Part shown: positions 1 through 64,000 of the stretch, one piece after another | Layout: each line of letters opens with the position of its first letter | How positions within the stretch are numbered: position 1 is the stretch's first letter | Source of the DNA: Promethearchaeia archaeon | Lineage (GTDB): Archaea; Asgardarchaeota; Lokiarchaeia; Sigyniarchaeales; SOKP01 | DNA length: 64,000 bases | Assembly: GCA_046497275.1 (NCBI GenBank) | Contig: JAWOFX010000054.1 | Location: 3,880 to 67,879, forward strand | Direction of reading: 5' to 3' | The notes under the pieces: generated by a model | Told to the model about the DNA's origin: nothing | What the model saw: the letters and a program-made list of their open reading frames with translations, nothing else | Database searches by the model: none | Made by a program: the position numbers and the translations under genes

Positions 1-1
1 T

Positions 2-2524
2 GCTTACTTTCCAAATCCCATTCCAAATGATGGTAGTATTGAATATCCTGTATCTTTAACATGGAATAAAACAGGGACAGATATCGATGATTTTGATTTT
101 AATGTTTCATATTCAATATTAGTATATTCTCAAGAAGATTCTATAGTCAATTATTACGCAGATTATAATGGAGATATTTTATGGACAATAGATTATACGT
201 TAAATTTATTTAATTATAATTGGAATTTTACAGAATTGTGGTTTCTCTATCCCTCTTATCATGACAATATTAGCTTGATAACTCCTAGTACGGGAACAGA
301 AAATGTATTAGACCAAACACTAGGTGAAAGTACTTTAAACGAAAATCCAAGTCTTGATAAGCTTATAATACCCTATAATTTATCTAATTTTAGTGGTAAA
401 TATCAACTTAATCTAACTAGCTATAATGCTCTTAATGAGATTCATAGCTACCTCTATTATCAAGGAAATCTATTAGAAACATCAGGGTTTATGTATGGAG
501 ATACTATTAAAGCAGGAGTTGATATTTCTGGACCTAATATTTTCTCCCCTGATGGAGGAACCGCGCAATATACCTTTTATAACCCCAATCAATCTATAAA
601 TGATTCATTTAGCGATTCTACTGGAACTTTGTCTTCTGATAAAACTATACTTAATTTTGATTTTAATAATAAAACACTTTTATTTGTTGATAAGAATGCC
701 GAATATGGTACTTATTATCTCGGAATGTTCTGGGAAAATGGGAGTTTAATTGGTATTAATAATGTTCCAATTTATATCGAATATTATGATTTATCTTTCA
801 GTGATGTGGTAATAAAGGAATTGGAGAATAGAATTTTGATAGAAGATATAACAAGATTTGATGATATTAAGGAAAACTACTATTATTATTTCTTAGGAGC
901 ATCCATAAATAAAACAGATCAGTTTCCTCAAAACTTTTATGCAATTACTCTTGAAGGTATTGATCAACACTTTTCCTATGAAATCTCTGGAACAAATATA
1001 GATCTTGAATTTAACGATTTCCTCCAAAATGAATCAATTTTAAACCCAAGTGAAGAGATTAATTTTAAAATTTCCATGAAAAATAATAATCCAATCATAA
1101 AAGTTGAAGATGTTAAAGTTTCAGTTAAATTAGTATCTCCAATTAATGATAATTGGATTATGACTCTAGGCAATTCCTCATCTCAAACTTTAGAAATATT
1201 AGGAGATCCTAATGGTGGAAATCAGAAAGAGTTCTTACTATCTCTTCAGATGCCTGATATTAATCCTGATGGAATTTGGAAAGGATATAATTCTCCCATT
1301 AGGCTCGGCGGCGCAAAAACAATAGTGACAGTCTATATTGATAATGAACCGATATATACTTATAATTCACCTGAATATTCATTATTAGTAAATAAAACAG
1401 ATGATGAATTTGAAGGATATGTTTTATCCTTATCAGAAACACTTGAAGGCACCTCAACTAGCACAGCAATTAGAATTCCTAGAGATAAGTGTATCTATGC
1501 ACCAGATAAGACAAATATTCTAATAAATATACAAGACTATAACCATATTAGCTCATATAAACTATTTAATAATTCATATTTATTTAATAAATCCAGTAGA
1601 TTTGAAGATATATCCACTAGCCCAGATCCTCCTATAAAAGGAGAATCCTTCAATCTCAGTTCTAAATTAATTAGTGAATTTGGACAAATTATATCAGGAG
1701 AAGTTGTCAATTGTGAATATTATAATGGAACAAATTGGAGAGAGGTTGATGACTCCCCACAAACCACAGATGTAGATGGAATCTCTATTTTCGAAATAGA
1801 TACAAATGATGTAACGGTTGAAGATGATAAAATTTTATTCCGTTTATCTTGGGCAGGCTCGGAAGATATATTAAATAGAACTCAAGAATTTAATATTACT
1901 CTATTTGCTTATAAAAATGAGCTTACGATTAACGCAAGAATTAATAATCCTCCTATATATAGAAACGCAGATAAACTCTTGGATATAACATTAATTAACA
2001 CTGGAAATTCTAATCTCAATATCTCAAGCATTATATTAACATTTTCGGGTATCAACCCTTCCTATGAAATAATGCAACAAGACATCTATAAACTAGAGAG
2101 ATTAAAACCTGGGATTTCCACATTAATTATTTTTAAAATCCGTTTTAAAGCAATACCAAGTGATACTTTAACTATAAATATTTCTGTTACTGCTAATAAC
2201 ATAAATACTCAAGAAACTATTGTTTCAGAAAAGAGTATTTCTGAAAGCGTGATTAATAGTTCTATCTTCCAGAATCTGAGGAATTTTCTTCCGATTATCA
2301 TTCTTTCTCTTTTAGGATTAATTATTGGCCTGTTATTATGGTACTCTTATATTCTAAAACGGCGGATAGAAACTCCTGTTGCAAAACCTGCTCCAAAGAA
2401 AAAGCGGAGGGGAGTCTATAAAAAAGTTTCTGAATTAAAGAAAGAAACACCTGAGAAAGAGGAAGAAGCCGAAGAGAAAGAAAAAACTGATTTAGATTCC
2501 TTATTAGAAGAAGAAGGAATATAG
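2..2524 (+). CDS. Large cell-surface (S-layer/adhesin-like) protein with C-terminal membrane anchor; 5' end lies outside the window
   Basis: The frame is open from the window edge (AYFPNPIPNDGSIEYPVSLTWNK... runs into the TTG at 236). Many N-x-S/T sequons and an Asn/Ser/Thr-rich sequence. Single C-terminal TM helix (IIILSLLGLIIGLLLWYSYIL), then a Lys/Arg-rich and a Glu-rich tail. No specific family recognised. Confidence 0.6.
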   Translation, partial: AYFPNPIPNDGSIEYPVSLTWNKTGTDIDDFDFNVSYSILVYSQEDSIVNYYADYNGDILWTIDYTLNLFNYNWNFTELWFLYPSYHDNISLITPSTGTENVLDQTLGESTLNENPSLDKLIIPYNLSNFSGKYQLNLTSYNALNEIHSYLYYQGNLLETSGFMYGDTIKAGVDISGPNIFSPDGGTAQYTFYNPNQSINDSFSDSTGTLSSDKTILNFDFNNKTLLFVDKNAEYGTYYLGMFWENGSLIGINNVPIYIEYYDLSFSDVVIKELENRILIEDITRFDDIKENYYYYFLGASINKTDQFPQNFYAITLEGIDQHFSYEISGTNIDLEFNDFLQNESILNPSEEINFKISMKNNNPIIKVEDVKVSVKLVSPINDNWIMTLGNSSSQTLEILGDPNGGNQKEFLLSLQMPDINPDGIWKGYNSPIRLGGAKTIVTVYIDNEPIYTYNSPEYSLLVNKTDDEFEGYVLSLSETLEGTSTSTAIRIPRDKCIYAPDKTNILINIQDYNHISSYKLFNNSYLFNKSSRFEDISTSPDPPIKGESFNLSSKLISEFGQIISGEVVNCEYYNGTNWREVDDSPQTTDVDGISIFEIDTNDVTVEDDKILFRLSWAGSEDILNRTQEFNITLFAYKNELTINARINNPPIYRNADKLLDITLINTGNSNLNISSIILTFSGINPSYEIMQQDIYKLERLKPGISTLIIFKIRFKAIPSDTLTINISVTANNINTQETIVSEKSISESVINSSIFQNLRNFLPIIILSLLGLIIGLLLWYSYILKRRIETPVAKPAPKKKRRGVYKKVSELKKETPEKEEEAEEKEKTDLDSLLEEEGI

Positions 2525-2588
2525 AACTGTAGAATAATAATTATTATCTATTTTAATAACTTTTTTTCAAAAAGAGAGAAAAATAAAA

Positions 2589-2939
2589 TTATAGATTGGA
2601 AATTGAAATCAAATTCCTTTTTAAAAGTCCTAATGAAGCTCTGCCATCTACTCCAGCAAGAGCAATAAGTACAACCTGTTCAGACCCAACGAGAATAGCA
2701 AAACCATCCTCTAATTCGATTGTAATGTTTCTTACACTTCCTTTTCCAGTGTCTTGACCTAAAGTATTAGAATCATTTAAAATTTTTGTACAAGCTTTAG
2801 CAATTTTGCTATGGTTCATCTCAATTAATGTCTGCCCGACAATTACATTTCCCTCTTGATCTGCAGCAATTAAACCTTCACATTCGGGAACTAGATCCAT
2901 CAATTGTGCTAATTTTGGTTCAATGTCTTTTTTACTCAT
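2589..2939 (-). CDS. Roadblock/LC7 (MglB-like) domain protein
   Basis: 116 aa. The pattern ...GLIAADQEGNVIVGQ...ITIELEDGFAILVGSEQVVLIALAG... is typical of the Roadblock/LC7 alpha-beta-alpha sandwich. Confidence 0.75.
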   Translation of the reverse strand: MSKKDIEPKLAQLMDLVPECEGLIAADQEGNVIVGQTLIEMNHSKIAKACTKILNDSNTLGQDTGKGSVRNITIELEDGFAILVGSEQVVLIALAGVDGRASLGLLKRNLISISNL

Positions 2940-3103
2940 ATTGTTAGAATCCTCTTTTTAACAATTTCTTTAGATAAATAGTGAAAATACTTCTTAAAGT
3001 ATATATATAGAACTTTCTATTAATATTTTTATACTATTTGATACTCAATTTAAAATTCTCCTTTTAGAAATAAGAAACGAATGGAGAAGAAAAATTCGAA
3101 CCT

Positions 3104-3388
3104 TTATTTTAAGATTATGAGAATTAATTGCTCTTCCAATGCAATCATTATTTCTCCTTTTGATGTTTCTAAACGAATAAATTGCATTGATCCTTCCTTC
3201 AATGCATCCACGACTTGCTTTGCTTTGCCTATTAAGGATGTTATGTATGCTGAAACTTGTTCTGTCATATCCATATCAAGATTAGATTTGATTGGTAAAC
3301 CACTGGTGTCTGTAATTATAACTCCTCGTACACCCTCTTTTTCTTCAAAGCGCCTTATTATCTGCTTGACTTGATTGATGTCTATCAA
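3104..3388 (-). CDS. Roadblock/LC7 (MglB-like) domain protein
   Basis: 94 aa, TTG start. GVRGVIITDTSGLPIKSN...IRLETSKGEIMIALEEQLILIILK matches the dynein-light-chain Roadblock/LC7 pattern. Confidence 0.8.
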   Translation of the reverse strand: MIDINQVKQIIRRFEEKEGVRGVIITDTSGLPIKSNLDMDMTEQVSAYITSLIGKAKQVVDALKEGSMQFIRLETSKGEIMIALEEQLILIILK

Positions 3389-3571
3389 AATTTAATACCC
3401 TTTTAAATATCTACAAATAAAGTATGAAATATTCAAATTTATTATTAATAAAATAATCAGTGTATTTAATAATTTACTTCTAAAAAAAATTCATAAATGA
3501 AATAAAATAATCTAATTTTCACACTCTTTTTACAGAAATCTCTAGCCTTTTTCTTATTTAATGATTAATAA

Positions 3572-4213
3572 TCAAAGGAAATAATTTCTGTAAAAATTAT
3601 ATTGCCTTTCATCAGCAATTGTGGTTGTTCCCATATGTCCCGGAAACACAACAAAATTATTCCTTATGTTTGGATTATTCATTATCTTTTGTTTAATACT
3701 TGAAAATAGTTGTTGTTGATTTCCACCTTGGATATCTGAACGTCCTATACTCCGTCGAAATAATAAATCACCAGTAAATATTACTCCATCAACTTCTTTT
3801 CCATTATACTCTTTTACATCCTTAGTATAATAGGATAAAGCTCCAGGGGAATGACCAGGTGTTTCTAAAACGTGGAGAGTAATATCACCAATTTCAATAT
3901 TATCGCCCTCTTTTAGCCATTTATCCGCCTTTTTTTGAGTATAAATGCCAGAATCAAATTCTGTTTTATTATACATTAAGGGAATATCAAAATAACGTTT
4001 AATTCTTCCAACTTTCATAGAATGATCAAAATGCCCATGAGTCAGAAGCACAGCTATCGGTTTAGCTTCCAATTTCTCTATAGTTTCAATTATTTGTTGC
4101 GCATCTCCGCCTGGATCAATAATCACAACCTCTTTTGTATCTTCGGATCCAAAAATGTAACAATTCGTACCGATGGGTCCTACAATAAGTTTTTTAAAAA
4201 TCATAATTTCCAT
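3572..4213 (-). CDS. MBL-fold metallo-hydrolase (glyoxalase II-like)
   Basis: Motif LLTHGHFDH, later TPGHSPG and a C-terminal PGH. Length of 213 aa is typical. Confidence 0.85.
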   Translation of the reverse strand: MEIMIFKKLIVGPIGTNCYIFGSEDTKEVVIIDPGGDAQQIIETIEKLEAKPIAVLLTHGHFDHSMKVGRIKRYFDIPLMYNKTEFDSGIYTQKKADKWLKEGDNIEIGDITLHVLETPGHSPGALSYYTKDVKEYNGKEVDGVIFTGDLLFRRSIGRSDIQGGNQQQLFSSIKQKIMNNPNIRNNFVVFPGHMGTTTIADERQYNFYRNYFL

Positions 4214-4326
4214 TAAGAAAAAATTATAGCAATTTAAAATATAAAAAGAAAATTGAAATAAAAACTATTGAATTATAGAATCTAAACTCAAACCCAATGA
4301 TTTTATCAATTTTTATTTATTATATG

Positions 4327-4620
4327 CTATTCTTCCTTGATAAGCTCATTAATCTCAACTAAACGATTATAGACCTCTAAGCCTTTATCGGTTAATTTTA
4401 TAACTTTTGCATTTTCCTTTTCGTTTGGAACGATTTCAATTAATCCTCTTTTTATCAAGTCTTCTTTAACCCTGAAATAAGAGTTATAATAACTAAATTT
4501 ATTTAATTCATTATAGAACGTATGCTTGTCGACCTCATTATCTTTAAAACTTGTTAGAACTTTCAAAGTATCTCTAAAACCTTTCTTTTTAAGAAATGTA
4601 ATTAATTCTTCAATTGCCAT
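4327..4620 (-). CDS. Small winged-helix DNA-binding-like protein
   Basis: 97 aa, helical N-terminus followed by a ...IKRGLIEIVPNEKENAKVIKLTDKGLEVY wing-like segment. Assignment rests on pattern only. Confidence 0.4.
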   Translation of the reverse strand: MAIEELITFLKKKGFRDTLKVLTSFKDNEVDKHTFYNELNKFSYYNSYFRVKEDLIKRGLIEIVPNEKENAKVIKLTDKGLEVYNRLVEINELIKEE

Positions 4621-4861
4621 GCTTATCCCTCGATCTTACGATTCTTTTTGTTTAATTTGGCTCAATACACTAAAAAGTATTTATATTAAAAAATATTTAC
4701 ATTATAATTTCTAAATTTTTGTCCAAAACTGGTATTATTTAACGATATTTTTCTTATTCTAAAAATGTTTTCTTAAAAATATCAAATTATCCTTTATTCA
4801 ACAAACTAAAGTTTTTTTAATTTCCAAATATTTCAAAAATCAAATTAGATATGATTTAAAC

Positions 4862-5623
4862 GTGGATTTTAATAGATATTTTGAAATTGAAAAGGGTTCT
4901 ATACCAATTGTATTATCTTGTCCTCACGGAGGATTTCTAAAACCCAAATTTCTCTTAGATAAAGAAAGTGGAGTAAATATCGCAGATAAAGTTACTTATT
5001 TGGCTGCGAAACATACATTGAACCTTTTAAAACAAAAAAATATCAAAATTTATTATATTTTAAATAAAATTCACCGTAGTAAAATAGATGTGAATCGCCC
5101 TCCTAAAGCCACTAATGCGCTAAATCAAAAGGCTAAAAATGTAGAAATTGCAAAAAGGATCCATAGTTTATATCATCAGCAAATTAAGAAATTAACAGAA
5201 GAATGTATCTCTCTTTTTAAAGCATGTTTTTTCATTGATTTTCATGGGTTTACTAAGCCTCATCAAGAGTATCCTGATATAATAATTGGTAATATTTTTG
5301 GAAATACACTAAATATTAAAATAGAAAATCAAGGGAAAATTAAGGGAGAGAATCATAAATATTGGGGACATCATCAAATCGTACATGAATTTTCTAAAAA
5401 TTTTACCTTAGACGATGGCTTAGGATTGAATAATTATAACTTCGCATATTCAGGAGGGTATATTACCCATCAATTCTATAATAAAGACCACATAAATGCT
5501 ATACAATTAGAAGTAGCCAAATATATTAGAAAAAATCCTGTACTTCTCAGAATTTTTATTTCTGATTTAGTTAATGCTATTGAAGAGATAGTAAAAAAAT
5601 CTCTGGGTCTAACACATATTTAA
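4862..5623 (+). CDS. N-formylglutamate amidohydrolase family protein
   Basis: GTG start. Motifs SCPHGG, IDVNRPP and FFIDFHGF follow the metal-binding H/D/H arrangement of this family. Confidence 0.5.
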   Translation: MDFNRYFEIEKGSIPIVLSCPHGGFLKPKFLLDKESGVNIADKVTYLAAKHTLNLLKQKNIKIYYILNKIHRSKIDVNRPPKATNALNQKAKNVEIAKRIHSLYHQQIKKLTEECISLFKACFFIDFHGFTKPHQEYPDIIIGNIFGNTLNIKIENQGKIKGENHKYWGHHQIVHEFSKNFTLDDGLGLNNYNFAYSGGYITHQFYNKDHINAIQLEVAKYIRKNPVLLRIFISDLVNAIEEIVKKSLGLTHI

Positions 5624-5726
5624 AATCTTATTAGAAATTTTTTATATCTAATGTATGATAAAACCTAATATAAGCAAATTTTTATATTCATAAAGCACCA
5701 TAATAAAATATTTTAAGTATATTGCT

Positions 5727-6482
5727 ATGAATGTTGGTGGAATCGTGGATCTTTCCACTAAAGATATCCCAGGAAAAGCGTGTATGGTAATATTCACAAT
5801 AGGGTGCAATTTTAGATGTGATTTTTGCCACAATAAACATTTACTTATGAAAGATGCTGGAAGGGAATACTCAACCAAAGAACTTTTAGCATTAGTAAAA
5901 AATAACTTTTTAATTACTAGTGTGAGCGTCACTGGAGGGGAACCAACTCTACAAACAGATCTTATTGAGTTTTGTAAAGAGGTTAAAAAATTAGAAAAAT
6001 TCGTGAGTATAGATACTAATGGTTCTAATCCTGTTATAATTGAAACATTAATTCCTTATATTGATAGGATTGCGGTAGACTTAAAAAGTCCATTAATAAG
6101 AGAGAGATATAAAAATATTACTCATATCGATATTGATCCCTCTATTATAGAGAAGACTATTAAAATAATTAATCAGAATAAAAATGTTGATTTTGAAATA
6201 CGGACGACCTATGTAAAAAATCTTTTGGTCCAAAACGATATTCATCAAATAATTCAATATTTAAATAAGATTCGCTTTACTGGAACGTTCGTTCTCCAGC
6301 AATATCAATATTCTGAAGGAGTGGGTGAGGAATTCAAGGATAAATTTCAGAAACCAGAGCATACCTTATTGTTAGATATATTGCAACAATATTTAGACGA
6401 AGATTTACCTTTCAAAATATATATTAGAGATGAGATAATAGGTTATTCGGAAATTCATGAAATTTTTTCTAAATTACTTTAA
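5727..6482 (+). CDS. Radical SAM activating enzyme, NrdG-like (class III RNR activase family)
   Basis: N-terminus GGIVDLSTKDIPGKACMVIFTIGCNFRCDFCHN (CxxxCxxC) and VTGGEPTL. No nrdD in the window. Confidence 0.7.
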   Translation: MNVGGIVDLSTKDIPGKACMVIFTIGCNFRCDFCHNKHLLMKDAGREYSTKELLALVKNNFLITSVSVTGGEPTLQTDLIEFCKEVKKLEKFVSIDTNGSNPVIIETLIPYIDRIAVDLKSPLIRERYKNITHIDIDPSIIEKTIKIINQNKNVDFEIRTTYVKNLLVQNDIHQIIQYLNKIRFTGTFVLQQYQYSEGVGEEFKDKFQKPEHTLLLDILQQYLDEDLPFKIYIRDEIIGYSEIHEIFSKLL

Positions 6483-6589
6483 AAAACAACTAATAATAAT
6501 TAGGTTGCTTTATAGATTATAAATCTAAAATAAATGAATAATTATGCAAAATTCAAAAATTATCTAACTTTTTCTATATTGAATTAATT

Positions 6590-7723
6590 ATGAATGAAGA
6601 TAAAATCTTAGATCAAATTGAGTCTTGTATAGATTGTATGAGTTGTTTGGAAGTATGTGATACTTATTTAGCAACAGATAATGATTTGCAATCTCCCAAT
6701 GGACGTTTAAAAATTGCGGAGAAAGTTTTTACCAATCAAAAGATTTCTGAAGAAGAAAGATTTGGTATATACACATGCACTCTATGTTCTCTTTGCGATA
6801 CTGTATGTACTCAAGAAATTTCGATTTCCGAAATAATTCACGCAACGAAGATTAAACTATCTAAAACAGAAATGGGTCCATATGAAATTCACAATAAAAT
6901 TTCTAAAGGTATTATTGAGAAAGATAATTCTGTGAATGGTAAACCGGAGGAAAGGTTGGATTGGTTGCCTGAAAAATATAAGGATTTAGAGAATTTCGAT
7001 AATCGAAAATCAGATACATTACTCTTTCTTGGATGCATGTCATCCTTTAAAGTTAAAGAGAGTGCGAGTGCATCTTATCAAATTTTAAAAAAAGCTGATT
7101 ATGAATTCAAAATATTAAAGAACGAGCCTTGTTGTGGAGAGTATCTATATTCTGCAGGAAAATTAGAAGAAGCAAAAAAATATTTCAAAAAAACATATGA
7201 GATTCTAAAACAAAATGGAATAAAGAATATAATAGTGACATGTGCTGGGTGTTTATATGCTTTCAATAATGTATATCCTCAATATATTGAAGGATATGAT
7301 ATTGAAGTTCGTCATGTCGTTCAAGTTATTTATGATTTGGTAAAAGAGGGAAAAATTAAATTAAAAAAATTGGATGGAAAAGAAATTACATATCATGATG
7401 CATGTCGAATGGGGAGAAAGATAAAAGGTATGGATATATATGATGAGCCAAGAGAATTATTAAACCAAATAGGGATTAACATTCAAGAATTACCTAAAAA
7501 TAGGGTAGAGAGTCCTTGTTGTGGAGCAGGTTCTGGAATTAGAGGTGTTGCTAAAGATCTTTGTATAGATATAGGAACTTCGGTATTAAACAATTTAGAT
7601 AATGGAGAGATCGTTTCAAGTTGTCCTTTATGTATTTTCAATTATCGATATGTTAATTATAAAAATCAATTAGATAAGAGTATAAAATATATTACTGAAT
7701 ACATTCTCGATGCTATGGAATAA
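6590..7723 (+). CDS. Fe-S oxidoreductase, HdrD/GlcF/GlpC-like (2x[4Fe-4S] ferredoxin domain plus two CCG domains)
   Basis: CIDCMSCLEVC and CTLCSLCDTVC ferredoxin motifs, then two Cys-rich CCG motifs (EPCCGEYLY, SPCCGAGSG). Confidence 0.75.
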   Translation: MNEDKILDQIESCIDCMSCLEVCDTYLATDNDLQSPNGRLKIAEKVFTNQKISEEERFGIYTCTLCSLCDTVCTQEISISEIIHATKIKLSKTEMGPYEIHNKISKGIIEKDNSVNGKPEERLDWLPEKYKDLENFDNRKSDTLLFLGCMSSFKVKESASASYQILKKADYEFKILKNEPCCGEYLYSAGKLEEAKKYFKKTYEILKQNGIKNIIVTCAGCLYAFNNVYPQYIEGYDIEVRHVVQVIYDLVKEGKIKLKKLDGKEITYHDACRMGRKIKGMDIYDEPRELLNQIGINIQELPKNRVESPCCGAGSGIRGVAKDLCIDIGTSVLNNLDNGEIVSSCPLCIFNYRYVNYKNQLDKSIKYITEYILDAME

Positions 7724-7773
7724 AGCATAATCAAAATGTTCTAAAAAATAAGTACTGTTATACTTTATTTTCA

Positions 7774-7807
7774 ATATAATCCAATTACATTAGGATTATA
7801 TTTTTTT
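7774..7807 (+). terminator. Stem-loop plus T-tract downstream of 6590..7723
   Basis: Perfect 9-bp stem atataatcc (7774-7782) / ggattatat (7793-7801) with a 10-nt loop, running into T7 (7801-7807). Confidence 0.45.
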
Positions 7808-7942
7808 AAATTTTCAAACGGTTAATTCTTTCATTTTTTTTAAGAGAAAAAAGATGTTTGTCTAAAGAATCATTTATATATTTTTGTAAATAGGACCCAT
7901 TTATATTAAAAAACTATATTAATCAATTAATTAGGAAATTAT

Positions 7943-8674
7943 TTGAAAAAAATGACGTTAACATTAGTTGATTATGTAAATGGATCCTTAAGTTTGCTAT
8001 TTGTAATAATTTCTGTATATATAGGGATTATATTAATATTGAAGTATAAACAATATCAAGAAATAACTTTACTTTACGTTGGTATTACTTGGATTATCAT
8101 GTGTGAACCTTGGTGGCCGCATAGTGTTTCGTTTATTGTATCGTTACTTACAGGAACGGGATTAGATATAAGGACTTTTTATTTCTTAGCAGTGACTTTT
8201 ATTCCTATTGGTTTGTTAACTTGGTTGAAAGCTTCTCTTGAGTTCATGAATGTAAAGAAGCAAAAAACTATTTTAATACTCTCAGCCATTATTATGGGAA
8301 TATTTGAAATCATCTTTTTTATCGTTCTAATAATTAATCCTGCTATAATTGCTACGATGCTGACCGATGTGGATGCAGTAAATCATCTATTTATTCTGTT
8401 GTACTTTTTAGTAATTTTGGGGCTATTTTTAATCACTGGGATTTTATTCGCATTTAATGCAATGAAAACTGATCTAAAAAAAAATAAGATTAAAGGAAGA
8501 ATCTTACTTATTGCCATTTTGGTTTACACTCTTGGTGGAATTATCGATGGTGCTTTTGAGATGGGGATTGGTGTTCTAGTTGCCAGCAGAGTATTGTTAT
8601 TGCTAAGTTCTATATTATTTTATTTTGGATTTATCTTGCCAAAATGGTTAGAAAATATTCTTATAAGGGAATAA
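7943..8674 (+). CDS. Polytopic membrane protein (about 7 TM), unknown function
   Basis: TTG start. Hydrophobic segments throughout. No family recognised. Confidence 0.5.
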   Translation: MKKMTLTLVDYVNGSLSLLFVIISVYIGIILILKYKQYQEITLLYVGITWIIMCEPWWPHSVSFIVSLLTGTGLDIRTFYFLAVTFIPIGLLTWLKASLEFMNVKKQKTILILSAIIMGIFEIIFFIVLIINPAIIATMLTDVDAVNHLFILLYFLVILGLFLITGILFAFNAMKTDLKKNKIKGRILLIAILVYTLGGIIDGAFEMGIGVLVASRVLLLLSSILFYFGFILPKWLENILIRE

Positions 8675-8711
8675 TAAATATTAATAATCTTAATGAGTTT
8701 AGATCAATAAA

Positions 8712-9932
8712 TTGCCAAAAAATACCACTAATGAGGTTTTTACACCTCATAAGATAGGGAATTTAGAAATTCCAAACAGATTAGTTCGATCAGCAACATA
8801 TTTGAGCAAGGCTACCGAAGATGGATACGTCACAGATGATTTAATCCAAGTATATGAAGAATTAGCTGAGGGGGGTCCAGGTTTATGTATTACCGGTGTG
8901 TCAATAGTGCGAAAAGATGGACGCCAATTGGCAAAAATGTTAGGAAATTATTCGGATGAATATCTGGATGGATTAAATAGACTTGCAGTTGCTTATCATA
9001 GTAAAGTAAAAGAATTAGGTAATAATTCAAAAATATTTTTGCAAATAGGACATTGTGGAAGTCAGAGTACTCATTGGGGTTATCATGGAGAACTAGTATC
9101 TTCTTCTTCTGTTGAGAATACTATTTTGAAAAAAACCCCAAAAAAATTATCCATAAAAGAGATAGAGAAAGTAGTTGATTGCTTTGCAGATGCAACCGAA
9201 AGAGCTAAAAAAGCTGGATTCGATGGAGTACAATATCATGGTGCTCATGGATATTTAATCACACAATTTTACTCACCTTATTTTAATAAAAGAACCGACA
9301 AGTATGGTGGATCTACTGAAAATAGAGCTAGATTCGCAATAGAAATTTTAGAAAAGAGTAGAAAAAAAGTTGGAAATAATTTTCCAATAAATTTAAAGAT
9401 GAATGGTTCTGATAGAATAGAGGGAGGATTAGATATAAAAGAAGCTTTGGAATTAGCTAAAATCTTTGCTAAAAATGGATATGATTCATTAGAAATATCA
9501 TCATATATTCACGAGGCTGGAAGAACTGAAGAAGTAATCTCACTTCCACCAGAAACACAAAAAGACTTAAGAAAAAGGAATAAAGAAGCATACAATCTTG
9601 ATTTAGCAAAATATATTAAAGAAGGACTTAAACAACAAAAAAATACTGATATCCCTGTTATCTTAGTTGGGGGGCTTTATAAATTTGAAACAATTCAAGA
9701 AATTATTGAAAAAACACCAATTGAATTTTGTTCGATGTGCCGTCCTTTTCTTCGACAACCTAATTTAGCGATGATATGGAAAAATGGTCCTCCATATCCA
9801 GAAGCTACATGCACCCATTGTAATTTATGCACTAACGAATTTTTAATTAAGGGATCCAAAAGTAAAGGTGTTAGATGCATTCTAGAAGAAAAATTGGAGA
9901 AAAAAAGACGAAGAAAACAGAAAAAAAAATAA
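8712..9932 (+). CDS. NADH:flavin oxidoreductase, Old Yellow Enzyme family
   Basis: HGAHGYLITQFYSPYFNKRTDKYGGSTENRARF is the canonical OYE/2,4-dienoyl-CoA-reductase N-terminal-domain signature. Lys-rich C-terminal tail. Confidence 0.85.
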   Translation: MPKNTTNEVFTPHKIGNLEIPNRLVRSATYLSKATEDGYVTDDLIQVYEELAEGGPGLCITGVSIVRKDGRQLAKMLGNYSDEYLDGLNRLAVAYHSKVKELGNNSKIFLQIGHCGSQSTHWGYHGELVSSSSVENTILKKTPKKLSIKEIEKVVDCFADATERAKKAGFDGVQYHGAHGYLITQFYSPYFNKRTDKYGGSTENRARFAIEILEKSRKKVGNNFPINLKMNGSDRIEGGLDIKEALELAKIFAKNGYDSLEISSYIHEAGRTEEVISLPPETQKDLRKRNKEAYNLDLAKYIKEGLKQQKNTDIPVILVGGLYKFETIQEIIEKTPIEFCSMCRPFLRQPNLAMIWKNGPPYPEATCTHCNLCTNEFLIKGSKSKGVRCILEEKLEKKRRRKQKKK

Positions 9933-10013
9933 TTTCATTTCAATTTTTTATTTTATCTTTAATTTCCATTTTTTAAAATAGATTTTTATAATATATCCAT
10001 ATTAGCATTTCAA

Positions 10014-10033
10014 CGTGAAACAGAAGTTTCACG
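10014..10033. terminator. Hairpin between convergent genes
   Basis: cgtgaaac (10014-10021) / gtttcacg (10026-10033), an 8-bp perfect stem with a 4-nt loop, between the 3' ends of 8712..9932 (+) and 10051..11466 (-). Confidence 0.4.
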
Positions 10034-10050
10034 ACTATTTCTTAGAAAAT

Positions 10051-11466
10051 CTAATAATTTTTTATTAAACTCTTAATTTGAGTGAAATTCTTATTTAAAA
10101 AAGCCTCCTTAAATAATGCTTTATCCTCATTATTTAACTCAAGAATCGGAAATGTTTTAATTAATCTTCTCACTTGACTTAACCCTAAATATTTTCGAGT
10201 ATATTCGGCATTAGAATATTTATATGTTGTTAAGAATTCACTATCTAATCTTTCTCTAAAATATTCAAGAGTAAAATTAAAATAATCTTTTAATATCCTT
10301 TGATCAGAGATCTTCAATAAAGGGTTAAAAAAGATTTGAATAGGACAAGTTCTATAGGTATTTTTGGAGACAAATATACCATCTACATTGAAATCTTTTT
10401 GAATTTCATAAAGTCCTGCTCTTCCTTGAAATGTTCCACTATCAATAGTTTTTACGTACAAAATATTTTCCTTTACCTTCGTTGCCAATCTTTCATTTAT
10501 ATATAATATAGTTGATTCATATCCGCCAGAGACAAATTTATTTGTATCAATTACCTTTATTTTCTCATCTCCTTGATTACTTTGAATAATGTCCTTTTTC
10601 AAATAATAACTCACCTTAGGAGATTTATTTGTTTTATATGTTTCTAAAAATTCATCGAATTCAAATCCACCTCGAAAATTGTAGGTACTTAGGAGAATAT
10701 AATCTCTTTTAATTATACTGTTAGTTTTATATTTTATACCTTTGAATTTAGAAGGATTAAGATTTGGATTTTTTTTTCTTTGAAAGAAACCAATCATTAT
10801 ATTAGTTCCTGTAGAATCAAAAATTTGGGTTTCGAAAATTACAACTTTATTAACGTTATAGTATTTTAAAAAATCTAATCTGAATTTATTTGAAACAGAC
10901 GCCCCAAAAAGAAAATTAGTGGGAATTAAATAAATTAAATTTTCTAATTCATTTCGTAAGTCATTAATTAGAGCGATTTGATATAGATCTTGATATCCCA
11001 TATTCTCTCCCTCGAAATATTGAAGAAGAGGCTTCATTTCCTCATGTTTTCTGATATATCCCAAGTATAAATAAGGTGGATTCGTAATATGAAATAATGG
11101 ATATTGTTTTAATTTGAGAAAATCTGGGAAATTCTTAAGATTATCTCTGCATAAAATATTATTTTCAGCAATTTTCTGAGGGATAGAAAACTCTTTCGCT
11201 TTTTTTAAGCAATCTTTTACCATAACCTCTTGAGTGTCAGATAAGAAAATATGATGTTTAAAGAAAGAAATTCGCTCATCTTCAGGAATAAATTTCAAGA
11301 TAGGAAAAATTAAATCACCCTTTCCACAAAAAAGGTCAATCCATACATAATCATAGAGATAATCTTTAATATAGGGAAAAATATGGTCAATAAATATATC
11401 AGAAGGTGTCAGATGAACTCCTAATTTTCTCCTATTTCCTTTATCTATAGGTTTTTTTCTTTCCAT
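10051..11466 (-). CDS. N6-adenine methyltransferase (Eco57I/gamma-class-like) with a large C-terminal domain
   Basis: GVHLTPSDI near the N-terminus, SAM motif I DLFCGKGDL, catalytic motif IV FHITNPPY. About 330 aa of uncharacterised C-terminal sequence. Confidence 0.65.
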   Translation of the reverse strand: MERKKPIDKGNRRKLGVHLTPSDIFIDHIFPYIKDYLYDYVWIDLFCGKGDLIFPILKFIPEDERISFFKHHIFLSDTQEVMVKDCLKKAKEFSIPQKIAENNILCRDNLKNFPDFLKLKQYPLFHITNPPYLYLGYIRKHEEMKPLLQYFEGENMGYQDLYQIALINDLRNELENLIYLIPTNFLFGASVSNKFRLDFLKYYNVNKVVIFETQIFDSTGTNIMIGFFQRKKNPNLNPSKFKGIKYKTNSIIKRDYILLSTYNFRGGFEFDEFLETYKTNKSPKVSYYLKKDIIQSNQGDEKIKVIDTNKFVSGGYESTILYINERLATKVKENILYVKTIDSGTFQGRAGLYEIQKDFNVDGIFVSKNTYRTCPIQIFFNPLLKISDQRILKDYFNFTLEYFRERLDSEFLTTYKYSNAEYTRKYLGLSQVRRLIKTFPILELNNEDKALFKEAFLNKNFTQIKSLIKNY

Positions 11467-11559
11467 TATCTTTAATCTCCCTAATTACTTACATAATGTG
11501 AATAAAATTATCGATAAAATAAATCAATAATATTTTTGAAAAATAGCTTGTTTTTTTAT

Positions 11560-12267
11560 CTATTTCAGCCTAAAGTAAAGTCTTCTGTTATCTTTTCCCT
11601 TATTCACGCTTTTGATAAAAAAGATTTTTCCAATTTCTTGTAAATTTCTAACATGTGTTCCGGCATCTGCTTGTTCATCAATCTCCCCAATTTTAACAAT
11701 TCTAACGTGCTTAATATTATCTGGTAATCCCATTGATAATCGTGTTATTTCAGATCTTTTCATTGCTTCCTCTCTGGAAATAGTAAAAATCTCAATCGGA
11801 ATTTTCTTTTTTATAATCTTATTAGCTTTATCTATTGTTTGTTTAAATTTATTTGGATCATAATCCTCCATAGAAAAATCTATTCTTGTATGGTCTAAAC
11901 CAATTTGATTACCTGTAATCATCGCTCCATAATTATCATGCACTAAAGCTGATAATAAATGACTAGCTGTATGATAGCGCATAAATGTATATCTTCGTTC
12001 CCAGTCTAATTCACATTCTACTAAATCACCAGGTATTAACCCTTCTTTATCTACTTCATGACTAATTTTTCCAGAAAATTTCCCTACATAAACAACTTTA
12101 TACTTTTCACCGTTTTTCCGTATAATACCTTTATCGTAGGGTTGTCCACCTCCTTTCGGATAAAAAGCGGTTTCTGAAAGAATAATAAATTTTCCTTCTG
12201 AAACAGAAATAACTTTAGATTTCCAAGTTTTTAAATATGAATCTTCTAAATAAAGAGGAGATTCCAT
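11560..12267 (-). CDS. alaX: Alanyl-tRNA editing protein AlaX (AlaX-M type)
   Basis: N-terminal beta-barrel region, HTASHLL zinc motif, and a ...AGTHV... second motif. 235 aa. Confidence 0.8.
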   Translation of the reverse strand: MESPLYLEDSYLKTWKSKVISVSEGKFIILSETAFYPKGGGQPYDKGIIRKNGEKYKVVYVGKFSGKISHEVDKEGLIPGDLVECELDWERRYTFMRYHTASHLLSALVHDNYGAMITGNQIGLDHTRIDFSMEDYDPNKFKQTIDKANKIIKKKIPIEIFTISREEAMKRSEITRLSMGLPDNIKHVRIVKIGEIDEQADAGTHVRNLQEIGKIFFIKSVNKGKDNRRLYFRLK

Positions 12268-12383
12268 GAATAGAATTAAATGAGGATTCTATAAATTTTT
12301 TTTGAAGCATAGTTAATATTGAAATGTATTTAAATAAATATTATTGGATTTATTGAATATGTTAAAATAATGCTAAAATAGAA

Positions 12384-12692
12384 TTAATCAAGACCAACCA
12401 AAAGTTTAAATTCATCTGGTTCTGTTTTCTCGTCAATAGCTGAAATCTTATAATCAATTGCAATTCTATCTCTAAGATTAGATGATTTCCTCGCTGCAAT
12501 AAATTTTAAACGGGGTTCTGCTTCTGAGCCATGCCATAACCAGAGAGTTTTTGATAATTGATCAAGAAAAATTAAAACTGAATTTGAATTTAATAAATCA
12601 ATCAAAAGTTTTCCTTCAGGATTAATCTCTATAAATTCTTCTGATTCCAAATCTAATTTATAGACAACATAATCCTTTAGTTCTTCTTCCAA
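12384..12692 (-). CDS. Single-domain gelsolin/cofilin-like protein
   Basis: 102 aa. LLNSNSVLIFLDQLSKTLWLWHGSEAEPRLKFIAARKSSNL...EKTEPDEFKLLVG follows the gelsolin-repeat pattern (LnSgDvfILD..g..iyvW.G..as..ek..A....EG.Ep.eF). Confidence 0.55.
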   Translation of the reverse strand: MEEELKDYVVYKLDLESEEFIEINPEGKLLIDLLNSNSVLIFLDQLSKTLWLWHGSEAEPRLKFIAARKSSNLRDRIAIDYKISAIDEKTEPDEFKLLVGLD

Positions 12693-12941
12693 ATTTCAAC
12701 CCCTTACTTTTTATTTGTTTAAATTGAATATCTAACATTAATATTATATGATTATAACATTTATTATAATATTTACCAATATAACTCGAAAATTTCAATT
12801 ATAGAAGAATCTAAAACTAGATTTCACATCTTTTTATAAATAAAATTATGTTAATTATGTTTTAATAGAAATTATTAAATAATTAATGCAAATTTTACTT
12901 AATTAAAAAAAACAGAACTTATAAAATAGAGGAGAATTTGT

Positions 12942-13619
12942 TTGGTTTTAGAAGCAGAAAGTGACAAAATACCATTTTTTAAACAATATTTTTCAGTAAT
13001 TATCTTAGCAGCTAATGTTCTTGTATTCATATGGCAGGTTACCGACCCTACAGGAAATATGCAAATAGAATTTGCATTCGTTCCCTCAGAATTTTTCGCC
13101 GGGCAAAAGTTATGGACCCTTCTTACTTCAATGTTTATGCATGGCGATATAATTCATATTGTTATGAATATGTGGTTTTTTATTATCGTGACAGATAATT
13201 GTGAACATGCTATGGGACATATTGTGTATATTATTACGTATTTTGCCTCAGGATTTTTAGGGAGCATTCTTCATGCACTTAGCACACTGATTATACCGGT
13301 TTATGGACCAATATTAGCCAGCATTCCCTCATTAGGAGCATCTGGGGCAATCTTTGGACTTATGGGAGTATATATTATCTATTATCCTCAAAATAAGTTT
13401 TATATGCCATCAACAACTGGAACTTCAATGCGGAAAGTTAGTGCATACTATTTCATTATAACATATTTTATTACTGAATTGACCTACGCAATATATTCGT
13501 TATATGACCCATTTGGAATGGGTTCAACAGCTCATTTTGCTCATATTGGAGGATTTATAGCAGGTATAGTTATTGCAGGGATAGTGAAAGCAACTAAGAG
13601 CACTAAAAAAAAGACTTAA
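12942..13619 (+). CDS. Rhomboid family intramembrane serine protease
   Basis: TTG start. Catalytic GASGAIFGLMG (GxSG) and HFAHIGGFIAG histidine helix, HGD..H motif, 6 TM. Confidence 0.85.
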   Translation: MVLEAESDKIPFFKQYFSVIILAANVLVFIWQVTDPTGNMQIEFAFVPSEFFAGQKLWTLLTSMFMHGDIIHIVMNMWFFIIVTDNCEHAMGHIVYIITYFASGFLGSILHALSTLIIPVYGPILASIPSLGASGAIFGLMGVYIIYYPQNKFYMPSTTGTSMRKVSAYYFIITYFITELTYAIYSLYDPFGMGSTAHFAHIGGFIAGIVIAGIVKATKSTKKKT

Positions 13620-13793
13620 GTTTAAACTCGAAAAATTGACTCAATTTTTTTTATTTTTTTAGATTTAGTTTTTAATTATATTCTTACACGAAAAGGGAAT
13701 AGAATTTATTATAGACTGGAAAGCAATTTTCATATTCTGAGTATGTTAAAATCATCTTAAAAATATTTGAAAAGAAAAAAAAGAAAAAAATGA

Positions 13794-14645
13794 TTATTCG
13801 ATCGAATCGATAATTTTATCTAGCTCCTTATCTGATAAAAATCCTTTATGTTGCATAATTTCTTTAATTTGAGCAACAATTTTCGGAGCATCTTTTATTT
13901 TTTCTAGATCTTGTTTATGGTGTTCAATATCTTTAGTTAATGCATCTATTACATTATTTTTATCATCGATTTTCTCTTTTAACTCTCTAATTTCATTGTC
14001 TTTAGCCGAAATTTCCTCTTTCAACCTTGAAGTTTCAGTATTGAGTTCAGTTCTAATTCTACTAATCTCGTCATCCTTCTCTTTAATAGTTTCTTCTAAG
14101 TCATTGTTTAATTTATTTATCTCGTTTTTATTCCCTTCAATTGAATTTTTTAATTCTTCTATTTCGTCTTTTTGTTGAGAAATTATATTTTCTTTTTCTT
14201 TAATCTGCTCTTCAAGATGCTTCTTTTCGTTTTGAAGTACACCTAATTTTTTATTTAAATCTCCTTCAATTTCAAGTAATTTTGATTCTAGATCAGATCT
14301 TTCGGATTCTAATCTTTCTATCTCTTCATTATTCTGATTTAATTCTCGCTCTAACGTTTTTAGCTTTTCTTGTTCAGATTCTAATTCCGTTTCAGTTTTT
14401 TTTAATTTTTTATTTAGCTTATCTATAGTTTCCCTTTTTTCTTTAAGTTCTCTTTTACAAGAAGAAATTTGGCTTTCAAGATCGTTAATTCTATTTCTTA
14501 AATCAATCAAATGCGTCCCTACGATCTTGTGTTTTTTATCTGGTTTTTTTTCTATATCTTCCCATTCAATGCTAATGACTCTCACCTTCGTATTATGGTT
14601 GTAAATAATAAACTTATAACACACTTTAGATAAAAATGTTTTCAT
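13794..14645 (-). CDS. Coiled-coil protein, unknown function
   Basis: About 220 aa of Glu/Lys/Leu heptad-like sequence after a short beta-rich N-terminus. Confidence 0.5.
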   Translation of the reverse strand: MKTFLSKVCYKFIIYNHNTKVRVISIEWEDIEKKPDKKHKIVGTHLIDLRNRINDLESQISSCKRELKEKRETIDKLNKKLKKTETELESEQEKLKTLERELNQNNEEIERLESERSDLESKLLEIEGDLNKKLGVLQNEKKHLEEQIKEKENIISQQKDEIEELKNSIEGNKNEINKLNNDLEETIKEKDDEISRIRTELNTETSRLKEEISAKDNEIRELKEKIDDKNNVIDALTKDIEHHKQDLEKIKDAPKIVAQIKEIMQHKGFLSDKELDKIIDSIE

Positions 14646-14770
14646 TTAAATCTAAATCTTTATTTCATTTTTGTAAAAAATCACTTTATCAATTTAATTC
14701 GTTGCTTTCAACTTAGTTTTCCTTTTTAAAAAAATTTAATAACATTTAAATATGAATGATACTTTGTGTG

Positions 14771-14794
14771 ACATAGTATTGAGCCACATAGTAT
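14771..14794. promoter_or_regulatory. Candidate operator: direct repeat acatagtat x2 upstream of the PadR gene
   Basis: acatagtat at 14771-14779 and 14786-14794 (15-bp period), embedded in tgtg-N14-caca, about 70 bp upstream of the PadR start at 14865. Confidence 0.25.
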
Positions 14795-14864
14795 AAGTGA
14801 AATAATATATCAAAAATATTATGGTACTCAAAAAAACCTTTAAAAAAACACGGAGGATATAAAA

Positions 14865-15395
14865 ATGATAAAAAGAGTGAAAGAATTACGAGCCGATGTG
14901 GAAATAGCATCTCCAAAATTTAGAGAATTTTTAGAGAAATTTGAATCTGAAATAAATCGCGGTATCAGTACCTTATGTATTTTGTCTATTATTGATCAGC
15001 ATAAAAACGATGGAACATATGGATATCAATTAATGAAAGAACTGGAAGAGAAAACAAGTGATATGTTAATAATTGAGGAAGGAACCTTGTATCCTCTTTT
15101 GAAAAATCTAGAACGGGATGAATTAATCGAATCAAAAAAGCAAAAAACGGGTAGACGCAGAAAATATTATTTTATCACAGAAAACGGTAAAAAAATTTTA
15201 AACTATTTAACTGGTTATTATTCAAAATTAACAAAGGCTATATCTGGAATAATTGATATCAATGTTGAGTTAAAAAACAAATATATCTATTGCCCAATGT
15301 GTGCAAATAAGATGGATATAACTAAAAATAAGTATAAATATTGTCCCGTTTGTGGATATAACCTTGAAGAAGATTTAAAAAAAAGAAAGGTGTAA
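14865..15395 (+). CDS. PadR family transcriptional regulator with C-terminal zinc ribbon
   Basis: GYQLMKELEE...EEGTLYPLLKNLERDELIES...GRRRKYYFITENGKK is the PadR wHTH. C-terminal CPMC...CPVC. Confidence 0.8.
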   Translation: MIKRVKELRADVEIASPKFREFLEKFESEINRGISTLCILSIIDQHKNDGTYGYQLMKELEEKTSDMLIIEEGTLYPLLKNLERDELIESKKQKTGRRRKYYFITENGKKILNYLTGYYSKLTKAISGIIDINVELKNKYIYCPMCANKMDITKNKYKYCPVCGYNLEEDLKKRKV

Positions 15396-15399
15396 AAAA

Positions 15400-16431
15400 A
15401 TGAATAAACAATCAGAAAAGATGATAGAAGGATATTTAAAAGAAGTTAAGGAAAAGCTGCCTGAATGGTTAAAAGATGATAAAGATGAATTGAATGGAGT
15501 TCTAGCAGAACTAGAAGATCATATTAGGAATAAAGCAATGGAAGTATCTAAGTCAGAAGAACTTTCAGAAGAATCAGTAGAATACGCTTTATCTTCTATG
15601 GGAAATCCGAGCAAAATTGCAAGAGAATATAAAAAGAGAGGGACTCCCTATGTATATATTACCAAAGAATTATGGCCAACCTATAAGAATGTGGTGTTAA
15701 TCGTTTTTACAGTGCTTGCTAGTGTATTCACATTTACTTTTATCTTGAATTTAATCTCGGGAAATTTCAAAGATGCGTTCAATTTTGCGGGATATATGTT
15801 AGGATTTTTTGCTTCCTTTACTATAATAACTGCAATTTTTGTTGCTTTATCAATGGAAGGATACTTACCGGAGGATTTTATATCTAAAGAGGAGAAGGAG
15901 AAAAAGGAAAAGGAATTGAAAAAAGCAGAAGAAATGGGAATGCCAATATCTCCTAAAACTGGTAAGCCTATGAAACCATTTGTAAATAAATGGGAAAAAT
16001 TAATAGGTGGAGCGATTGGTGCAATAATTGGAATTATTCTAATAGTTCAACCAGTTTCAGGATTCTTTGGGTTAATGGATGCTGAATTTCGATTTTATTT
16101 ATTAATAATTGGTGTGCTTTCATTAATCGATGCTTTTACTACAATAGTGAGAGGAGTTTTAGGAAATACTCGTGTAGAAATTCATCAAGCGATACAAATC
16201 TTTACAATTGTTCTAAAATTAATAGGAATTCCTATTCTTATATTGATACTTCTACAACCGGAAATTGTGCCAATTATTTATTGGAATGGATCTACATTCA
16301 TCAACGTGGGAATACCAATTGATTTCTACGATTCTTTCAGAATTACTTTAGGCATCTTAACAACCATATTCAGTATTTCTATAGCAGCAAATGTTTATGA
16401 GACTGTTAAATTAGAACGATATAAATTATAA
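15400..16431 (+). CDS. PadR-associated membrane protein (DUF1700/HAAS-like N-terminal domain plus multi-TM)
   Basis: Starts 5 nt after the PadR stop. N-terminus IEGYLKEVKEKLP...ELNGVLAELEDHIRNKA...SMGNPSKIAREY resembles DUF1700/HAAS. Several TM helices follow. Confidence 0.55.
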   Translation: MNKQSEKMIEGYLKEVKEKLPEWLKDDKDELNGVLAELEDHIRNKAMEVSKSEELSEESVEYALSSMGNPSKIAREYKKRGTPYVYITKELWPTYKNVVLIVFTVLASVFTFTFILNLISGNFKDAFNFAGYMLGFFASFTIITAIFVALSMEGYLPEDFISKEEKEKKEKELKKAEEMGMPISPKTGKPMKPFVNKWEKLIGGAIGAIIGIILIVQPVSGFFGLMDAEFRFYLLIIGVLSLIDAFTTIVRGVLGNTRVEIHQAIQIFTIVLKLIGIPILILILLQPEIVPIIYWNGSTFINVGIPIDFYDSFRITLGILTTIFSISIAANVYETVKLERYKL

Positions 16432-16440
16432 AACAATATT

Positions 16441-16471
16441 TATTTTTTTTTATTTTTTTATTTTATTTTTT
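16441..16471 (+). terminator. Oligo-T tract (archaeal-type terminator candidate)
   Basis: tatttttttttatttttttattttatttttt lies 10 nt downstream of the 16431 stop. Confidence 0.35.
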
Positions 16472-16567
16472 AGGTTATATAGTACTAATACTTTTTAATT
16501 AGAATTTTAAAAAACCTTTCTTTTAGTAAGAATATTATTTTAACAATATTTTAAAATTAATTAATCA

Positions 16568-17391
16568 ATGAAGGAAATTTTAAAAGAGAAAGAAGTAGTT
16601 AATAATACACCTCATCCTAACACAAAAAATTCATTAAAAAGAGATCTAAAAAGATTAGGATTAATTAAGGAAGATATCATAATTTTACATACTTCCTTAA
16701 GTAAAATTGGATGGACTATAGGTGGATCTGTAACTGCTATTAATGCTCTGATGGAAGTTTTAACATTAAATGGAGCAATTGTAATGCCGACCTTTACCTC
16801 TGATAATAGTGAACCATCGAGATGGGAAAATCCTTCTGTTCCCCAAGATTGGTGGCCTTCAATAAGAAAACACATGCCCCCATATAATCTAGAATATATA
16901 CTCCAACGAGAGGTGTTGGGAGAATTCCAGAAGTTTTTAGAAAATTCCCAAATGTAATTAGGAGTGATCATCCAATTTCTTCTTTTGCTGCGTGGGGTAA
17001 ACATGCGAAAGAAATAATTGAGAATCACAAGCTTGAAGCCGATTTAGGAGAAGGATCACCACTTTCCAAAATTTATGAGTTAAATGGAAAAATCTTATTA
17101 TTGGGTGTTGGTCATTCTAATAATACGTCCCTTCATCTTGCAGAATATAGAAGTAACTATAATGGAAAAGAATTTAGAGATACAGGTTCGGCCATGAATG
17201 TTGATAATAAACGAAAATGGGTGATATGGAGGGAGTTAAATCATAATAGTGATGATTTTAATAAGATTGGGAACGATTATGAACGGAAAATAGGGTATAT
17301 ACCTAAGAAAGTTGGATTAGCAACCTCAAGATTGTTAAATCAGAGAGATTTAATTGATTTTGCTGTGGAATGGATGAGAAAAAATCGATAA
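16568..17391 (+). pseudogene. Aminoglycoside N3-acetyltransferase (AAC(3)) family gene interrupted by a frameshift
   Basis: Frame 2 (16568-16957) encodes LKRDLKRLGL...ILHTSLSKIGW..GG...MPTFT. Frame 1, open from 16888, continues [37 protein letters not shown]...[17 protein letters not shown]. Together they make one collinear AAC(3)-family protein. The shift is most likely in the atatata run at 16894-16900. Confidence 0.7.
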
Positions 17392-17493
17392 AATTGGTTT
17401 AAATTAACTTTTTAAATTAATTATTTAATCGATATTTATTAGTGGTTTTTTACAAATAATTGATCTATTTTTATTAGTATTCAAAAAATATTG

Positions 17494-17510
17494 AATTGAA
17501 AATTTCAATT
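17494..17510. promoter_or_regulatory. 17-bp perfect palindrome upstream of the acx-like operon
   Basis: aattgaaa-a-tttcaatt, about 165 bp upstream of the 17673 start. Confidence 0.25.
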
Positions 17511-17672
17511 TCCATTATTATCAAGTAAACTTTTATAAATTAAAAAAAAGAATTTAGATTTGTCAAAAAAACTTAATGGAAAATTTAGAAATCTTATTAT
17601 TCAGTAATAAAATTCAACTGGATATGATATTTTCTAAAATTTTTTTGAGATTTAATTAAAATTTAATAAAAA

Positions 17673-19838
17673 TTGGAGGTAAATTTAATGTCGAAACCTG
17701 ATAGAGAAATTGGAAATTTTACTTTAAAAGCAATTGCACTTGATACTGGAGGGACTATGACGGATGCATTTATTATTGATGATAAAGGGAATTTTTCAGT
17801 AGGGAAAGCGGTTACCACTCCAGAAGAAGAATCTAAAGGTATATTAAACTCTATTAATGATTCTTTAATTCCTTGGAAAATTACCATTGATCAAGCTGGT
17901 GGGGGTGTTGATGCATTGGTATATTCAGGTACAGCTATGTTGAACCGTTTATTAGAAAGAGAAGGAAATTCTAATATTGGAGTTATAATAAATGCAGGTT
18001 TTGAAGATTTACATAGATTAGGAAGAGCTCTTCAGTGTTGGATATGGCTTGATTATGGAGGACGTCTACATGCTCGTGAACATGAACATCCTGAACCTCT
18101 AATATCTCATAAGAATATCAAAGGTGTGAGAGGGCGAATTAATTTTTGGGGTGAAGAACTCATTCCCTTATATAAAGACGAAGCAGAAAGGGCTGTGAAT
18201 GAATTATTAGATATGGGAGTTGATAGTATATGTGTATGTTTATTGTGTTCTTATATGAATCCTCGACAAGAAAAGGCAGTCGCGAGAATCGCTAAAAAAG
18301 CAATGAAAAAACGAGATATTGATATACCTATAGTCTTATCTAGTGAGCATAATCCGGTAAGAGGAGAAACCCCTCGATTGAACGCATTAATAATTGAACA
18401 ATATGCTGCTGAGCCTTCTCGAGCTCAAATGATTGATATTGCAGAAAAGCTTAAAAATAAGGGAGTAACAGCACCATTAAGGATATTAACTTCATATGGA
18501 GGAACGATTTCTCCTTATCATAAAACTCTTATTCCTACAATGGTTTCAGGACCAATAGGAGGGATGATTGGGACAAAGTTTCTCGCTGAGACCTATAATA
18601 TTACTAATTTAGTTTCTTCAGATGTGGGTGGAACAAGCTTCGATGTAGGTATTTTAAGTCAACGATATATACCTACTAAATGGGAATCTAGTCTAGGAAG
18701 ATTTATATTAAATATTCCAATGATCGCATTAGATTCAATTGGAGCAGGTACGGGAATGTATGTAAGATATAATGATATTTCAGGCAGATTAGAATTTGGA
18801 CCTGAAAGCGCTGGTCATTTAATAGGTGTATGTAATGAGAATTCAGGAGTAGAAATTGTTACAATGACAGATTGTAGTTTAATTTTAGGCTATATAAATC
18901 CAGAATACTTTTTAGGGGGTAGAATTAAATTAAATAAAGAGAGAGCCTATGAATACATTGAAGAGCAGCTAGCAGAGCCTTTAAATGCTGATGCATATAG
19001 TACTGCACGAGGTTCTTTAGATTTAATCGAAATTAATATGAGAAACCACCTTAATGGAATGATTCAAGGATTAGGGTTTAGACCAGAAAATTATACTTTA
19101 GTATCTTTCGGAGGAGGGGGACCATTACATGTGGCAGGATATGCAAGTGGTCTGAAATTTGAAAATATAATGATACCAGAATGGGCTCCTGCATTTAGTG
19201 CATTTGGCTGTGCGTGTGCCGATCATTCTTACCGTCATGAAAAATCCGTTGATTTAATAATCACTCCTTCAGGAGATCTAAATGCTGCTGTCGCGATGAT
19301 GCTTAATGCTACATGGTCAGAACTCAAGAAAGATATTATAAAGGAATTTAAAAAAGAAGGAAGGGATCCAGAGGAGATGGTATTTCAACCGTCCTTACGG
19401 ATTCAATACTTAGGTATGTTAGATGATTTAGAGGTTGAATCTCCTTTTGAGGTTGTTAAAGAAGAAGATCTATCAGTCCTTACAAAAAAATATGATGATC
19501 TTTTCGAACAAATATTTAGAAGAGGTACCAAAAGCCCAGAACTGGGTTATCATATAACCAAAGCTGTTGCAACAGGCATAGTTCCTGTACCCAAACCTAA
19601 ACTACCAGATGATCAAGAGATGGGTAAAACTCCTCCTGAAAAAGCATCGAAAGGATATAGGGATATCTTTTGGGAAGGAGGATGGCATGAGGCTTCCCTT
19701 TGGGAAATGAGTCTGCTGCAGTGTGGTAATATAATTGATGGTCCATCAGTTATTGAAGCACCTGCTACTACCCTTCTTGTGCCTCCAGGATACCGTGTTA
19801 AACTAGATAATCATAGAATTTTTCATATGGAGGTGTGA
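17673..19838 (+). CDS. acxA: Hydantoinase A/oxoprolinase family, acetone-carboxylase beta-subunit-like
   Basis: 721 aa. Actin-fold ATPase-type motifs (LDTGGTMTD, SDVGGTSFDVG, SFGGGGPLH). GGAGGT RBS. First gene of a three-gene operon with B- and gamma-type subunits. Confidence 0.75.
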   Translation: MEVNLMSKPDREIGNFTLKAIALDTGGTMTDAFIIDDKGNFSVGKAVTTPEEESKGILNSINDSLIPWKITIDQAGGGVDALVYSGTAMLNRLLEREGNSNIGVIINAGFEDLHRLGRALQCWIWLDYGGRLHAREHEHPEPLISHKNIKGVRGRINFWGEELIPLYKDEAERAVNELLDMGVDSICVCLLCSYMNPRQEKAVARIAKKAMKKRDIDIPIVLSSEHNPVRGETPRLNALIIEQYAAEPSRAQMIDIAEKLKNKGVTAPLRILTSYGGTISPYHKTLIPTMVSGPIGGMIGTKFLAETYNITNLVSSDVGGTSFDVGILSQRYIPTKWESSLGRFILNIPMIALDSIGAGTGMYVRYNDISGRLEFGPESAGHLIGVCNENSGVEIVTMTDCSLILGYINPEYFLGGRIKLNKERAYEYIEEQLAEPLNADAYSTARGSLDLIEINMRNHLNGMIQGLGFRPENYTLVSFGGGGPLHVAGYASGLKFENIMIPEWAPAFSAFGCACADHSYRHEKSVDLIITPSGDLNAAVAMMLNATWSELKKDIIKEFKKEGRDPEEMVFQPSLRIQYLGMLDDLEVESPFEVVKEEDLSVLTKKYDDLFEQIFRRGTKSPELGYHITKAVATGIVPVPKPKLPDDQEMGKTPPEKASKGYRDIFWEGGWHEASLWEMSLLQCGNIIDGPSVIEAPATTLLVPPGYRVKLDNHRIFHMEV

Positions 19839-22057
19839 AAATGGATAAAAACGAAATTGGTTGGGATGGAAAAAGCTTAATAGAAATGTTTGAAGAAAGT
19901 GAAAAATTAATCAATGAAACGGGAAAATATTATGGCATAGATATATTAAGTTTGAAAGAGAGGAACCCATTTAGATATGAGAGATCATATGCGAGCTTAA
20001 GGGGTGCGTTAGTGTCTGCAAGGGAGACAGCATTACATATTGCTGCTTCGCCTATTGTGAAAGAAATTGGTGAATTATGTTTTGCTTTATATACTCCAGA
20101 AGGCGACTCCATAGTAGTTTCAACGGGTATACTCGTTCACGTTCATACTATGAGTGAAGCGATAAAATTTATGATACAACAGGATTATGAAGATGACCCT
20201 GGGATAAATCCCGGAGATATTTTTTTAAATAATGATCCAGAATGCGGAAATGTTCATACTACAGATGTACAAACTATCATACCCATTTTCTGGAGGGATG
20301 AATTAATTGGATGGGCTGGTGGGGTCACACATCAAATCGATTCAGGGGGTATTACTCCGGGTCATGATCTAGTTGCAGCAATTCAAAGATTTGATGATGG
20401 AGTATATTATACGTGCCGAAAAATTGGATCAAATGATAAAATTTGGAAAGATCATATGATCAATGCTCGCCGATCGGTAAGAACACCATTATACTGGGAA
20501 CTTGATGAGAAATGCAGATTAGCCGGTAATCTTATGATTAGAGATGCAGTACTAGATTTTATAGAGAAAGAAGGAATTGATTATTATAAACAGTTTATAA
20601 GAGAAGCAATTGAAGAAGGAAGAAGAATCGTCTTAAAAAGAGTAAAAGAGCGATTAATACCCGGTAGATATCGAGCAGCATCTTTTTTTGATGTACCATT
20701 CAAAGAAGAAGCGTGGCAACCTAAAGCTAAAGTAGATAAAGTAACAAATGAGCCAATTGAAATAATTATTGATAAAGATGGCAGACTTTCAATAGATTTT
20801 GAAGGGGCTAGTGGACCAGGTCCAAATCCTATGAATTGTGGAAAAGGAGCAATGGAAGGAGGTCAATGGGTTTTACTAACTCAAATATTAATTTACGGAG
20901 ATAAAGTTAATGATGGAGCATATTTTGCAGTTGAAAAAAATTATCCCTTAGGAACTTGGTGTAATCCAGGCGATCCATATTTAAGTTATCAAAGCCCTTG
21001 GGGAAATCTTATTCCAGCCTATACTGGGATGATGAAATGCCTTTCTTTTGGATTATACTCTCGTGGATATCGTGAAGAGGTTGTCCCAGGGTATGGATTT
21101 ACGGGTGATGCTATACAAGGCGGTGGGATTTACTCGAGTGGGCCATTAAAGGGAGATAGATGGGCTTTATCTACTTTTGAGATTAGTGGGCAAGGTCTAG
21201 GTGCTAGTGCTGTGAGAGATGGGCTGGACTGGGGATATGCGATGTGGAATCCTGAATCAGATTTAGGAGATGTTGAAACATGGGAGTTATTTCAAGGAGG
21301 GATTCCTTATTTATCTCGAAAAGTAAAGCCTAACACGGCGGGACATGGTAAATATAGAGGTGGGGCAAATTATGCTGGTGTAGCGATGATTGCAAATTCA
21401 GAAGATGTGGACTTTTTTGGAGCGCGAGAGGGAATGGTATTCCATGGATCAGGAGGAATGCATGGCGGTTATCCCCATGGAACAGGATATAGATTAATTG
21501 CTAAAAACACAAATTTTAAAGAAATTATTGATAACCAAGAAGAATATCCTTTAGGAGATCCGGATCCAAGTAACGGTGAATTTGAAAGATTATTAAAAGG
21601 TGATATCATTAGAAAACCTTATTCTTCAATATACCCTGTGACATTAGAAAATTATGACTTAGTTCACTATGCTTTAAGTGGAGGACCTGGATATGGTGAT
21701 CCTTTGGAAAGACGTCTTGATAAGGTACGACAAGATTTGAATGATGGAATATATACTGATGATATTGTTTATAATGTCTATGGGGTAAAAGCGGGATATA
21801 ATGAACATGAAAAAAGCTGGAGTATTAATGATGAGAAAACAGAACAAAGACGTGAGGATTTGAGAAATGAACGAAAAGAGAGATCAATGACCTATGAAGA
21901 ATTTTGGAAGTATGAAAGAGATAAGATAACAGAAAACAAATTGACTGAACCGGTAAAAAGAATGTATTCTGAGAGTTTAAACCTTTCAGAAAAATGGAAA
22001 AGATTATTCATCGAATATTGGGAATTACCAGAAGATTTCAAATTGGAGGTGAAATGA
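19835..22057 (+). CDS. acxB: Hydantoinase B/oxoprolinase family, acetone-carboxylase alpha-subunit-like
   Basis: 740 aa. Start overlaps the upstream stop (GTGTGA; alternative ATG at 19841). Long hydantoinase_B-type sequence (GGVTHQIDSGG, GGANYAG...). Confidence 0.75.
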   Translation: MKMDKNEIGWDGKSLIEMFEESEKLINETGKYYGIDILSLKERNPFRYERSYASLRGALVSARETALHIAASPIVKEIGELCFALYTPEGDSIVVSTGILVHVHTMSEAIKFMIQQDYEDDPGINPGDIFLNNDPECGNVHTTDVQTIIPIFWRDELIGWAGGVTHQIDSGGITPGHDLVAAIQRFDDGVYYTCRKIGSNDKIWKDHMINARRSVRTPLYWELDEKCRLAGNLMIRDAVLDFIEKEGIDYYKQFIREAIEEGRRIVLKRVKERLIPGRYRAASFFDVPFKEEAWQPKAKVDKVTNEPIEIIIDKDGRLSIDFEGASGPGPNPMNCGKGAMEGGQWVLLTQILIYGDKVNDGAYFAVEKNYPLGTWCNPGDPYLSYQSPWGNLIPAYTGMMKCLSFGLYSRGYREEVVPGYGFTGDAIQGGGIYSSGPLKGDRWALSTFEISGQGLGASAVRDGLDWGYAMWNPESDLGDVETWELFQGGIPYLSRKVKPNTAGHGKYRGGANYAGVAMIANSEDVDFFGAREGMVFHGSGGMHGGYPHGTGYRLIAKNTNFKEIIDNQEEYPLGDPDPSNGEFERLLKGDIIRKPYSSIYPVTLENYDLVHYALSGGPGYGDPLERRLDKVRQDLNDGIYTDDIVYNVYGVKAGYNEHEKSWSINDEKTEQRREDLRNERKERSMTYEEFWKYERDKITENKLTEPVKRMYSESLNLSEKWKRLFIEYWELPEDFKLEVK

Positions 22058-22058
22058 A

Positions 22059-22556
22059 TTGCCGAAATATGATAAAAGAACATTAGAGAGATTGATCGAA
22101 GGTGATTTAAAATGGGAAGAATTAAAACCTATTATTTCAGGGGATAAGGATACAAATAGATTTGATATGATCTTAGAAATACTTCAAGAAAAAGTTCCGT
22201 GGGAAGAAAAAATCATTTTACCGCTTCATGAACACCTTTATATTGTAGCGAAAGATGGTAATAGGATTGTTAAATGTGATTGCGGATATGAATTTGGAGA
22301 TTACAAGGAAAATTGGAAGAAAAAATGCCGAATCCATGTCAGAGATAAGATTGAAGATATAGAAGAACTCTATCCAAAAGATATGGGGTGCGATCCAGAT
22401 TGGATGGAAATTAGAGAATATTATTGTCCGGGATGTTTCACTTTATTAGAGGCAGAAAGCGTCCCTCCAGGATATCCTTTAGTTTTCAACTTCTTACCAG
22501 AAATAGATGTGTTTTATAAAGAATGTTTAGGAAAAAAGGCTCCAGATAAAGAATAA
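22059..22556 (+). CDS. acxC: Acetone carboxylase gamma-subunit family protein
   Basis: 165 aa. ILQEKVPWEEKIILPL, CDCGYEF...W, IREYYCPGCFTLLEAESVPPGYPLVFNFLPEIDVFY closely follow the AcxC pattern as I remember it (ILQERMPWDDKIILPL ... IREYFCPECGTL ... F.PDIEGFY). Confidence 0.85.
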   Translation: MPKYDKRTLERLIEGDLKWEELKPIISGDKDTNRFDMILEILQEKVPWEEKIILPLHEHLYIVAKDGNRIVKCDCGYEFGDYKENWKKKCRIHVRDKIEDIEELYPKDMGCDPDWMEIREYYCPGCFTLLEAESVPPGYPLVFNFLPEIDVFYKECLGKKAPDKE

Positions 22557-22576
22557 TAAACAAATTAATATTAACT

Positions 22577-22600
22577 TCTTTTTTTATTTTATTTTATTTT
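22577..22600 (+). terminator. Oligo-T tract downstream of the acx-like operon
   Basis: tctttttttattttattttatttt begins about 20 nt after the stop. Confidence 0.35.
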
Positions 22601-22619
22601 GAAGAATCTTTAAAAAATT

Positions 22620-22897
22620 TTAGAAATTTAATTCATATTGCTTTTTCTCATCATAAATACTTTTTAATTTAACCTTTTTCAATCGTTTTAATATTTCTCG
22701 TTGATTATCTTTTTTATCAAATATTTTTGGAATATTTTTCCTAAACTCATGATATTGCCATAGGCTATTTGATGAAAAAAATCATCCTCTTCAAAATTAA
22801 GTGCGAAAATATTTGCTATTCCTTCGATCGCCTTTTGTATATCTTTTATCGATTTAATAGGATCAATGACTTTTTTAATATTGCTTCGACAATCAGT
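22620..22897 (-). pseudogene. Degraded paralogue of the small gene at 24115..24396 (no start codon, internal frameshift)
   Basis: The minus strand reads ...KKVIDPIKSIKDIQKAIEGIANIFALNFEEDDFFHQIAYGNIMSL, then after a frame change KNIPKIFDKKDNQREILKRLKKVKLKSIYDEKKQYELNF*. This is collinear with INSLKSISDMKEAIKGLAKIFEMSLDEDDFFRTAAYDNITILAKNIPKIFENLENKSKILKELKQVKL of 24115..24396. Confidence 0.55.
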
Positions 22898-23119
22898 TTA
22901 AATTAATATATAAATGTTCTCAATGCGGAAGTTTTCAAAAAATCTTACTCGATACCAATCTTGCATCTGGGAAATAAAGAATTTCAAATGTTCAAAATGC
23001 GGCGGAACAACAGTAATTCTAAAAGATTTTAAAATTGCCTAAAAATCTTCTAATTTTTAGCCTTTTTTTTTTATGGAATTTGCCAAAATTTATATTAGGT
23101 TGGTTTTATATTCCTATCG

Positions 23120-23716
23120 TTGAAAATGTTTAGAAAAGGAAAAGAACTTGTAAAAAAATTGAAAGAAGCAGAAAAAAATTTGGAAAAATATCGTATTAAA
23201 CATACCGTAGAAAAGGCAAAAAACCTAAATTTATCTTTTAAATTAGAACCTTTCTCTAAATACAAACTTCGGGTATACGGAGAGAATAGCATAGGTAAAG
23301 CCTTAACCTCTGGGGGTGTAGGAGCGGAGAAAGTTGTAAGCGTAGAACCTATTTATGTTGTAGGGGAATTCACTATTTGGGTGGATGGAAAAAAATACGA
23401 TACCTTTAAATTTAATAAATCAGGAACTAGTTCTGAATTAACTCGTACAGTAATTCAAGGCTCAAAACTATATGATTTTAAACCCACAGAAGAAACTGAG
23501 ATAACCATCGAGGGTACTAGGTATAAAGGAAAACATCTTGGCGTCGAGATATTTAAAGACATTCCAGAACACATAGAATTGGACGTAGAGGAAGAAATGG
23601 AGCAAGCAAAAGATTATACGAAAAACCTTATGCGTCAACTGAAGATACTACTTACTATTGCGGCAATCGTTCTTACTGGCTTGATTGTTACCTTTATAAT
23701 TCTCATAGCAATTTAG
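23120..23716 (+). CDS. Hypothetical tail-anchored protein
   Basis: 198 aa (TTG at 23120, ATG at 23126). Lys-rich N-terminus, beta-rich middle, single C-terminal TM (ILLTIAAIVLTGLIVTFIILIAI). Confidence 0.45.
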   Translation: MKMFRKGKELVKKLKEAEKNLEKYRIKHTVEKAKNLNLSFKLEPFSKYKLRVYGENSIGKALTSGGVGAEKVVSVEPIYVVGEFTIWVDGKKYDTFKFNKSGTSSELTRTVIQGSKLYDFKPTEETEITIEGTRYKGKHLGVEIFKDIPEHIELDVEEEMEQAKDYTKNLMRQLKILLTIAAIVLTGLIVTFIILIAI

Positions 23717-23897
23717 ATTTTGGAATAATGATCTAAGATCTTATCTTTTTTTTTGATTCTTTTATACCTCAGAAATAAGATATATCTTAGTTCCAATCTT
23801 TAGAATTTATCATAGAAAAAAATAAACTAATTTCTCCATTATTATAAATGTAAAATCTTTGAAAAAATTGAAACTTTGAAGTTATGAGAAAATCTAA

Positions 23898-23983
23898 CCA
23901 TACGAATTACAGTTTTCAACCTCTTGCCTGAGATAGATGTATTTTATGAAGATTGTTTAGGAAAGAAAGCTCCAGACAGATAA
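23898..23983 (+). pseudogene. Relic of an acxC 3' end (gene fragment)
   Basis: agttttcaacctcttgcctgagatagatgtattttatgaagattgtttaggaaagaaagctccagacagataa (VFNLLPEIDVFYEDCLGKKAPDR*) parallels 22481-22556 of the intact gene (VFNFLPEIDVFYKECLGKKAPDKE*). No upstream coding sequence. Confidence 0.7.
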
Positions 23984-24114
23984 TTTATAAATAATTATTA
24001 ATTCATTATTTTCTTTTTTTTACCTTAAGATATATCATTATATCGAACATCCAAAGAAGAAGTAGAAATTATTTCCAATTTTTATTTATTATTATTTGAA
24101 AGAAACGAATAATA

Positions 24115-24396
24115 TCACTTTAAAAAATTACTAAAAGGTTTCTTTTTTTGATATTGATTTAATTTAACCTGTTTAAGTTCTTTTAGTATTTTTGATTTGT
24201 TTTCCAAGTTTTCAAATATTTTTGGGATATTTTTTGCTAAGATGGTGATATTATCATATGCTGCGGTACGAAAAAAGTCGTCTTCATCAAGACTCATCTC
24301 AAATATTTTTGCTAATCCTTTGATTGCTTCTTTCATATCACTTATTGATTTTAAAGAATTAATGGTTTCCATGGAATCAACTTGTTCAGAATTCAT
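24115..24396 (-). CDS. Small helical hypothetical protein
   Basis: 93 aa. Has a decayed paralogue at 22620..22897. Confidence 0.45.
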   Translation of the reverse strand: MNSEQVDSMETINSLKSISDMKEAIKGLAKIFEMSLDEDDFFRTAAYDNITILAKNIPKIFENLENKSKILKELKQVKLNQYQKKKPFSNFLK

Positions 24397-24633
24397 TTTT
24401 AAAAAGCTTTTTATTTATTCTTATGATATTATAAATACTAATTGTATAAAAATGTGCAGAAAAAGGTATTAATCTTTATATAGTCATGACTCTTTTCATC
24501 ACTTTCACTAATATTTTGCATATAAAAAAATCATAAAAATTTAATACTGTTCCATTTTAAATACTGATTCAAATGCTTATTGATATAATTTTAGGATAAA
24601 ATTTTAGAATTTTACATTATTTGTGTATATAAT

Positions 24634-25032
24634 ATGGAAGAAAACAATAAAGAAGAAACAACAATAAAGGAGTATATTGGTCCCGGATTGGGATTAATTG
24701 GAGGGATAATGCTTCTTTTGGTTTCTATTCTCTTTTTCTCAGAATATAGTCTTATATTAGAATTTTATCCTTTATTAATAGTTCCAGAAATAATCACTCC
24801 TATTTTGGCAATTAGTGCCATTATTTCTTCATTATTGACTATGAATAGAAGGAGCTATGGAAAATTTATTCTTTTTTTTGTAGGAATAGTTGCTTGTATC
24901 ACCAATTTCATCCCAATTCAAACTATACCTATTGATGGTGGAATGTTGAATATAACAATAAGCGGAAACTTTTTTATTATTGATCCTCTCCTTGTTGCTG
25001 TGGGGGGTCTTTTTAGCCTGTTTTTTAATTAA
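24634..25032 (+). CDS. Small membrane protein (about 4 TM)
   Basis: 132 aa, hydrophobic. No family recognised. Confidence 0.45.
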   Translation: MEENNKEETTIKEYIGPGLGLIGGIMLLLVSILFFSEYSLILEFYPLLIVPEIITPILAISAIISSLLTMNRRSYGKFILFFVGIVACITNFIPIQTIPIDGGMLNITISGNFFIIDPLLVAVGGLFSLFFN

Positions 25033-25113
25033 GATTAAAAAATCAATCTTTATTTTGAAGATCTAATTTTTAAATAAAGTAAAAAGAGGATTAAGAAAGA
25101 TGTTCTTTCATCA

Positions 25114-26178
25114 TTATTTCAAAAGGAGATCCCAATCCAATGTATCTTTAACTAAATCAACAACAATATCAATTTCGTCCTCTTGTATTCCAGGTTTTAT
25201 TTTTTCCATATTCCTAAGGGTAGTATAAGTATCAGAAGGACTAAGAATAATCGGAATATTTTTATTGTTAGCGGCAGTAATTACGGAAGTGTCAGGTTTA
25301 ATAAATCCCGTTAAGATCAAGCAAGACACATCCTCATTAAGAGCAGTGAGAAGAAGATCAGACCTGTCACCTCCAGTAATAAACGCAACATTTTTGACCT
25401 GTCGTAAATATTTTAAAGCCGATTGGGGACCCATAGCTCCCACTAAATAAGTTTCTGCTCGATTTTCGAGGGCAGACGAAGCAGCTTCATTTATTAATGT
25501 TCCTCCAATTGACTCTTTGATCTCTGATACGCGTGGAGCTAATAATTTTAGACTTTTTCCTACAATTCCAATTATAGGAATGTCATATCTTTCAATATGT
25601 TCTTCTTTTAATTCTTTAATTCTGGCGAAATATTCATGATCAATCTTATTAAAAATAATTCCTTTAATTTTGATGTTTCGATAATCAAAATATTTCTTAG
25701 TAAAGAACAAATTATCGATACATTTATCTGACGATTCCGTTTCAATGTATACTAATTCATTTATAGCTAATGCTTGAGCAATACTTACATCATCTACCCC
25801 TACACGTATATATTTCTTTATACTTTGAGCGCCCTCTATTATGATATAATCATATTGCTTTTGAGCCTCTTGGTATGCGTTTTTAATATCATTCAGAAAA
25901 ATTTCCTTTTGGTCAGCATTAATAAGATCGATATAATAACATTCTGGAATTGAAATTGGAGAGAGTATATCATATGGAAGTTCTGTAATATCTACACAAC
26001 TTTGCAAGAATCCCACATCAGTATCTGCTTTATTGGTAAACGTTGATTTTGGGATTCCAATAGGTTTAAAATACCCAATTTTTTTACCTTCTTTTTTCAA
26101 TTTCTGTATAATACCGACAGAAAGTAAAGTTTTTCCCACTCTCTCGTTTAATGAACATAAATAAATTCCTTTAGCCAT
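25114..26178 (-). CDS. Phosphotransacetylase N-terminal-like protein (BioD/CobQ-like P-loop domain plus DRTGG domain), lacking a PTA catalytic domain
   Basis: N-terminus GIYLCSLNERVGKTLLSVGIIQKLKKEGKKIGYFKPIG. C-terminal half has ITGGDRSDLLLTA (DRTGG signature). 354 aa, too short to include the Pta catalytic domain. Confidence 0.6.
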   Translation of the reverse strand: MAKGIYLCSLNERVGKTLLSVGIIQKLKKEGKKIGYFKPIGIPKSTFTNKADTDVGFLQSCVDITELPYDILSPISIPECYYIDLINADQKEIFLNDIKNAYQEAQKQYDYIIIEGAQSIKKYIRVGVDDVSIAQALAINELVYIETESSDKCIDNLFFTKKYFDYRNIKIKGIIFNKIDHEYFARIKELKEEHIERYDIPIIGIVGKSLKLLAPRVSEIKESIGGTLINEAASSALENRAETYLVGAMGPQSALKYLRQVKNVAFITGGDRSDLLLTALNEDVSCLILTGFIKPDTSVITAANNKNIPIILSPSDTYTTLRNMEKIKPGIQEDEIDIVVDLVKDTLDWDLLLK

Positions 26179-26249
26179 TGTTATCTTCTCTAATTTTTTA
26201 TTTTTAATCTATTTTATTATTTTATAAATTCTTTAATATTTTTATCAAT

Positions 26250-28424
26250 CTAATTTTCTTTTCGTGAAATCACACATTTAATATCCACAGCACTATATCC
26301 ATCAATAAAAGATAATAGGGGATTAATGTCTATTTCGACAATTTCAGGGAAATCATTCACTAATTGTGCCATTCTTTGAAGTACTTCGATTACAGCATCT
26401 ATATCTGATGGCTGTTCTCCCCTTACGCCTTGAAGTAAACGATATACTTTAGTTTCTTGTAGCATAGATATTGCATCCTCTCTCGTAAATTTATATGAAA
26501 GTGCAAATGCTACATCTTGTAAAAAATTTGCATATATACCTCCTGATCCTACCATCAACATAGGACCAAATTGTGGGTCTCTGGACATTCCTAAAATTAA
26601 TTCATTCACTTTTTCTTTCTTGCTAAAATCAATCATTTCTTGGACTTCTACTCCATAAATTTTAGCATTTTGTGGTCCAAATTTTTTTGTTTTATTTACT
26701 ATTTCAATGTAGGCTTCAAAAGCTTCTTCAGGTTTATTAATATTTTTTACAATTCCCCCGATATCCGATTTGTGGGTGATCTGGGGGCTGACAATTTTCA
26801 TTATTGCTTTTCCTATTTCTGGTTGTATTTCCATAGCTTCACGTGGCGTATTTGCTAATCTTGATTTAGGAGCTTTTATTCCGTAATATTCAAACATCTC
26901 TGCAGTTTCTGTTCCTATTAAAACTGTTCTTTCATCTTTTCTGACATTCTGGATTATCTCACTCACTCTTTCCCGGTTTACTTCAAATTCGGGGATATCT
27001 AACTCTGAAATTGGTTTTTCATCAAGATACCATCTCCTTTTTATCATAGTTTTTAGTGAATGAGCTCCTCGATCTGGAAATTGATAACAAGGAATATAAT
27101 GGTCTTTAAGGAACTTTTTTCCTTCTGCAATTGATTTTTGCCCTATAAAAGAGCAAATTAATGTTTTATTTGCAAGGTGCTTCGATTTTGTTTCATAAAT
27201 TAACTCAGCCACTTTAGTAGGTTTCGTTTGTGGTTGGGGTGTTAATATTATTAATACTCCTTCCGTATTAATTTGATTTTGATCAAGATTCTCATCATTA
27301 GCTTTACTATTAATTCCAAATAAAGTTTTCAAGGTAAAAATGTATCTTTCTGGAGTAGCATCTCCTACTATATCTACGGGATTAAAAATAGCAGCTTCTT
27401 CAGGTAAATTTTCTCTAAGGCTGTGCAAAATATTTTCTGAAAATTCAGCTAATTTTAAACCCTCTGAAGAAAAAGCATCAGTGGCAACTATTCCAGGACC
27501 ACCAGCGTTAGTTATAATTGAGAATGAATTTTTTTTTGGAATCGGTTGAAACAAAAATATTTCGCCAAAATCGAAGAGATCCTCAATTGTTTCTGCTCTT
27601 ATTACCCCACATTTATTAAATGCTAAAGAATACGCTTTATCTGAGCCAGCTAATGCTCCTGTATGACTGGATGCTGCTCTTGCGCCTGCCTCACTCTTTC
27701 CAGCTTTTAATATTACAATTGGTTTTTTCCTGGAAGCTTTAGGCACAACTTCTAAAAATCTATCTCCATCTTTGACATTTTCTAAATAGCATAGAATTAC
27801 TTTTACATTATCATCATTCGCAAGGTATTCAATAAAATCGACGGCACCTAGATCAGCTTTATTTCCCAAACTTATATTACAATAAAATCCATAGCTTTGT
27901 TCCATAGAATAGTCCATCATACCTGTAAGCATCGCTCCAGATTGAGAAATCATAGCAATCTCTCCTTCTTTAGGTGTCTCCATCGCAAAGGAGCCATTAT
28001 AATGAGTTCCAATAAAACCTAAGCAGTTGGGACCAAGTATTCTCATATTATATTTTTTTGCGACTTCTTTTAATTTTTCCTCTCTTTCTGCCCCTTCGCC
28101 ACCAATTTCCTTAAAACCCGCAGAGATAACGATTAATCCCTTAACTCCCTTTTCACCACATTCTCTGGCCACTTGAACCACATATTTGCTTGGAATGACG
28201 AATATAGCAACTTCTACTTCCTTAGGGACATCCAATACACTTTGATAGGCTTTATAATCTAAAATTTCATCATAGCCCGGATTAATAGGATAAATACCCC
28301 CCTCATATCCCGAATTAAGTATATTTATCATCACACTATGCCCTACTTTTCCTTCTGTATTAGAAGCTCCAATTATTGCTATACTTTTAGGATTAAAAAA
28401 ATAAGAAATGTCGCTTTTTGGCAT
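26250..28424 (-). CDS. acd: Acetate--CoA ligase (ADP-forming), fused alpha-beta type
   Basis: 724 aa. N-terminal CoA-binding domain (IAIIGASN), succinyl-CoA-synthetase-like ligase domain with SHTGALAG phosphohistidine loop, C-terminal ATP-grasp domain. Confidence 0.85.
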   Translation of the reverse strand: MPKSDISYFFNPKSIAIIGASNTEGKVGHSVMINILNSGYEGGIYPINPGYDEILDYKAYQSVLDVPKEVEVAIFVIPSKYVVQVARECGEKGVKGLIVISAGFKEIGGEGAEREEKLKEVAKKYNMRILGPNCLGFIGTHYNGSFAMETPKEGEIAMISQSGAMLTGMMDYSMEQSYGFYCNISLGNKADLGAVDFIEYLANDDNVKVILCYLENVKDGDRFLEVVPKASRKKPIVILKAGKSEAGARAASSHTGALAGSDKAYSLAFNKCGVIRAETIEDLFDFGEIFLFQPIPKKNSFSIITNAGGPGIVATDAFSSEGLKLAEFSENILHSLRENLPEEAAIFNPVDIVGDATPERYIFTLKTLFGINSKANDENLDQNQINTEGVLIILTPQPQTKPTKVAELIYETKSKHLANKTLICSFIGQKSIAEGKKFLKDHYIPCYQFPDRGAHSLKTMIKRRWYLDEKPISELDIPEFEVNRERVSEIIQNVRKDERTVLIGTETAEMFEYYGIKAPKSRLANTPREAMEIQPEIGKAIMKIVSPQITHKSDIGGIVKNINKPEEAFEAYIEIVNKTKKFGPQNAKIYGVEVQEMIDFSKKEKVNELILGMSRDPQFGPMLMVGSGGIYANFLQDVAFALSYKFTREDAISMLQETKVYRLLQGVRGEQPSDIDAVIEVLQRMAQLVNDFPEIVEIDINPLLSFIDGYSAVDIKCVISRKEN

Positions 28425-28680
28425 GATTCAATATATTAGGGTGTTTTTATTTAGGAAGTACTTTAAACTAATTTAAAATTACATTTAATAAAAATCTTCA
28501 AATTCTAAAATATTAACCTTATCATATTGATTTTTTTCTTAATAATTCAAATTTTTTTAAAAATGATATTTTTGATTATAAGAAATCTATAAAGTAAAAG
28601 ATTTTAAATTCCCAAATTTTTAATTTTTAGAATAAATCTAAACCTTAATTCTTTTAAAAATAAGTTCTTTTATTGATCAT

Positions 28681-29157
28681 ATGACTAAAGTTAAAATTAT
28701 TACTGAAAAAGGAGATATAAATTTACAGTTATTTGATGAGGATGCTCCAAAAACAGTTGCGAGTTTTCTTTATTTAATAAAACAAGGTTTTTATGATGGG
28801 GTAACATTTCATCGAGTGATCGATGATTTTATGATACAGGGGGGAGATCCTACCGGTACCGGAAGAGGGGGTCCCAATGATAAGGGAATCAGTTCATTTT
28901 CTTATAAAGGAGAACAAGTATCATATCCATTTGAAGATGAATTCCAGAGTGGAAGAAAATTTGAGAAACCAGGTATTTTAGCTATGGCTAATGCCGGACC
29001 AAATACGAACGGAAGTCAATTTTTCATTACACATGTTCCAACTCCCTGGTTAACTGGAAAGCATACTATTTTTGGGGAAATTGTTACTAAAAAAGATCAA
29101 GAAGTAGTTAATTCAATTGAACAGGGAGATAAAATCAAGGAAATAAAAATTCTATAA
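28681..29157 (+). CDS. Peptidyl-prolyl cis-trans isomerase, cyclophilin type
   Basis: [23 protein letters not shown] and [16 protein letters not shown] signatures. Confidence 0.9.
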
Positions 29158-29190
29158 TCATTTTTTAAATATTTTTTTAATCTAAATAAT

Positions 29191-30441
29191 TTAATAAGCA
29201 CTATCTTCTATACCTTCTAAATTACCCTTATTTTTAAGTCTCTTTTCCATTGGTTTATGCAAAAACCATAATCCTATCATAGATATAAATGATAATATTG
29301 CTGCAAAATACCAAACCCAATTAGGACCAATATAATCCATTAATAATCCTGCTAAAATGACTCCAAATATACTTGGTATTGCCCAAGAGAATCCAAATAA
29401 TGCCATATATCTACCCCGCTTATCTTCAGGAGCTAATAATCCAACTGCTCTCTGACTAAGGGGCATTACGATCATTTCTCCGATAGTTATTATAATCATA
29501 GCTATAAAAAATAAATAAACCTCAGAAATAAATCCATACATACCAAATCCTATTAAATAAAATAAAGACCCAAATGCCATTACTTTCATTGGTTTATATT
29601 TTTTAATTCTATTTGCTATTAGAAATTGAAATAACACCACAATTATTGCATTCGTAGCAAGTAAAAATCCAAAACGATCTTCTCCGAAATTATGTTCATC
29701 TCTTAGAAAAACCGATAATGTTGAATTAAGTTGTAAATACACAAGAGCCATAATGATAGAAACTAACAAAAACAATATAAACACCCAATCTTTCAAAGCT
29801 TCCTTATACCCTACAATTGTTTTCATTATTGAATCCTCTGACTCTTCACTTACTTTTATAGGTTTTGTTTCTGGGATACTAATATATACAATAATTGCAG
29901 TAATAATACTGCTTATAGCATCTGCAATAAATAAAATCATATATGATTGATTTACTAATAGAGAACCGAATATAGGTCCGATTGTTGCTGATAAATTAAC
30001 TGCCACACGTAAGATTCCAAATCCTGCTCCTTGTAAGTCAGTAGATAATAGGTCTACCACCATTGCTTGCCGAGCAGGATGGCCGAGGTCACCAAAAAAT
30101 CCTAAAAATCCAGCTAATATTAAAAAAAGAATAAGACTATTAACTAATCCCATTAAAATACTACCAATTCCACTTATTATTAATCCTAATATCGATATAA
30201 ATCGACGACCATACTTATCTGCTAATGCTCCACCAATTACACCTCCAAATATACTTCCAATAGAGAAGAAAGCAAATAAGATTCCAACCTCTGTCATACC
30301 TACAGCAAAACGAGCAGTGATATATAAAGCAAAAAAAGGATAGAGTAAAAAACTTCCTAAACGGTCAATAAACGTAGCAAATACTAATACTTTGAAGGGA
30401 TTAGGATATTTATTATAACTTTGTTTAATTTTTTGAAACAT
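29191..30441 (-). CDS. MFS transporter
   Basis: 416 aa, about 12 TM. ALADKYGRRF loop motif between TM2 and TM3. Confidence 0.75.
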   Translation of the reverse strand: MFQKIKQSYNKYPNPFKVLVFATFIDRLGSFLLYPFFALYITARFAVGMTEVGILFAFFSIGSIFGGVIGGALADKYGRRFISILGLIISGIGSILMGLVNSLILFLILAGFLGFFGDLGHPARQAMVVDLLSTDLQGAGFGILRVAVNLSATIGPIFGSLLVNQSYMILFIADAISSIITAIIVYISIPETKPIKVSEESEDSIMKTIVGYKEALKDWVFILFLLVSIIMALVYLQLNSTLSVFLRDEHNFGEDRFGFLLATNAIIVVLFQFLIANRIKKYKPMKVMAFGSLFYLIGFGMYGFISEVYLFFIAMIIITIGEMIVMPLSQRAVGLLAPEDKRGRYMALFGFSWAIPSIFGVILAGLLMDYIGPNWVWYFAAILSFISMIGLWFLHKPMEKRLKNKGNLEGIEDSAY

Positions 30442-30678
30442 TTTTCATTTTAAATTATAAACGCTTAATATAATCATAGAATTAATGTATAATAATTATT
30501 AAATTATATCAAAGTTATTCTTAGGATTAAAGAAATCAAATTTTTATTATTCTTGACTTATTTCTTAAATAGAACAAAATTAGGTTTTGTTTAATTATAC
30601 ATATAACATAAAGTTTGTAATTTAAATAATTGGAAAATAAAATTAAGAAGCTATAGGAAAAAAAAAAATTATATATAT

Positions 30679-31164
30679 TTATATTCTAGAATCTGATACA
30701 GCAGGTGGCTCAGGAGGTTTATATTTTTCATAGAGTTCATTCATTAATCTATAAAAATCTTTTCTTCTATTTATGTAATGATTTTTATCTTCTTCTTTAT
30801 TTCGATCGACAGAAAGTTTCCATTTTGTTACCTTTGGTTTATCACCTTTCAGTACTAAATTTCCATCTTTATCGCGTTTGTACATCTGAATTTTGATAAC
30901 ACCTTTTTCGGGTTTCGCTGGAATAATTTCATCAATATCACCCCATCTAACCCATTTGCTCTTTCCCATACTATACATTGATGTGCTGAAGCCCGCTTTT
31001 ATTCTCCAAGAGAATCCATTTTCTCCTACAACAATTAAACCATTTTCTTTATCTAATCCGCATTTTGATGTAAGTATAGGTTCACCAACTGGATCTGATT
31101 CCATTATTTTTTCATACATCCCTTGTCGATCGGGAGATAATTCCCATCCATCTAAAAACGGCAT
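30679..31164 (-). CDS. Hypothetical protein (beta-rich core plus C-terminal helix; possibly PH-like fold)
   Basis: 161 aa. No motif recognised. The fold suggestion comes only from the beta-strand pattern followed by the helix RRKDFYRLMNELYEKY. Confidence 0.3.
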   Translation of the reverse strand: MPFLDGWELSPDRQGMYEKIMESDPVGEPILTSKCGLDKENGLIVVGENGFSWRIKAGFSTSMYSMGKSKWVRWGDIDEIIPAKPEKGVIKIQMYKRDKDGNLVLKGDKPKVTKWKLSVDRNKEEDKNHYINRRKDFYRLMNELYEKYKPPEPPAVSDSRI

Positions 31165-31340
31165 ATTATTTCAATTTTTTTTGTCTAATTATCAGTAAAT
31201 TGTATGTTACATTTCTAGAAAAATGTATATTTATAAATATGTCTAAAATCATCCATTTTTATCTTATTTATTATAAAAAAGATAATATTTGAAGCAAAGT
31301 TATGCATTTTATATCAGACCTTTAAAAACTCAAAGTAAAT

Positions 31341-32780
31341 ATGAATACTATATTAATTTATCCACAGTTGGAATTTTCAAAAGCTCAAATACCCGCCCCA
31401 CCGTATTCTATTTTATTTATCGCAGATTATTTGAATAAAAGACATATAAATGTGAAGATTTTTGACCTTAGATTTGACAAAAATTTAGATGTTTTAAATG
31501 AAATATCCCGTAACGAATTGGAATATATAGGGATTTCAGTTATGACTGGACCACAAATAAAATATGCGTTAAGAATTTCAGAATTAATAAAAAAGAAATT
31601 TGACAAGATAAAAATTGTATGGGGTGGAATGCATCCAACAATAAGACCTAAACAAACCCTTAAGCATCCATTAATAGACTTAGTTGTCCGGGGAGAGGGA
31701 GAAAAAACATATTTTGAGCTAGTTTCCGGAAGAGAATTAGAGAAAATTGATGGATTGTCTTTTAAAAGAGGAAATAAAATAATTCATAATAAAGAAAGAA
31801 TCTTAATGAGTGATTCGGAAATCAATGAGTTAAGTATTCCTTGGGAACTAATGAAACCAAAATATTACATTAATAATCAAAACTTTAATCTTATCACTAG
31901 TAGAGGTTGTCCTTATCAATGTGCGTTTTGCTATAATAGTATGGCTAAGAATAGATGGAGAGGGTGGACTGTAAATAAATGTATACATGAATTCAATAAG
32001 GTTTTAAATTATGATGTTAAAAAAATTACTTTTTATGATGATAATTTCTTTGCAAATCCAAAAAGAATTAGCGGGATATTCAATTATTTAAAAGAACATG
32101 ACATCATTTGGAAGGCAGAAATTAGAGTCGATCGTTTAGATCTTCCTTTAGCAGAAGCTGCAAAAAAGGCAGGCTGCCGACAATTATTTTTTGGTGCAGA
32201 ATCTGGATCTGAAAGGCTATTAAAATTAATTATGAAAAATATAACCATTCAAGATATAATTAAGAGTGCTAAAATAACTAAAAAGGTCGGATTGGTGGCA
32301 GATTATAGTTGGATGGTTGGAATTCCAGGAGAAAAACAAATTGATAGAAAAAAAACAATTTCTTTGATTAAGAAAATTAAGAAAATTAATTCAGAATGTG
32401 AATTCTCTATAAAAATCCTTTATCCATATCCGAAAACCTTAATTTTTCAAGATGCTGTTAAACATGGTTTTAAGCCACCTGTTAATCTTATTGAATGGTC
32501 AAATGTGAGAAGGGAGCGGGCTCCAGATTATTTAGAAAACGGAAATAACCTTGAAATGATCTCATTAATAAGTGCAATTGTGGGAAGAAAAGTATTTGAA
32601 AAAAGTAACTTCCCAATTTTAAAAATATTGAAATTTTACGCCGATTTCAGATGGAAATATGAATTTTTTGATGTTGGTATTGAAAACTTTTTGTTCAAAA
32701 TCTCTCGAGGGATGATTAATGAATATATGAATAGAAGAGATACCAAAGGATACGATCAATTCTCTCAAAAAATAATTTGA
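31341..32780 (+). CDS. B12-binding-domain radical SAM protein
   Basis: N-terminal Rossmann-like cobalamin-binding-type domain (YIGISVMTGPQ...IVWGGMHPT), then ITSRGCPYQCAFCYN (CxxxCxxC). Confidence 0.75.
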   Translation: MNTILIYPQLEFSKAQIPAPPYSILFIADYLNKRHINVKIFDLRFDKNLDVLNEISRNELEYIGISVMTGPQIKYALRISELIKKKFDKIKIVWGGMHPTIRPKQTLKHPLIDLVVRGEGEKTYFELVSGRELEKIDGLSFKRGNKIIHNKERILMSDSEINELSIPWELMKPKYYINNQNFNLITSRGCPYQCAFCYNSMAKNRWRGWTVNKCIHEFNKVLNYDVKKITFYDDNFFANPKRISGIFNYLKEHDIIWKAEIRVDRLDLPLAEAAKKAGCRQLFFGAESGSERLLKLIMKNITIQDIIKSAKITKKVGLVADYSWMVGIPGEKQIDRKKTISLIKKIKKINSECEFSIKILYPYPKTLIFQDAVKHGFKPPVNLIEWSNVRRERAPDYLENGNNLEMISLISAIVGRKVFEKSNFPILKILKFYADFRWKYEFFDVGIENFLFKISRGMINEYMNRRDTKGYDQFSQKII

Positions 32781-32971
32781 ATTAAGAGAATAATTTATTT
32801 TCAATTTAATTAATTATTTTAATCACAATATATGTGTTAAATAAAATAAAGAACTGTAGAAAAAAGTAAGAAACTTTTGAATTTGGAAAAGAAATATTTA
32901 TAATGGATGTTTAAATCAAAATATTAATTCAAATACCATTATATTATTTCAAAAAGTCATAAAAAACAATT

Positions 32972-33730
32972 ATGGTTAAAACGAATAGTAAAATAAAACG
33001 AATTGGGTTTTTTTTTTTAATGGTATTTCTTTTTCAAACAATTTTTATATTTTTTTCGTTGAATAATTTTCTAAATATTTTCTCTTCTCTTCAATATGCT
33101 TATATTTCTGGGAATTCCCTCTATATGCCTTTTATACCATATATTAATTTATTGTTATTTCTCCCTCCAAGATTTTTCCATCTTCACTTTACATTAGGTA
33201 ATTTAGTAGATATTCTCATATTAATCAGCCTTTCATCTGTTATAGATTCAATTTTCTACCATGGTATTTTAAAGAGATTTTTAGACGAAGAAATAGAGTT
33301 TGCCAAATATTCTTTATTGGACATCGATTTTGGATATAAAAATAAAAAAAATATTCAAGAACAAGGAATTTGGTTATTTCCCATGAATGATAAGATATTA
33401 GATAACAAAGGAAGAGAAAATACAATGGATATTGGAAAATTTTTGAACTTAAACGAGATGAAAAAATCTAGATCTTTTGCATTTAAATTCAAAAATGCGG
33501 TATATAGGAATAAAATTCGAAAATTTATATTCCTTCATAAAAATAACATTTGCTTACTTAGAAATGAAAAAAACATATTTCTTCATACTGGTTTAACCTA
33601 TTCCCATATAAAAACTATTTTTTCACTCCCTTTTGAAAATTTAAGATTTTCTCCAAAAATAAATTGTTTATTTTTAAAGAGCTTTCGAAAAACTTGGAGA
33701 ATGACAAGAAAATACAAACCAATTCAATGA
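32972..33730 (+). CDS. Phe/Asn/Lys-rich membrane-associated hypothetical protein; paralogue of 50713..51504
   Basis: A 252-codon open frame in extremely AT-rich DNA, which is unlikely by chance. N-terminal TM segments. Three blocks collinear with 50713 (SVIDSIFYHGILKRFLDEEIEF / IIESSIFFYIWEACMEDLDFY; IFSLPFEN / IFNSLPFN). Confidence 0.4.
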   Translation: MVKTNSKIKRIGFFFLMVFLFQTIFIFFSLNNFLNIFSSLQYAYISGNSLYMPFIPYINLLLFLPPRFFHLHFTLGNLVDILILISLSSVIDSIFYHGILKRFLDEEIEFAKYSLLDIDFGYKNKKNIQEQGIWLFPMNDKILDNKGRENTMDIGKFLNLNEMKKSRSFAFKFKNAVYRNKIRKFIFLHKNNICLLRNEKNIFLHTGLTYSHIKTIFSLPFENLRFSPKINCLFLKSFRKTWRMTRKYKPIQ

Positions 33731-33784
33731 ATTAAATATAATTTTTAAAATTAAATAAAAAATAATTAAAAGAGGTTATATAAA

Positions 33785-35149
33785 ATGGATTGGACTGATG
33801 AAATAGAAAATCTGTTTCAGAAAATAATGAATTTAACTCCCGAAGATTTTCGTGCTTCAATAGCGCCAATGTGGCATGATGCTGCCGAAAAAACTGCAAG
33901 ATTAAGAAATTCGGGATTTGTAAGCGAAGATGATCTGTTAACTGCATTATTTGATATCACCCCGGAAGCATTCCAACCCGCAGTAGTGAAGGATTTAACT
34001 GAAATCGGTATAGATACTGATCGTTATATTAAGTTGTCTGAAATAAGAAAAACATATGCCAGAACATGGAATGAAATCAGTGGGGCATTTAAACCAGGAG
34101 TTTACCATTTTACAATGTACATTACAGATCGTTGTAATCAAAATTGTTTACATTGCGCAGCTTCCGTAACGGAAAATAGAGAAGAATTATCAATACAAAA
34201 ATGGATTCAAATTATAGAAAATATAGAACAAACTCTTAGAAAACGAGGTAGAAATGGCTGTTATATTTGGTTCGGTGGAGAACCAACTGTACGGAAGGAC
34301 TTGAAAGATTTAATCGAATATTGTGGAGAAAAGGGATATTATCAAGCAGTTGCAACGAATGGAATCCTATTTGATGAGAAATTAGCAAAATTATGTGCTA
34401 AAGTTAAAATGAGTCATGTCTTTATCAGTTTAGACAGTACAAAACCCGAACGGGCTGCAAAAATAAGAGGTCACCCTAAAGCTTATGAATCTGCTATTAA
34501 AGCGATAAAATTAGCTAATGAATATGGATTGTTTACTATTGGAAATGCCACAATTCAAAAAGAAAATTTTGATGAATTAGAAGAGATACAAAATTTATAT
34601 GATTCTTTAGGAGTTATTCCATATTTTAGAGCAGTTATTAAGAAAAGGAGTGCAGATAAAAATTGGGAAGAGATCGGACTTGATTATGATCAATTTCGAG
34701 AGTTTTACAATTTTAAATATAACAATGTCGTTGATGCGATTCGAAGTGGAAAAGCATCGAGTATAAACAAATTTTATACTTGGGATATGGTCCCTTTTAT
34801 GGAAATTCCTAAAAATGATGAAGAAAGAGCCTCTCTAGAATGGGGAGTTGGTTGTCAAGCATGCAGATCGATTTCAGGAATTGATATCAATGGCGATGTT
34901 TTTCCATGTGATTATCCGTCTGAATTAATCTTAGGCAATGTTCTTGAACAGAGCTTTGATGAAATTATGGAATCTGAGATTTTTAAAGCCATTCGAGACA
35001 GGAAAATTAAAGGTAAGTGTGCTGATTGCCATCATCTGGAATTATGTGGTGGTGGTTGCAGAATTCATGCGGAAAATGAAACTGGTGACTTTCTCGCTGC
35101 TAGCCCTTATTGTTGGCATATAATGGATCATAAACACAATGAAGAGTGA
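33785..35149 (+). CDS. Radical SAM/SPASM enzyme with N-terminal PCP_red-like helical module
   Basis: aa 1-84 are the shared module (MDWTDEIENLFQKIMNLTPEDFR...). Then ITDRCNQNCLHCA (CxxxCxxC) and GGEPT. C-terminal SPASM Cys set CQAC...NGDVFPC...GKCADCHHLELCGGGC...C. GAGGT RBS. Confidence 0.8.
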   Translation: MDWTDEIENLFQKIMNLTPEDFRASIAPMWHDAAEKTARLRNSGFVSEDDLLTALFDITPEAFQPAVVKDLTEIGIDTDRYIKLSEIRKTYARTWNEISGAFKPGVYHFTMYITDRCNQNCLHCAASVTENREELSIQKWIQIIENIEQTLRKRGRNGCYIWFGGEPTVRKDLKDLIEYCGEKGYYQAVATNGILFDEKLAKLCAKVKMSHVFISLDSTKPERAAKIRGHPKAYESAIKAIKLANEYGLFTIGNATIQKENFDELEEIQNLYDSLGVIPYFRAVIKKRSADKNWEEIGLDYDQFREFYNFKYNNVVDAIRSGKASSINKFYTWDMVPFMEIPKNDEERASLEWGVGCQACRSISGIDINGDVFPCDYPSELILGNVLEQSFDEIMESEIFKAIRDRKIKGKCADCHHLELCGGGCRIHAENETGDFLAASPYCWHIMDHKHNEE

Positions 35150-35160
35150 TGTGAAAAATT

Positions 35161-36585
35161 ATGGAATGGGATGAAAATACAAAAAAAATATTTCAGCAGA
35201 TTGTCAAACAAATACCAGGTGGTTTTAGATCCGCTGTTGAACCACAAATAGTGAAAGCAGCAACACAGAGATGTTTAGATAGAAATGAATCGTATATTAA
35301 TGAATCAGATGTTGTTTTAGGAATTTTTGATATTATTCCTGAAGCATTTAAAGCAATGATGGTTGAAGATCTGACCGCTTTAGGAATAGATGTCCAAAGA
35401 TATATAGAATTGAAGGAAATTAAAGATCGCCTTAAGCTTTCTTGGGATAAATTAGAAAAAGCATTTCATCCTGGGGTTATACATTTTGCAATGTACATAA
35501 CAGATAAATGTAATATGAAATGTATTCACTGTGCTGCAGATGATTATATACCCAGAAAAGAATTACCTAAAGAAAGATGGTTTGAGATTATTGAAAATTT
35601 GGAATCTGGTTTAAGAAATCATGGTCGAAGAGGTTGCTACATTTGGTTTGGAGGAGAACCTACTTTACGCAAAGATATAGGGGAGATCATGGAATTTTGT
35701 AATAAAAATGATTATTTTCATGCTATTATCACTAATGGAGTAGAATTCAATGAAGATTTTGCTAAAAAGTGTAAAGATAATAATATGAGCCATGTTTTTG
35801 TAAGTTTTGACAGTGCTGATCCTGAAAAAAATGATTATATACGTGGTTTTAATAATTCTCTTCCATATGCTAAAAGAGCAATAAAAAATTGTTTAAAATA
35901 TGGACTTTTTGTCTGTTCATCGATTACTGTGATGAAGCAAAATATAAATGAACTTGATGATCTTGATTCCTTATCTTTAAAATGGGGAGCACAACCATTT
36001 TTTAGACCAGTAGTTAAACAAAATCGGGCTGCAGAATATTGGGATGAAATCGGACTTAACAAAGAAGAATATCATAAACTATACAATTATAAATATGAGA
36101 GAGCCATCAAAAAAATAAGAAATGCAGAGGCAGGCAGTCTTCCGGCTTACGAAATTTACGAGATGATGCCTTTTATGGAATGTCCGAAAAATGACAAGGA
36201 ATTAAGTGCAATTGAATGGGGTGTGGGTTGCTTAGCATGCAGAACGATGATGGGGGTAGGTATCGATGGCACTATTTTTCCTGCTGGATATCCAACTAAA
36301 TTAACTCTTGGAAATGCTTTGAAGGATGATTTTGACGACGTTTTAGATTCACAACTTTATAAAGATATAAGAGATAGAAAAAAGATCAAGGGAAAATGTG
36401 CAAAGTGCCATCATTTAGATTTATGTGGAGGAGGTTGCCGAGTCACTGCTGAATATATCACAGGCGACTTTTTTGCTTCTTTTCCTTTCTGCTGGCATGA
36501 AAATGATCATGAACATAAGAATTGCTTGAATCATAAGCAAAGAGTTGAAACAGAAAATATTCTATTAAAAAAACCTATTGAATAG
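35161..36585 (+). CDS. Radical SAM/SPASM enzyme with N-terminal PCP_red-like module (tandem paralogue of 33785..35149)
   Basis: Collinear with the upstream gene. ITDKCNMKCIHCA. SPASM region CLAC...DGTIFPA...GKCAKCHHLDLCGGGC, where the GxxxxC cysteine is Ala (codon 36283-36285). Confidence 0.8.
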   Translation: MEWDENTKKIFQQIVKQIPGGFRSAVEPQIVKAATQRCLDRNESYINESDVVLGIFDIIPEAFKAMMVEDLTALGIDVQRYIELKEIKDRLKLSWDKLEKAFHPGVIHFAMYITDKCNMKCIHCAADDYIPRKELPKERWFEIIENLESGLRNHGRRGCYIWFGGEPTLRKDIGEIMEFCNKNDYFHAIITNGVEFNEDFAKKCKDNNMSHVFVSFDSADPEKNDYIRGFNNSLPYAKRAIKNCLKYGLFVCSSITVMKQNINELDDLDSLSLKWGAQPFFRPVVKQNRAAEYWDEIGLNKEEYHKLYNYKYERAIKKIRNAEAGSLPAYEIYEMMPFMECPKNDKELSAIEWGVGCLACRTMMGVGIDGTIFPAGYPTKLTLGNALKDDFDDVLDSQLYKDIRDRKKIKGKCAKCHHLDLCGGGCRVTAEYITGDFFASFPFCWHENDHEHKNCLNHKQRVETENILLKKPIE

Positions 36586-36615
36586 TCTCATAAAATTTTA
36601 AAAAAGGGATAAAAA

Positions 36616-38031
36616 ATGCGAGTTTTATTGATTTCAGTAAGTAGAGAAATAGTCCATGTAATGACACCACCATTAGGTGAGTCTTATATTGCTTCCTATC
36701 TAATAAATAAGGGTCATCAAGTTAAAATATTAGACTTAACCCATAGTAATGATTCAGAGAATGATATCTCAAAAGCGATAAACAATTTTAACCCACAACT
36801 AATAGGAGTTTCTATTCGAAATATTGATTCAACAACATATCCTGGTAATTTGTTTTTTTACTTACCAGCAAGAAAAATTATTAAATATATTAAACATATC
36901 GCAGAACCAGATGTGCCGATAATACTAGGAGGAGCAGGATTTTCTATTTTTTCAGAAGAAATCCTAAAGGATTTAAATCATTCCCTTGGAGTAATTGGTG
37001 ATGGGGAACAAGTTTTTGCTGAAATCTGCAAAAGGGTAGAGAAACAAGAGGATTTAAGAAAAATAGAAAAAGGAATTTGCTATTTAGATAAAAATGGAGA
37101 ATATCATCAAAAAGCCCCTTGGCGAGTAAACAATCTCGATAAATTACCAATTCCGGCAAGACATTTAATCGATAATCAAGCATATTTAATCGATCCTTTA
37201 GATGTGAATGGAGAAATATGGGGTAATATTCAAACTAAGCGTGGTTGTCCAAAGAATTGTATTTATTGTAGTTATAAATATATAGAAGGTTCTAATGTGC
37301 GATATAGAAGTCCAAAAAGTGTTGCCGAAGAAATAGAAGTCCTAGTTAATAATTATGGAGTAAAAAACATATTTTTCGTGGACAGTGTGTTTAATTTAAG
37401 CTATGATCACCTAAAAAATACTTGCCAAAAAATAATAAAAAAAAATCTTGATTTAAATTGGGGCGCAAATTATGTACCTGATAAAAAATTTATCAATCTA
37501 TTACCTCTTATGAAAGAGAGTGGTGCAATTCATCTAGCAACTGGTATAGAATCATTATCAGGAGAAATGCTCAAGAGTATGAAAAAAGGAAGGAAAAGTG
37601 AAGATGCTATAATCACATCTAAAAGATGTTTTGAACTTGAAATAGAGCAATTAATCCATATAATAATAGGGGGTCCGAATGAAACACTTAAGACTGTTCG
37701 TGCTTCTTTAGATTTATTAGAAACAATTAAGAATTATCAAAATAAAATTTGGCAAGGTGATGGAGATGTTTTATTATTTATAGGAATTAGGATATACCCA
37801 CATACAGAAATCCAGGTTATAGCTGAAGAGGAAGGAATAATAGTTGAAGATGAGAATTTACTACGGCCGAAGTTCTATATATCTCCAAAAATTAAAGAAA
37901 TTGAACTTTTTCAAGTCGTTAGGAAATATTGTGCTAGAAATCCCAGATGGATGGCTCCAGGATTAGGAATAAACAATCCAGATGGTTTTGCAGAATTAAG
38001 TAATATGCAGTTTGCAAAATATCAAACTTGA
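36616..38031 (+). CDS. B12-binding-domain radical SAM protein
   Basis: MRVLLIS...LIGVSIRN...IILGGAGFS N-terminal domain, then QTKRGCPKNCIYCSY. Confidence 0.75.
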   Translation: MRVLLISVSREIVHVMTPPLGESYIASYLINKGHQVKILDLTHSNDSENDISKAINNFNPQLIGVSIRNIDSTTYPGNLFFYLPARKIIKYIKHIAEPDVPIILGGAGFSIFSEEILKDLNHSLGVIGDGEQVFAEICKRVEKQEDLRKIEKGICYLDKNGEYHQKAPWRVNNLDKLPIPARHLIDNQAYLIDPLDVNGEIWGNIQTKRGCPKNCIYCSYKYIEGSNVRYRSPKSVAEEIEVLVNNYGVKNIFFVDSVFNLSYDHLKNTCQKIIKKNLDLNWGANYVPDKKFINLLPLMKESGAIHLATGIESLSGEMLKSMKKGRKSEDAIITSKRCFELEIEQLIHIIIGGPNETLKTVRASLDLLETIKNYQNKIWQGDGDVLLFIGIRIYPHTEIQVIAEEEGIIVEDENLLRPKFYISPKIKEIELFQVVRKYCARNPRWMAPGLGINNPDGFAELSNMQFAKYQT

Positions 38032-38077
38032 ATCTTTTTAAATTAGAATTATATAATAATAAAAAAAAATTAGAAAA

Positions 38078-39250
38078 ATGAATTGGGAACAAAAAATTAA
38101 AGAACTTTATAATAAAGTTGTAGAAAGAATACCAGAATCTGTCCGACCAATTATAAAGCCAGCATTAGCTGAAGCTGCTAAAGAAAAATGTACTGAACGT
38201 AATGGAACAGAGATATCTGAGGTCGATTTAGTTGTCGCCTTATTTGAAGTCACTCCTCCGGCATTTCAACCGACGATGATTGAAGATCTAAAAAAGCTTG
38301 GTGTAGATTATGATAGGTATTTAGCAAAAGTGAAAGGAGATTTTAAATGTAATAATGATCTGGAGATTATGGTTGAGGATACTCTAAAATTATGCAAAAT
38401 AGCTGGAATTAATGGAAATAAACCAGCTATTTGGAAGGTTATAAATGTTTATGAACCCTTTTTTAGAGGTTCTTCCATCTCTATAAGAACAACTACGAAA
38501 CCAATCGAAAAGAGAGATGTATCGGTAAGATATGTAGAACTTATGCATCCACACAAACCAGATGCGTATTCGACTGCTATTAATGAAGGACTTATTGAAA
38601 ATAATGGCCATATCATTCATGACGCTATTAAAGAGGTAATAAATAAATTTCAGATTATGGGATATGGAATCGATCTAGATGCAAGAAAAGGATTATCAAA
38701 AATATGGCCTTTTGTGGTACCAGGTTCTTTGGATCCAATATTTGACTTGGAAAATTATCCTGAAAGTGTAAAAAACTACAAAGCATATTTTGATAAACAT
38801 AAATTAAACATTTTTAGTCTTTTTGCTTTTGATTTCTGTCATTACACTACAAATATTTATATCATGCTTAAAAATCCTTCAGCTAATTCATTAGATGTAT
38901 CTAAAAAATTAGTAAGTGATTTAGGATTTAGTTTACCTTCGGATAAGGTTATGGAAAGTTGCGCTAAAGCAGCACATTTGAATTATACATTTAATTGGGA
39001 TGATGAAAAAGTACAAAGGCTTTGTTTTGGAGTTACATGTCAAAAATCTCAAGAAGTCCCTACAGATCTTCATCCTCTCATCAATAAATTTATCGAAAAA
39101 TCTCCATTTCAAAGCGAAATTCATAAATTTATATATGGAGTGACCTTTACTCCGGATGATATTTATTATAAAATCGAAAATGATTACAACGGTACGATGG
39201 TTGATTTTTTGTTGATGGGAGCTCAAGCAGGGATTAATTCATACAAATGA
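38078..39250 (+). CDS. ABBA-type aromatic prenyltransferase (NphB/CloQ/Orf2-like) fused to N-terminal PCP_red-like module
   Basis: aa 1-84 are the shared module. The remainder aligns, from my memory of NphB, in its C-terminal half: YTFNWDDEKVQRLCFGV vs TLNWETGKIDRLCFAV, and FIYGVTFTPDDIYYKIENDY vs LVYGLTLSPKEEYYKLGAYY. Confidence 0.6.
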   Translation: MNWEQKIKELYNKVVERIPESVRPIIKPALAEAAKEKCTERNGTEISEVDLVVALFEVTPPAFQPTMIEDLKKLGVDYDRYLAKVKGDFKCNNDLEIMVEDTLKLCKIAGINGNKPAIWKVINVYEPFFRGSSISIRTTTKPIEKRDVSVRYVELMHPHKPDAYSTAINEGLIENNGHIIHDAIKEVINKFQIMGYGIDLDARKGLSKIWPFVVPGSLDPIFDLENYPESVKNYKAYFDKHKLNIFSLFAFDFCHYTTNIYIMLKNPSANSLDVSKKLVSDLGFSLPSDKVMESCAKAAHLNYTFNWDDEKVQRLCFGVTCQKSQEVPTDLHPLINKFIEKSPFQSEIHKFIYGVTFTPDDIYYKIENDYNGTMVDFLLMGAQAGINSYK

Positions 39251-39285
39251 GAATTTTATATTACATTTAAATAAGAGGTGATTAA

Positions 39286-40431
39286 ATGAAATTTATTATT
39301 GAAGGAAATTATGATATAGGTTTATTGGATAAAATAAAAGAAGAAGATTTACCCATAAGTCATATAATTTTACATGTTCCGAAAAATCCAATAGGAAATA
39401 GTTCAATTTTCTTACCAAAAGACCAACCGTCTTTTAAAGAATTTGAAAACTATACAAATGCTGTTCAAGAATCTGGGTTTATTCCTATCGCAGGATTAGA
39501 TTCGACTTGTCAAGGTAATTTAGAAGCTCATATGCAACATTATGAGGCAACGAAAAATTTATTGAATTCTTTAGAAAATTTAAATTATAGAAATATTCTA
39601 GTTTCTGCTCCCAACAATGTTGGTTTCATTAAAGAAAATTATAGTGAAGTAAATATTTTTCTTTCATATTCACAATATGTGACATCTACCAATAGAGCTA
39701 AGATTTTTTTTGATATTGGAGTTGATTCTATTATTCTACACCCAGATATAAACAGATCCTTTGGAGCTTTAAGGAATTTCATTAAAATGAAAGAGAAAAA
39801 AACCAATTCATATGAATTTGTAATTCCTCTAAATATCGGGTGTAATTGGGGATGTATTTACTGGTATCAGCACCATAATCTACAAAGTCATAGAACAATC
39901 AATTCTCCCATATCAAATGAACAAATAAATATATCGGACATAGAAAATAGCTTTGATTATCCCATATTAAATTGTTGGAAGAATCGTCTCAAAAGTCCTC
40001 AAAATATATTGAAATCAGGTTGGATTAGCCCATATAATTTCTCCGAATATATTAATCTGGGATATGAAACATTTTATCTTTCGTCATATAAAATGTCAAA
40101 TGATTGTATAATTAATACACTGAAATCCTATCTAGAAGCAAATATCGATGATAACTTCTTAGAATTAATAAGCATACCTTATCCTTATGGAGAGTATTGG
40201 AATGATGAATATAAACTATCTTCTTTTTTTAAATTTGATTCGGACTTAATAAAAGAATTCTGTAAAAAAATACCATATGAAGAACATTATCCAAAAGAAA
40301 ATAAGATGATAAGTTATTGTAATGAATTTAGTAAAAGGATAAAGATAAAAGATCAAGAGCTTAGAGAAAAGGTTTTAGATATAATAAATCATAAGCTAAA
40401 TGAAATTGAAAAAGGATCTATTAAGAGGTAA
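39286..40431 (+). CDS. Divergent U32-like TIM-barrel protein (paralogue of 40437 and 49092)
   Basis: GAGGTGA RBS. Same layout as its neighbours (KFIIEGNYDIGLLDKI vs KLTVATNWDYNLIDEL; ...VSAPNNVGFIKENY...IILHPDINRSF...IPLNIGCNWGCIYWYQHH), but only two Cys in the cluster region. Confidence 0.45.
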   Translation: MKFIIEGNYDIGLLDKIKEEDLPISHIILHVPKNPIGNSSIFLPKDQPSFKEFENYTNAVQESGFIPIAGLDSTCQGNLEAHMQHYEATKNLLNSLENLNYRNILVSAPNNVGFIKENYSEVNIFLSYSQYVTSTNRAKIFFDIGVDSIILHPDINRSFGALRNFIKMKEKKTNSYEFVIPLNIGCNWGCIYWYQHHNLQSHRTINSPISNEQINISDIENSFDYPILNCWKNRLKSPQNILKSGWISPYNFSEYINLGYETFYLSSYKMSNDCIINTLKSYLEANIDDNFLELISIPYPYGEYWNDEYKLSSFFKFDSDLIKEFCKKIPYEEHYPKENKMISYCNEFSKRIKIKDQELREKVLDIINHKLNEIEKGSIKR

Positions 40432-40436
40432 AAAAA

Positions 40437-42479
40437 ATGAGAATATCTTTAGCATGTAATTGGCGGATGGATTTACTACATAAACTGGAAAACGAGCCCG
40501 AATCGCTTAAAAATCTTTATGATTTTTATGGAACTTTCGACTTGAGTTTTACAGGTACAGGAAGACCTTTCTTTCTAATGGCAAAGAGAAATAAAGAAGA
40601 AATTGAGGAATTTATAAATAAAGTCCATGATTTAGGATTAAAATTCACTTGGTTATGGAATGGAATGTGTCTAGGATATCATATGTTCAATCAAGAAGAG
40701 CAAACAAAAGCTCTTAAGGAGCTAGATTGGTTAAGCGATCTTGATGTTGAATATCTTACTGTAGCAGATCCTTATTTGGCGAAATTTGCTAAAAAATATA
40801 GTCCAAATTTAAAATTGAAAGTATCCGTTATTTCAGAGGTAAATTCTCTCTCTAGAGCATTAGAATGGGAAAAAATAATTGGAAAAGAAGGAGTTATAAC
40901 GTTATCAATAATGTTAAACCGTAATTTTCCCCTTCTTAAAGAAATAAGAGAAAAGGTTGATTGTGATATAGAACTTCTCACAAATGATTGTTGTTTAAAT
41001 GAATGTCCGTTCAGATTTTTTCACTATTCCGAATGTTCCCATGCAAGTCAGTCGTATGATAAACTAGAAGGTTATTATAATGATTGGGCTACAATTGCAT
41101 GTCAGAATCAGAAAGTCTTCAAACCTAGACAAATTATCATGGCAAAATGGATCCAACCAAAAGACTTAGATAAATATATAAACATCAATATAGATTATTT
41201 TAAGATTTCTGGAAGGAGGTATGGAACAGCTTGGTTATATAGAGCTTTAAAATCCTATAGTAATAAATCTCATAAAGGAAACCTTGGTGAGATATTTAAT
41301 GGATATTCTTTCGTATCTGATCCCTTAGAATTAGCAGGAAATCAGTTTTCAGAATTTTCACTTAAACAAGAAAAAATGGGAGTGGACGCAGATAATCAAA
41401 GTATCATGCTGAGTATACCCGATTTCAATGCTCAATTGAAAGCAGAGGCACTATCAGACTTGATTGAGAAAATGCCTTTCAAAGGGGAAAAATGTGCTGA
41501 AAATTGTGGAGTAACATGTTTTTATTGCGACACATTTATAGATCGCGCATACTTTATCCCCTCTGGGAAATCCAATGATTCATATCGGAATTATATGAAA
41601 TTCCTCTATGATTATCTAAATAAAGGAGAAATGTTTGTACCCAAAGAAAAAAGAACACTAAAACCACCAACAAAGGAAACTGAATCCGACACGTATTTTG
41701 GGTTTAAATGGACTCCAGAAGCGGAAAAATTTCTTGAAGAGACGATGTTAATTGTACCAGAAAGTATGCAACTGGCTGCAAAAAAAGGGATCGGAATGAC
41801 GGCTGAGAGAACAGCAGAAAAAAAAAATCTAGATTATGTTGATAAAGATCTTATAATTTCTATAACGTTCCAATTAGTTCCTCAACCATTCAAACATGAT
41901 TTTTATGATTTTTGTCTGGAAAAAGGAATAGTTCCTCAGAAATATTTAAATGAGGATGAAATAAAATCAATCAAGTCTTTACCTTATGCTACAGACATTA
42001 TAAAAAAAACAGCTGAAGAACGAGGTAGACTTGTTGGAAGAAAACAACTTGAAAAAAAATCAAAAAAAAAACCAAAAGTGATACCAAATATGAATACAAA
42101 AAAAGAATGGGAAGCGTATTTAACTCGCTTCATGAAAGCATATAATGAGTTACCGGATGTAGAATCAATGTTAGAACCTGTAGCACCTCTTGTATTTCAA
42201 TATAAAATATCTGACAGACCAGAGATGAATTATTGGCAAAAGATTGAGAAAAATGAGATGAAGTGGGGAATGGGAGAATATGAAGGAGAGCAAACCCCAA
42301 CTGTGATCCATAAAACGAATTTTGACACAATAAAAAAAGTTAATTCTGGTGAAACAAATCCTATTGAAGCAACTATGGCTGGTACTTATGTCATTGAAGG
42401 AGATGCTACAAAACTTATGGCTTGTGCACCTCTTTTACCATTGAATGCTAAAGCTCATGAAAAAGCTATCAAAATGTGA
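40437..42479 (+). CDS. Multidomain protein: U32-like Fe-S TIM barrel, Cys4 motif, PCP_red-like module, Lys-rich linker, SCP2-like lipid-binding domain
   Basis: U32-like layout (ISLACNW..., LTVADPYLAKFAKKYSPNLKLKVSVISEVNS, IELLTNDCCLNECPFRFFHYSEC). CAENCGVTCFYC motif. Shared module at 41709-41948 (WTPEAEKFLEETMLIVPE...). C-terminal LVFQYKISDRPEMNYWQKIEKNE...TVIHKTNFDTIKKVNSGETNPIEATMAGTYVIEGDATKLM fits the SCP2 pattern (F.FKv.d....W.vd.k......d.ti....df..l..Gk.np..A...Gk..i.Gd). Confidence 0.6.
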   Translation: MRISLACNWRMDLLHKLENEPESLKNLYDFYGTFDLSFTGTGRPFFLMAKRNKEEIEEFINKVHDLGLKFTWLWNGMCLGYHMFNQEEQTKALKELDWLSDLDVEYLTVADPYLAKFAKKYSPNLKLKVSVISEVNSLSRALEWEKIIGKEGVITLSIMLNRNFPLLKEIREKVDCDIELLTNDCCLNECPFRFFHYSECSHASQSYDKLEGYYNDWATIACQNQKVFKPRQIIMAKWIQPKDLDKYININIDYFKISGRRYGTAWLYRALKSYSNKSHKGNLGEIFNGYSFVSDPLELAGNQFSEFSLKQEKMGVDADNQSIMLSIPDFNAQLKAEALSDLIEKMPFKGEKCAENCGVTCFYCDTFIDRAYFIPSGKSNDSYRNYMKFLYDYLNKGEMFVPKEKRTLKPPTKETESDTYFGFKWTPEAEKFLEETMLIVPESMQLAAKKGIGMTAERTAEKKNLDYVDKDLIISITFQLVPQPFKHDFYDFCLEKGIVPQKYLNEDEIKSIKSLPYATDIIKKTAEERGRLVGRKQLEKKSKKKPKVIPNMNTKKEWEAYLTRFMKAYNELPDVESMLEPVAPLVFQYKISDRPEMNYWQKIEKNEMKWGMGEYEGEQTPTVIHKTNFDTIKKVNSGETNPIEATMAGTYVIEGDATKLMACAPLLPLNAKAHEKAIKM

Positions 42480-42557
42480 ATTTATAAAAAATTAAAGAAA
42501 TTTACTTTCTTTTTTTTATATCAGTATTTAATTATTTATTTTTTTTCATATTTTTTA

Positions 42558-44024
42558 CGGTGGTCGGTTAGCCGACATTATTTGTGAATTATCCCACCAC
42601 CCCCATGGATTTTTGCTCCACTCTAAGAAACAACCCTCTAAGGACATCTTGGTTCTGGTTAAGATTCCAGCTGCGAGAGCTCATTTTTCGAGTTCGCTCA
42701 AGTTGAATGCGCTTCCTATTCATTTTCCAAGAGTTATAAAGGAGTATTCGTGCAAGCATATCGAGATATCTTACGTTATCGTGGTTAGATCGCCATCGCC
42801 GATTAATCCGATTTAAGTCGGAAAATCCAGTTTCGATAAGCCATCGACGGCGATAAAAGAGGGATGTGCGGGATGCCCACGAGCTTTCCTTCCCTTTTGG
42901 TTTCTCGGTTGTCATTATCGTAAAAACCCTATGATATGCATCCTTCAAGGAGAGAATCCCTCTCCGAACATCTCTTTTAATACCTCGGAGAGAGAAGCCT
43001 TGTTTTGCCCGTATTATGAGGTTAACATCGCATTTAAATTGTCGCTTTGCTGCGGTAGCAGTAGAAAATGTATACCTTCGCACTCGTCCCGCTTTTCCCT
43101 CCAAGTATTCCTTAATAAATTGTTTAATTTTTTTATATTGTTTCGCAGGCATGAGTACATTGCCGCCTTTTTGTTTTATATCGTCTATCAATTCAGCTCT
43201 ATAAAACTCACGATCCATTAACACATATTTTAATTCAAATCCCAATTCGAGAAGATGAGCCAAAAAGGTTTTGATTATTGGAATCTTAGATTGTCCATTT
43301 GCCACATGCTCCAATCCTGCATAGAGATGAACATTCCGGGAAAGTAATGAAAAACCGAGATAATGACGCATCTTTTTGGTTCCCTTTTGTCGATTAGTAC
43401 CCTTAATCATTTTATCCTCACGAGACCCGAAATATGGATGTTCTGTAAAATCAATTAATACGTTCACCTTTTTTGAGATGAGTTTTGACTTGTATGCTTC
43501 TTTTAATTGTTCATCAAGACATTCACGTAAAAGTTTGCGCGCTTTCTTGATGCCAATTCCGCGTAAATACTTGTTCACTTCGGTTTGGTGTGGAACATAT
43601 CTCTTTTTACGCCCGTCTGAAAAGATTTTCCGTCTTCCCTTTTTATGACTCAGTATGTACGCATTAAGCTGCTCGCTGGTGTCGTGTATGGATCTACCTA
43701 TAATTTCTGAAAAGAAGAATACTCTTAAAAAGTCTGAATCCTCATATTTAGCGTTTTTTGCCCTTTTGACCCGCCATGTGCGAGAGATGACAACATCACA
43801 AAACTTTTTATAAAATGAGAGAATATTATCATTAGAAAGAAGTGATTTGATTCCTAACTTTTGAATAGAAGTAGGAAATATTTCTTGTAATCGCATACAT
43901 GAATATAATCACTTCTTTCTTTTTAATTTTACGGTTATCCATCAGAGGAATAAAATCCTAAAAAATAATGTTTCATAATACCAATTGAGAGGCAGTATTT
44001 CATAGGATGGGCCAGAGACCATCG
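42558..44024 (-). mobile_element. IS4-family-like insertion sequence (boundaries approximate)
   Basis: Visibly higher G+C than its flanks. Single DDE transposase gene. Candidate imperfect terminal inverted repeats cggtggtc (42558-42565) / gaccatcg (44017-44024). No target-site duplication identified. Confidence 0.55.
42589..43896 (-). CDS. DDE transposase, IS4 family-like
   Basis: 435 aa. LIDFTEHPYFG (D), YVLMDREFY (D), YRRRWLIETGFSDLNR (Y-x2-R-x3-E signature). Confidence 0.75.
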   Translation of the reverse strand: MRLQEIFPTSIQKLGIKSLLSNDNILSFYKKFCDVVISRTWRVKRAKNAKYEDSDFLRVFFFSEIIGRSIHDTSEQLNAYILSHKKGRRKIFSDGRKKRYVPHQTEVNKYLRGIGIKKARKLLRECLDEQLKEAYKSKLISKKVNVLIDFTEHPYFGSREDKMIKGTNRQKGTKKMRHYLGFSLLSRNVHLYAGLEHVANGQSKIPIIKTFLAHLLELGFELKYVLMDREFYRAELIDDIKQKGGNVLMPAKQYKKIKQFIKEYLEGKAGRVRRYTFSTATAAKRQFKCDVNLIIRAKQGFSLRGIKRDVRRGILSLKDAYHRVFTIMTTEKPKGKESSWASRTSLFYRRRWLIETGFSDLNRINRRWRSNHDNVRYLDMLARILLYNSWKMNRKRIQLERTRKMSSRSWNLNQNQDVLRGLFLRVEQKSMGVVG

Positions 44025-44185
44025 ACAATAATATGATCTACTTCCTTTGAGACTGTTTATATATTAAGAATGTGAATCAATAATCCGAAATTCAAATCAA
44101 AAGTAAATTATATTAAAATAATTTAAGTATATAACAATAGAAAAAGAAAAAATGATTAAATTAAAATTTATAGTGATCAGAAATA

Positions 44186-45445
44186 ATGATATCTAATGAA
44201 TTAGTGAAAAATAATAAAATTAGGAACATCATTAATACAGATTTTAAAGATACTCTCTTTATTCAACATATAAGAGAAGTTATAAACGATGCGAAAGTAA
44301 AAAATAAGATATATAGAAGATTAATTGAAAATAATAATTTTAATATTGATGATTTGAATAAAATTGAGGATCTTTCTACGATTCCTTATTTGAATGCTTT
44401 TGATTTCAAAGAATCAAATCAAATGTATAAAAAGTTTTTAAAAATTCCTTTCAATTCACCTGAATTTGATTCTTGGAATGTATCTTCTTGTACTTCTGGC
44501 AATCCTTCTTTGGTGGGCAGGTCTAAATATGATAATGAATTATTGGCAAGCATGACTATAAAATGCATTTATGATTTTATACCGATTCCTGAAAATGAGT
44601 GGTTCAATACACTTTCATTTAATTTTGCTCCTAACATCAAATTTTTAAATAGAATCGCTCTTAGATATACTAAAGAGAGACCGGTTAAGTTATATAGTAG
44701 TAATTTGCACAAAATATCCACTCGGATGTCGGATCCTTATTTTTTAGTTAAATTTAAACTGTTAAAAGCTATTAAAGAAATAATCGTTAACAGAAGTTTA
44801 GTTGGGGCATTTAATATCGATTCTAAATTTGTGATTAAAAAAATCAATAAGAATTTAAAAAAACCAGAAGATAAAAGAAAATATGTTTCATTTGGCGGCA
44901 GTCTCCAATTAGTAAATAATTTTATGAACGGATTTTTAGAAGTGAACGGTCTCAGATATAATTTAAAAGATAGTGTAGTTAATTTTGGGGGAGGCGGCTG
45001 GGATGGTCATAAAAGCCAATTAAAATATCCTCCTATAGAAAAAACTAAGTTTGTTAATGATTGTGAGAAATATCTTGGAACGCCCCCCGAAAATATCACA
45101 GATATGTACGGATTTACTGAAACACCTATAGTGTTTGGATCACATTGGTCTGAAAAACGCCAAGATTTCATAATGCATTGCCCACCTCAAGCTAGAATAA
45201 TTATAAGGGATATGAAAACAAAAGATCCTTTAACCAGTCTTGGAGACATTGGTTTTCTTGAAGTGATAACTCCGTTTGGAGTAAATGCATCGCTAAATCA
45301 TGCAATCCTAATTGATGATGTTGTTGAACTTATTTCGAAAAATAGGTGCCCCGAATGTGGATATGAAGGAGATACTTTTAGAGTATTAGGAAGATTAGAA
45401 AATCCTGAAGGGTTAGGATGTTCTTCAATAGTAGAATGGATATAA
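44186..45445 (+). CDS. LuxE-like acyl-protein synthetase / adenylate-forming enzyme
   Basis: SSCTSGNPS (degenerate SSGTTG), NFGGGGWDG (GGGWK-like), MYGFTETP, C-terminal FRVLGRLENPEGLGCS (GR....e.RGCS-like). Paralogue of 52579..53880. Confidence 0.55.
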   Translation: MISNELVKNNKIRNIINTDFKDTLFIQHIREVINDAKVKNKIYRRLIENNNFNIDDLNKIEDLSTIPYLNAFDFKESNQMYKKFLKIPFNSPEFDSWNVSSCTSGNPSLVGRSKYDNELLASMTIKCIYDFIPIPENEWFNTLSFNFAPNIKFLNRIALRYTKERPVKLYSSNLHKISTRMSDPYFLVKFKLLKAIKEIIVNRSLVGAFNIDSKFVIKKINKNLKKPEDKRKYVSFGGSLQLVNNFMNGFLEVNGLRYNLKDSVVNFGGGGWDGHKSQLKYPPIEKTKFVNDCEKYLGTPPENITDMYGFTETPIVFGSHWSEKRQDFIMHCPPQARIIIRDMKTKDPLTSLGDIGFLEVITPFGVNASLNHAILIDDVVELISKNRCPECGYEGDTFRVLGRLENPEGLGCSSIVEWI

Positions 45446-45588
45446 GGAAGTTAATTTTTTTCAAAATAATCTTTTTATTAGATTATTATTTAGTAATACT
45501 AATTTTTAAAGATTCAAATCAAAAATCTTTCCATTCAAATTATTTTATCCAATAGATTTCAAATGATATTAATATTATAAAAAAAAAA

Positions 45589-45906
45589 TTAAGGGCTCCA
45601 ATATCTAATAAACCGCACTAAACCTATAGACATTAGAATTACAGTAAAAATAACTGCAACGGAACATAAAACTAGTCCCACAATTGCAAAAACTTTTTTA
45701 TCATCCCCAGTTATAGCTACTATTCCCATTATATCGCCAAGAACAGCTATTATAAGAACTATGATACCAATGGTGACCGAAAAGATTATTACCATCGGCT
45801 CTCCATAAACTACAGCAGGAATATAAGAAAGAATTCCAATAGTCCATAATATGGCATTTGCAATAATCCCTAATATCATTGAAGCGATACCAAAACCATT
45901 TTCCAT
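45589..45906 (-). CDS. Small membrane protein (3-4 TM)
   Basis: 105 aa, Ile/Gly/Val-rich TM helices. The only minus-strand gene inside the cluster apart from the IS. Confidence 0.45.
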   Translation of the reverse strand: MENGFGIASMILGIIANAILWTIGILSYIPAVVYGEPMVIIFSVTIGIIVLIIAVLGDIMGIVAITGDDKKVFAIVGLVLCSVAVIFTVILMSIGLVRFIRYWSP

Positions 45907-46133
45907 CCATTTTCGCCTTTTTTAATATTCTAACAAAATATTAAAACTCTAAATTATTTTGAATTTTTAAATTTTTTCCTTGCTAAAATCATTTTTTCAT
46001 GATCAATTAATAAAAAAAGTAAAAAAGACTTAAATTAAAAAAAATCTTTTTCTTGCATTTCATTTTATATTTAAGGAATTTATTCTTTTAAAATTGTATA
46101 AAATATATAGATTGTAAAAAAATTGAGTCTTTA

Positions 46134-47276
46134 ATGATAAAAATATCATTTAAACCGAAAAACCAAAAGAATAATGTAATTCCAATTTTGGAATATTATG
46201 GTTATGTTATAGCCAAATTAGTTGATTCATTTTCTCTGTTTTCGACTTTTATTGATAAATTGGAAACATTATATATAAGAAAAACAATTGGTACTATAGA
46301 GATTAATAGCCCAATCTTTATAACTGGAATTCCAAGATCTGGCACAACTATCACTCTTGAAATGTTAGCCAAACATCCTGAAGTAGCTTCTCATAAATAT
46401 AAGCATCTTCTCATGCCTTATATTCCATATTGGTTTAGTAACGCAATAAATAAATTGAAAATTTCTTTAGAACCAACTGAAAGAATACATCAAGATAGAA
46501 TATTCATTAATCAAGATAGTCCGGAAGCTGTAGAAGAGATTTTTTGGCAAAGATTCTTTGAAAATGTTCATAATGAAAGTGATTCAAATATTTTAGACAA
46601 TAATACTAAGAATGAAGAATTCGAAAATTTTTATAAGAATCATATTAAAAAGTTGCTAATAAGTCAAGAATCTTCAAGATATATCGCAAAAAATAATTAT
46701 AATTTAACAAGATTGGAATATTTAATCAAAATTTTTCCAGATGTTAAATTTGTAATACTAATACGTAATCCTATAAATCAAATTGCTTCAATTATTAAAC
46801 AACAAAAATCATTCATTAAAATGGAATCAATCTCACCTCTATTATCAGAGTGGAATAATATTCTTGGCCATCATGAATTTGGAAATCATTCTAGTTTAAT
46901 TAATTTGAATGACTATGAATTAGTTAAAAAAATTAGAAGTTTATTAAAGAATAAAAATTCATATGTAAAAGGATGGGGTTATTATTGGACTTCTCTTTAT
47001 GATCATGTCATGAAAATTATAAAAATTAATAAAAAAGTCAAAAAAGCTAGTTTAATTGTACGATATGAAGATTTATGCGAATCCTCATCATCAACAATCG
47101 ATAAAATCCTTGATCACACCAACCTACCACATGAGCAGTTTGATCATACGAAAAAGTATTATGTTAGATGTCTAGAGAAACCTTCTTATTATAAACCACA
47201 TTTTTCGGATATAGAAATTGAAAATATATTAAAAATCACAAGACCAACAGCGAAAAAATATGGATATCAATTATAA
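46134..47276 (+). CDS. Sulfotransferase family protein (PAPS-dependent type)
   Basis: 5'-PSB-like loop ITGIPRSGTTITLEML and 3'-PB-like RNPINQIAS. Confidence 0.65.
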   Translation: MIKISFKPKNQKNNVIPILEYYGYVIAKLVDSFSLFSTFIDKLETLYIRKTIGTIEINSPIFITGIPRSGTTITLEMLAKHPEVASHKYKHLLMPYIPYWFSNAINKLKISLEPTERIHQDRIFINQDSPEAVEEIFWQRFFENVHNESDSNILDNNTKNEEFENFYKNHIKKLLISQESSRYIAKNNYNLTRLEYLIKIFPDVKFVILIRNPINQIASIIKQQKSFIKMESISPLLSEWNNILGHHEFGNHSSLINLNDYELVKKIRSLLKNKNSYVKGWGYYWTSLYDHVMKIIKINKKVKKASLIVRYEDLCESSSSTIDKILDHTNLPHEQFDHTKKYYVRCLEKPSYYKPHFSDIEIENILKITRPTAKKYGYQL

Positions 47277-47457
47277 TATTCTCTTCGATTTTAATTTCTA
47301 TAATGGCTTATTCCAAGTCTTAAATTATTAGAAATAGTATCAATTCGTATAAAAAGCTATAGCATTTTAATAATTCTCCCAAATTAAAGAGCTTAAAATT
47401 TTTATGTATGTAATAATATTTTAAAATATTTAGTTAATAATCTAAAGGAAACTGAAT

Positions 47458-48921
47458 TTGAAAAAATATAATATACTATTTATCCACCCCCCAATCAATT
47501 CCAGCTCGATTCAAGATGAAAGTCCTCATAAAAGACGCGGAAATTATATATTTATTCCCATGGGCGTTTTTGCTATCGCTGACCTATTGGAAAGAGAGGG
47601 TTTTAGTGTCAAAATAATAAATTTTCCTTTAGAGAAATTCCTTAATTCTAAATGGAATTTAAAAGATTTTTTAAAAAACCTTGATTTCGATATTTGCGCA
47701 ATTGATCTACATTGGATCCACAATTCTTACGGTGCTTTATATATTTCTAAGGTAGTTAAAGAAATTGATAAAAATATCAAAGTAATTTTTGGAGGTTATA
47801 GTGCTTCATATTTCCATAAACAGATTTTGAAATATTATCAAACAGTAGATGGAATTATTAGAGGAGATGGTGAAATTCCATTTTTAGAATATACTAGATG
47901 CCATCTAAGAAACAAAAATTTTGATAAAGTTCCAAATTTGACTTATAGAAATTCATCAGGCATGATAAAAGTTAATCCAATTTCCTATATTGCAAAATCT
48001 TTAGAAGATTTAAATTTTTCTAATATATCTTTAATGCACAATGCGGAGTCATATTTAAATAATAGCAGAAAAATTATGGGAATATCTTATAATGTTTCTG
48101 TTGGAAGAGGTTGTCCATTTAATTGTCCGTTTTGTGCAGGAGGAAAAAAGGCTCAAGAAAAATATTCTTGTCGAACAGAGGTAATTCTAAGGAATCCACG
48201 AAGAGTTGTTGAAGATATTTTATTTATTTATCATAATTATAATATTGATAATTTCTTTTTTGGACATGGAACTTATCCAAAAACCCTTAAGTACTGGGAG
48301 AAATTGTTTTCTATTATCAGAGAAGAAAATATCGATATTTCTGCTGATTTAGAAATTTGGAGATTACCATTTCCTAAAAAAATGGTTCAGAGTTTTTATG
48401 AGACATTCAATAATAAAAAATCTTCGTTAAGTATCTCCCCAAGAACAATCTCTTCTTCTGTCCAGAAGAAAATTGCGAAATTAGATGATCCAACATTTAT
48501 TTTCAGAAAAAGTGAAATTTTCAAGCTTATTGAAGACACAATTCAATACCGAATCCCATTAAGAATATGGTTGACAATTGGATTTCCTTTTCAAAATAGA
48601 AGAGAAATTATAAAAGATATTATGTTTGCTATAGAATGTGTATTAAAGTATGGAAAATCGAAAAAAAATCCTATAGCAATTATGAGTGAACCGTACTTTA
48701 TATTCCCAGGCTCCCCCGTATTTGAGGATCCTGAAAAATATGGAATTAAATTAAAATTAACTAATTTTCCTGAAATTGTAAATGCATTTAAGAATTCTAA
48801 AATTTCATTTTTTTATAACTTGACAAATTATGATAATAAATATTTTTCAAGTAATTTTATAAGAAAATTGAATCTGCTATTTTTCTTAATTGTAGCACCA
48901 ATGTTCCTTACAAGTGGTTAA
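47458..48921 (+). CDS. B12-binding-domain radical SAM protein
   Basis: TTG start. N-terminal Rossmann-like domain (ICAIDLHW...VIFGGYSAS), then VSVGRGCPFNCPFCAG. Confidence 0.7.
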   Translation: MKKYNILFIHPPINSSSIQDESPHKRRGNYIFIPMGVFAIADLLEREGFSVKIINFPLEKFLNSKWNLKDFLKNLDFDICAIDLHWIHNSYGALYISKVVKEIDKNIKVIFGGYSASYFHKQILKYYQTVDGIIRGDGEIPFLEYTRCHLRNKNFDKVPNLTYRNSSGMIKVNPISYIAKSLEDLNFSNISLMHNAESYLNNSRKIMGISYNVSVGRGCPFNCPFCAGGKKAQEKYSCRTEVILRNPRRVVEDILFIYHNYNIDNFFFGHGTYPKTLKYWEKLFSIIREENIDISADLEIWRLPFPKKMVQSFYETFNNKKSSLSISPRTISSSVQKKIAKLDDPTFIFRKSEIFKLIEDTIQYRIPLRIWLTIGFPFQNRREIIKDIMFAIECVLKYGKSKKNPIAIMSEPYFIFPGSPVFEDPEKYGIKLKLTNFPEIVNAFKNSKISFFYNLTNYDNKYFSSNFIRKLNLLFFLIVAPMFLTSG

Positions 48922-49091
48922 AAATAAGTTATTCTAGATTGATTTTTTTAATTTTATTCAAATTAATCAAAATCAAAATATCTTCCAAGAAGTTTAAATT
49001 TATTCTAAAATTTTAAATTAAAATCTATTTTTAGATTATTAAAAGATTTTTTGATCTTAATTACATTTAAATATATCATAAATGAATTTCA

Positions 49092-50492
49092 ATGAAACTA
49101 ACAGTAGCAACTAATTGGGATTACAATTTAATTGATGAATTAGTAAAATATCCAGTTTCAGATTTGTATGGAGTTGCACAAGAAAGCCCGGTTGGTGGAG
49201 GACGTCCTTCATTTCTATTAACATCAATCTCTAAAAAAAAAATAGAAAAATATATCAAAGAGGTTCATAATAAGGGTATGAAATTTTCATATCTTCTTAA
49301 TGCACCTTGCATGGGCAATATGGAATATAATAAAGAATATCATAAACTATTAATCAAATATATCCAATGGATAAGCGATATCGAGGTAGATAGTGTAATT
49401 GTTACCATTCCGTTTTTGATTCAAGTCATCAAAAAACAATTTCCAGAATTAAAAATACGCGTTTCTACAATTGCAACCGTTAATAGTATTAATCGAGCAA
49501 AATTTTATGAGATGCTTGGAGCCGATGAGATCACTCCTGATGTCATGATAAATCGAGATTTTAAAACATTAAAAAATATCCAAAAGGCAACTAATTGTAA
49601 AATCGTGTTATTACTAACTGATGGTTGTTTATACCAATGCCCTTTTAGATTATATCATTATAATCTTTTAGGTCACGCATCTCAAACAAATAACGAGATT
49701 GGGCAAAACTATATTGATACTTGCATTTTAAACTGTAGCATTATTAAATATTCTGATCCTGCAGAAGTTTTAAAAGCAAGGTGGATCCGTCCTGAAGATC
49801 TTTCTCATTATATGGAAATCGGAATAGATCATTTTAAAATCGCAGGAAGGCGTATGTCTACACCATGGATTCTTAGAGCAGTTAAAGCTTTCTCATCTCA
49901 AAAATATAATGGGAATCTAGTAGATATTATTCAAGGATTTTCAATGTCATTTGGTGGTTTAGAACAGAAAGATCCCAATTTAAGCTTGAGAAAAACCATA
50001 GGAGAAGAGTCTAAATCCAAATTATATATTGACAATACAAAATTAGATGGCTTTATAGATTTTTTTAAAAACCAAAATTGTATATCTATGTGTGATCAAT
50101 GCGATTATTGTGAAAAATGGGCAAATAAAGCAGTAAGATTAGATCCTGAAAAGTCTTCTAATTATTTAAAATCTCTTAAAGCATATCTTGATGATATCAT
50201 AACAAGCAGAGAATTTGGACTAAAAACTTCAGAAAGCAAAGAAGAAATAAAAAAGGGCATGAACTGGAATTCTAAAACAGAACAACTTTTCAATGAATTA
50301 ATCAATTTGACTCCATCCCAATTTAGGTCTATGGCAAAAGTAGCTATATCCTCGGTTGCTGAAGAGAATGCTAGAAAGAGAAAATCTAATGAAGTTATGA
50401 ATCAAGATATGATAAAAGCATTCATAGAGGGTACTCCAGGACCTTTTCAAGATGATATGAAGAAGGGACTTAAAAAATTTAATCTCATATAA
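49092..50492 (+). CDS. U32-like Fe-S TIM-barrel protein with Cys4 motif and C-terminal PCP_red-like module
   Basis: MKLTVATNWDYNLIDEL...GGGRPS...VIVTIPFLIQVIKKQFPELKIRVSTIATVNS...LLLTDGCLYQCPFRLYHYN. CISMCDQCDYC motif. Shared module at 50259-50489 (MNWNSKTEQLFNELINLTPSQFR...). Confidence 0.6.
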   Translation: MKLTVATNWDYNLIDELVKYPVSDLYGVAQESPVGGGRPSFLLTSISKKKIEKYIKEVHNKGMKFSYLLNAPCMGNMEYNKEYHKLLIKYIQWISDIEVDSVIVTIPFLIQVIKKQFPELKIRVSTIATVNSINRAKFYEMLGADEITPDVMINRDFKTLKNIQKATNCKIVLLLTDGCLYQCPFRLYHYNLLGHASQTNNEIGQNYIDTCILNCSIIKYSDPAEVLKARWIRPEDLSHYMEIGIDHFKIAGRRMSTPWILRAVKAFSSQKYNGNLVDIIQGFSMSFGGLEQKDPNLSLRKTIGEESKSKLYIDNTKLDGFIDFFKNQNCISMCDQCDYCEKWANKAVRLDPEKSSNYLKSLKAYLDDIITSREFGLKTSESKEEIKKGMNWNSKTEQLFNELINLTPSQFRSMAKVAISSVAEENARKRKSNEVMNQDMIKAFIEGTPGPFQDDMKKGLKKFNLI

Positions 50493-50712
50493 ATTGAAAA
50501 CAATTTTTTTAAGATTTAATTTCTTTTAGTTCCACTTAGATTATCGTAAACAAGAAATCTTTAAATAGATTCATTATAACTCCAATTTCATAAGTAAAAT
50601 CTAAGAGATATAATTCCATAAATTAAAATTCTAAAACTTTATAAATAATTTCTTATAACAAATCATATAATTACTGATATTTAATATATTAAAATTTTTA
50701 ATTGGTATAAAG

Positions 50713-51504
50713 ATGTTTAAGTTCAATTTTAGGAGAATTCAATCATCTAATTTCCTTGGATTTAAATTGATTTTTACATTAATACTGATTAGCATTTTTG
50801 TTCCTTTATCTCTAGTAATTTTCTATTTTTTTGATGCTATTAATTATAAGGCATTAATTTTTGATTTTAGTAACGAATTCAAATCTCTTAATTATTTAAA
50901 TTTCTTTAAAAGTGTTCTACTTATTAATCCCTTTAAGAACACGGAGATTTTTTTTATATTTATAACAATATTGCTAAATTTAATTTTTGTGTGCATTGTT
51001 ATAGCAATAATAGAATCAAGCATTTTTTTTTACATTTGGGAAGCATGTATGGAGGATTTAGATTTTTACGTCCCATATAATTCCAAAGAAGAACATGAAA
51101 TGCCTTATGACCCATTTTTAAATCAAGAAGAAAATAATATGAAAAAAATATCTGAATCAAACAACTTTTTCGGTATAATACCATTAAAAAATTTTAATAA
51201 GAACCGAAATCATAATCTATTTTATTATGAAAATCATCTAATTAAAAAAACAAAAATTTTATTAACAAAACCCAAACAACTCCAAGATTCTTTAAGGAAA
51301 ATATCAATAAAAAGAAAAAAAAGATTTTCTTATAATTCAAATTCAAACTTTCTAATCCTTATTTTCTATATTTTTAATTCCTTACCTTTTAATTACCCAA
51401 TAAAATCTCATTTTAAAGAATCTTCATTTAATAAAGAGGGAAATATCTTCAATCTAAAATTTAGGATAAATTATGATTTCAGATTTGAATTTTTAAATAT
51501 ATGA
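50713..51504 (+). CDS. Phe/Asn/Lys-rich membrane-associated hypothetical protein; paralogue of 32972..33730
   Basis: 263 aa. Same composition and architecture, and collinear blocks with 32972..33730. Confidence 0.4.
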   Translation: MFKFNFRRIQSSNFLGFKLIFTLILISIFVPLSLVIFYFFDAINYKALIFDFSNEFKSLNYLNFFKSVLLINPFKNTEIFFIFITILLNLIFVCIVIAIIESSIFFYIWEACMEDLDFYVPYNSKEEHEMPYDPFLNQEENNMKKISESNNFFGIIPLKNFNKNRNHNLFYYENHLIKKTKILLTKPKQLQDSLRKISIKRKKRFSYNSNSNFLILIFYIFNSLPFNYPIKSHFKESSFNKEGNIFNLKFRINYDFRFEFLNI

Positions 51505-51529
51505 AAAAAAAAATAATTGAAAAAAATAG

Positions 51530-52480
51530 TTGAATAAAAAAATGTTTGCAATAATATTTGAATTGATTTTTCCATTGGCACTAATTGGAATCTTGATAAT
51601 TATATTCATAAAGGGAATCTTTACTAAAGCTGAGGAACGAGATTATATGACATTCGATGAATTTATTAAAGATTGGATCAGAGATCATGGTGTAGAGCAT
51701 AAGCTTGAACCATACTTTGAATCAATGAAGAAAAATCCTGCGGGAAAATTATATATGCCGATAACATATAAGTGGGGAAAATTTTTCAGTAAACTGGGAG
51801 TATCAGCAAATGAGGTCTCTATTATTAATTTGACATTATCTTTTCTTGGCTTTTATGGTGTAATTATGGCTGGGAGAGGACATCTATTAAATTATCTGAC
51901 TCGGCAACCTGCTTTCGGATCTTGGTTTATTGTTCTTGGTATTATATTTTTAGTTGCGGGAATAATAGATGGAGCAGATGGCGCAATCGCTAGATTAGAA
52001 AATACCAAGTCGGCGTCTGGTGCTTGGTTTGATAATAATATTGATAGAATCAGCGATATATTGATGTTGGTATGCTTGATACCTGGAGGACTCTCAATAA
52101 TACCAGAATACAACTATGATTTTAGATGGCTTGTGTGGACAAATGTATTATTAATCTTTATTTATGAATATATGAGAGCCAGACATCAAGGTTTAGGATT
52201 ACATGCATTACAACCAACCATAGGCGAGAGAATTTCTAGGATAATAATAATTTCTACGTTTTTCTTTATTTATGGAATCTCTAGTTTTTCGGTTTTCATA
52301 ACGTACTTAATAAACCCTTCCTTAACTTCTCTCTGGTCGGTTTCTCATAGTGGAATTATAAACTGGGTTATGATAATACATCAAATTGCTCTGCTTTTAG
52401 TAATGATTATCTCAGTGATTCGCACTATAATATTCGTATGGAAAAACTTAAAAAAAATGGACGAGAGTGAGAATAATTAG
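51530..52480 (+). CDS. CDP-alcohol phosphatidyltransferase family protein
   Basis: TTG start. Exact family signature DG-x2-AR-x8-G-x3-D-x3-D in IIDGADGAIARLENTKSASGAWFDNNIDRISD. Polytopic membrane protein. Confidence 0.85.
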   Translation: MNKKMFAIIFELIFPLALIGILIIIFIKGIFTKAEERDYMTFDEFIKDWIRDHGVEHKLEPYFESMKKNPAGKLYMPITYKWGKFFSKLGVSANEVSIINLTLSFLGFYGVIMAGRGHLLNYLTRQPAFGSWFIVLGIIFLVAGIIDGADGAIARLENTKSASGAWFDNNIDRISDILMLVCLIPGGLSIIPEYNYDFRWLVWTNVLLIFIYEYMRARHQGLGLHALQPTIGERISRIIIISTFFFIYGISSFSVFITYLINPSLTSLWSVSHSGIINWVMIIHQIALLLVMIISVIRTIIFVWKNLKKMDESENN

Positions 52481-52578
52481 AAGAAAAGAAGGGTTATTAA
52501 GAAAATTATTTAATTATTTTATTTTTTTGATTTTTTTTAAAACTTTAAATAAATTAATAATTAGAGGTTAGTCTGAAA

Positions 52579-53880
52579 TTGTTATTTAAATTTGAAGATT
52601 ATTTACCTGACGAATTAAAAGAAAAATATTTTGATTTTTCTCCACGTAATTATTCGGACGAGGAATTCTATAATGCTTTATTAACTCAAATTAAGAAATC
52701 ATTTGAAAATTGTAAATTATATAGAGATGTTATTTGTAAAAGATTTGACTACTCAATCCCAGATGAAATTAATGCCGATGACTTAGAAAAAATTCCTTAT
52801 ATCAATACAAATTTGTTTAAAAAAATAAATAAAAACGTTTTGAACCTTATGAAAGTCCCTCCCGAGGAGATTGCATTATTTTCTTGTTCTTCCTCTACAT
52901 CTGGAGATCCCTCAATAATGCCGCGCACTTTAGAAGATTTTGATCAGATTCAATATAATTCTATCAAAGTATTTACTGAATTTTTTAGATGGAAAAGCTT
53001 AACGAAGGATGGGAAAAAACCCCTCGTTTTTAATTTTGCCCCGAGTCGGCATATGATGTCATTTATGGCTAAAAAGAATGCAAAAGGATTTAAATATCTT
53101 GAAAAAACACGATATTTTTCAGCTTGTATGAATAAACCTTGGGAATATCTTGGACATGAAGAATATTTAGTGAAAGTGAAAATATTGAAAACATTATGGG
53201 CTATCATCTCTACATTTTCAGCTAGAGGAGGATTCGTGTTAGATATATCAAAAATGTTGAAAATGATTGAGAAAGTCTTAGATAAAGGATCTTATAAAAA
53301 TATGGAAATAAGTACAATTATTTTCGGAGGAAGTCCCTTATTGATGAATAATATGTTCGAGAACCGATTGTTAAAAGAGAATAAATTCTACAATCTTCAA
53401 GATATTGGATTTGCAGGTTGTGGTGGAGGAGGTTGGGATGGTGTAAAAGGAGAGGCAAAGATGGATTCAGTAAATAAATCTAAATTTATTGGATATTTCG
53501 AAAAAGTATTCAATATGAAACATGAAAATATCGCAGATATTTATGCATTTACAGAATCACCAACGCTATTCGGTGCTCATTGGTCTGAAAAATATCAAGA
53601 TTTCTTATATCATTGTCCTAACACATCTCGAATCATCGTGAGAGATATAAAATCATTACAACCTGTTAATATTGGACAAGAGGGGTTACTTGAAGTTATT
53701 ACTCCTTATGGAGTGAATGGAGCTGTAAATCAAGCAATGCTCGTGGATGATATAGTAGAAATAGTATCCGCTGATAAATGTTCAGAATGTGGCTATCAAG
53801 GTGCTACTTTTAGAGTTTTAGGAAGGTTAAAAAACTTAAAAGGTGAGAGTTGTTCTTCTTTGATAGATTGGCTACATTAA
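52579..53880 (+). CDS. LuxE-like acyl-protein synthetase / adenylate-forming enzyme
   Basis: TTG start with GAGGT RBS. CSSSSTSGDPS, GCGGGGWDG, IYAFTESP, FRVLGRLKNLKGESCS. Collinear with 44186..45445. Confidence 0.55.
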   Translation: MLFKFEDYLPDELKEKYFDFSPRNYSDEEFYNALLTQIKKSFENCKLYRDVICKRFDYSIPDEINADDLEKIPYINTNLFKKINKNVLNLMKVPPEEIALFSCSSSTSGDPSIMPRTLEDFDQIQYNSIKVFTEFFRWKSLTKDGKKPLVFNFAPSRHMMSFMAKKNAKGFKYLEKTRYFSACMNKPWEYLGHEEYLVKVKILKTLWAIISTFSARGGFVLDISKMLKMIEKVLDKGSYKNMEISTIIFGGSPLLMNNMFENRLLKENKFYNLQDIGFAGCGGGGWDGVKGEAKMDSVNKSKFIGYFEKVFNMKHENIADIYAFTESPTLFGAHWSEKYQDFLYHCPNTSRIIVRDIKSLQPVNIGQEGLLEVITPYGVNGAVNQAMLVDDIVEIVSADKCSECGYQGATFRVLGRLKNLKGESCSSLIDWLH

Positions 53881-54019
53881 ACTAATTTTAACATCACTTT
53901 TTTTATCATAAAAAATATCAAGATTTTCCAAAAGAGAATATTTCATTGAAAAAAATATCTCTACATGAAAATTTTTTAAAATCATTGAAAAATCGGTTTA
54001 GTAACCGAGAACAAAAATT

Positions 54020-54628
54020 TCAAATAATAAAGAATCCATAGGAAAAATTTATAAAACCGATGGAAATTAGACTTCTTATTAATCCTAAAGATGAAAGACC
54101 TAATGTAATTAAACTTAAAATAAGACCTAATATTAACAAATTGCTACCCTTTTCTTCGTCAATATCGTATGGGGTCAATCTTCTTGCTTTACTGCTATAT
54201 GATTTTGAAATTATCGCAAAAATCAATCCAAGGACAGAAAATAACAAGGAAAAACCTGAAAATATTATTCCTAAAGCTGGGATTTCTGGTAAGATATATC
54301 CATACATCCAATTTCTGTAAAGTTTGATACCACTCAATCCAATACCTATCCCTGATAGCACAACTGATGCTATTGCATAAGACAAACATTTCCTACCAAG
54401 GCTGGAGGCTTGAATTTCTTCTTTCTTTGGTATAGTATTATAATCTTTTGGTTTTATTTCGTGATGTTCTTTTTTTTCATATTTATCAAATTCTTTCGAT
54501 TGAGTTTCCTTAATCTTATAAGGATATTCCTCATGGCTAAAGATTTCTGTTCCACAATTTTGACAATATCTTTGATAGTCACTTTCTAATTTAGAACCAC
54601 ATATAGGACAATACATTTTACTGTTCAC
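54020..54628 (-). CDS. Zinc-ribbon membrane protein (family member 1 of 3)
   Basis: N-terminal MYCPICGSKLESDYQRYCQNCGTEI, charged linker, C-terminal multi-TM domain. Confidence 0.6.
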   Translation of the reverse strand: MNSKMYCPICGSKLESDYQRYCQNCGTEIFSHEEYPYKIKETQSKEFDKYEKKEHHEIKPKDYNTIPKKEEIQASSLGRKCLSYAIASVVLSGIGIGLSGIKLYRNWMYGYILPEIPALGIIFSGFSLLFSVLGLIFAIISKSYSSKARRLTPYDIDEEKGSNLLILGLILSLITLGLSSLGLIRSLISIGFINFSYGFFII

Positions 54629-54887
54629 ATTATTTTATCAAATGGTATATTAAATATTATTTAAGTTTACGACTTATTAATCTTACTCCTTCATAAAGCT
54701 TTTAAGCATAATGGAAATCAATTAATTTATAACCCCACTTTTTTATAATCATATGGTTCTACTAAGTCAAAAGTAGTTTTATTCCAATTCTTTTAAATTT
54801 ATAATTGCTCTATGTTTTTCAGATGTAAAAAAATATAGTAATATTAAGGTAAAAAAATAAAAAAGATAATTTTTGTATTAAAAAATC

Positions 54888-55523
54888 TTATATAAATGGA
54901 AATAATGTACCTAAGTCAATCAATACAATAATAGCTAATATTATTCCAATAAGGGCTAGTGCTAATGCCATTACATTCATTATAATACCAAATATAGCAA
55001 GAGTACTTCCTACTTGTTCAATTACATTTTTTGGTTCTGATTTATTCGCTTCCTTACTATAACCTCTAGAGGATGATGCAAATATCAATCCAGGAATAGA
55101 TAATCCCAGAGAAATACTTGAAAGAATTATACCTAAAATAGGACGTGGAGAACTGCTTCTAATAATTAAAACAGTAAATCTACCTACTCCAAATCCAATT
55201 GAAACTCCAAAAAATGCTAAAGATACAATTGCAAATATTAAACATTTTTTAGAATATTCACCCGCCTCACCTTCTTCTTTCGGTGATTCAGCACTATAAT
55301 CGACAGTTTTTGCTTTTGGTTCCTCAGGTTGAGTAATTGGCTCTTCTAGTTCAGTTTCCTTAGCGGGTGGTTTATCATCTTCAATAGGAGACGGCTCTGG
55401 TTCATCAGTTACAATTGGCGTTTCGCTGGGAATAACAATTTCAGATCCACAATTCTGACAAAATTTTTGATTTTCGCTTTCTAATTCCGCTCCACACATT
55501 GGACAATACATACGAATATTCAC
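54888..55523 (-). CDS. Zinc-ribbon membrane protein (family member 2 of 3)
   Basis: MYCPMCGAELESENQKFCQNCGSEI, Pro/Glu-rich linker, TM domain. Upstream region conserved with member 3. Confidence 0.6.
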   Translation of the reverse strand: MNIRMYCPMCGAELESENQKFCQNCGSEIVIPSETPIVTDEPEPSPIEDDKPPAKETELEEPITQPEEPKAKTVDYSAESPKEEGEAGEYSKKCLIFAIVSLAFFGVSIGFGVGRFTVLIIRSSSPRPILGIILSSISLGLSIPGLIFASSSRGYSKEANKSEPKNVIEQVGSTLAIFGIIMNVMALALALIGIILAIIVLIDLGTLFPFI

Positions 55524-55697
55524 ACTATTTTTTTAAAATTCTGATTAATTATAATATAATTTAGATGTTAATCTATTTAATTTTACGTGTAATTGTAATT
55601 TTTAAGACAATATTAGATCCCTAAAATAGAGAAAAATACTTTTTTGTTAATTTAGATTTGTAAAAAAAGAAAAGAAAAAATTTTTTATTTAAAAAAA

Positions 55698-56315
55698 TTA
55701 AGGGAATATGCCTAAACCTATAAGTATACTAATTACAGCAAGTATAGAAAGCCCTGTAACTACAACTGTCATTATTATCCCTATTATATTCAATACCAAA
55801 CCCACTATAGCAAGAGAACTTCCAACTTTTTCAACTGTGTTATCTGGATCTAACTCTGATGCTTTTTTACTAATTTTTCTCGATGAAGTAGCAAATATTA
55901 AGCCAATTATAGATAATATTAAAGTTATAACTGTAAAAACTAATCCTAAAATCGGATAATATGACCCACCTGAAGTAATCCTCTCTCCTCTGAATGATAT
56001 CATTCCAGAATATATTCCAAAAATTATAATCGAAATTATAGCGTATGCAAGACATTTACCTGCATAATTGCTTGCTAAATCCTTTTCTTCTGGTTTTTGA
56101 GAACTATAATCTTTAGTTGTTATTTCAGATTCTTTATCTTCTATAGATGGTTCTTCAGGCTTAGTTTCCTTAATTTTTGGTGCTGGTTCTTCAGTCGACG
56201 ATGGTTCAGTTTTTTCAATTTGCGTTTCACTGGGGTTAATAATTTCAGATCCGCAGTTCTGACAGAATTTTTGATCTTCACTTTCTAATTTCGCTCCACA
56301 CATTGGACAATACAT
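55698..56315 (-). CDS. Zinc-ribbon membrane protein (family member 3 of 3)
   Basis: MYCPMCGAKLESEDQKFCQNCGSEI, Pro/Glu-rich linker, TM domain. Confidence 0.6.
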   Translation of the reverse strand: MYCPMCGAKLESEDQKFCQNCGSEIINPSETQIEKTEPSSTEEPAPKIKETKPEEPSIEDKESEITTKDYSSQKPEEKDLASNYAGKCLAYAIISIIIFGIYSGMISFRGERITSGGSYYPILGLVFTVITLILSIIGLIFATSSRKISKKASELDPDNTVEKVGSSLAIVGLVLNIIGIIMTVVVTGLSILAVISILIGLGIFP

Positions 56316-56486
56316 TTGAGTATCACACTAGTTTTTTTAAAGTTCTGATTAATTCTAATTAAATTTAGATTTAATCTTTCTAATATTCTTATCTTAAAAA
56401 AGCTTTAATAAACCATTTTTTGTTACTTAATTAAAAATTGTATTATAAATTATATTTCATGGAGTTAAAGGATAAAATTTATAGAT

Positions 56487-57578
56487 TTAAATTTTGAATT
56501 CTTGATCTATCTCTTTTTTCTCATCTTCTGTAAATTTTTTCACTACTTTTGCAGGAGACCCTATTGCGATTGAATATGGTGGGATATCTTGAGTTACTAC
56601 CGAATTTGCTCCAATAATAGATCCTTTACCTATTGTAACTCCTGGCATTATAAAAGAATATGCACCGATTCTAGCATTTTCACAGATTTTAATAGGAGCA
56701 TAGCTAAAGGTTGTATGTCTTAGTGTCATAGCATTATGAGTTATTAATTTCACTCCAATTCCACAACCACTTCCATCTTCGAATTCAATCAATTCAGGTA
56801 ATAATGGATCAGGTACTGATCTTTCTGAAATATGACAATTATCTCCAATCTTCATTCCTAAAAATTTAAATAAAATATTTCTAGCACGTGGCCATCCGGT
56901 TAGATAGGAAATGATTAATGATAATAAGTGATTAAATGCACCTTTGACAAACCAAGCTATTGAGAATCTTTCTTTTTGCAAATGGTTAGCTATTATTAAC
57001 ATCGGTATGGGAGTGAAAATATGCTGGTCGGTATATATATCTATATGCGTCATTTTTCCTTCAGTTCTTATTTCAAATTCAGGTTTTTCATGTTTCCATA
57101 CATGACGGGCAGAAACCAAATCTTTAAGAAACACGAAAAAATCGATGCTTACTAAAAATAAGATAACATTAAAACCGATATTGACAGGCATTAATAATAA
57201 TAAGAACATAAATCTCGTATTCAAACTAATATCCTTATGAAACAAGATTCCAAAATATGCATAAGTTATTATTATAAAAGTTACAAGCACGATTCCGAAA
57301 AGACTAAATATATACATTATCGAACCGCTTAATTGTTTATTTTTTGCTATATTATATCCTAAGATAAATATTAGCATTAGAAGTACATATGTTATTAAAG
57401 TAATAGCATAGATATATAGTGAATAATCAAAAAAAAACAAGTAAAGAAGGGGAGCTATATTTTCATAAATTAAATCGATTATTGGAATATCAATAAAAAT
57501 TCTATTAATTATAATTAAGATTATGATAGATGCACTTAATAGTAGGAATAAAAAGGCAATTATGAAACTTTTTTTCAT
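56487..57578 (-). CDS. Membrane-anchored hexapeptide-repeat (LbH) acetyltransferase
   Basis: About 160 aa with 4-5 TM helices, then a C-terminal left-handed beta-helix: ICENARIGAYSFIMPGVTIGKGSIIGANSVVTQDIPPYSIAIGSPAKVVKKF. Confidence 0.65.
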   Translation of the reverse strand: MKKSFIIAFLFLLLSASIIILIIINRIFIDIPIIDLIYENIAPLLYLFFFDYSLYIYAITLITYVLLMLIFILGYNIAKNKQLSGSIMYIFSLFGIVLVTFIIITYAYFGILFHKDISLNTRFMFLLLLMPVNIGFNVILFLVSIDFFVFLKDLVSARHVWKHEKPEFEIRTEGKMTHIDIYTDQHIFTPIPMLIIANHLQKERFSIAWFVKGAFNHLLSLIISYLTGWPRARNILFKFLGMKIGDNCHISERSVPDPLLPELIEFEDGSGCGIGVKLITHNAMTLRHTTFSYAPIKICENARIGAYSFIMPGVTIGKGSIIGANSVVTQDIPPYSIAIGSPAKVVKKFTEDEKKEIDQEFKI

Positions 57579-57703
57579 TTTTTTATTATTTAGTGATGTT
57601 AATTAAAATTTAGTTGAATTTAAAGAATAATAATTTAATAATAAATCTAATTTATTATTATTAAGATTAGCTTATTAAAGATTTATTTAATCTCAGAGAA
57701 ATT

Positions 57704-58468
57704 ATGAATATGCAAATGGAAATTGAGAACCCTAAAATTTCTGTTATAATACCGACTTATAATGAAGAAGAAAATATCAAAAGAACTTTATTAGCAATCA
57801 AAGATCAACAAACAAATATTCCTTATGAAATCCTTGTGAGTGATGGAGGGAGTACAGATAATACTGTGAAAATAGCTAGAAACTATGCTAAAGTTTATAA
57901 CTCTCCCCAAAAAGGAAAAGTAAATCAATTAAATTATATTATTAAATATCTCAATAGTGATCTTTTCTTATTTTTAGACGCAGATACGCTTATTGATCCT
58001 TTTTTTATCCAAAAAATTTATAATTTATTCGAGAAAGATGAGGAGCTTTTTGCTTGTAGCGCTCGTTACAAATATTATGACGGACAAGTTTTATCATTTA
58101 AAATGGGTTCATTAAAATTTACTCTTACAGATTATTTTTTTCTAAACTTTTTATCACACACGTGGTATTTTTTTAAAGATCTATTTGGGTATCCAGAGCT
58201 ATCAGGATGTAACATCGCGATTCGCAAAAATGTATTACTTAAAGTAGGAAAATTTAAACAACCTCCAAATTCCTTAGGTATAGACAGAGTACTTTCAGAA
58301 TCTGTTTTATATTATATTAAAAAAATCGGAAGAGGGAAAGTAAAAACGTTAAATTTCTTATCTGTACTAACAAGTGGAAGAAATTTAAGTACGCAGAGAA
58401 GTTTAAAACGCATTAATCAGTATGTAAGGGAAAAAGAGACTTATCGTCAGTTAGTAAGATCAACATAA
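57704..58468 (+). CDS. Glycosyltransferase family 2
   Basis: ISVIIPTYNEEENI, SDGGSTDNT, FLDADT (DxD). Confidence 0.8.
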   Translation: MNMQMEIENPKISVIIPTYNEEENIKRTLLAIKDQQTNIPYEILVSDGGSTDNTVKIARNYAKVYNSPQKGKVNQLNYIIKYLNSDLFLFLDADTLIDPFFIQKIYNLFEKDEELFACSARYKYYDGQVLSFKMGSLKFTLTDYFFLNFLSHTWYFFKDLFGYPELSGCNIAIRKNVLLKVGKFKQPPNSLGIDRVLSESVLYYIKKIGRGKVKTLNFLSVLTSGRNLSTQRSLKRINQYVREKETYRQLVRST

Positions 58469-58514
58469 ATATTAATCATAAATTTTTACAAAAACTACAA
58501 TCAATACTAATTTT

Positions 58515-59267
58515 ATGAAAATTGCTCTCACTTTTGATGTGGAAAGAGATATTCCAAATCTTTTAGATACATATAATGGATTAGAAGTTGGTTTAGGAAA
58601 AATTATAGAAATCTTGGACAGATTTGGAATTAAAGGAACGTTTTTTTGGAATGTTGACGCAGCACGGAAATTTCCAGATATTTTAAGATCTCTAACCCAT
58701 AATGGTCATGAAATAGCTTCACACGGTATGTATCATGAAAGATTAAAAAATTTAAAATTTGAAAAATGTAAAGAATTGATTTCTCAAAGTAAAAAAATTT
58801 TGGAAAATTTATCCAATTCACAAATTTTCGGTTTTAGAGCTCCTTATTTGAAAGCTCCTAACTATTTATTTCAAGTTTTAGAAGAATCTGGATATAAATA
58901 TGATTCTTCTTTAACCAAATTCAATAAAAATCAAGAAGATGATATACACAAATATCAAATTAAGGAATATCCTCCCTATAATTTTAATTTCTATTTTAGA
59001 ATTTCTTTCTTAAATTTTATTTTAAAAAGAACACTTAAAAAACGCGAATTCACTGTATTATTCGCTCACCCTTGGGAGGCAATTGATATTAAGAAATTAT
59101 TAAAGGAAAAAACAGACCGAAAAACTAGAATGAAAAATTTATTTTTAAGACCTGACAGATGGAAAAACACGGGCGAAGAATTTTTAATAAGATTTGAAAA
59201 ATTCATTAAAGAATATATTTCTAAGGAATATAAATTTGTAATCTTAAAGCAAATCGATTGTATTTGA
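58515..59267 (+). CDS. Polysaccharide deacetylase (CE4-like) family protein
   Basis: LTFDVERD, GHEIASHGMYHE, FRAPY motifs. Confidence 0.6.
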   Translation: MKIALTFDVERDIPNLLDTYNGLEVGLGKIIEILDRFGIKGTFFWNVDAARKFPDILRSLTHNGHEIASHGMYHERLKNLKFEKCKELISQSKKILENLSNSQIFGFRAPYLKAPNYLFQVLEESGYKYDSSLTKFNKNQEDDIHKYQIKEYPPYNFNFYFRISFLNFILKRTLKKREFTVLFAHPWEAIDIKKLLKEKTDRKTRMKNLFLRPDRWKNTGEEFLIRFEKFIKEYISKEYKFVILKQIDCI

Positions 59268-59399
59268 GTGAGAATATTTAAAAAATGAAGATTTTAAATA
59301 AATATCAACCTTTTATATGGGATTAAGATTAATTTATATATCTTTTGGATAAAACAAAATATTAATAAAACCTTAAAATATCTTTAAAATATCATAAGC

Positions 59400-60158
59400 A
59401 TGAAAGTTATCATCTTAGCTGGTGGAAAAGGAACTAGATTAAGACCACAAACAAATAATATTCCAAAAGCACTTGTTAAAATTGGAAAACACCCTATTAT
59501 TTGGCATATAATGAAATATTACTCCCATTATGGTTTCAAGAAATTTATTATATGTCTTGGATATAAAGGGAAAGCCTTAAGAGATTATTTTTTAAATTAC
59601 ATTTATCAATTTAGTGATTTTACTATAGATTTAAGGAGTTCTGATATCCACTTTCATAAGAAAACTAATGAAGATTGGAAAGTAACATTAGTAGATACAG
59701 GTTTGGAAACTACGAAAGGTGGAAGAATCAAACAAATTGAAAAATATTTAGATTCTGATATAAATTTACTAACTTATGCAGACGGTTTATCTAATATTAA
59801 TATTAAAGAATTAGTAGACTTTCACAAAAGTCATAAAAGAATATTAACGATAACGGGAGTATCTCCTAATTCAAAATTTGGAAGGATTGTTGAAAAAGAA
59901 GGTAAGGTAATTAATTTTGAAGAAAAAGCAAGAAGTTCTCTGATTAATGGAGGATTTATGGTATTTAACAAAAAGCTATTAAATTACATAGATTTAGAGA
60001 GCGATCTTGAGAGAGACGTATTCGATTATTTAGTAAATATAGGTGAATTAATGGTGTATAAACATAACGGAGAGTGGAAATGTATGGATACAGAAAAGGA
60101 TTATTTAGAGTTAAATGAACTTTGGAATAATAAAGATGCGTTTTGGAGAATTTGGTAA
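59400..60158 (+). CDS. rfbF: Glucose-1-phosphate cytidylyltransferase
   Basis: MKVIILAGGKGTRLRPQTNNIPKALVKIGKHPIIWHIMKYYSHYGFKKFIICLGYKG, VTLVDTGLETTKGGR and INGGFMVFN closely follow RfbF over the full length. Confidence 0.85.
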   Translation: MKVIILAGGKGTRLRPQTNNIPKALVKIGKHPIIWHIMKYYSHYGFKKFIICLGYKGKALRDYFLNYIYQFSDFTIDLRSSDIHFHKKTNEDWKVTLVDTGLETTKGGRIKQIEKYLDSDINLLTYADGLSNINIKELVDFHKSHKRILTITGVSPNSKFGRIVEKEGKVINFEEKARSSLINGGFMVFNKKLLNYIDLESDLERDVFDYLVNIGELMVYKHNGEWKCMDTEKDYLELNELWNNKDAFWRIW

Positions 60159-60300
60159 TTTAAAATATTTTTAAATTGATTTTAGAATGCTTAAAGCTGG
60201 AAAGTAAGAAACTGAATAAAGTATGCTATTCCATACGAATTACTAATAAATAAAAGGTCATAACATTTTTCTTATTATAAAAAAAATAGGTTTAATATCT

Positions 60301-60864
60301 GTGAATAGTCAAAATTATGATCATTTTTTTAGATGTACAAAATGTCAAAAAAGAGGAGCGATATTTTTATTAAAAGTTAATAATAATCAGATCATTATAA
60401 AACAGAGATGTCCTCAGCACGGGGCAAGAAGTTTTAAAGTTCCATTAATAAAATTAGCGGAATATATAGAGTTAATTAAAGATTCAATCTTTCGATGCTA
60501 TAAGTGCGGGGAAAAAACAACTTTACAGAATATCAAATTTAGTGGACCATGGGCATTATTAAAAGGGTATTGTCCCACTCACAAAGATGGATTACCTGTC
60601 CAAAAGATTTGGAGTGCGATCTATATTACAGCGACTGAAATAGATATTGGCAACATTAAGAATATTATAATTTCTGAAAATCAAGAAGAATATCAACATA
60701 AAGAAAATAATATCGATAATTATCATTCTAAATCTCTAGGAAATACTAAGAATGTTTCAAATCCAGAATCCAATATCCCAGAAATAAAGTTTTGTGCGAA
60801 TTGCGGTACGAAAATAAGGGGTGAAGAACGTTATTGCTCTGTATGTGGTTCTAAAATTCGTTAA
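60301..60864 (+). CDS. Multi-zinc-finger protein (two CxxC...CPxH units plus C-terminal zinc ribbon), paralogue 1
   Basis: GTG start. FRCTKCQKRG...RCPQHG; FRCYKCGEK...YCPTHK; FCANCGTKIRGEERYCSVCGSKI. Confidence 0.55.
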   Translation: MNSQNYDHFFRCTKCQKRGAIFLLKVNNNQIIIKQRCPQHGARSFKVPLIKLAEYIELIKDSIFRCYKCGEKTTLQNIKFSGPWALLKGYCPTHKDGLPVQKIWSAIYITATEIDIGNIKNIIISENQEEYQHKENNIDNYHSKSLGNTKNVSNPESNIPEIKFCANCGTKIRGEERYCSVCGSKIR

Positions 60865-61149
60865 TCTCTATATTAATTTTAAAGTTAAGGATTGATGATT
60901 TAGAATAAATTAGCTTTATAACGAATTTAGTGAATAAAAAAACACAATTTTAATAAGAAAGAGTAATCTTACACTGAACTTGAAGATTGAAAAGAGATTT
61001 TTTCTTTTTTATCTCTAATAAATCCTTCTTAACATAAAGAATTTATATTAGATTGTTTTAAGAAATAATCTAATCTTATATGCATTCTTTATAAAACAAA
61101 ATATTTAAATTCCTTAAACAGATAAAAAAAGAATTTTAAATTAAACTCA

Positions 61150-61189
61150 CTTGGAAATCAATAAAACGCGTTTTGGAAAATTTAGCTAA
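61150..61189 (+). pseudogene. Relic of the rfbF 3' end carried along by a tandem duplication
   Basis: cttggaaatcaataaaacgcgttttggaaaatttagctaa parallels ctttggaataataaagatgcgttttggagaatttggtaa (60120-60158, the end of rfbF). Confidence 0.6.
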
Positions 61190-61322
61190 TAATATTTCAA
61201 TATATTTTAAATATACTTAAGGTAAAAACCAACAATAGAATAAATAGTTCTATTCTATACGAAATAGTAACAAATATAAGATGAATTTTTCTTATTTTTA
61301 ATAAAAAGAAGGATTAATTTCT

Positions 61323-61886
61323 ATGTCAAATCAAGATTATAGCCAAGTTTTTAAATGCCCTGAATGTGGGACTGTTGGATCTATATATCTTTTAAAGGTA
61401 GATGGTGAAGATATAATAATAAAGCAGAGATGTCCCACACATGGAGGAAGAAGTTTTAAAATTTTATTAAGAAATTTAGACAAATATCTTCCTTATATAA
61501 ATGACTCAATTTTCAGGTGCTATGAATGTGGTAAAAAAGCCGATTTAGACCGACTTATCTTTACTGGACCATTTGCAAAATTAAGTGTTATATGTCCAAC
61601 ACACCAAAATAAGTTACCAGACCAAAAAATTTGGAGTTTAGTTTATATGCTTGCAAAAGATATGATAACAAAGGAAGATGATGGCAACAATTTAGAAAAA
61701 GAAGACAACATTGAAGCCACCTCTGAGATAATAAAAGATAATGAAGAAATTATTAATACAGAAACAACTGAAAATCAAGAAATTATAAACAATTCTCTCT
61801 CTGATATGAAATTTTGTCCAAATTGTGGTACGAAAATAACGGGGGAAGAAATTTATTGTGCTGGATGCGGCACCAAATTAATTTAG
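61323..61886 (+). CDS. Multi-zinc-finger protein, paralogue 2
   Basis: FKCPECGTVG...RCPTHG; FRCYECGKK...ICPTHQ; FCPNCGTKITGEEIYCAGCGTKL. Same length (187 aa) as paralogue 1. Confidence 0.55.
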   Translation: MSNQDYSQVFKCPECGTVGSIYLLKVDGEDIIIKQRCPTHGGRSFKILLRNLDKYLPYINDSIFRCYECGKKADLDRLIFTGPFAKLSVICPTHQNKLPDQKIWSLVYMLAKDMITKEDDGNNLEKEDNIEATSEIIKDNEEIINTETTENQEIINNSLSDMKFCPNCGTKITGEEIYCAGCGTKLI

Positions 61887-62026
61887 TCTATTTATATAAG
61901 AAATGTTATAAAAAATCAACTTTTTATTTTCATTTTTCTATAAACTGATAATATTTTTTAAAGAAAAACATTCATTAGATCATAAAGCTCTTAAAAAATT
62001 AGCATTAATCTTAAAAAGAAGAAATA

Positions 62027-63187
62027 ATGGATAACAATATAAAAGATCTAATTGATGAGGTGGAAAAGGAGAATGCTACACGTGCTCAAATGGAACATGA
62101 GAATAAATATCTTAAGGAAGAAATAAAGAGATTAAAGTTTACCATAAAAGAGCAGAGTATGATAATTGAGGATCAAGAAAAGAAAATTAGAAAGCAGAAC
62201 ATTATTCCCGATGATATTGAAATCTTAAAGGAGATTATTCAAAAGCAACGAGAAAACTTGGAGAAAAAGAGCAGAAATATAGATAATCTTAAATTTAATA
62301 TAGATAATTTAATAAATGAGCTCCAAGAACTAAGAAGGGAATCATCAGATAAGGTTTCTAAGGATGATTTGATTAGTGCTAACAGTAGAATTGAGGAATT
62401 AAAAGATATAAATTCTAAACAATCAATAGAAATTAGTAAATTAAAATCTGAAATCGCTATTTTAGAAGAAAGACCCCAGCAAGATTTAATAAAGGATCAA
62501 TTAACTAAGGCGGAAACAAGAATAAAACAATTAGAAAGTAGAAATGAAGATTTAATTGCTCAAATAAACTATTTTCAAGATGAATTAGATAAATCCACTC
62601 TAACAATCAAATCAATTAACCAAACGAGAAATCAATTGTTAGATGAAATTCAATCATATAAAGAAAAGATAAAAGATTTGAACTCCGAAATTGAGTCAAT
62701 GAAATCAGAAGTGAAAACAAGAGAACTCAAAAATAAGGAATTAGGAGAAATGAAAGAAAATTTAAATGAAAGAATAGAGAAATTAATTGACGTTTCTAAA
62801 GACTTTAAATATAAGTCTAATTATAATCTTAGTTATCACCCTCTTGACAGATATTCTCCAATTCAATTAATAGAAAGATCCCTCAATTTAATGAATGAAG
62901 AAAATAAACAAAAAATAATTAATTCTTTAATATCCGATTTATCTCATTCTAATTTAGAAATCAGAACTCTCGCGGTAATCATTTTGGGTATAGTGCGTTC
63001 TGATGCAGCTTTTAATGCATTAATAAAATTGAAGAATGATGATAATTGGATTGTTCGATATTATCTAGTTAAAACTTTAAGTAGATATGGTCAAAGGGAA
63101 GGATTAAGGGAAATAATGGTAGAGTTTTTAAAAGATAAAGATATCGATGTAAGGGAATTAGCCTTTTCTTACTTTAATAAGTTTTAA
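62027..63187 (+). CDS. Long coiled-coil protein with C-terminal HEAT/PBS-lyase-like repeats
   Basis: About 260 aa of Glu/Lys/Leu heptad sequence, then SNLEIRTLAVIILG...NDDNWIVRYYLVKTLSRYG...DKDIDVRELA repeats. Confidence 0.5.
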   Translation: MDNNIKDLIDEVEKENATRAQMEHENKYLKEEIKRLKFTIKEQSMIIEDQEKKIRKQNIIPDDIEILKEIIQKQRENLEKKSRNIDNLKFNIDNLINELQELRRESSDKVSKDDLISANSRIEELKDINSKQSIEISKLKSEIAILEERPQQDLIKDQLTKAETRIKQLESRNEDLIAQINYFQDELDKSTLTIKSINQTRNQLLDEIQSYKEKIKDLNSEIESMKSEVKTRELKNKELGEMKENLNERIEKLIDVSKDFKYKSNYNLSYHPLDRYSPIQLIERSLNLMNEENKQKIINSLISDLSHSNLEIRTLAVIILGIVRSDAAFNALIKLKNDDNWIVRYYLVKTLSRYGQREGLREIMVEFLKDKDIDVRELAFSYFNKF

Positions 63188-63279
63188 TTATCTAACATAT
63201 AAAAAAAATTTTAAATAAAATTTGATTATTTTATAAAAAAAGGCCAAAAATTTTTTTAAATTTTGGTTGTTCAAAATTA

Positions 63280-63555
63280 ATGATTATGAGAGATTTTCCA
63301 ACCAATCGATGGAATTGGTCAGATGAGTTAGGAAAGTGGGTATATGCTGAAAGGGATCAAGATGGTAATATTAAATATACCTATCAAGTTAAACCTCCAA
63401 AGGAGTTTCTAATCCTAACTGAAAAATTAGAAGAGATGAATAAAAAATTAATGATCGCTAAAGATGCAGAAGAGAAAATGGAGATTTTTGAACAATTAAT
63501 GGAAATTTCTAAGGAAATGAACAACATGCGCAAAAAAAAGAATGATTCATCTTAG
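63280..63555 (+). CDS. Small hypothetical protein
   Basis: 91 aa, Lys/Glu-rich helical C-terminus. No family recognised. Confidence 0.35.
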   Translation: MIMRDFPTNRWNWSDELGKWVYAERDQDGNIKYTYQVKPPKEFLILTEKLEEMNKKLMIAKDAEEKMEIFEQLMEISKEMNNMRKKKNDSS

Positions 63556-63741
63556 CCTTTCTGTTTTTTTAAGCAATATATGAGTTAAATAAATCATAAT
63601 AATATAAAATTATGAGATATAAATTAATTTCTTAAAATCGTTATAAAATCCTTATAGATTTAATTGAGAATTATTAAATTGAAAGATAAATATTTAATTT
63701 ATTTAAAACTCTACCTCAACTAATAATATTAGGTTATTCAA

Positions 63742-64000
63742 ATGAAAATCGCGGTATCTGGAAAAGGAGGAGTTGGCAAAACTCTTATTGCTGGAACATT
63801 AGCTAGATTATTTGCTAAAGATGGTTATAATGTTTTAGCTATTGATAATGATTCTGCTATGAATTTAAGCTATACTCTTGGTATTGATCCCGAAGTCAAG
63901 AAAGATATAATACCAATTTCAGAGATGAAAGAGTTGGTAAAGGAAAGAACTGAAGTAAAAGGAGGAGGACCAGGAGTGTATAATATAAATCCTAGGGTTT
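63742..64000 (+). CDS. CooC/MinD-type P-loop ATPase; 3' end lies outside the window
   Basis: MKIAVSGKGGVGKTLIAGTLARLFAKDGYNVLAIDNDSAMNL has the deviant Walker A of the Mrp/MinD/CooC group. The frame is open to the window edge. Confidence 0.7.
   Translation, partial: MKIAVSGKGGVGKTLIAGTLARLFAKDGYNVLAIDNDSAMNLSYTLGIDPEVKKDIIPISEMKELVKERTEVKGGGPGVYNINPRV

Follow-up and report, generated by a model that had tools for sequence, protein, structure and literature searches.

On the minus strand of the window (the whole 64 kb stretch of DNA analysed here; GC content ~28%) lies a 102-aa ORF that encodes a protein labelled by NCBI as 'hypothetical protein ACQERB_04860 [Promethearchaeati archaeon]'. The ORF was found where the sequence-only reading had placed it, with the motifs quoted for it (Table 1). 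Its translation is MEEELKDYVVYKLDLESEEFIEINPEGKLLIDLLNSNSVLIFLDQLSKTLWLWHGSEAEPRLKFIAARKSSNLRDRIAIDYKISAIDEKTEPDEFKLLVGLD; it begins with TTG (12690-12692), ends with TAA (12384-12386) and has no internal Met. The TTG start is credible because orthologous contigs carry ATG at the same codon, as is the case in homologues that are 73-78% identical. A putative Shine-Dalgarno-like sequence precedes the start, and GGAGGG stands equally far from the start in the orthologue on contig L005.

The identical protein is also present in the NCBI MAG records MFO7795562.1 and MGM0468123.1 and in one Logan assembly. Six homologues of 102 aa share 73-96% identity with the ORF, and an exhaustive HMMER search with seven close sequences as query returned 262 homologues at E<=1e-3 (66 of them at E<=1e-10). 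Comparison with the orthologues of L005 and L006 gave near-saturated synonymous divergence (pS 0.63-0.75), a pN of 0.15-0.18 and a dN/dS of ~0.04-0.15. Conservation and dN/dS rule out a spurious ORF at this position. We conclude that the ORF is a genuine, conserved gene under purifying selection.

The host is an Asgard archaeon. The protein and four named neighbours (AlaX-like, rhomboid, acetate-CoA ligase and Roadblock proteins) are listed by NCBI under Promethearchaeati, Promethearchaeia or Candidatus Lokiarchaeota archaeon. In the NCBI lineage, the class Promethearchaeia falls within Promethearchaeota, an Asgard phylum. The source of P0003, a homologue with 78% identity, is likewise given as 'Candidatus Lokiarchaeota archaeon'. 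These source names confirm the Asgard origin that had been proposed from the letters, in part on account of Roadblock genes. Two such genes are present in tandem. An overlapping plus-strand ORF (3081-3374) was also considered as a Roadblock gene and rejected: it has no similarity to the neighbouring Roadblock protein and is a shadow of the second minus-strand gene.

Table 1. Coordinates of the gelsolin-domain gene, its sequence features and its neighbours. Positions are those of the window, or of the contig where a contig (L005, L006) is named.
Feature	Location	Strand	Basis or remarks
Gelsolin-domain gene (ProGel-type, 102 aa)	12384..12692	-	ORF list, sequence, identical proteins elsewhere, purifying selection, homology, fold
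Ser38, position of the type II calcium-site Asp	12579..12581	-	Alignments; ligand identity from gelsolin knowledge
Asp44, 'D' of the D...W.G motif	12561..12563	-	End of strand E39-44; ungapped against the Asp of ProGel 'FID'
Trp53-His54-Gly55, WxG signature	12528..12536	-	End of strand E49-54; aligns with ProGel LWRG and 2DGel3 VWRG
Long helix, residues 60-77, PRLKFIAARKSSNLRDRI	12462..12515	-	Secondary structure of both models
Shine-Dalgarno-like AAGGGGTTGA	12696..12705	-	Read from the sequence; 4-13 nt 5' of TTG; putative function
AT-rich spacer, 249 bp, between the divergent gelsolin and rhomboid genes	12693..12941		Sequence
Rhomboid intramembrane serine protease, 225 aa	12942..13619	+	PF01694, 9e-29; divergent neighbour
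AlaX-like editing protein, directly downstream of the gelsolin gene	11560-12267		
Roadblock/LC7 gene	2589-2939	-	PF03259, 5e-6
Roadblock/LC7 gene, tandem with 2589-2939	3104-3388	-	PF03259, 6e-17; also LAMTOR5, 1e-10
Rhomboid gene in relative L005	5201-5845		
Rhomboid genes in relative L006	4213-4875 and 5200-5847		
GAF-PAS kinase and response regulator pair, L005	6573-9103		
GAF-PAS kinase and response regulator pair, L006	6596-9124		

The gelsolin gene and the rhomboid gene are arranged divergently, as had been described. Both promoters presumably lie inside the spacer between them, which has the TATA-like sequences TTTAAA and ATATAATA on the gelsolin strand. It had further been stated that no actin or profilin gene is nearby. 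This held for the window: neither was found among its main ORFs of at least 90 aa, compared with Pfam or looked up in the gene table of NCBI contig L001. Two unannotated ORFs of profilin size (24634-25032 and 30679-31164) were examined as profilin candidates and dropped, as they gave only noise against PDB sequences. A six-frame scan with the family HMM detected no further gelsolin domain elsewhere in the window, and an Rfam scan of the whole 64 kb gave no family at gathering score, hence no tRNA, rRNA or other known RNA.

Several other features of the window were recorded. Beside the Roadblock pair, a 762-aa protein (236-2524, plus strand) is rich in Asn, Ser and Thr, and its C-terminal part has a hydrophobic segment and then a Lys/Glu-rich tail. 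It has zero Pfam matches and looks surface-anchored. Two plus-strand ORFs (16568-16957 and 17101-17391), which cover profile positions 1-71 and 139-232, make up one split aminoglycoside 3-N-acetyltransferase-like gene (PF02522). The split is called identically in contig L001, and the gene may be disrupted or a pseudogene. A trio of hydantoinase A, hydantoinase B and acetone-carboxylase-gamma-like genes (17673-22556, plus strand) has a GC content of 0.36-0.37, against ~0.28 in the rest.

The region 31341-53880 holds an enzyme cluster with B12-binding radical SAM (three ORFs), radical SAM/SPASM (two ORFs) and two peptidase U32-like proteins, together with an Orf2-type aromatic prenyltransferase, two LuxE-like acyl-protein synthetases, a sulfotransferase and a CDP-alcohol phosphatidyltransferase. 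A DDE transposase (42589-43896; local GC 0.36) interrupts the cluster, which could serve lipid or secondary-metabolite modification. Finally, five paralogous small zinc-ribbon proteins occur in two runs. In the run of three (54020-56315, minus strand) the zinc ribbon is N-terminal and the proteins match membrane-protein families weakly; in the run of two (60301-61886, plus strand) the ribbon is C-terminal.

The product of the 102-aa ORF had been described as a single-domain gelsolin/cofilin-like protein with a hallmark gelsolin core. As a single sequence it scored 12.4 bits against the Pfam-A Gelsolin model PF00626 (E=0.14, residues 24-74), below the gathering score of 21 bits, which is an operational threshold and not a defining property. 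Besides this sub-threshold match, no Pfam-A family matched the ORF, with no ADF-H/cofilin match even at E<=10, and the NCBIfam scan of the ORF returned zero families. Searched alone against PDB sequences with phmmer, the ORF matched the Thorarchaeota (Thor) ProGel chain 7c2f_B (94 aa, 'Gelsolin-like domain-containing protein') at E=6.2e-7, in an alignment that spans residues 26-101 and is gap-free apart from one position. Domains of Thor 2DGel3 followed at E=2.7e-4 and 3.6e-3.

A family profile (A2) was built from 36 single-domain homologues. It matched 40 PDB sequences at E 4e-22 to 1e-2, and all 40 belong to the gelsolin superfamily. The E-values were 4e-22 for villin, 1.9e-15 for Thor 2DGel3, 4.7e-14 for Thor ProGel, 1.1e-13 for Loki 2DGel, ~1e-10 for human and horse gelsolin, 2e-10 for CapG and 1.3e-9 for Heimdall 2DGel; adseverin and fragmin were likewise among the matches. 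The profile search that had been suggested as a check thus gave significant gelsolin matches (4e-22 to 1e-9 against villin, 2DGel, ProGel, gelsolin and CapG). PF00626 itself was reached individually by 9 of the 36 relatives (best E=7e-9). Because of the PDB matches of the ORF and of the 36-sequence profile, and because these relatives reach PF00626, we regard homology to gelsolin domains as firmly established at the sequence level despite the single-sequence Pfam failure. The 'hallmark' core was therefore borne out through Asgard relatives and profiles only, and not by the Pfam model alone. The Pfam model misses such sequences, which Asgard-based profiles or fold comparison detect.

Structure prediction, the other check that had been suggested, led to the same superfamily. 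Two template-free AlphaFold2 models were made, model 1 from 7 sequences (pLDDT 76.2, pTM 0.69) and model 2 from 36 (pLDDT 79.8; its five models range from 68.6 to 79.8). Both models contain the elements E8-14, E19-23, H30-33, E39-44, E49-54, H60-77, E82-87 and H93-99. In the predicted topology, two N-terminal strands are followed by a short helix and a beta-hairpin that ends in WxG; after a long helix come a fifth strand and, at the C-terminus, a short helix. Both models thus show the gelsolin alpha/beta sandwich, a mixed beta-sheet between one long and one short helix.

In Foldseek searches of the PDB, the top match of both models was 7c2f_B, the Thor ProGel of a complex with rabbit actin (model 1: E=4.1e-8, TM 0.77/0.88, rmsd 2.1 A; model 2: E=3.2e-8, TM 0.80/0.92, rmsd 1.4 A). 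Matches at E<=1e-3 numbered 69 for model 1 and 105 for model 2. For both models, the best 50 consisted of gelsolin, villin, adseverin, CapG, fragmin, severin and Asgard ProGel or 2DGel domains only. No cofilin, twinfilin or Sec23/24 chain was present in the A2 profile-PDB list or among the best 50 Foldseek matches. The domain envelope covers residues 1-102, and the stop, at residue 103, follows the domain immediately; a WH2-like linker, a second domain and a C-terminal X extension were not found in the 102 aa. Taken together, these data make the window protein almost certainly a gelsolin-fold protein of the ProGel type, and the claim of a single-domain gelsolin was upheld.

The D...WxG motif is present in both the window protein and Thor ProGel, for which, together with 2DGel, a 'DWG' gelsolin motif has been defined (PMC7444086). 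Among the 36 family members, D44 is found in 31, and W53 and G55 are each found in 35. The best-conserved segment of the family alignment is the long helix, with R61, K63, F64, I65-A66-A67 and an invariant R74. In ProGel and in gelsolin G1 the main helix contacts the actin cleft (PMC7444086). The helix of residues 60-77 corresponds to this main helix, and by analogy the window protein would bind actin through it.

The ligands of the type II calcium site are, as we take it, an Asp before the third strand and a Glu seven residues past the WxG glycine (gelsolin G2 D187 and E209). In the alignments these positions are D and E in 2DGel3 domain 2, Loki 2DGel domain 1 and villin V3; they are K and K in ProGel, and S38 and L62 in the window ORF. 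It is the second D of 'SDD' in 2DGel3 that aligns with S38. At position 62, 29 of the 36 relatives have M, K or L and one has E; at position 38, an acidic residue is found in 5 of the 36. Judged by these alignments, both acidic side chains of the type II site are absent from the window protein, as they are from Thor ProGel. Since S38 and L62 replace the calcium ligands, the window protein is predicted to be calcium-independent, like ProGel.

These residues bear on one alternative, namely that the gene encodes a mini-gelsolin under calcium control which, in the manner of 2DGel or eukaryotic gelsolin, caps or severs filaments. Such a protein would belong to the same superfamily, and the family profile scores best on domain 3 of villin, gelsolin and CapG and on 2DGel domains. 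We nevertheless consider it most improbable: the window protein has one domain only and no WH2-like linker, Ser38 and Leu62 stand in place of the type II acidic residues, with Met, Lys or Leu prevailing at position 62, and, according to published work, calcium sites are lacking in single-domain Asgard gelsolins.

The known multi-domain proteins differ in their architecture. The Asgard two-domain gelsolins (Thor 2DGel/2DGel3, 7C2G/7C2H; Loki, 7WHG; Heimdall, 7WHF) have a homologous domain (profile E 1e-9 to 2e-15, fold TM ~0.7), but they combine two domains with a WH2-like linker, type I/II calcium sites and calcium-controlled capping and severing, none of which was found in the window ORF. The repeats of eukaryotic gelsolin, villin, CapG, adseverin and fragmin (PF00626) share the fold and the WxG signature. 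Of these repeats, domain 3 aligns best with the family profile, and the family shares an [IM]-R-D helix motif with domain 2. The eukaryotic proteins differ in having 3-6 repeats and in being calcium-regulated.

The asgardarchaeal 1DGelX (GelX) proteins have one N-terminal gelsolin domain that is ~38-45% identical to the ORF, and many of the 262 homologues are proteins of 250-330 aa with exactly this layout. At their C-terminus they carry an X region, coiled-coil or disordered, that is missing from the window ORF and is thought, from published work, to confer strong severing.

The closest characterized protein is Thor ProGel (PDB 7C2F chain B; Akil et al. 2020, PMC7444086), also a single gelsolin-homology domain of ~94-102 aa from an Asgard archaeon and the best match of the window ORF in both sequence and structure. 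The two are nevertheless only 28-34% identical (33-34% by BLASTP), and the window ORF has ~10 extra N-terminal residues. Within the set of homologues, Thor ProGel is nearest to P0141, P0109 and P0091 and the window ORF to P0007-P0016, which is not a reciprocal relationship. A published tree of these domains lacks resolution. Unlike Thor ProGel, the Loki-type subfamily of the window protein has a strongly conserved R-[ML]-K-F-I-A-A...[IL]-R-D helix, and Thor ProGel has Ser where the subfamily has the invariant Arg74.

ProGel of Thorarchaeota binds actin in the cleft that separates its subdomains 1 and 3 in a cofilin-like manner and has no calcium sites (PMC7444086). Its affinity for rabbit G-actin is very weak (Kd ~337 uM), and it neither severs nor disassembles filaments (PMC7444086). 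At high concentration it co-pellets with F-actin and bundles or anneals it, and when present in mammalian cells it decorates their actin filaments (PMC7444086). ProGels occur in all Asgard phyla, with 2-4 per Loki genome, and their function has been demonstrated for the Thor protein only (PMC9433394). The statement that mini-gelsolins are known from Asgard archaea is in line with this literature. Since ProGels have been published from all these phyla, with two in the closed MK-D1 genome and four in Loki GC14_75 (PMC9433394), a gelsolin of one domain is to be expected in a Lokiarchaeia-type MAG, and the window protein is a further member of the described class.

In the literature ProGel figures as the Asgard 'cofilin', and one may ask whether the window protein is an archaeal counterpart of cofilin/ADF-H, that is, a severing and depolymerising factor. 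ADF/cofilin is a single-domain actin binder of similar size with a related core fold, and ProGel sits on actin in a cofilin-like orientation. The window protein, on the other hand, had no ADF-H match in Pfam at E<=10, and neither the profile-PDB list nor the best 50 Foldseek matches contained a cofilin or twinfilin chain. It has D...WxG (here WHG) rather than the WP motif, the additional helices of cofilin are missing from the models, and ProGel itself neither disassembled nor severed filaments. We therefore regard a cofilin counterpart as very unlikely; of the term 'gelsolin/cofilin-like', the first half stood and the second did not.

The neighbourhood of the gene was compared across 12 loci. 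A rhomboid gene adjoins the gelsolin gene in the close relatives L005-L007 and is absent from this position in the distant loci L003, L004 and L008-L012. The rhomboid of the window is the orthologue of the divergent rhomboid of L006 (84% identical). In L005-L007, a second, ~50% identical rhomboid paralogue lies co-directionally ~153 bp upstream of the gelsolin gene. The paralogues show turnover: the window has the divergent copy only, L005 the co-directional copy only, and L006 and L007 have both. The close relatives keep a block of genes for PadR, a HAAS membrane protein, a coiled-coil protein, rhomboid, gelsolin and, further on, a 470-aa methyltransferase-like protein and OYE. Directly downstream of the gelsolin gene, L005-L007 have a GAF-PAS histidine kinase with a response regulator where the window has AlaX. 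Homologues that are 37-43% identical are found in another conserved setting, with an HGSNAT-like membrane protein, a convergent Ogg-type glycosylase and a PfkB kinase. At none of the 12 loci did an actin, profilin or other cytoskeletal gene adjoin the gelsolin gene.

We reject a functional operon with rhomboid or AlaX as unsupported: the downstream gene varies in the close relatives and the neighbours of distant homologues are entirely different. The gelsolin gene looks stand-alone, and its genomic context is uninformative on function. Two observations were made beside this. The same gelsolin domain occurs inside long proteins, such as P0041 (879 aa, domain at 451-552), which JGI names 'small GTP-binding protein'. 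At L003, a gene whose 350-aa product contains a Ras-like GTPase domain (6314-7366, minus strand) lies directly downstream of the gelsolin gene and convergent to it. Both are hints of a gelsolin-GTPase link in some Asgard lineages.

A gelsolin fold need not mean actin regulation. We know of no actin binding by the gelsolin-like domain of Sec23/24, and the window protein might be a protein-protein or membrane module with another partner, possibly tied to small-GTPase or membrane-protease biology. The only ProGel tested binds actin very weakly, and ProGel was not recovered in a published Lokiactin co-immunoprecipitation from L. ossiferum. The fusion of the domain into larger proteins such as P0041, the Ras-like GTPase gene at L003, the rhomboid gene that relatives keep next door even though its paralogues turn over, and an invariant Arg74 that the subfamily does not have in common with ProGel point in the same direction. 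Against this, every significant match, by sequence or by structure, is to an actin-binding domain of the gelsolin family, and Sec23/24 chains are missing from the profile matches and from the best 50 fold matches. Moreover, distant homologues have no rhomboid gene next door and lie among unrelated housekeeping genes, and no segment is conserved better than the helix that serves actin contact. On balance, a non-actin partner appears rather unlikely.

We consider it probable, by analogy with ProGel, that the partner of the window protein is actin and that the protein acts as a calcium-independent filament side-binder. We infer this partner, the binding site and the activity, and thus a role in actin regulation, from a relative ~28-34% identical whose own affinity for rabbit actin is very weak. 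Counting against this reading are the low identity to ProGel and the non-reciprocal nearest neighbours, the Ser of ProGel at the place of Arg74, the demonstration of ProGel function for Thor only, the weak binding of rabbit actin, the absence of ProGel from the Lokiactin co-immunoprecipitate, the sub-threshold Pfam score and the lack of an adjoining cytoskeletal gene at the 12 loci. As homology and the anatomy of the domain suggest, the protein would use its long helix to bind Lokiactin filaments in a calcium-independent way and would decorate the filament sides. At high local concentration it might bundle or anneal filaments and mildly damp their assembly. Severing or capping would not be expected because the protein has no second domain, no WH2-like linker and no C-terminal X domain.

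A further possibility is that the Loki-type sequences, with their R-[ML]-K-F-I-A-A...[IL]-R-D helix and invariant Arg74, form a distinct and widespread Lokiarchaeia-type subfamily that is non-orthologous to Thor ProGel and has an activity or partner of its own; domains of this subfamily also occur as fusions in long proteins, GTPase-containing ones among them. We hold this to be doubtful. If it were true, the activity could be a G2-like binding to filament sides via the [IM]-R-D helix motif. Alternatively, there could be a non-actin partner tied to membrane or GTPase signalling, with rhomboid kept alongside in the lineage.

Our preferred reading, to which we assign an overall probability of about 0.7, is that the gene encodes a stand-alone Asgard gelsolin domain of the ProGel class from a Promethearchaeia (Lokiarchaeia-type) host that acts as a calcium-independent binder of actin filaments. 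Gelsolin-type proteins, Lokiactin and profilins make up a small toolkit that is thought to regulate the Asgard actin cytoskeleton and is central to ideas on the origin of eukaryotic cell architecture. The window gene adds one sequence to a described class and leaves the picture of this toolkit unchanged. With the present analysis, the annotation 'hypothetical protein' is corrected to ProGel-type gelsolin, and a conserved Loki-type subfamily with 262 relatives is defined.

Follow-up and report, generated by a model that had tools for sequence, protein, structure and literature searches.

A conserved Asgard gene cluster of radical SAM, prenyltransferase and U32-like enzymes, tentatively assigned to a prenylated aromatic lipid

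In O2-independent aromatic hydroxylation, the Fe–S enzymes are U32 proteins and the oxygen donor is prephenate (PMC10990095), and lipid chemistry by radical SAM (rSAM) enzymes is a typical archaeal trait (PMC13459092). Both enzyme classes meet in the locus described here, which lies in a stretch of 64,000 nucleotides from a Promethearchaeia archaeon (contig JAWOFX010000054.1; hereafter, the window). The initial annotation had read positions 31341-53880 as a biosynthetic cluster of B12-binding rSAM and rSAM/SPASM enzymes, an aromatic prenyltransferase, U32-like and LuxE-like proteins, a sulfotransferase and a CDP-alcohol phosphatidyltransferase, and Pfam and NCBIfam searches of the ORFs, together with BLAST, found every one of these families where it had been located. 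No description of such a cluster was found in the open-access full text of PMC and bioRxiv, in line with the earlier view that no characterised pathway has this composition, and the cluster seems to be previously undescribed as far as that literature shows.

Comparison with other Asgard genomes, which had been proposed as a check, demonstrated that the gene set is repeated in the same order on about 30 independent contigs or MAGs from several Asgard phyla (Loki/Promethearchaeota, Thor, Hermod, Hod and Odin), the recurrent core order being membrane protein, two rSAM/SPASM enzymes, B12-binding rSAM enzyme, ABBA prenyltransferase, U32 pair with SCP2 or a lone SCP2, and third U32 protein. No cultured Asgard strain was named among the homologue matches. 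The system is not confined to Asgards: reduced versions were present in one Thermoplasmata genome and in bacteria, and the core (the prenyltransferase and a SPASM enzyme bearing the domain XDOM described below, with or without U32) also occurred in Clostridia, Myxococcus, a Bradyrhizobium-type contig and Thermoanaerobaculia. The region 31341-53880 is thus a biosynthetic, syntenic cluster and not a chance run of genes. The idea that unrelated housekeeping enzymes came together here by chance might draw on the IS element and rearrangement in the window copy and on the lack of conservation of LuxE1, 45589-45906 and 50713-51504 alongside the cluster, but it is effectively refuted by the same gene order in about 30 Asgard contigs and in bacteria and by gene fusions joining the enzyme classes; with a rare domain common to five of the enzymes also speaking against it, we give it almost no credence. 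Neither housekeeping families, nor missing synteny, nor an already known cluster was found to count against the cluster.

As to extent, the 22.5-kb stretch originally delimited proved real, syntenic and biosynthetic, but not a single unit. The tightly conserved core comprises 32972-42479 and 47458-50492, and the head-group module is looser, its CDP-alcohol transferase, LuxE2 and sulfotransferase occurring at 11/32, 6/32 and 3/32 of the Asgard loci compared (the basis of all counts out of 32 below). The IS transposase, LuxE1 (1/32 loci), 45589-45906 and 50713-51504 are inserts without conservation. The window copy is rearranged relative to most genomes, and the conserved neighbourhood extends past 53880 to about 57.6 kb. 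Three ORFs (32972-33730, 45589-45906 and 50713-51504) had no family match in Pfam or NCBIfam. Intergenic gaps of 5–54 bp were measured across 33730-42479, and AGAGGT was located 5' of 33785, 39286, 40437 and 52579, in good agreement with the tight spacing (5–55 bp) and several GAGGT sites reported earlier for 33785-42479.

The core opens with a conserved membrane protein of the family here termed mem252 (32972..33730, forward strand, as are all features below unless stated otherwise), a homologue of which directly precedes SPASM-A at 19 or more Asgard loci; the protein is conserved over the N-terminal ~130 aa (SGxSxFxP...GxLIDxxI...YHY) and variable at the C-terminus. Two XDOM-bearing rSAM/SPASM enzymes identified by Pfam follow, namely SPASM-A (33785..35149; Radical_SAM and SPASM; CNQNCLHC, complete SPASM cysteine motif) and SPASM-B (35161..36585; CNMKCIHC), which are 47% identical to each other and are paired in 26/32 loci, with median identities of 73–74% among Asgard loci. 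SPASM-A displayed 70–85% identity between Asgard phyla and 50–60% in bacteria, and SPASM-B 72–74% to its Thor, Hod and Loki orthologues. The three B12-binding rSAM enzymes, likewise identified by Pfam, are B12a (31341..32780; CPYQCAFC; B12-binding and Radical_SAM), B12b (36616..38031; CPKNCIYC) and B12c (47458..48921; CPFNCPFC). B12b was present in 21/32 loci (median identity 69%) and B12c in 17/32 (57%), the latter normally just 5' of the mem252 gene, and B12c has therefore been relocated in the window. The association of B12a with the cluster is weak, because its near-cluster relatives are only ~30% identical and were found in 5 other Asgard loci.

None of these rSAM enzymes attains a curated NCBIfam equivalog cut-off. 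The top match of B12a was HpnJ (148 bits against a cut-off of 578), B12b matched TIGR04072 'lipid biosynthesis B12/rSAM' (287 bits, cut-off 360) and BzaD (203 bits), with TsrM as its nearest solved structure, B12c matched TIGR04190 (229 bits, cut-off 500), and SPASM-A fell under every named cut-off (AhbD, 149 bits against 500). With AhbD, AhbC and NirJ as the top NCBIfam matches of SPASM-A/B, weak DUF2621 and PCP_red-type matches of XDOM, and HemN-like rSAM enzymes in the bacterial versions, the cluster could be thought to modify a tetrapyrrole or other cofactor, e.g., a prenylated haem- or corrinoid-like molecule. This we judge very improbable, since the scores lie far under the family cut-offs, the XDOM profile retrieved no BchB/ChlB among solved structures, tetrapyrrole biosynthesis genes were absent from all loci examined, and neither SCP2 nor ABBA prenyltransferases are known from tetrapyrrole pathways.

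XDOM is a rare, mobile, helical domain of ~90 aa that is common to five cluster enzymes and frequently fused to SCP2. Its copies occupy aa 1-92 of SPASM-A (33785..34060; BLAST between paralogous copies, a weak DUF2621 match and alignments), aa 1-92 of SPASM-B (35161..35436; DUF2621-like match, E 3e-6, and paralogue BLAST), aa 1-90 of the prenyltransferase (38078..38347; AF2 model, a five-helix bundle with pLDDT 89.8), the internal aa 423-514 of a U32-XDOM-SCP2 fusion (41703..41978; family search and paralogue BLAST) and the C-terminal aa 390-466 of the third U32 protein, U32c (50259..50489; DUF2621-like match, E 8e-8, and paralogue BLAST). No structural relative was found in the PDB below E 0.1. 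The earlier reading of the cluster had overlooked the domain. Fusions elsewhere combine prenyltransferase with SPASM (762 aa), U32 with SPASM (857 aa), SPASM with an SCP2-like domain, SCP2 with XDOM and prenyltransferase (536 aa), XDOM with SCP2 in either order, U32 with XDOM and SCP2, and LuxC with XDOM and SPASM. XDOM may be a common docking or substrate hand-off module by which the enzymes alternate on an SCP2 carrier, a role drawn only from the fusions because one stand-alone XDOM subfamily, in a metagenome sample, showed no recurrent neighbours.

An accessory domain common to several tailoring enzymes also resembles the logic of RiPP recognition elements (RREs), rSAM/SPASM and B12-binding rSAM enzymes are typical of RiPP maturation, and the weak NCBIfam matches included many RiPP families. 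ABBA prenyltransferases, moreover, are used in cyanobactin pathways. The cluster might accordingly prenylate, cross-link and methylate a ribosomal peptide whose gene lies elsewhere or has diverged beyond recognition, with XDOM as a new leader-peptide recognition domain. We see a slim chance of this. A search of the intergenic spaces at about 45 loci gave no conserved small ORF, every 'conserved' one being a shadow inside a large gene, corroborating the reported absence of a precursor-peptide ORF; the five-helix bundle did not match PqqD-type RREs; lipid-binding SCP2 domains form an integral part of the cluster and occur in fusions with XDOM; cross-phylum identity of 70–85% is unusual in RiPP maturases; and a peptide substrate is poorly matched by U32, DAHP synthase and HpaB. 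Assignment of the N-terminal extension to an RRE-type winged helix was also rejected, the domain being all-helical. With these RiPP signatures missing, the original preference for a small molecule or lipid held.

The XDOM-ABBA prenyltransferase (38078..39250; PTase_Orf2, 163 bits, E 1e-47) has AmbP1/AmbP3 (E 1e-34), 4ee6, NphB-type enzymes and CloQ as PDB relatives, its nearest kin being indole, phenazine and naphthalene ABBA enzymes. Nearly all of its about 130 homologues are from Asgards, and those of Thermoplasmata and Deferrimicrobium carry XDOM at the C-terminal end.

Downstream of the first core block, an ISH3/IS4-type DDE transposase (42589..43896, reverse strand; Pfam DDE_Tnp_1, NCBIfam ISH3) interrupts the cluster and stands outside the pathway: its region has a GC content of 0.357 against about 0.28, and in other genomes the 49092-type U32 gene lies directly 3' of the U32-SCP2 gene. 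No clear terminal inverted repeats were found around it. Its presence inside 31341-53880 had also been overlooked. LuxE1 (44186..45445; Pfam LuxE), 38% identical to LuxE2, is weakly tied to the cluster, with a homologue nearby in only one locus. The sulfotransferase (46134..47276; Pfam Sulfotransfer_3) is recurrent and loosely linked, homologues of 51–54% identity lying 5' of the cluster in three loci. The CDP-alcohol phosphatidyltransferase (51530..52480; Pfam CDP-OH_P_transf; median identity 56%) retains the catalytic DGxxARx8Gx3Dx3D motif intact in its translation and scored 68 bits against the archaetidylinositol-phosphate synthase family (cut-off 180); LuxE2 (52579..53880; Pfam LuxE, 72 bits) is 66–68% identical to its homologues at six loci, where the usual order is CDP-OH transferase, membrane GT2, LuxE2. 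Beyond lie three tandem zinc-ribbon/TM paralogues (54020..56315, reverse strand; Pfam Zn_ribbon), whose homologues adjoin the cluster in 7 Asgard loci, and a membrane-anchored hexapeptide-repeat acyltransferase (56487..57578, reverse strand; Pfam Hexapep) with a 61% identical homologue in 4.

These neighbours bear on whether the locus instead tailors isoprenoid membrane lipids without an aromatic acceptor, i.e., archaeol/GDGT-type or other polyprenyl lipids, by radical C–C coupling, cyclisation, methylation, hydroxylation and addition of a special head group. The lipid-type kinship of B12b and B12c and the archaeal phospholipid-synthase kinship of the CDP-alcohol transferase would fit such a non-aromatic lipid too, as would the weak match of SPASM-A to the tetraether synthases Tes and GDGT-MAS, the SCP2 domains, the membrane GT2, acyltransferase and sulfotransferase recurrent nearby, a paralogous second cluster adjoining HMG-CoA synthase, and archaeal rSAM lipid chemistry in general (PMC13459092). 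We nevertheless regard this product as unlikely. Membership of the prenyltransferase in the aromatic ABBA family is robust, aromatic rings are the target of known U32 enzymes and of HpaB in the aerobic version, one cluster contains DAHP synthase, and the core also occurs in the bacteria named above. To our knowledge, the Clostridia, Myxococcus, Bradyrhizobium-type bacteria and Thermoanaerobaculia make no archaeal lipids.

The bacterial versions in Myxococcus stipitatus and the Bradyrhizobium-type contig are aerobic and carry P450s, where Asgards have U32 and B12-binding rSAM enzymes instead, and that of Myxococcus adds HpaB, an Amidohydro_2 protein, a UbiG-like methyltransferase, a HemN-like rSAM enzyme, SCP2 and a CrtO/CrtI-like FAD enzyme; this aerobic tailoring set parallels the Asgard one in O2-dependent form. 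The clostridial version of Pseudobacteroides contains three U32+XDOM genes and DAHP synthase inside the cluster.

All three U32-like proteins of the initial annotation were recovered. The divergent U32x (39286..40431; conserved C75, C186, C190, C230 and C345) was recognised by BLAST to its U32 paralogues (E 1e-28), its Pfam U32 match being weak (E 0.056). Its partner, U32-XDOM-SCP2 (40437..42479; Pfam U32 36.8 bits, SCP2 23.3 bits; structural match PDB 5d88), has conserved Cys176/186/190/222 with a CX3CX3CX2C motif and 66% identity to a Thor-genome homologue, and follows U32x within a few bases wherever a contig covers both ends (4–8 bp gaps or overlaps). Its SCP2-like lipid-binding domain (aa 552-679, 42090..42473; Pfam SCP2) is 70–73% identical to stand-alone proteins of 128–133 aa which, at other Asgard loci, stand where the U32 pair would be. 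U32c (49092..50492; Pfam U32 54 bits; TrhP 33.7 bits; PDB 5d88), with conserved Cys169/179/183/211/215 and a CX3CX2CX2C motif, was present in 23/32 loci (median identity 72%).

We propose, at slightly below an even chance, that the locus makes, without O2, an aromatic lipid bearing prenyl, hydroxyl and methyl groups, most likely quinol/quinone-like. Such an anaerobic aromatic lipid had been suggested before, and that reading gains comparative support from the aromatic ABBA kinship, the Ubi-like U32 pair with SCP2, the P450/HpaB swaps and DAHP synthase, with the product itself still inferred. The synteny among Asgards, the gene fusions, the conserved U32 cysteines and the HMG-CoA synthase adjoining the paralogous cluster also speak for it. 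Against it, no polyprenyl-diphosphate synthase, chorismate-utilising enzyme, UbiG/UbiE-type O-/C-methyltransferase or UbiD/UbiX decarboxylase was found in the window by Pfam/NCBIfam. In the proposed pathway, the soluble ABBA prenyltransferase would transfer an isoprenyl chain to an acceptor that is aromatic and probably derived from shikimate, and the SCP2-like domain or protein would hold the hydrophobic intermediates. The paired rSAM/SPASM enzymes might, at a guess, perform radical C–H chemistry on the prenylated intermediate, conceivably oxidative decarboxylation or C–C ring closure, and the B12-binding rSAM enzymes may C-methylate or otherwise remodel the ring or chain. The neighbouring CDP-alcohol transferase, LuxE2, sulfotransferase and acyltransferase could add polar groups or constitute a separate adjacent lipid head-group module. 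The Fe–S U32 proteins, of which one set forms a UbiU/UbiV-like adjacent pair, would hydroxylate the ring without O2, with prephenate as the presumable oxygen donor by analogy with UbiU/V; in its composition, the U32 pair plus SCP2 of this locus mirrors UbiU/UbiV/UbiT.

The open reading frames (ORFs) of the window, which has a GC content of about 28%, were listed and scanned against Pfam and NCBIfam. The forward strand encodes in succession the B12-binding radical SAM (rSAM) protein B12a (31341-32780), the 252-aa membrane protein mem252 (32972-33730), which has no family match, the tandem rSAM/SPASM enzymes SPASM-A (33785-35149) and SPASM-B (35161-36585), the second B12-binding rSAM protein B12b (36616-38031), an ABBA prenyltransferase of the PTase_Orf2 family (38078-39250; E = 1e-47), the 381-aa U32-like protein U32x (39286-40431) and a U32 protein carrying an SCP2 domain, U32-SCP2 (40437-42479). 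Beyond an ISH3/IS4-type DDE transposase on the reverse strand (42589-43896), the forward strand continues with the LuxE-like protein LuxE1 (44186-45445), a sulfotransferase (46134-47276), the third B12-binding rSAM protein B12c (47458-48921), a further U32 protein, U32c (49092-50492), a 263-aa ORF without family match (50713-51504), a CDP-alcohol phosphatidyltransferase (51530-52480) and a second LuxE-like protein, LuxE2 (52579-53880); a 105-aa transmembrane ORF (45589-45906) lies on the reverse strand. The observation made in the initial annotation was thus confirmed overall, since the claimed enzyme families were all found in these scans, the three CX3CX2C motifs reported for the B12-binding rSAM proteins match the sequence exactly, the noted GAGGT is present as AGAGGT upstream of four genes, and the tight spacing is borne out by intergenic gaps of 5-54 bp within 33730-42479. 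Its description of 31341-53880 was accurate for the enzymes and overlooked the transposase within that range, which has a higher GC content than the DNA around it (0.357 vs ~0.28) and sits between U32-SCP2 and the remaining cluster, with neither convincing terminal inverted repeats nor a target duplication at its ends. The ORFs 50713-51504 and 45589-45906 are hydrophobic, without family match and without homologues in the related loci, and may be lineage-specific or else not real genes; the former was also considered as a mem252 paralogue and rejected, as it showed no similarity and had no homologue in other loci. A promoter and terminator scan of the window returned counts equal to the shuffled expectation, with a bacterial consensus that is not applicable to archaea.

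About 130 homologues of the prenyltransferase were retrieved, nearly all from Asgard metagenome-assembled genomes (MAGs) and 57-76% identical over the full length, together with a second paralogue group at about 50% identity; the window protein itself is 100% identical to a protein of a 'Promethearchaeati archaeon' MAG, and none of the hits bore the name of a cultured Asgard strain. Loci from context look-ups, and 47 loci from scanning the GTDB species genomes, were mapped against the window proteins. The comparison with other Asgard genomes and anaerobes that the initial annotation had proposed uncovered a recurrent gene order in the Asgard loci, and the core was also found in bacteria. This order runs from an optional sulfotransferase through B12c, mem252, SPASM-A, SPASM-B, B12b and the prenyltransferase to either the pair U32x and U32-SCP2 or a stand-alone SCP2 protein of about 130 aa, then U32c, and ends with optional Zn-ribbon transmembrane proteins and an optional set of LuxE2, a membrane GT2 and the CDP-alcohol transferase. 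Across 32 Asgard loci, many of which are cut by contig ends, SPASM-A and SPASM-B were each present in 26, U32c in 23, B12b in 21, mem252 in 19 (plus 5 found later), B12c in 17, U32x in 14, the CDP-alcohol transferase in 11, LuxE2 in 6, the sulfotransferase in 3 and LuxE1 in 1; SCP2 was stand-alone or fused to rSAM/SPASM or prenyltransferase in 19 and fused to U32 in 13. The two SPASM enzymes are 70-85% identical among Loki, Thor, Hod, Hermod and Odin genomes. In most genomes U32c directly follows U32-SCP2 and B12c precedes mem252; since the insertion element, LuxE1, the sulfotransferase and B12c stand between U32-SCP2 and U32c in the window, this copy has been rearranged. Several Loki genomes harbor a second, paralogous cluster (L029, L030, L044/L005) with a core about 50% identical and the order mem, SPASM, prenyltransferase, U32x, U32-SCP2, SPASM, one of which adjoins a 559-aa HMG-CoA synthase.

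As for the extent of the cluster, the core enzymes lie where the initial annotation had placed them, and the conserved neighborhood runs past the end assigned at 53880, as indicated by two recurrent elements downstream. A transmembrane-hexapeptide acyltransferase (56487-57578; 61% identical) recurs in 4 Asgard loci, and homologues of three tandem Zn-ribbon paralogues on the reverse strand (54020-56315; 38-50% identical, with an N-terminal ribbon followed by hydrophobic segments) adjoin the cluster in 7 other Asgard loci; two more paralogues on the forward strand (60301-61886), having the ribbon at the C-terminus, bring these small proteins to five. Downstream of the cluster, the stretch 56487-60158 resembles a glycan or head-group module, with genes for the acyltransferase, a GT2 glycosyltransferase, a polysaccharide deacetylase and a nucleotidyltransferase. 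A 453-aa ORF lying between the CDP-alcohol transferase and LuxE2 in the locus L013 (16661-18022) and 7 other Asgard loci looks by eye like a putative membrane GT2-type glycosyltransferase; it is missing from the window, where these two genes are adjacent. Just upstream of the cluster, 25114-30441 encodes a DRTGG/AAA_26 protein, a 724-aa ADP-forming acyl-CoA synthetase, a cyclophilin and an MFS transporter, none of which was found beside the cluster in the other loci examined. Further upstream, a forward-strand operon for hydantoinase A, hydantoinase B and an acetone-carboxylase gamma subunit (17673-22556) lies in a block of higher GC content (0.36-0.37 vs ~0.28) and may have been acquired horizontally. 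Elsewhere, the neighbors in three related loci (L039, L046, L048) include ECF transporter parts, a cupin, a methyltransferase and a P450.

The prenyltransferase scored 163 bits on Pfam PF11468 (cut-off 22) and matched the solved ABBA enzymes AmbP1 (E = 2.5e-34), AmbP3, 4ee6, 1zb6 and CloQ, and by sequence membership it is classed as a bona fide ABBA enzyme of the PTase_Orf2/NphB-CloQ type. Its nearest solved relatives (AmbP1/3, EpzP, NphB and CloQ) prenylate indoles, phenazines, naphthalenes and 4-hydroxyphenylpyruvate. In SPASM-A and SPASM-B, both sets of cysteine motifs are complete: the radical SAM motifs CX3CX2C read CNQNCLHC and CNMKCIHC, and the C-terminal SPASM motif (CX9-15GX4C ... CX2CX5CX3C ... 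C) is found in translation as 'CRSISGIDINGDVFPC' and 'CADCHHLELCGGGC', with Pfam SPASM scores of 45.7 and 27.3 bits. None of the named rSAM/SPASM equivalogs (AhbD, AhbC, NirJ, PqqE, MftC, Tes) reached its NCBIfam cut-off, the best being AhbD (149 bits vs 500), followed by MftC (114 vs 265), PqqE (103 vs 381) and Tes (62 vs 450). The genes 31341, 36616 and 47458 each encode a Pfam B12-binding domain followed by Radical_SAM with the CX3CX2C motif, and are thereby class B (cobalamin-binding) radical SAM proteins. Here too, no named equivalog cut-off (TIGR04072, BzaD, TIGR04190, HpnJ) was reached: B12b scored 287 bits on the lipid-related TIGR04072 (cut-off 360) and 203 on BzaD (450), B12c 229 on TIGR04190 (500), and B12a 148 on HpnJ (578).

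Five of the cluster enzymes have in common a helical domain of about 90 aa, designated XDOM, which forms the N-terminal segment of SPASM-A, SPASM-B and the prenyltransferase, is internal in U32-SCP2 (aa 423-514) and is C-terminal in U32c (aa 390-466). The window copies are 27-41% identical pairwise (E = 1e-6 to 1e-18). The position of the domain is mobile, as it lies at the C-terminus of the prenyltransferase in the Thermoplasmata and Deferrimicrobium versions, and in a Bacillota MAG a stand-alone 90-aa XDOM gene adjoins the prenyltransferase. It is also rare, with 230 clusters at E = 1e-3 among 1.84 billion representatives, including larger proteins that combine XDOM with SCP2 in either order, with U32 and SCP2, with LuxC and rSAM/SPASM, or with an HpaB C-terminal domain. 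An 1104-aa XDOM protein bearing two SCP2-like domains and PCP_red is encoded in the locus L055 (GCA_040752695.1), along with four B12-binding rSAM genes, a stand-alone XDOM/DUF2621 gene, SCP2, two aldehyde:ferredoxin oxidoreductases, a cupin, an Amidohydro_2 protein and cyclases; judging from its gene content, this locus appears to be another uncharacterized anaerobic toolkit acting on hydrophobic substrates. A stand-alone subfamily of about 89 aa with the motif DAFFSETP...GIDYxKYGYPK is common in metagenomes (L060-L139) and is uninformative on XDOM function, since no recurrent neighbor genes were found in 80 metagenome loci.

Pfam returned weak DUF2621 matches for XDOM (best E = 8e-8) and PCP_red once (E = 0.1), and homology to the protochlorophyllide reductase B subunit was not accepted on such weak matches. 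Modification of a tetrapyrrole or cofactor, to which the AhbD, NirJ and PCP_red resemblances would point, is highly improbable, for all of these are sub-threshold and no neighboring genes support it. The AF2 model of XDOM is a five-helix bundle (pLDDT 89.8), for which Foldseek against the PDB gave histone-like noise only (E ≥ 0.2, rmsd ~8 Å), and an XDOM profile matched nothing among PDB sequences below E = 0.1. With SPASM and B12-binding rSAM enzymes having an accessory domain in common, the cluster resembles the RiPP maturase sets (PqqE/PqqD, MftC/MftB, sactipeptide, proteusin). In contrast to those bearing an RRE, it has an all-helical accessory domain with no PqqD or RRE among the Foldseek or profile matches. 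Furthermore, in agreement with the initial annotation, no precursor-peptide ORF was detected in the window and 47 related loci, where each 'conserved' small ORF lay inside a large gene. As SCP2 is integral to the cluster and the conservation is unusually high, a RiPP product is quite improbable.

Outside Asgard archaea, a complete Thermoplasmata MAG encodes SPASM, prenyltransferase-XDOM, SPASM-SCP2 and XDOM-SPASM proteins, and bacterial MAGs encode the prenyltransferase and XDOM-SPASM, alone or with U32 genes; the bacterial carriers include Pseudobacteroides, other Clostridia/Bacillota, Deferrimicrobium, Aminicenantes, Omnitrophota, Anaerolineae, Thermoanaerobaculia and Polyangiaceae. Fusions of prenyltransferase with rSAM/SPASM (762 aa) and of U32 with rSAM/SPASM (857 aa), encoded next to U32-XDOM, place all three enzyme classes in a single pathway. 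Taken together, synteny and gene fusions exclude co-localization by chance, whose probability we regard as negligible. The Pseudobacteroides locus additionally contains a HemN-like rSAM gene, three U32-XDOM genes, a NUDIX hydrolase and a DAHP synthase. Homologues of XDOM-SPASM, at about 50% identity, occur in the cultured Myxococcus stipitatus (CP102770.1, about 6.10-6.12 Mb) and Bradyrhizobium diazoefficiens. In these aerobes, the prenyltransferase and SPASM genes neighbor O2-dependent enzymes and related ones, namely P450s, a CrtO/CrtI-family FAD enzyme, HemN-like rSAMs, a UbiG-like methyltransferase, a PEP-utilizing enzyme and a phosphatase, to which M. stipitatus alone adds HpaB (303 bits on HpaB-1), an Amidohydro_2 protein and SCP2. 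Sterol-type genes of the ERG2/Sigma1R, ERG4/ERG24 and FA_hydroxylase families were found at one locus only, a Bradyrhizobium-type contig (L057, 12877-15701), between the SPASM/P450 and the prenyltransferase/FAD-enzyme genes. The occurrence of P450s (and HpaB) in aerobes and of U32 and B12-binding rSAM enzymes in anaerobes indicates that the tailoring enzymes change with oxygen, and the core of prenyltransferase and XDOM-SPASM is retained. The tailoring of a non-aromatic isoprenoid lipid is a reading consistent with the score of B12b on the 'lipid biosynthesis' B12-binding rSAM family (287 bits), weak Tes and GDGT-MAS matches, and a fitting phospholipid-type transferase; it is nevertheless unlikely, because bacteria also have the core and aromatic chemistry is indicated by the prenyltransferase, U32, HpaB and DAHP synthase alike.

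Both U32-SCP2 (36.8 bits) and U32c (54.4 bits) exceed the Pfam U32 cut-off of 22.4 and match PDB 5d88, whereas U32x was assigned to the family solely through BLAST to its paralogues (E = 1e-28; Pfam E = 0.056). At least four Cys residues are conserved at 90% or more in each of the three U32 paralogue groups and could bind a 4Fe-4S cluster, and the two larger groups have an extra four-Cys motif, CX3CX2-3CX2C. The SCP2 domain is marginal on Pfam PF02036 (23.3 bits vs 21.3), backed by SCP2 matches in stand-alone and fused orthologues. U32x and U32-SCP2 are invariably adjacent, a few bases apart or overlapping, an arrangement reminiscent of the UbiU-UbiV heterodimer and its SCP2 partner UbiT. Proteins of the U32 family, most of whose twelve subfamilies are uncharacterized, have been associated with hydroxylating aromatic and heteroaromatic rings independently of O2, with prephenate as the oxygen donor of UbiU/V and as yet no direct in vitro hydroxylase activity for any member (PMC10990095). 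By analogy, the U32 proteins of the cluster may be O2-independent, prephenate-dependent hydroxylases. LuxE1 and LuxE2 scored 48.7 and 72 bits on PF04443 (cut-off 24.9), and LuxC is absent from the window. A metagenome locus of LuxE, LuxC and a 949-aa LuxC-XDOM-rSAM/SPASM fusion (L053, 7420-12850) connects acyl activation and reduction with XDOM-SPASM enzymes, and may account for the presence of LuxE genes close to the Asgard cluster. The CDP-alcohol phosphatidyltransferase scored 37.2 bits on PF01066 (cut-off 22) and has the motif D(x)2DG(x)2AR(x)8G(x)3D(x)3D, in translation 'DGADGAIARLENTKSASGAWFDNNID'; it is not the AIP-synthase equivalog (68 bits vs 180).

Based on these observations, we tentatively propose, as quite possible, that the cluster makes a prenylated aromatic lipid without O2. 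An aromatic acceptor, probably shikimate-derived in view of the DAHP synthase in one cluster, would be prenylated, and lipid-soluble intermediates would be carried on SCP2, with XDOM marking the enzymes that dock to this carrier or to a common substrate. The SPASM pair would perform radical chemistry, for instance oxidative decarboxylation or ring closure, the U32 proteins ring hydroxylation, and the B12-binding rSAM enzymes methylation or remodeling, giving a prenylated lipid of quinol/quinone-like or phenolic nature; a polar group may be added by the CDP-alcohol transferase, LuxE2, GT2, sulfotransferase and acyltransferase, or these may instead form a neighboring head-group module. A broader and rather doubtful proposal is that a new prenylated quinone-like electron carrier, or a ring-bearing membrane lipid, is made wholly without O2 in Asgard archaea and, sporadically, in anaerobic bacteria. 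The route would be unrelated to the UbiA-based quinone pathways and would couple a soluble ABBA prenyltransferase to XDOM-tagged rSAM/SPASM enzymes and U32 hydroxylases. XDOM would then be a new substrate-hand-off domain working with the SCP2 carrier, and the aerobic bacterial versions, one with embedded ERG2-, ERG4/24- and sterol-desaturase-type genes, would represent the O2-dependent form of this scaffold.

No known lineage is closer to the eukaryotic host lineage than Asgard archaea, whose membrane lipids and membrane-bound electron carriers are little understood to date. With SPASM enzymes this similar across phyla, the cluster is among the most strongly conserved gene sets of Asgard genomes, a sign of strong selection, and all its building blocks point to a lipid-soluble, ring-hydroxylated, methylated and prenylated molecule of O2-free synthesis. 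The product, once identified, would reveal a new class of anaerobic quinone-like carriers or a new membrane constituent, assign a function to uncharacterized U32 subfamilies, give ABBA prenyltransferases a partner reaction and define the role of XDOM; the core homologues in cultured M. stipitatus and B. diazoefficiens offer an immediate experimental handle.

The futalosine (Mqn) menaquinone pathway is anaerobe-compatible and employs two radical SAM enzymes (MqnE and MqnC) before or after prenylation. These enzymes are not of the SPASM type, MqnP is UbiA-type, the pathway has no U32, SCP2 or B12-binding rSAM components, and no sequence relationship of the cluster to the Mqn enzymes was found. 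The archaeal lipid systems (Tes, GrsA/B, Gms and B12-rSAM methylases) likewise use SPASM- and B12-type radical SAM enzymes and act on isoprenoids in anaerobic archaea, but their sequence similarity to the cluster is remote (34-62 bits), they lack prenyltransferase, U32, SCP2 and XDOM partners, and the cluster core is also bacterial. ABBA meroterpenoid clusters (NphB/Orf2, CloQ, EpzP/PpzP, AmbP1/AmbP3) belong to the lineage-restricted secondary metabolism of aerobic actinomycetes and cyanobacteria; the prenyltransferase has the same catalytic domain (20-30% identity over the full length), and differs in carrying XDOM, in its conservation across Asgard phyla (57-76%) and in being coupled, sometimes fused, to rSAM/SPASM. 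In the O2-independent hydroxylation of Escherichia coli ubiquinone, UbiT/UbiU/UbiV comprise two adjacent U32 Fe-S proteins and an SCP2 protein acting on a prenylated aromatic lipid (PMC10990095). The cluster has the same constellation with conserved cysteines, whereas its U32 proteins are very distant (TrhP 34 bits; UbiU 17.8 bits vs 440), one is fused to XDOM and SCP2, a third is present, paired rSAM/SPASM and B12-binding rSAM enzymes are added, and the prenyltransferase is a soluble ABBA enzyme rather than UbiA. No UbiA, UbiD, UbiX, UbiE or UbiG family member was found among the window ORFs scanned (15400-63184), and with orthology and partner genes missing, the cluster does not appear to be a UbiUVT-type anaerobic ubiquinone pathway.

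Consistent with the view of the initial annotation that no characterized pathway has this composition, no description of the cluster was found among the open-access full texts searched (PMC, bioRxiv); a paper on Asgard SCP2 proved to be an unrelated survey of lipid-transfer proteins, and a review from 2026 on radical SAM enzymes that modify lipids mentions neither Asgard archaea nor prenyltransferases nor SCP2 (PMC13459092). Since all curated equivalog cut-offs were missed and UbiA/D/X/E/G-type genes are lacking, the cluster belongs to none of these known systems, and it is an uncharacterized lipid or cofactor biosynthesis composed of known enzyme superfamilies and one rare domain. By analogy, it would function most like a UbiT/U/V module grafted onto an ABBA meroterpenoid pathway with archaeal-style radical SAM tailoring.

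Follow-up and report, generated by a model that had tools for sequence, protein, structure and literature searches.

Gene cluster and module copies

A stretch of 64,000 nucleotides from a Promethearchaeia archaeon of the Asgard group (the window) carries a gene cluster in which a five-helix domain of about 85 amino acids, in the following named the module, is present in five homologous copies (M1–M5). Table 1 gives an overview of the module copies and of the proteins of the U32, rSAM/SPASM and prenyltransferase type encoded in the cluster.

Table 1 Module copies, host proteins and further features of the cluster (positions refer to the window)
Feature	Position	Strand	Description	Basis
Module M1	33785..34066	+	N-terminal residues 1-94 of rSAM/SPASM enzyme 1	HMM 33785-34033
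Module M2	35161..35442	+	N-terminal residues 1-94 of rSAM/SPASM enzyme 2	HMM 35161-35409
Module M3	38078..38353	+	N-terminal residues 1-92 of ABBA aromatic prenyltransferase	HMM 38078-38326
Module M4	41706..41987	+	Internal, residues ~424-517, between U32 Fe-S and SCP2 domains	HMM 41706-41954
Module M5	50259..50489	+	C-terminal residues 390-466 of second U32 protein	HMM 50259-50483
rSAM/SPASM enzyme 1, 454 aa	33785..35149	+	Module + Radical_SAM + SPASM	Pfam
rSAM/SPASM enzyme 2, 474 aa	35161..36585	+	Module + Radical_SAM + SPASM	Pfam, NCBIfam
ABBA aromatic prenyltransferase, 390 aa	38078..39250	+	Module + PTase_Orf2 barrel	Pfam PTase_Orf2 E 1e-47
U32-like protein, 381 aa	39286..40431	+	No module	BLAST grouping with U32 proteins, weak Pfam U32
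U32-module-SCP2 fusion, 680 aa	40437..42479	+	U32 residues 94-277, SCP2 573-667	Pfam
SCP2 lipid-binding domain	42072..42476	+	Residues 546-680 of the 680-aa protein	Pfam SCP2
U32-module protein, 466 aa	49092..50492	+	U32 followed by module	Pfam U32 E 1.4e-14, DUF2621

The best NCBIfam matches of rSAM/SPASM enzyme 1 are AhbD/NirJ-like and lie far below the cut-offs; against these models the rSAM/SPASM enzymes of the window reach 149 bits, while the cut-off is 500. PDB homologues of enzyme 1 align only from residue ~110 on. A Promethearchaeati MAG protein at NCBI matches the prenyltransferase with 100% identity. The Foldseek matches of the prenyltransferase are AmbP3/FamD1/AmbP1/EpzP/NphB/CloQ with E values of 1e-27 to 1e-17, an RMSD of 2.1-3.4 Å and a target-normalised TM score of 0.92 along ~291 columns. 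These solved ABBA prenyltransferases (280-316 residues; NphB is also known as Orf2) superpose on the barrel of the 390-aa protein, but none of them spans the 90-residue module.

The 680-aa fusion protein has eight conserved Cys residues (78, 186, 190, 222 and 353, 357, 361, 364), and the same number is conserved in the 466-aa protein. The 381-aa protein, encoded directly upstream of the fusion gene and possibly its partner subunit, retains the first four of them and is 54% identical to its Thorarchaeota orthologue. The SCP2 domain lies directly downstream of M4; its homologues in related loci are free-standing or fused to rSAM/SPASM enzymes.

Homology of the five copies

An earlier note on this DNA had claimed that one and the same module is grafted onto five catalytic scaffolds. 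The five segments were aligned and an HMM was built, which placed the module boundaries within a few codons of those in the note. The alignment has no internal gaps; W3, P19, A34, P60 and F63 are invariant in all five copies, the other copies are 24-37% identical to M1, and M5 lacks helix 5. In pairwise BLASTP, with E values calculated for a database size of 2e7, M1, M2 and M3 matched each other with E values of about 1e-21, M5 matched M1 with 3e-10 and M3 with 2e-11, and M4 matched M1 with 3.5e-6. Run against all six reading frames of the window, the five-copy HMM detected exactly M1–M5, with E values of 1e-32 to 1e-43, and no sixth copy; the next best match had an E value of 0.015. Thus the sharing itself was confirmed at all five sites, which lie in open reading frames, and we regard the segments as paralogous copies of an autonomous, non-catalytic domain. 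The five scaffolds are indeed five host proteins, but these belong to three families only, with two rSAM/SPASM enzymes, one ABBA prenyltransferase and two U32 proteins.

Family assignment

The closest family is Pfam DUF2621 (PF11084), more precisely its C-terminal part: the five modules align to positions 55-139 of the profile. M5 (32.9 bits, E 7.6e-8) and M2 (27.9 bits, E 2.6e-6) exceed the gathering cut-off of 27.7 bits, while M3 (23.6 bits, E 5.7e-5), M4 (17.4 bits, E 4.5e-3) and M1 (13.9 bits, E 0.056) remain below it. The module and DUF2621 are alike along the full ~85 residues, but the DUF2621 model begins with ~54 positions to which nothing in the modules corresponds, and the known DUF2621 members are small proteins, not enzyme fusions. 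Free-standing proteins of 80-100 amino acids are also a common form of the module family.

The earlier note had likened the first half of the module to PCP_red (PF08369), the domain at the C-terminus of BchB/ChlB, a subunit of dark-operative protochlorophyllide reductase (DPOR). None of the window modules matched PCP_red significantly; only M4 appeared at all (13 bits, E 0.092; cut-off 32.5). Across the family, DUF2621 is matched by 87 of 112 members and PCP_red by 37 of 112 (best E 1.9e-11). Free-standing proteins positive for PCP_red and DUF2621 match the window modules in hhalign (probability 99.4%, E 9e-22) and in turn match 2KRU, the solved BchB PCP_red domain, with an E value of 0.016. 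The likeness covers the first ~45 residues with the pattern W..eAe......vP.f.R....(A/E), whereas the window module is about twice as long, with five helices, and its host enzymes are not nitrogenase-like as BchB/ChlB. Neither 2KRU nor 2L09 (the PCP_red protein Asr4154) was among the best 50 Foldseek matches of the module. Judged from these profile comparisons, the module belongs to a PCP_red/DUF2621 superfamily; the PCP_red link is real at this level only, and DUF2621 is the better direct label. A literature search found no paper describing the module or the gene cluster and none mentioning DUF2621.

Predicted fold and conservation

The AF2 model of the isolated module (M2 segment) comprises five helices (pLDDT 90.2, pTM 0.78) and is predicted to be all-helical except for a two-residue bridge. 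In the AF2 model of the full-length prenyltransferase (pLDDT 95.3, pTM 0.92) the module is helical at residues 5-86 with pLDDT values above 90 throughout. Among prenyltransferase orthologues the mean frequency of the top residue is 0.74 in the module and 0.72 in the barrel, and the stretch 51-70 of the module ranks with the best-conserved parts of the entire protein. Orthologous modules are 57-86% identical within each lineage, for example 69-72% for M1 in the Thor and L001 loci and 57% for M4 and its Thorarchaeota orthologue. Because of this identity and the barrel-level conservation, we conclude that the module is under purifying selection. A generic linker or low-complexity region is excluded by the confident five-helix prediction together with the same conservation. 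Paralogous modules of one genome, on the other hand, are only 16-48% identical to each other, and only W3, P19 and P60 are conserved at ≥90% family-wide, where their role is probably structural.

Fusions in related loci

To which catalytic domains the module is fused was surveyed in 36 related loci from Loki-, Thor-, Hermod- and Hodarchaeota and one Thermoplasmata genome, in which 140 module copies were counted. The sharing extends to dozens of genomes, and the same three enzyme families recur. All prenyltransferases (38/38) carry the module, N-terminally in Asgard and C-terminally in Thermoplasmata and in locus L037; thus its position varies while the association with the enzyme family is kept. 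Of the rSAM/SPASM enzymes 58 have the module, five have a C-terminal SCP2 domain instead and two have neither. The module is present in 41 of 58 U32 proteins, 15 of these in the order U32-module-SCP2, and is absent from B12-rSAM (0/51) and LuxE-like enzymes (0/11) of these loci. At least one SCP2 domain was found in every locus except two short ones. The Thermoplasmata prenyltransferase module shares 64% identity with the rSAM module of its own genome but no more than 49% with any module from Asgard, which indicates an independent fusion or gene conversion.

Further family proteins combine module-SCP2-SCP2-module (a bacterial protein of 1104 aa) or U32-module-2xSCP2. Other fusion partners are a class I methyltransferase, HpaB-like and PNPOx-like proteins and a thioredoxin-like [2Fe-2S] protein annotated as NuoE, which has two modules; in these no SCP2 is present in the same protein.

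Substrate class and comparison with Ubi systems

The ABBA prenyltransferase, the U32 proteins with SCP2 and the neighbouring CDP-alcohol phosphatidyltransferase and LuxE-like genes, beside which a sulfotransferase gene is also found, point to a prenylated or lipidic substrate. A tetrapyrrole-type ligand, considered in the earlier note, is supported neither by this context nor by the low AhbD/NirJ scores.

In the O2-independent hydroxylation of ubiquinone, the SCP2 protein UbiT has as its partners UbiU and UbiV, which form a U32 Fe-S heterodimer; in Zymomonas ubiT and ubiU are fused, and the SCP2 domain of UbiJ binds intermediates and brings several enzymes together in one complex (PMC6747719). 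The window likewise encodes two adjacent U32 proteins with conserved four-Cys motifs and an SCP2 domain, fused to U32 in one of them, and an aromatic compound would be prenylated in its pathway too. Nevertheless, the window U32 proteins are not equivalogs of UbiU/UbiV (17.8 bits against the UbiU model, cut-off 440) and carry a second four-Cys cluster. Furthermore, Ubi systems have no PCP_red/DUF2621 module, and prenylation is carried out there by the membrane protein UbiA instead of a soluble ABBA enzyme.

Possible role of the module

That one module recurs on five enzymes from three unrelated families, in an Asgard-wide cluster, suggests a link to a shared greasy substrate or its carrier protein. 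By analogy with UbiT/U/V we tentatively favour, as the likeliest reading though at somewhat less than even odds, an adaptor without catalytic activity of its own, which would connect the soluble enzymes of the pathway with a hydrophobic intermediate held by SCP2. For this adaptor speak the significant relationship of the copies and the compact fold predicted with confidence both for the module alone and within the prenyltransferase, its selective association with prenyltransferase, rSAM/SPASM and U32 enzymes, and the recurrent U32-module-SCP2 order together with the SCP2 domain on most module-less rSAM/SPASM enzymes. Further points in its favour are the variable position at a constant association, the free-standing family members, the SCP2 domains in all but two loci, the Ubi and BchB precedents and the purifying selection. 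The common purpose proposed in the earlier note, carrier recognition or docking, agrees with the pattern of fusions, most of all with the repeated combination of module and SCP2. Against the adaptor, the cluster also includes B12-rSAM and LuxE-like enzymes, which manage without a module, and the other fusion partners lack SCP2. Given the low identity between paralogous modules, a surface with which all of them could bind one partner is not obvious, and the few family-wide conserved residues are of probably structural nature.

The high pTM of the full-length prenyltransferase model, which suggests rigid packing of the module against the barrel of the same protein, would fit equally well with a lid acting in cis, an explanation that we consider possible though rather doubtful. 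Each module would then close the active site of its own catalytic domain and bind a feature common to the intermediates, e.g. a polyprenyl tail or a planar ring, with no docking between enzymes or between enzyme and carrier. The fixed module-barrel interface implied by the model, the relationship to PCP_red and the BchB C-terminal helix, which covers the Pchlide substrate cavity in protochlorophyllide reductase (PMC4071322), are in line with a lid. Co-adaptation of each module to the catalytic domain of its host would also be expected to give the separate orthologous lineages that are seen. One fixed lid geometry is, however, hard to reconcile with N-terminal, C-terminal and internal positions on the same enzyme families and with free-standing modules, and the presence of module or SCP2 on nearly every rSAM/SPASM enzyme points to a carrier relationship. 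Moreover, the BchB tail reportedly covers the cavity across subunits in DPOR, as Muraki et al. are said to have described in 2010.

Docking of a common low-potential donor, ferredoxin or a NuoE-like 2Fe-2S protein, to the Fe-S enzymes appears improbable. Both rSAM/SPASM and U32 enzymes require reducing equivalents, BchB as founding member is part of an electron-transfer enzyme, and the two-module NuoE-annotated protein and the flavin-type partners (PNPOx-like, HpaB-like) would agree with it. Yet the most consistent carrier, the prenyltransferase, needs no electrons, the methyltransferase carries the module too, B12-rSAM enzymes require reduction but lack it, and none of the genes seen in the window cluster encodes a ferredoxin. 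Still less credit is given to a stability or solubility domain spread by duplication in one operon, whose sharing would be mechanistically meaningless. The scarcity of family-wide invariant residues and the silence of the literature on DUF2621 would agree with this, but the fusions are kept across the sampled Asgard lineages at catalytic-domain-level conservation, the prenyltransferase module changes ends between Asgard and Thermoplasmata, and the module is strictly missing from two other enzyme types of this operon, B12-rSAM and LuxE-like.

Least probable of all, and very unlikely, is a role like that of the RRE, in which the module binds the leader of a ribosomal precursor or a carrier protein. 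As logic the analogy drawn in the earlier note holds, since the PqqD-like RRE is also one small non-catalytic domain on unrelated enzymes of one pathway, and in rSAM/SPASM enzymes it is often N-terminal. The module forms the first ~100 residues of the rSAM/SPASM enzymes, and SuiB and SkfB align only from residue ~110-130; in SuiB this N-terminal region holds the RRE. ABBA prenyltransferases and B12-rSAM methylases do occur in RiPP clusters. However, the predicted module is all-helical and not a winged helix with β-sheet, comparison with loci L001, L004 and L005 revealed no conserved small ORF between the genes of the cluster, as would befit a precursor peptide, and the genes for SCP2, a CDP-alcohol phosphatidyltransferase, LuxE-like enzymes and a sulfotransferase speak for lipid chemistry.

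According to the adaptor explanation, the SCP2 domain would hold the shared hydrophobic intermediate, around which the enzymes may be gathered as they are in the UbiJ-organised Ubi complex, a logic that would echo the BchB C-terminal region over its substrate pocket. The module would link two or three rSAM/SPASM enzymes, the ABBA prenyltransferase and the U32 Fe-S enzymes to this one intermediate. The modules may bind the substrate, or they may dock on SCP2 or on each other, and such docking would enable the enzymes to act as an assembly.

A shared module in five cluster proteins

Five proteins encoded in a plus-strand gene run at 31.3-53.9 kb of the window (G+C of the window about 28%) carry copies, here M1-M5, of a helical module of about 85 aa. 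The five module peptides quoted in the earlier note were found exactly as quoted at the positions of M1-M5. The segments align without internal gaps and have W3, P19, A34, P60 and F63 as invariant residues. Pairwise BLASTP, with E values scaled to a database of 2e7 residues, connected M1, M2 and M3 among themselves at about 1e-21, M5 with M1 (3e-10) and M3 (2e-11), and M4 with M1 (3.5e-6). An HMM built from the five copies and applied to the six-frame translation of the window recovered exactly M1-M5, the next match having an E value of 0.015. Because of these E values and the recovery of exactly five copies, the proposed sharing of one module by the five proteins is, as judged by sequence comparison, real and far above chance expectation. 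The claim that it sits on five different scaffolds stood for the host proteins, but not for the catalytic families, of which there are three according to Pfam: Radical_SAM plus SPASM (two proteins), PTase_Orf2 (one) and Peptidase_U32 (two, of which one ends in an SCP2 domain).

Coordinates of the module-bearing genes and of further genes considered in this work
Feature	Window position	Strand	Length (aa)	Remark
Hydantoinase/oxoprolinase A + B gene pair	17673-22057	+		G+C 0.36-0.37 vs. about 0.28 in the surroundings
Hydrophobic low-complexity ORF	32972-33730	+	252	No Pfam match
M1 host, rSAM/SPASM enzyme 1	33785-35149	+	454	Module N-terminal
M2 host, rSAM/SPASM enzyme 2	35161-36585	+	474	Module N-terminal
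M3 host, ABBA prenyltransferase	38078-39250	+	390	Module N-terminal
U32-like protein	39286-40431		381	Without module
M4 host, U32 protein with SCP2	40437-42479	+	680	Module at about residues 424-517
DDE transposase	42589-43896	-		DDE_Tnp_1, E 7e-13; G+C 0.36 vs. about 0.28
B12-rSAM enzyme	47458-48921
M5 host, U32 protein	49092-50492	+	466	Module C-terminal
Hydrophobic low-complexity ORF	50713-51504	+	263	No Pfam match
Three consecutive paralogous genes	54020-56315	-	202, 211, 205	N-terminal zinc ribbon, then membrane region (DUF4190-like)

Fold and conservation of the module

Structure prediction for the isolated M2 segment (pLDDT 90.2, pTM 0.78) yielded a short N-terminal bridge followed by helices at residues 5-16, 20-40, 48-58, 61-73 and 78-92. 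The module helices in the full-length prenyltransferase model (pLDDT 95.3, pTM 0.92) match those of the isolated M2 model. Among 64 prenyltransferase orthologues the mean top-residue frequency was 0.74 for the module vs. 0.72 for the barrel, and residues 51-70 (LVVALFEVTPPAFQPTMIED) belong to the most conserved positions of the protein. A linker or low-complexity region, considered as an alternative, does not describe the module, which is a folded domain (by its pLDDT) with conservation equal to that of the barrel. Across the module family, conservation of at least 90% is limited to W3, P19 and P60.

A histone fold was rejected for the module (best Foldseek E value 0.15, TM 0.43-0.53, RMSD about 8 Å; HMM vs. 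1F1E, E 0.16). Module residues ~26-61, comprising helix 2, a short strand and helix 3 (e.g. window 35236-35343), matched, weakly and below significance, the Lon AAA+ lid (E 0.05), an archaeal histone-fold protein (E 0.16) and H2B/NF-Y histone folds (Foldseek E ≥0.15, TM about 0.5). These matches may reflect a helix-strand-helix resemblance, or else chance.

Family assignment

The DUF2621 profile (PF11084, gathering cut-off 27.7 bits) aligns through its positions 55-139 with every one of the five copies; M5 (32.9 bits) and M2 (27.9 bits) pass the cut-off, while M3 (23.6 bits), M4 (17.4 bits) and M1 (13.9 bits) stay below. With PCP_red (PF08369, gathering cut-off 32.5 bits) M4 alone appeared, below the cut-off (13.2 bits, E 0.092). 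When 112 family members were scanned singly, 87 matched DUF2621 at E ≤0.01 and 37 matched PCP_red, with a best E value of 1.9e-11. Furthermore, the alignment of the window modules (A1) was compared by hhalign with that of free-standing PCP_red/DUF2621-positive proteins (A5; six members with precomputed PCP_red matches, five of these also with DUF2621), giving a probability of 99.4% and an E value of 9e-22 over 82 columns. Among solved PCP_red domains, the A5 profile matched that from Chlorobium BchB (2KRU) with an E value of 0.016 and that from Asr4154 (2L09) with one of 0.2. A link of the modules to the PCP_red/DUF2621 superfamily is supported through intermediate sequences at the profile level. 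The PCP_red label given in the earlier note is right for the superfamily, but DUF2621 is the closer one.

PDB searches with module profiles returned sub-significant matches only (Lon lid, histone-fold protein, ChlH, 2KRU, 2L09); these were set aside as evidence, except for the PCP_red domains, which were counted as a weak link only. A word-indexed homologue search with the module alignments gave just 11-12 short fragments, and the architecture survey was drawn from 1.84 billion representative proteins searched exhaustively with HMMER, among which only 235 relatives were found at E ≤1e-3. From the 150 representatives listed, P0206, P0259 and P0271 were excluded; these saposin, HEAT and TPR repeat proteins are false positives owing to their helical repeats. 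Many module relatives are free-standing proteins of 80-100 aa, and one bacterial member of this kind (L002/L003) adjoins a DUF2515 gene, a context that is uninformative. The module family is already catalogued in two Pfam entries without an assigned function, and a literature search on DUF2621, PCP_red and Asgard aromatic prenyltransferase/U32/radical SAM found nothing relevant. The sole functional hint for the domain family comes from BchB, in which the C-terminal helix lies over the substrate pocket, the Pchlide cavity (PMC4071322).

Distribution of the module

At NCBI, a protein from the MAG of a 'Promethearchaeati archaeon', i.e. an Asgard archaeon, has 100% identity with the prenyltransferase of the window. 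A search for homologues of this enzyme found 130; among the 120 listed, which bear names of Loki-, Thor-, Odin-, Hermod- and Hodarchaeota, nearly all are 388-390 aa long with full query coverage and thus keep the module. A genome scan with the prenyltransferase alignment (A3) as query and one genome per species revealed 34 loci, from Asgard or unclassified uncultured archaea (including L037) and from one Thermoplasmata chromosome. These loci, the metagenomic contig L001 and the window were subjected to a census with the module HMM and window-derived domain queries, which counted 140 module copies in total.

Architectures of module-containing proteins in the census
Architecture	Number	Remark
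Module-rSAM/SPASM	58
Module-prenyltransferase	35
SCP2-module-prenyltransferase	1	Single stop-to-stop frame; may merge two adjacent ORFs
U32-module	26
U32-module-SCP2	15
Prenyltransferase-module	2
U32-module-module	1
Module alone	2

The module is present in all 38 prenyltransferases, in 58 rSAM/SPASM enzymes (seven lack it, five of which have a C-terminal SCP2 domain instead and two have neither) and in 41 U32 proteins, the 17 U32 proteins without it being of the 381-aa type found in the window. It is absent from all 51 B12-binding rSAM and all 11 LuxE-like enzymes. Free-standing SCP2 ORFs number 22 across the census loci, and every locus except two short ones has at least one SCP2. The module is an autonomous, strongly conserved helical domain. 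It is attached selectively and repeatedly, at variable position, to enzymes from three families in a single pathway, recurs beside SCP2 and largely alternates with SCP2 among the rSAM/SPASM enzymes of the clusters.

The survey of fused catalytic domains proposed earlier revealed, besides these three recurrent families, other partners outside the clusters: LuxC plus rSAM/SPASM, a class I methyltransferase, an HpaB-like C-terminal domain, a PNPOx-like domain, a NuoE-like [2Fe-2S] protein with two module copies and a bacterial 1104-aa protein of module-SCP2-SCP2-module structure. The proteins P0203 / P0282-P0295 (308 aa, outside the window), annotated as 'NADH-quinone oxidoreductase subunit E', have a tandem pair of modules ahead of a thioredoxin-like [2Fe-2S] ferredoxin domain and may link the module family to electron transfer.

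In Asgard genomes the modules of orthologous enzymes are 57-86% identical, with one lineage for each enzyme; paralogous modules inside one genome have 16-48% identity. The module of the Thermoplasmata prenyltransferase is C-terminal and closer to the rSAM module of its own genome (64% identity) than to any Asgard module (≤49%), and for these reasons the sequences indicate a separate fusion event or gene conversion.

The loci differ in size. The Thermoplasmata locus (L004/L036; CP070629.1, 8951-14136) is minimal, with three rSAM/SPASM genes, one with module and one with SCP2, and the prenyltransferase. The larger Thorarchaeota cluster (L005/L025; JBHLRJ010000002.1, 1199-20355) has six modules, four SCP2 domains, free-standing SCP2 proteins among them, and a third module-rSAM/SPASM gene, and ends with a pair made up of FAD_binding_4 and Fer4_8/CCG. 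Several Asgard genomes harbor two paralogous clusters (L006/L030, L012/L029, L028/L038, L011/L024). In the second set, the prenyltransferases share only 48-52% identity with that of the window, and the genes are arranged as module-rSAM, module-prenyltransferase, U32-module-SCP2, module-rSAM. On L001 (ERZ27271183 k141_947411, 10001-11370) the first module-rSAM/SPASM gene is broken by a frameshift, with the module on an ORF of 127 aa and the rSAM part on one of 328-355 aa. This split, due either to decay into a pseudogene or to an error in the assembly, accounts for one of the two apparently free-standing modules.

Host enzymes and gene context

The ABBA prenyltransferase scored 163.4 bits with PTase_Orf2 (cut-off 22) and matched AmbP3 in Foldseek (E 1.1e-27, target-normalised TM 0.92, RMSD 2.2 Å). 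Its barrel superposes on AmbP3, FamD1, AmbP1, EpzP, NphB and CloQ, and these structures align to the barrel alone (about 290 columns). Pfam scores for Radical_SAM and SPASM were 85 and 45.7 bits in enzyme 1 and 84 and 27.3 bits in enzyme 2, all above the gathering scores, and no NCBIfam equivalog cut-off was reached by either enzyme. The alignment with solved rSAM/SPASM relatives begins only at residue ~110. AhbD/NirJ-like matches of 118-149 bits are far under the cut-offs of 500-650 and represent generic SPASM similarity, so that a tetrapyrrole link through them was dropped.

Both module-bearing U32 proteins of the window have eight conserved Cys residues in common, four in the U32 core (78, 186, 190 and 222 in the 680-aa protein; 73, 179, 183 and 215 in the 466-aa protein) and four immediately ahead of the module; of these two clusters, the 381-aa protein without module retains the first and lacks the second. 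This second cluster (residues 353-364 and 330-340, respectively) follows the pattern CX3CX3CX2C or CX3CX2CX2C, is kept in module-bearing U32 proteins and their relatives, and may form a second metal or Fe-S site. A U32 domain with four conserved Cys residues and SCP2, which occurs in nearly all related loci, are encoded alongside each other as in UbiTUV-type systems (Pfam). The SCP2 domain of the 680-aa protein covers residues 546-680. The window proteins are not UbiU/UbiV equivalogs: quinone_UbiU gave 17.8 bits (cut-off 440), and the best NCBIfam match was TrhP with 33.7 bits (cut-off 534). The adjacent 381-aa U32-like and 680-aa U32-module-SCP2 proteins recall the UbiU-UbiV heterodimer, whose subunits contain one 4Fe-4S cluster each and whose accessory is the SCP2 protein UbiT. 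A fused form of ubiT and ubiU has been described, and UbiJ uses its SCP2 domain both to bind intermediates and to organise several enzymes into a complex (PMC6747719).

Further genes of the cluster code for two LuxE/PaaK-like adenylating enzymes, a sulfotransferase, a CDP-alcohol phosphatidyltransferase and three B12-rSAM enzymes. Of the last three, one is nearest to the 'lipid biosynthesis B12-binding/radical SAM' family (287 bits, cut-off 360). The transposase gene lies inside the cluster, between the U32-module-SCP2 and LuxE-like genes. Downstream gene order differs from L001 and L005, where the orthologue of the listed B12-rSAM gene precedes rSAM1. ORFs similar in size and position to the hydrophobic ones precede rSAM1 in L001 (227 aa) and L005 (243 aa), and BLAST found no similarity among these four.

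Discussion

A strictly retained accessory is found on three unrelated enzyme families in a cluster of ~20 kb that is conserved in Loki-, Thor-, Hermod-, Hod- and Odinarchaeota and on which no paper was found. A shared recognition or docking domain is known logic; new is its use, coupled to SCP2, as one accessory for the rSAM/SPASM, U32 and ABBA prenyltransferase enzymes throughout a pathway. The sharing of the module is solid as an observation. As its mechanism we tentatively infer, at somewhat less than an even chance, a non-catalytic adaptor: through docking of the module to SCP2 or to another module, the soluble enzymes would be connected with a hydrophobic intermediate that SCP2 holds and would act as an assembly. 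The wider proposal is doubtful, namely that the module is a lipid-carrier recognition element for the whole pathway, the counterpart of an RRE in a lipid pathway, and that the enzymes gather around SCP2-held intermediates as a soluble, O2-independent metabolon producing a prenylated aromatic lipid or quinone across the sampled Asgard lineages. The restriction of high conservation to three residues and the strong divergence of the paralogues count against any model with a common partner; that the modules have no common role is less likely.

The main rival is a lid that each module would form in cis over the active site of its own enzyme. Both the high pTM of the prenyltransferase fusion model and the BchB precedent speak for such a lid, which we nevertheless consider unlikely. 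Docking of a redox partner, a less likely function, would hardly suit a prenyltransferase that requires no electrons, and the B12-rSAM enzymes do without the module. Recognition of a peptide, the RRE function with which the earlier note had drawn an analogy, is also less likely because the fold is wrong, the gene context is of lipid type and no precursor was found in the cluster. A PqqD-like RRE is a winged helix-turn-helix with a three-stranded beta-sheet, whereas the module consists of five predicted helices and a two-residue bridge, and the PqqD Pfam profile did not match the modules at E ≤10. Among the intergenic ORFs of at least 20 aa in the cluster, none had a tblastn match (E ≤0.01) in L001, L004 or L005.

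Should the module act as an adaptor to an intermediate held by SCP2, this would provide a functional hypothesis for DUF2621 and the free-standing PCP_red proteins. The module would then mark those cluster enzymes that act on one same intermediate, and module or SCP2 would serve as a pull-down handle to isolate the complex together with what it makes, perhaps a prenylated aromatic lipid or quinone that is specific to Asgard archaea and formed without oxygen. Such a product would bear on Asgard membrane and energy metabolism and hence on models of eukaryote origins.
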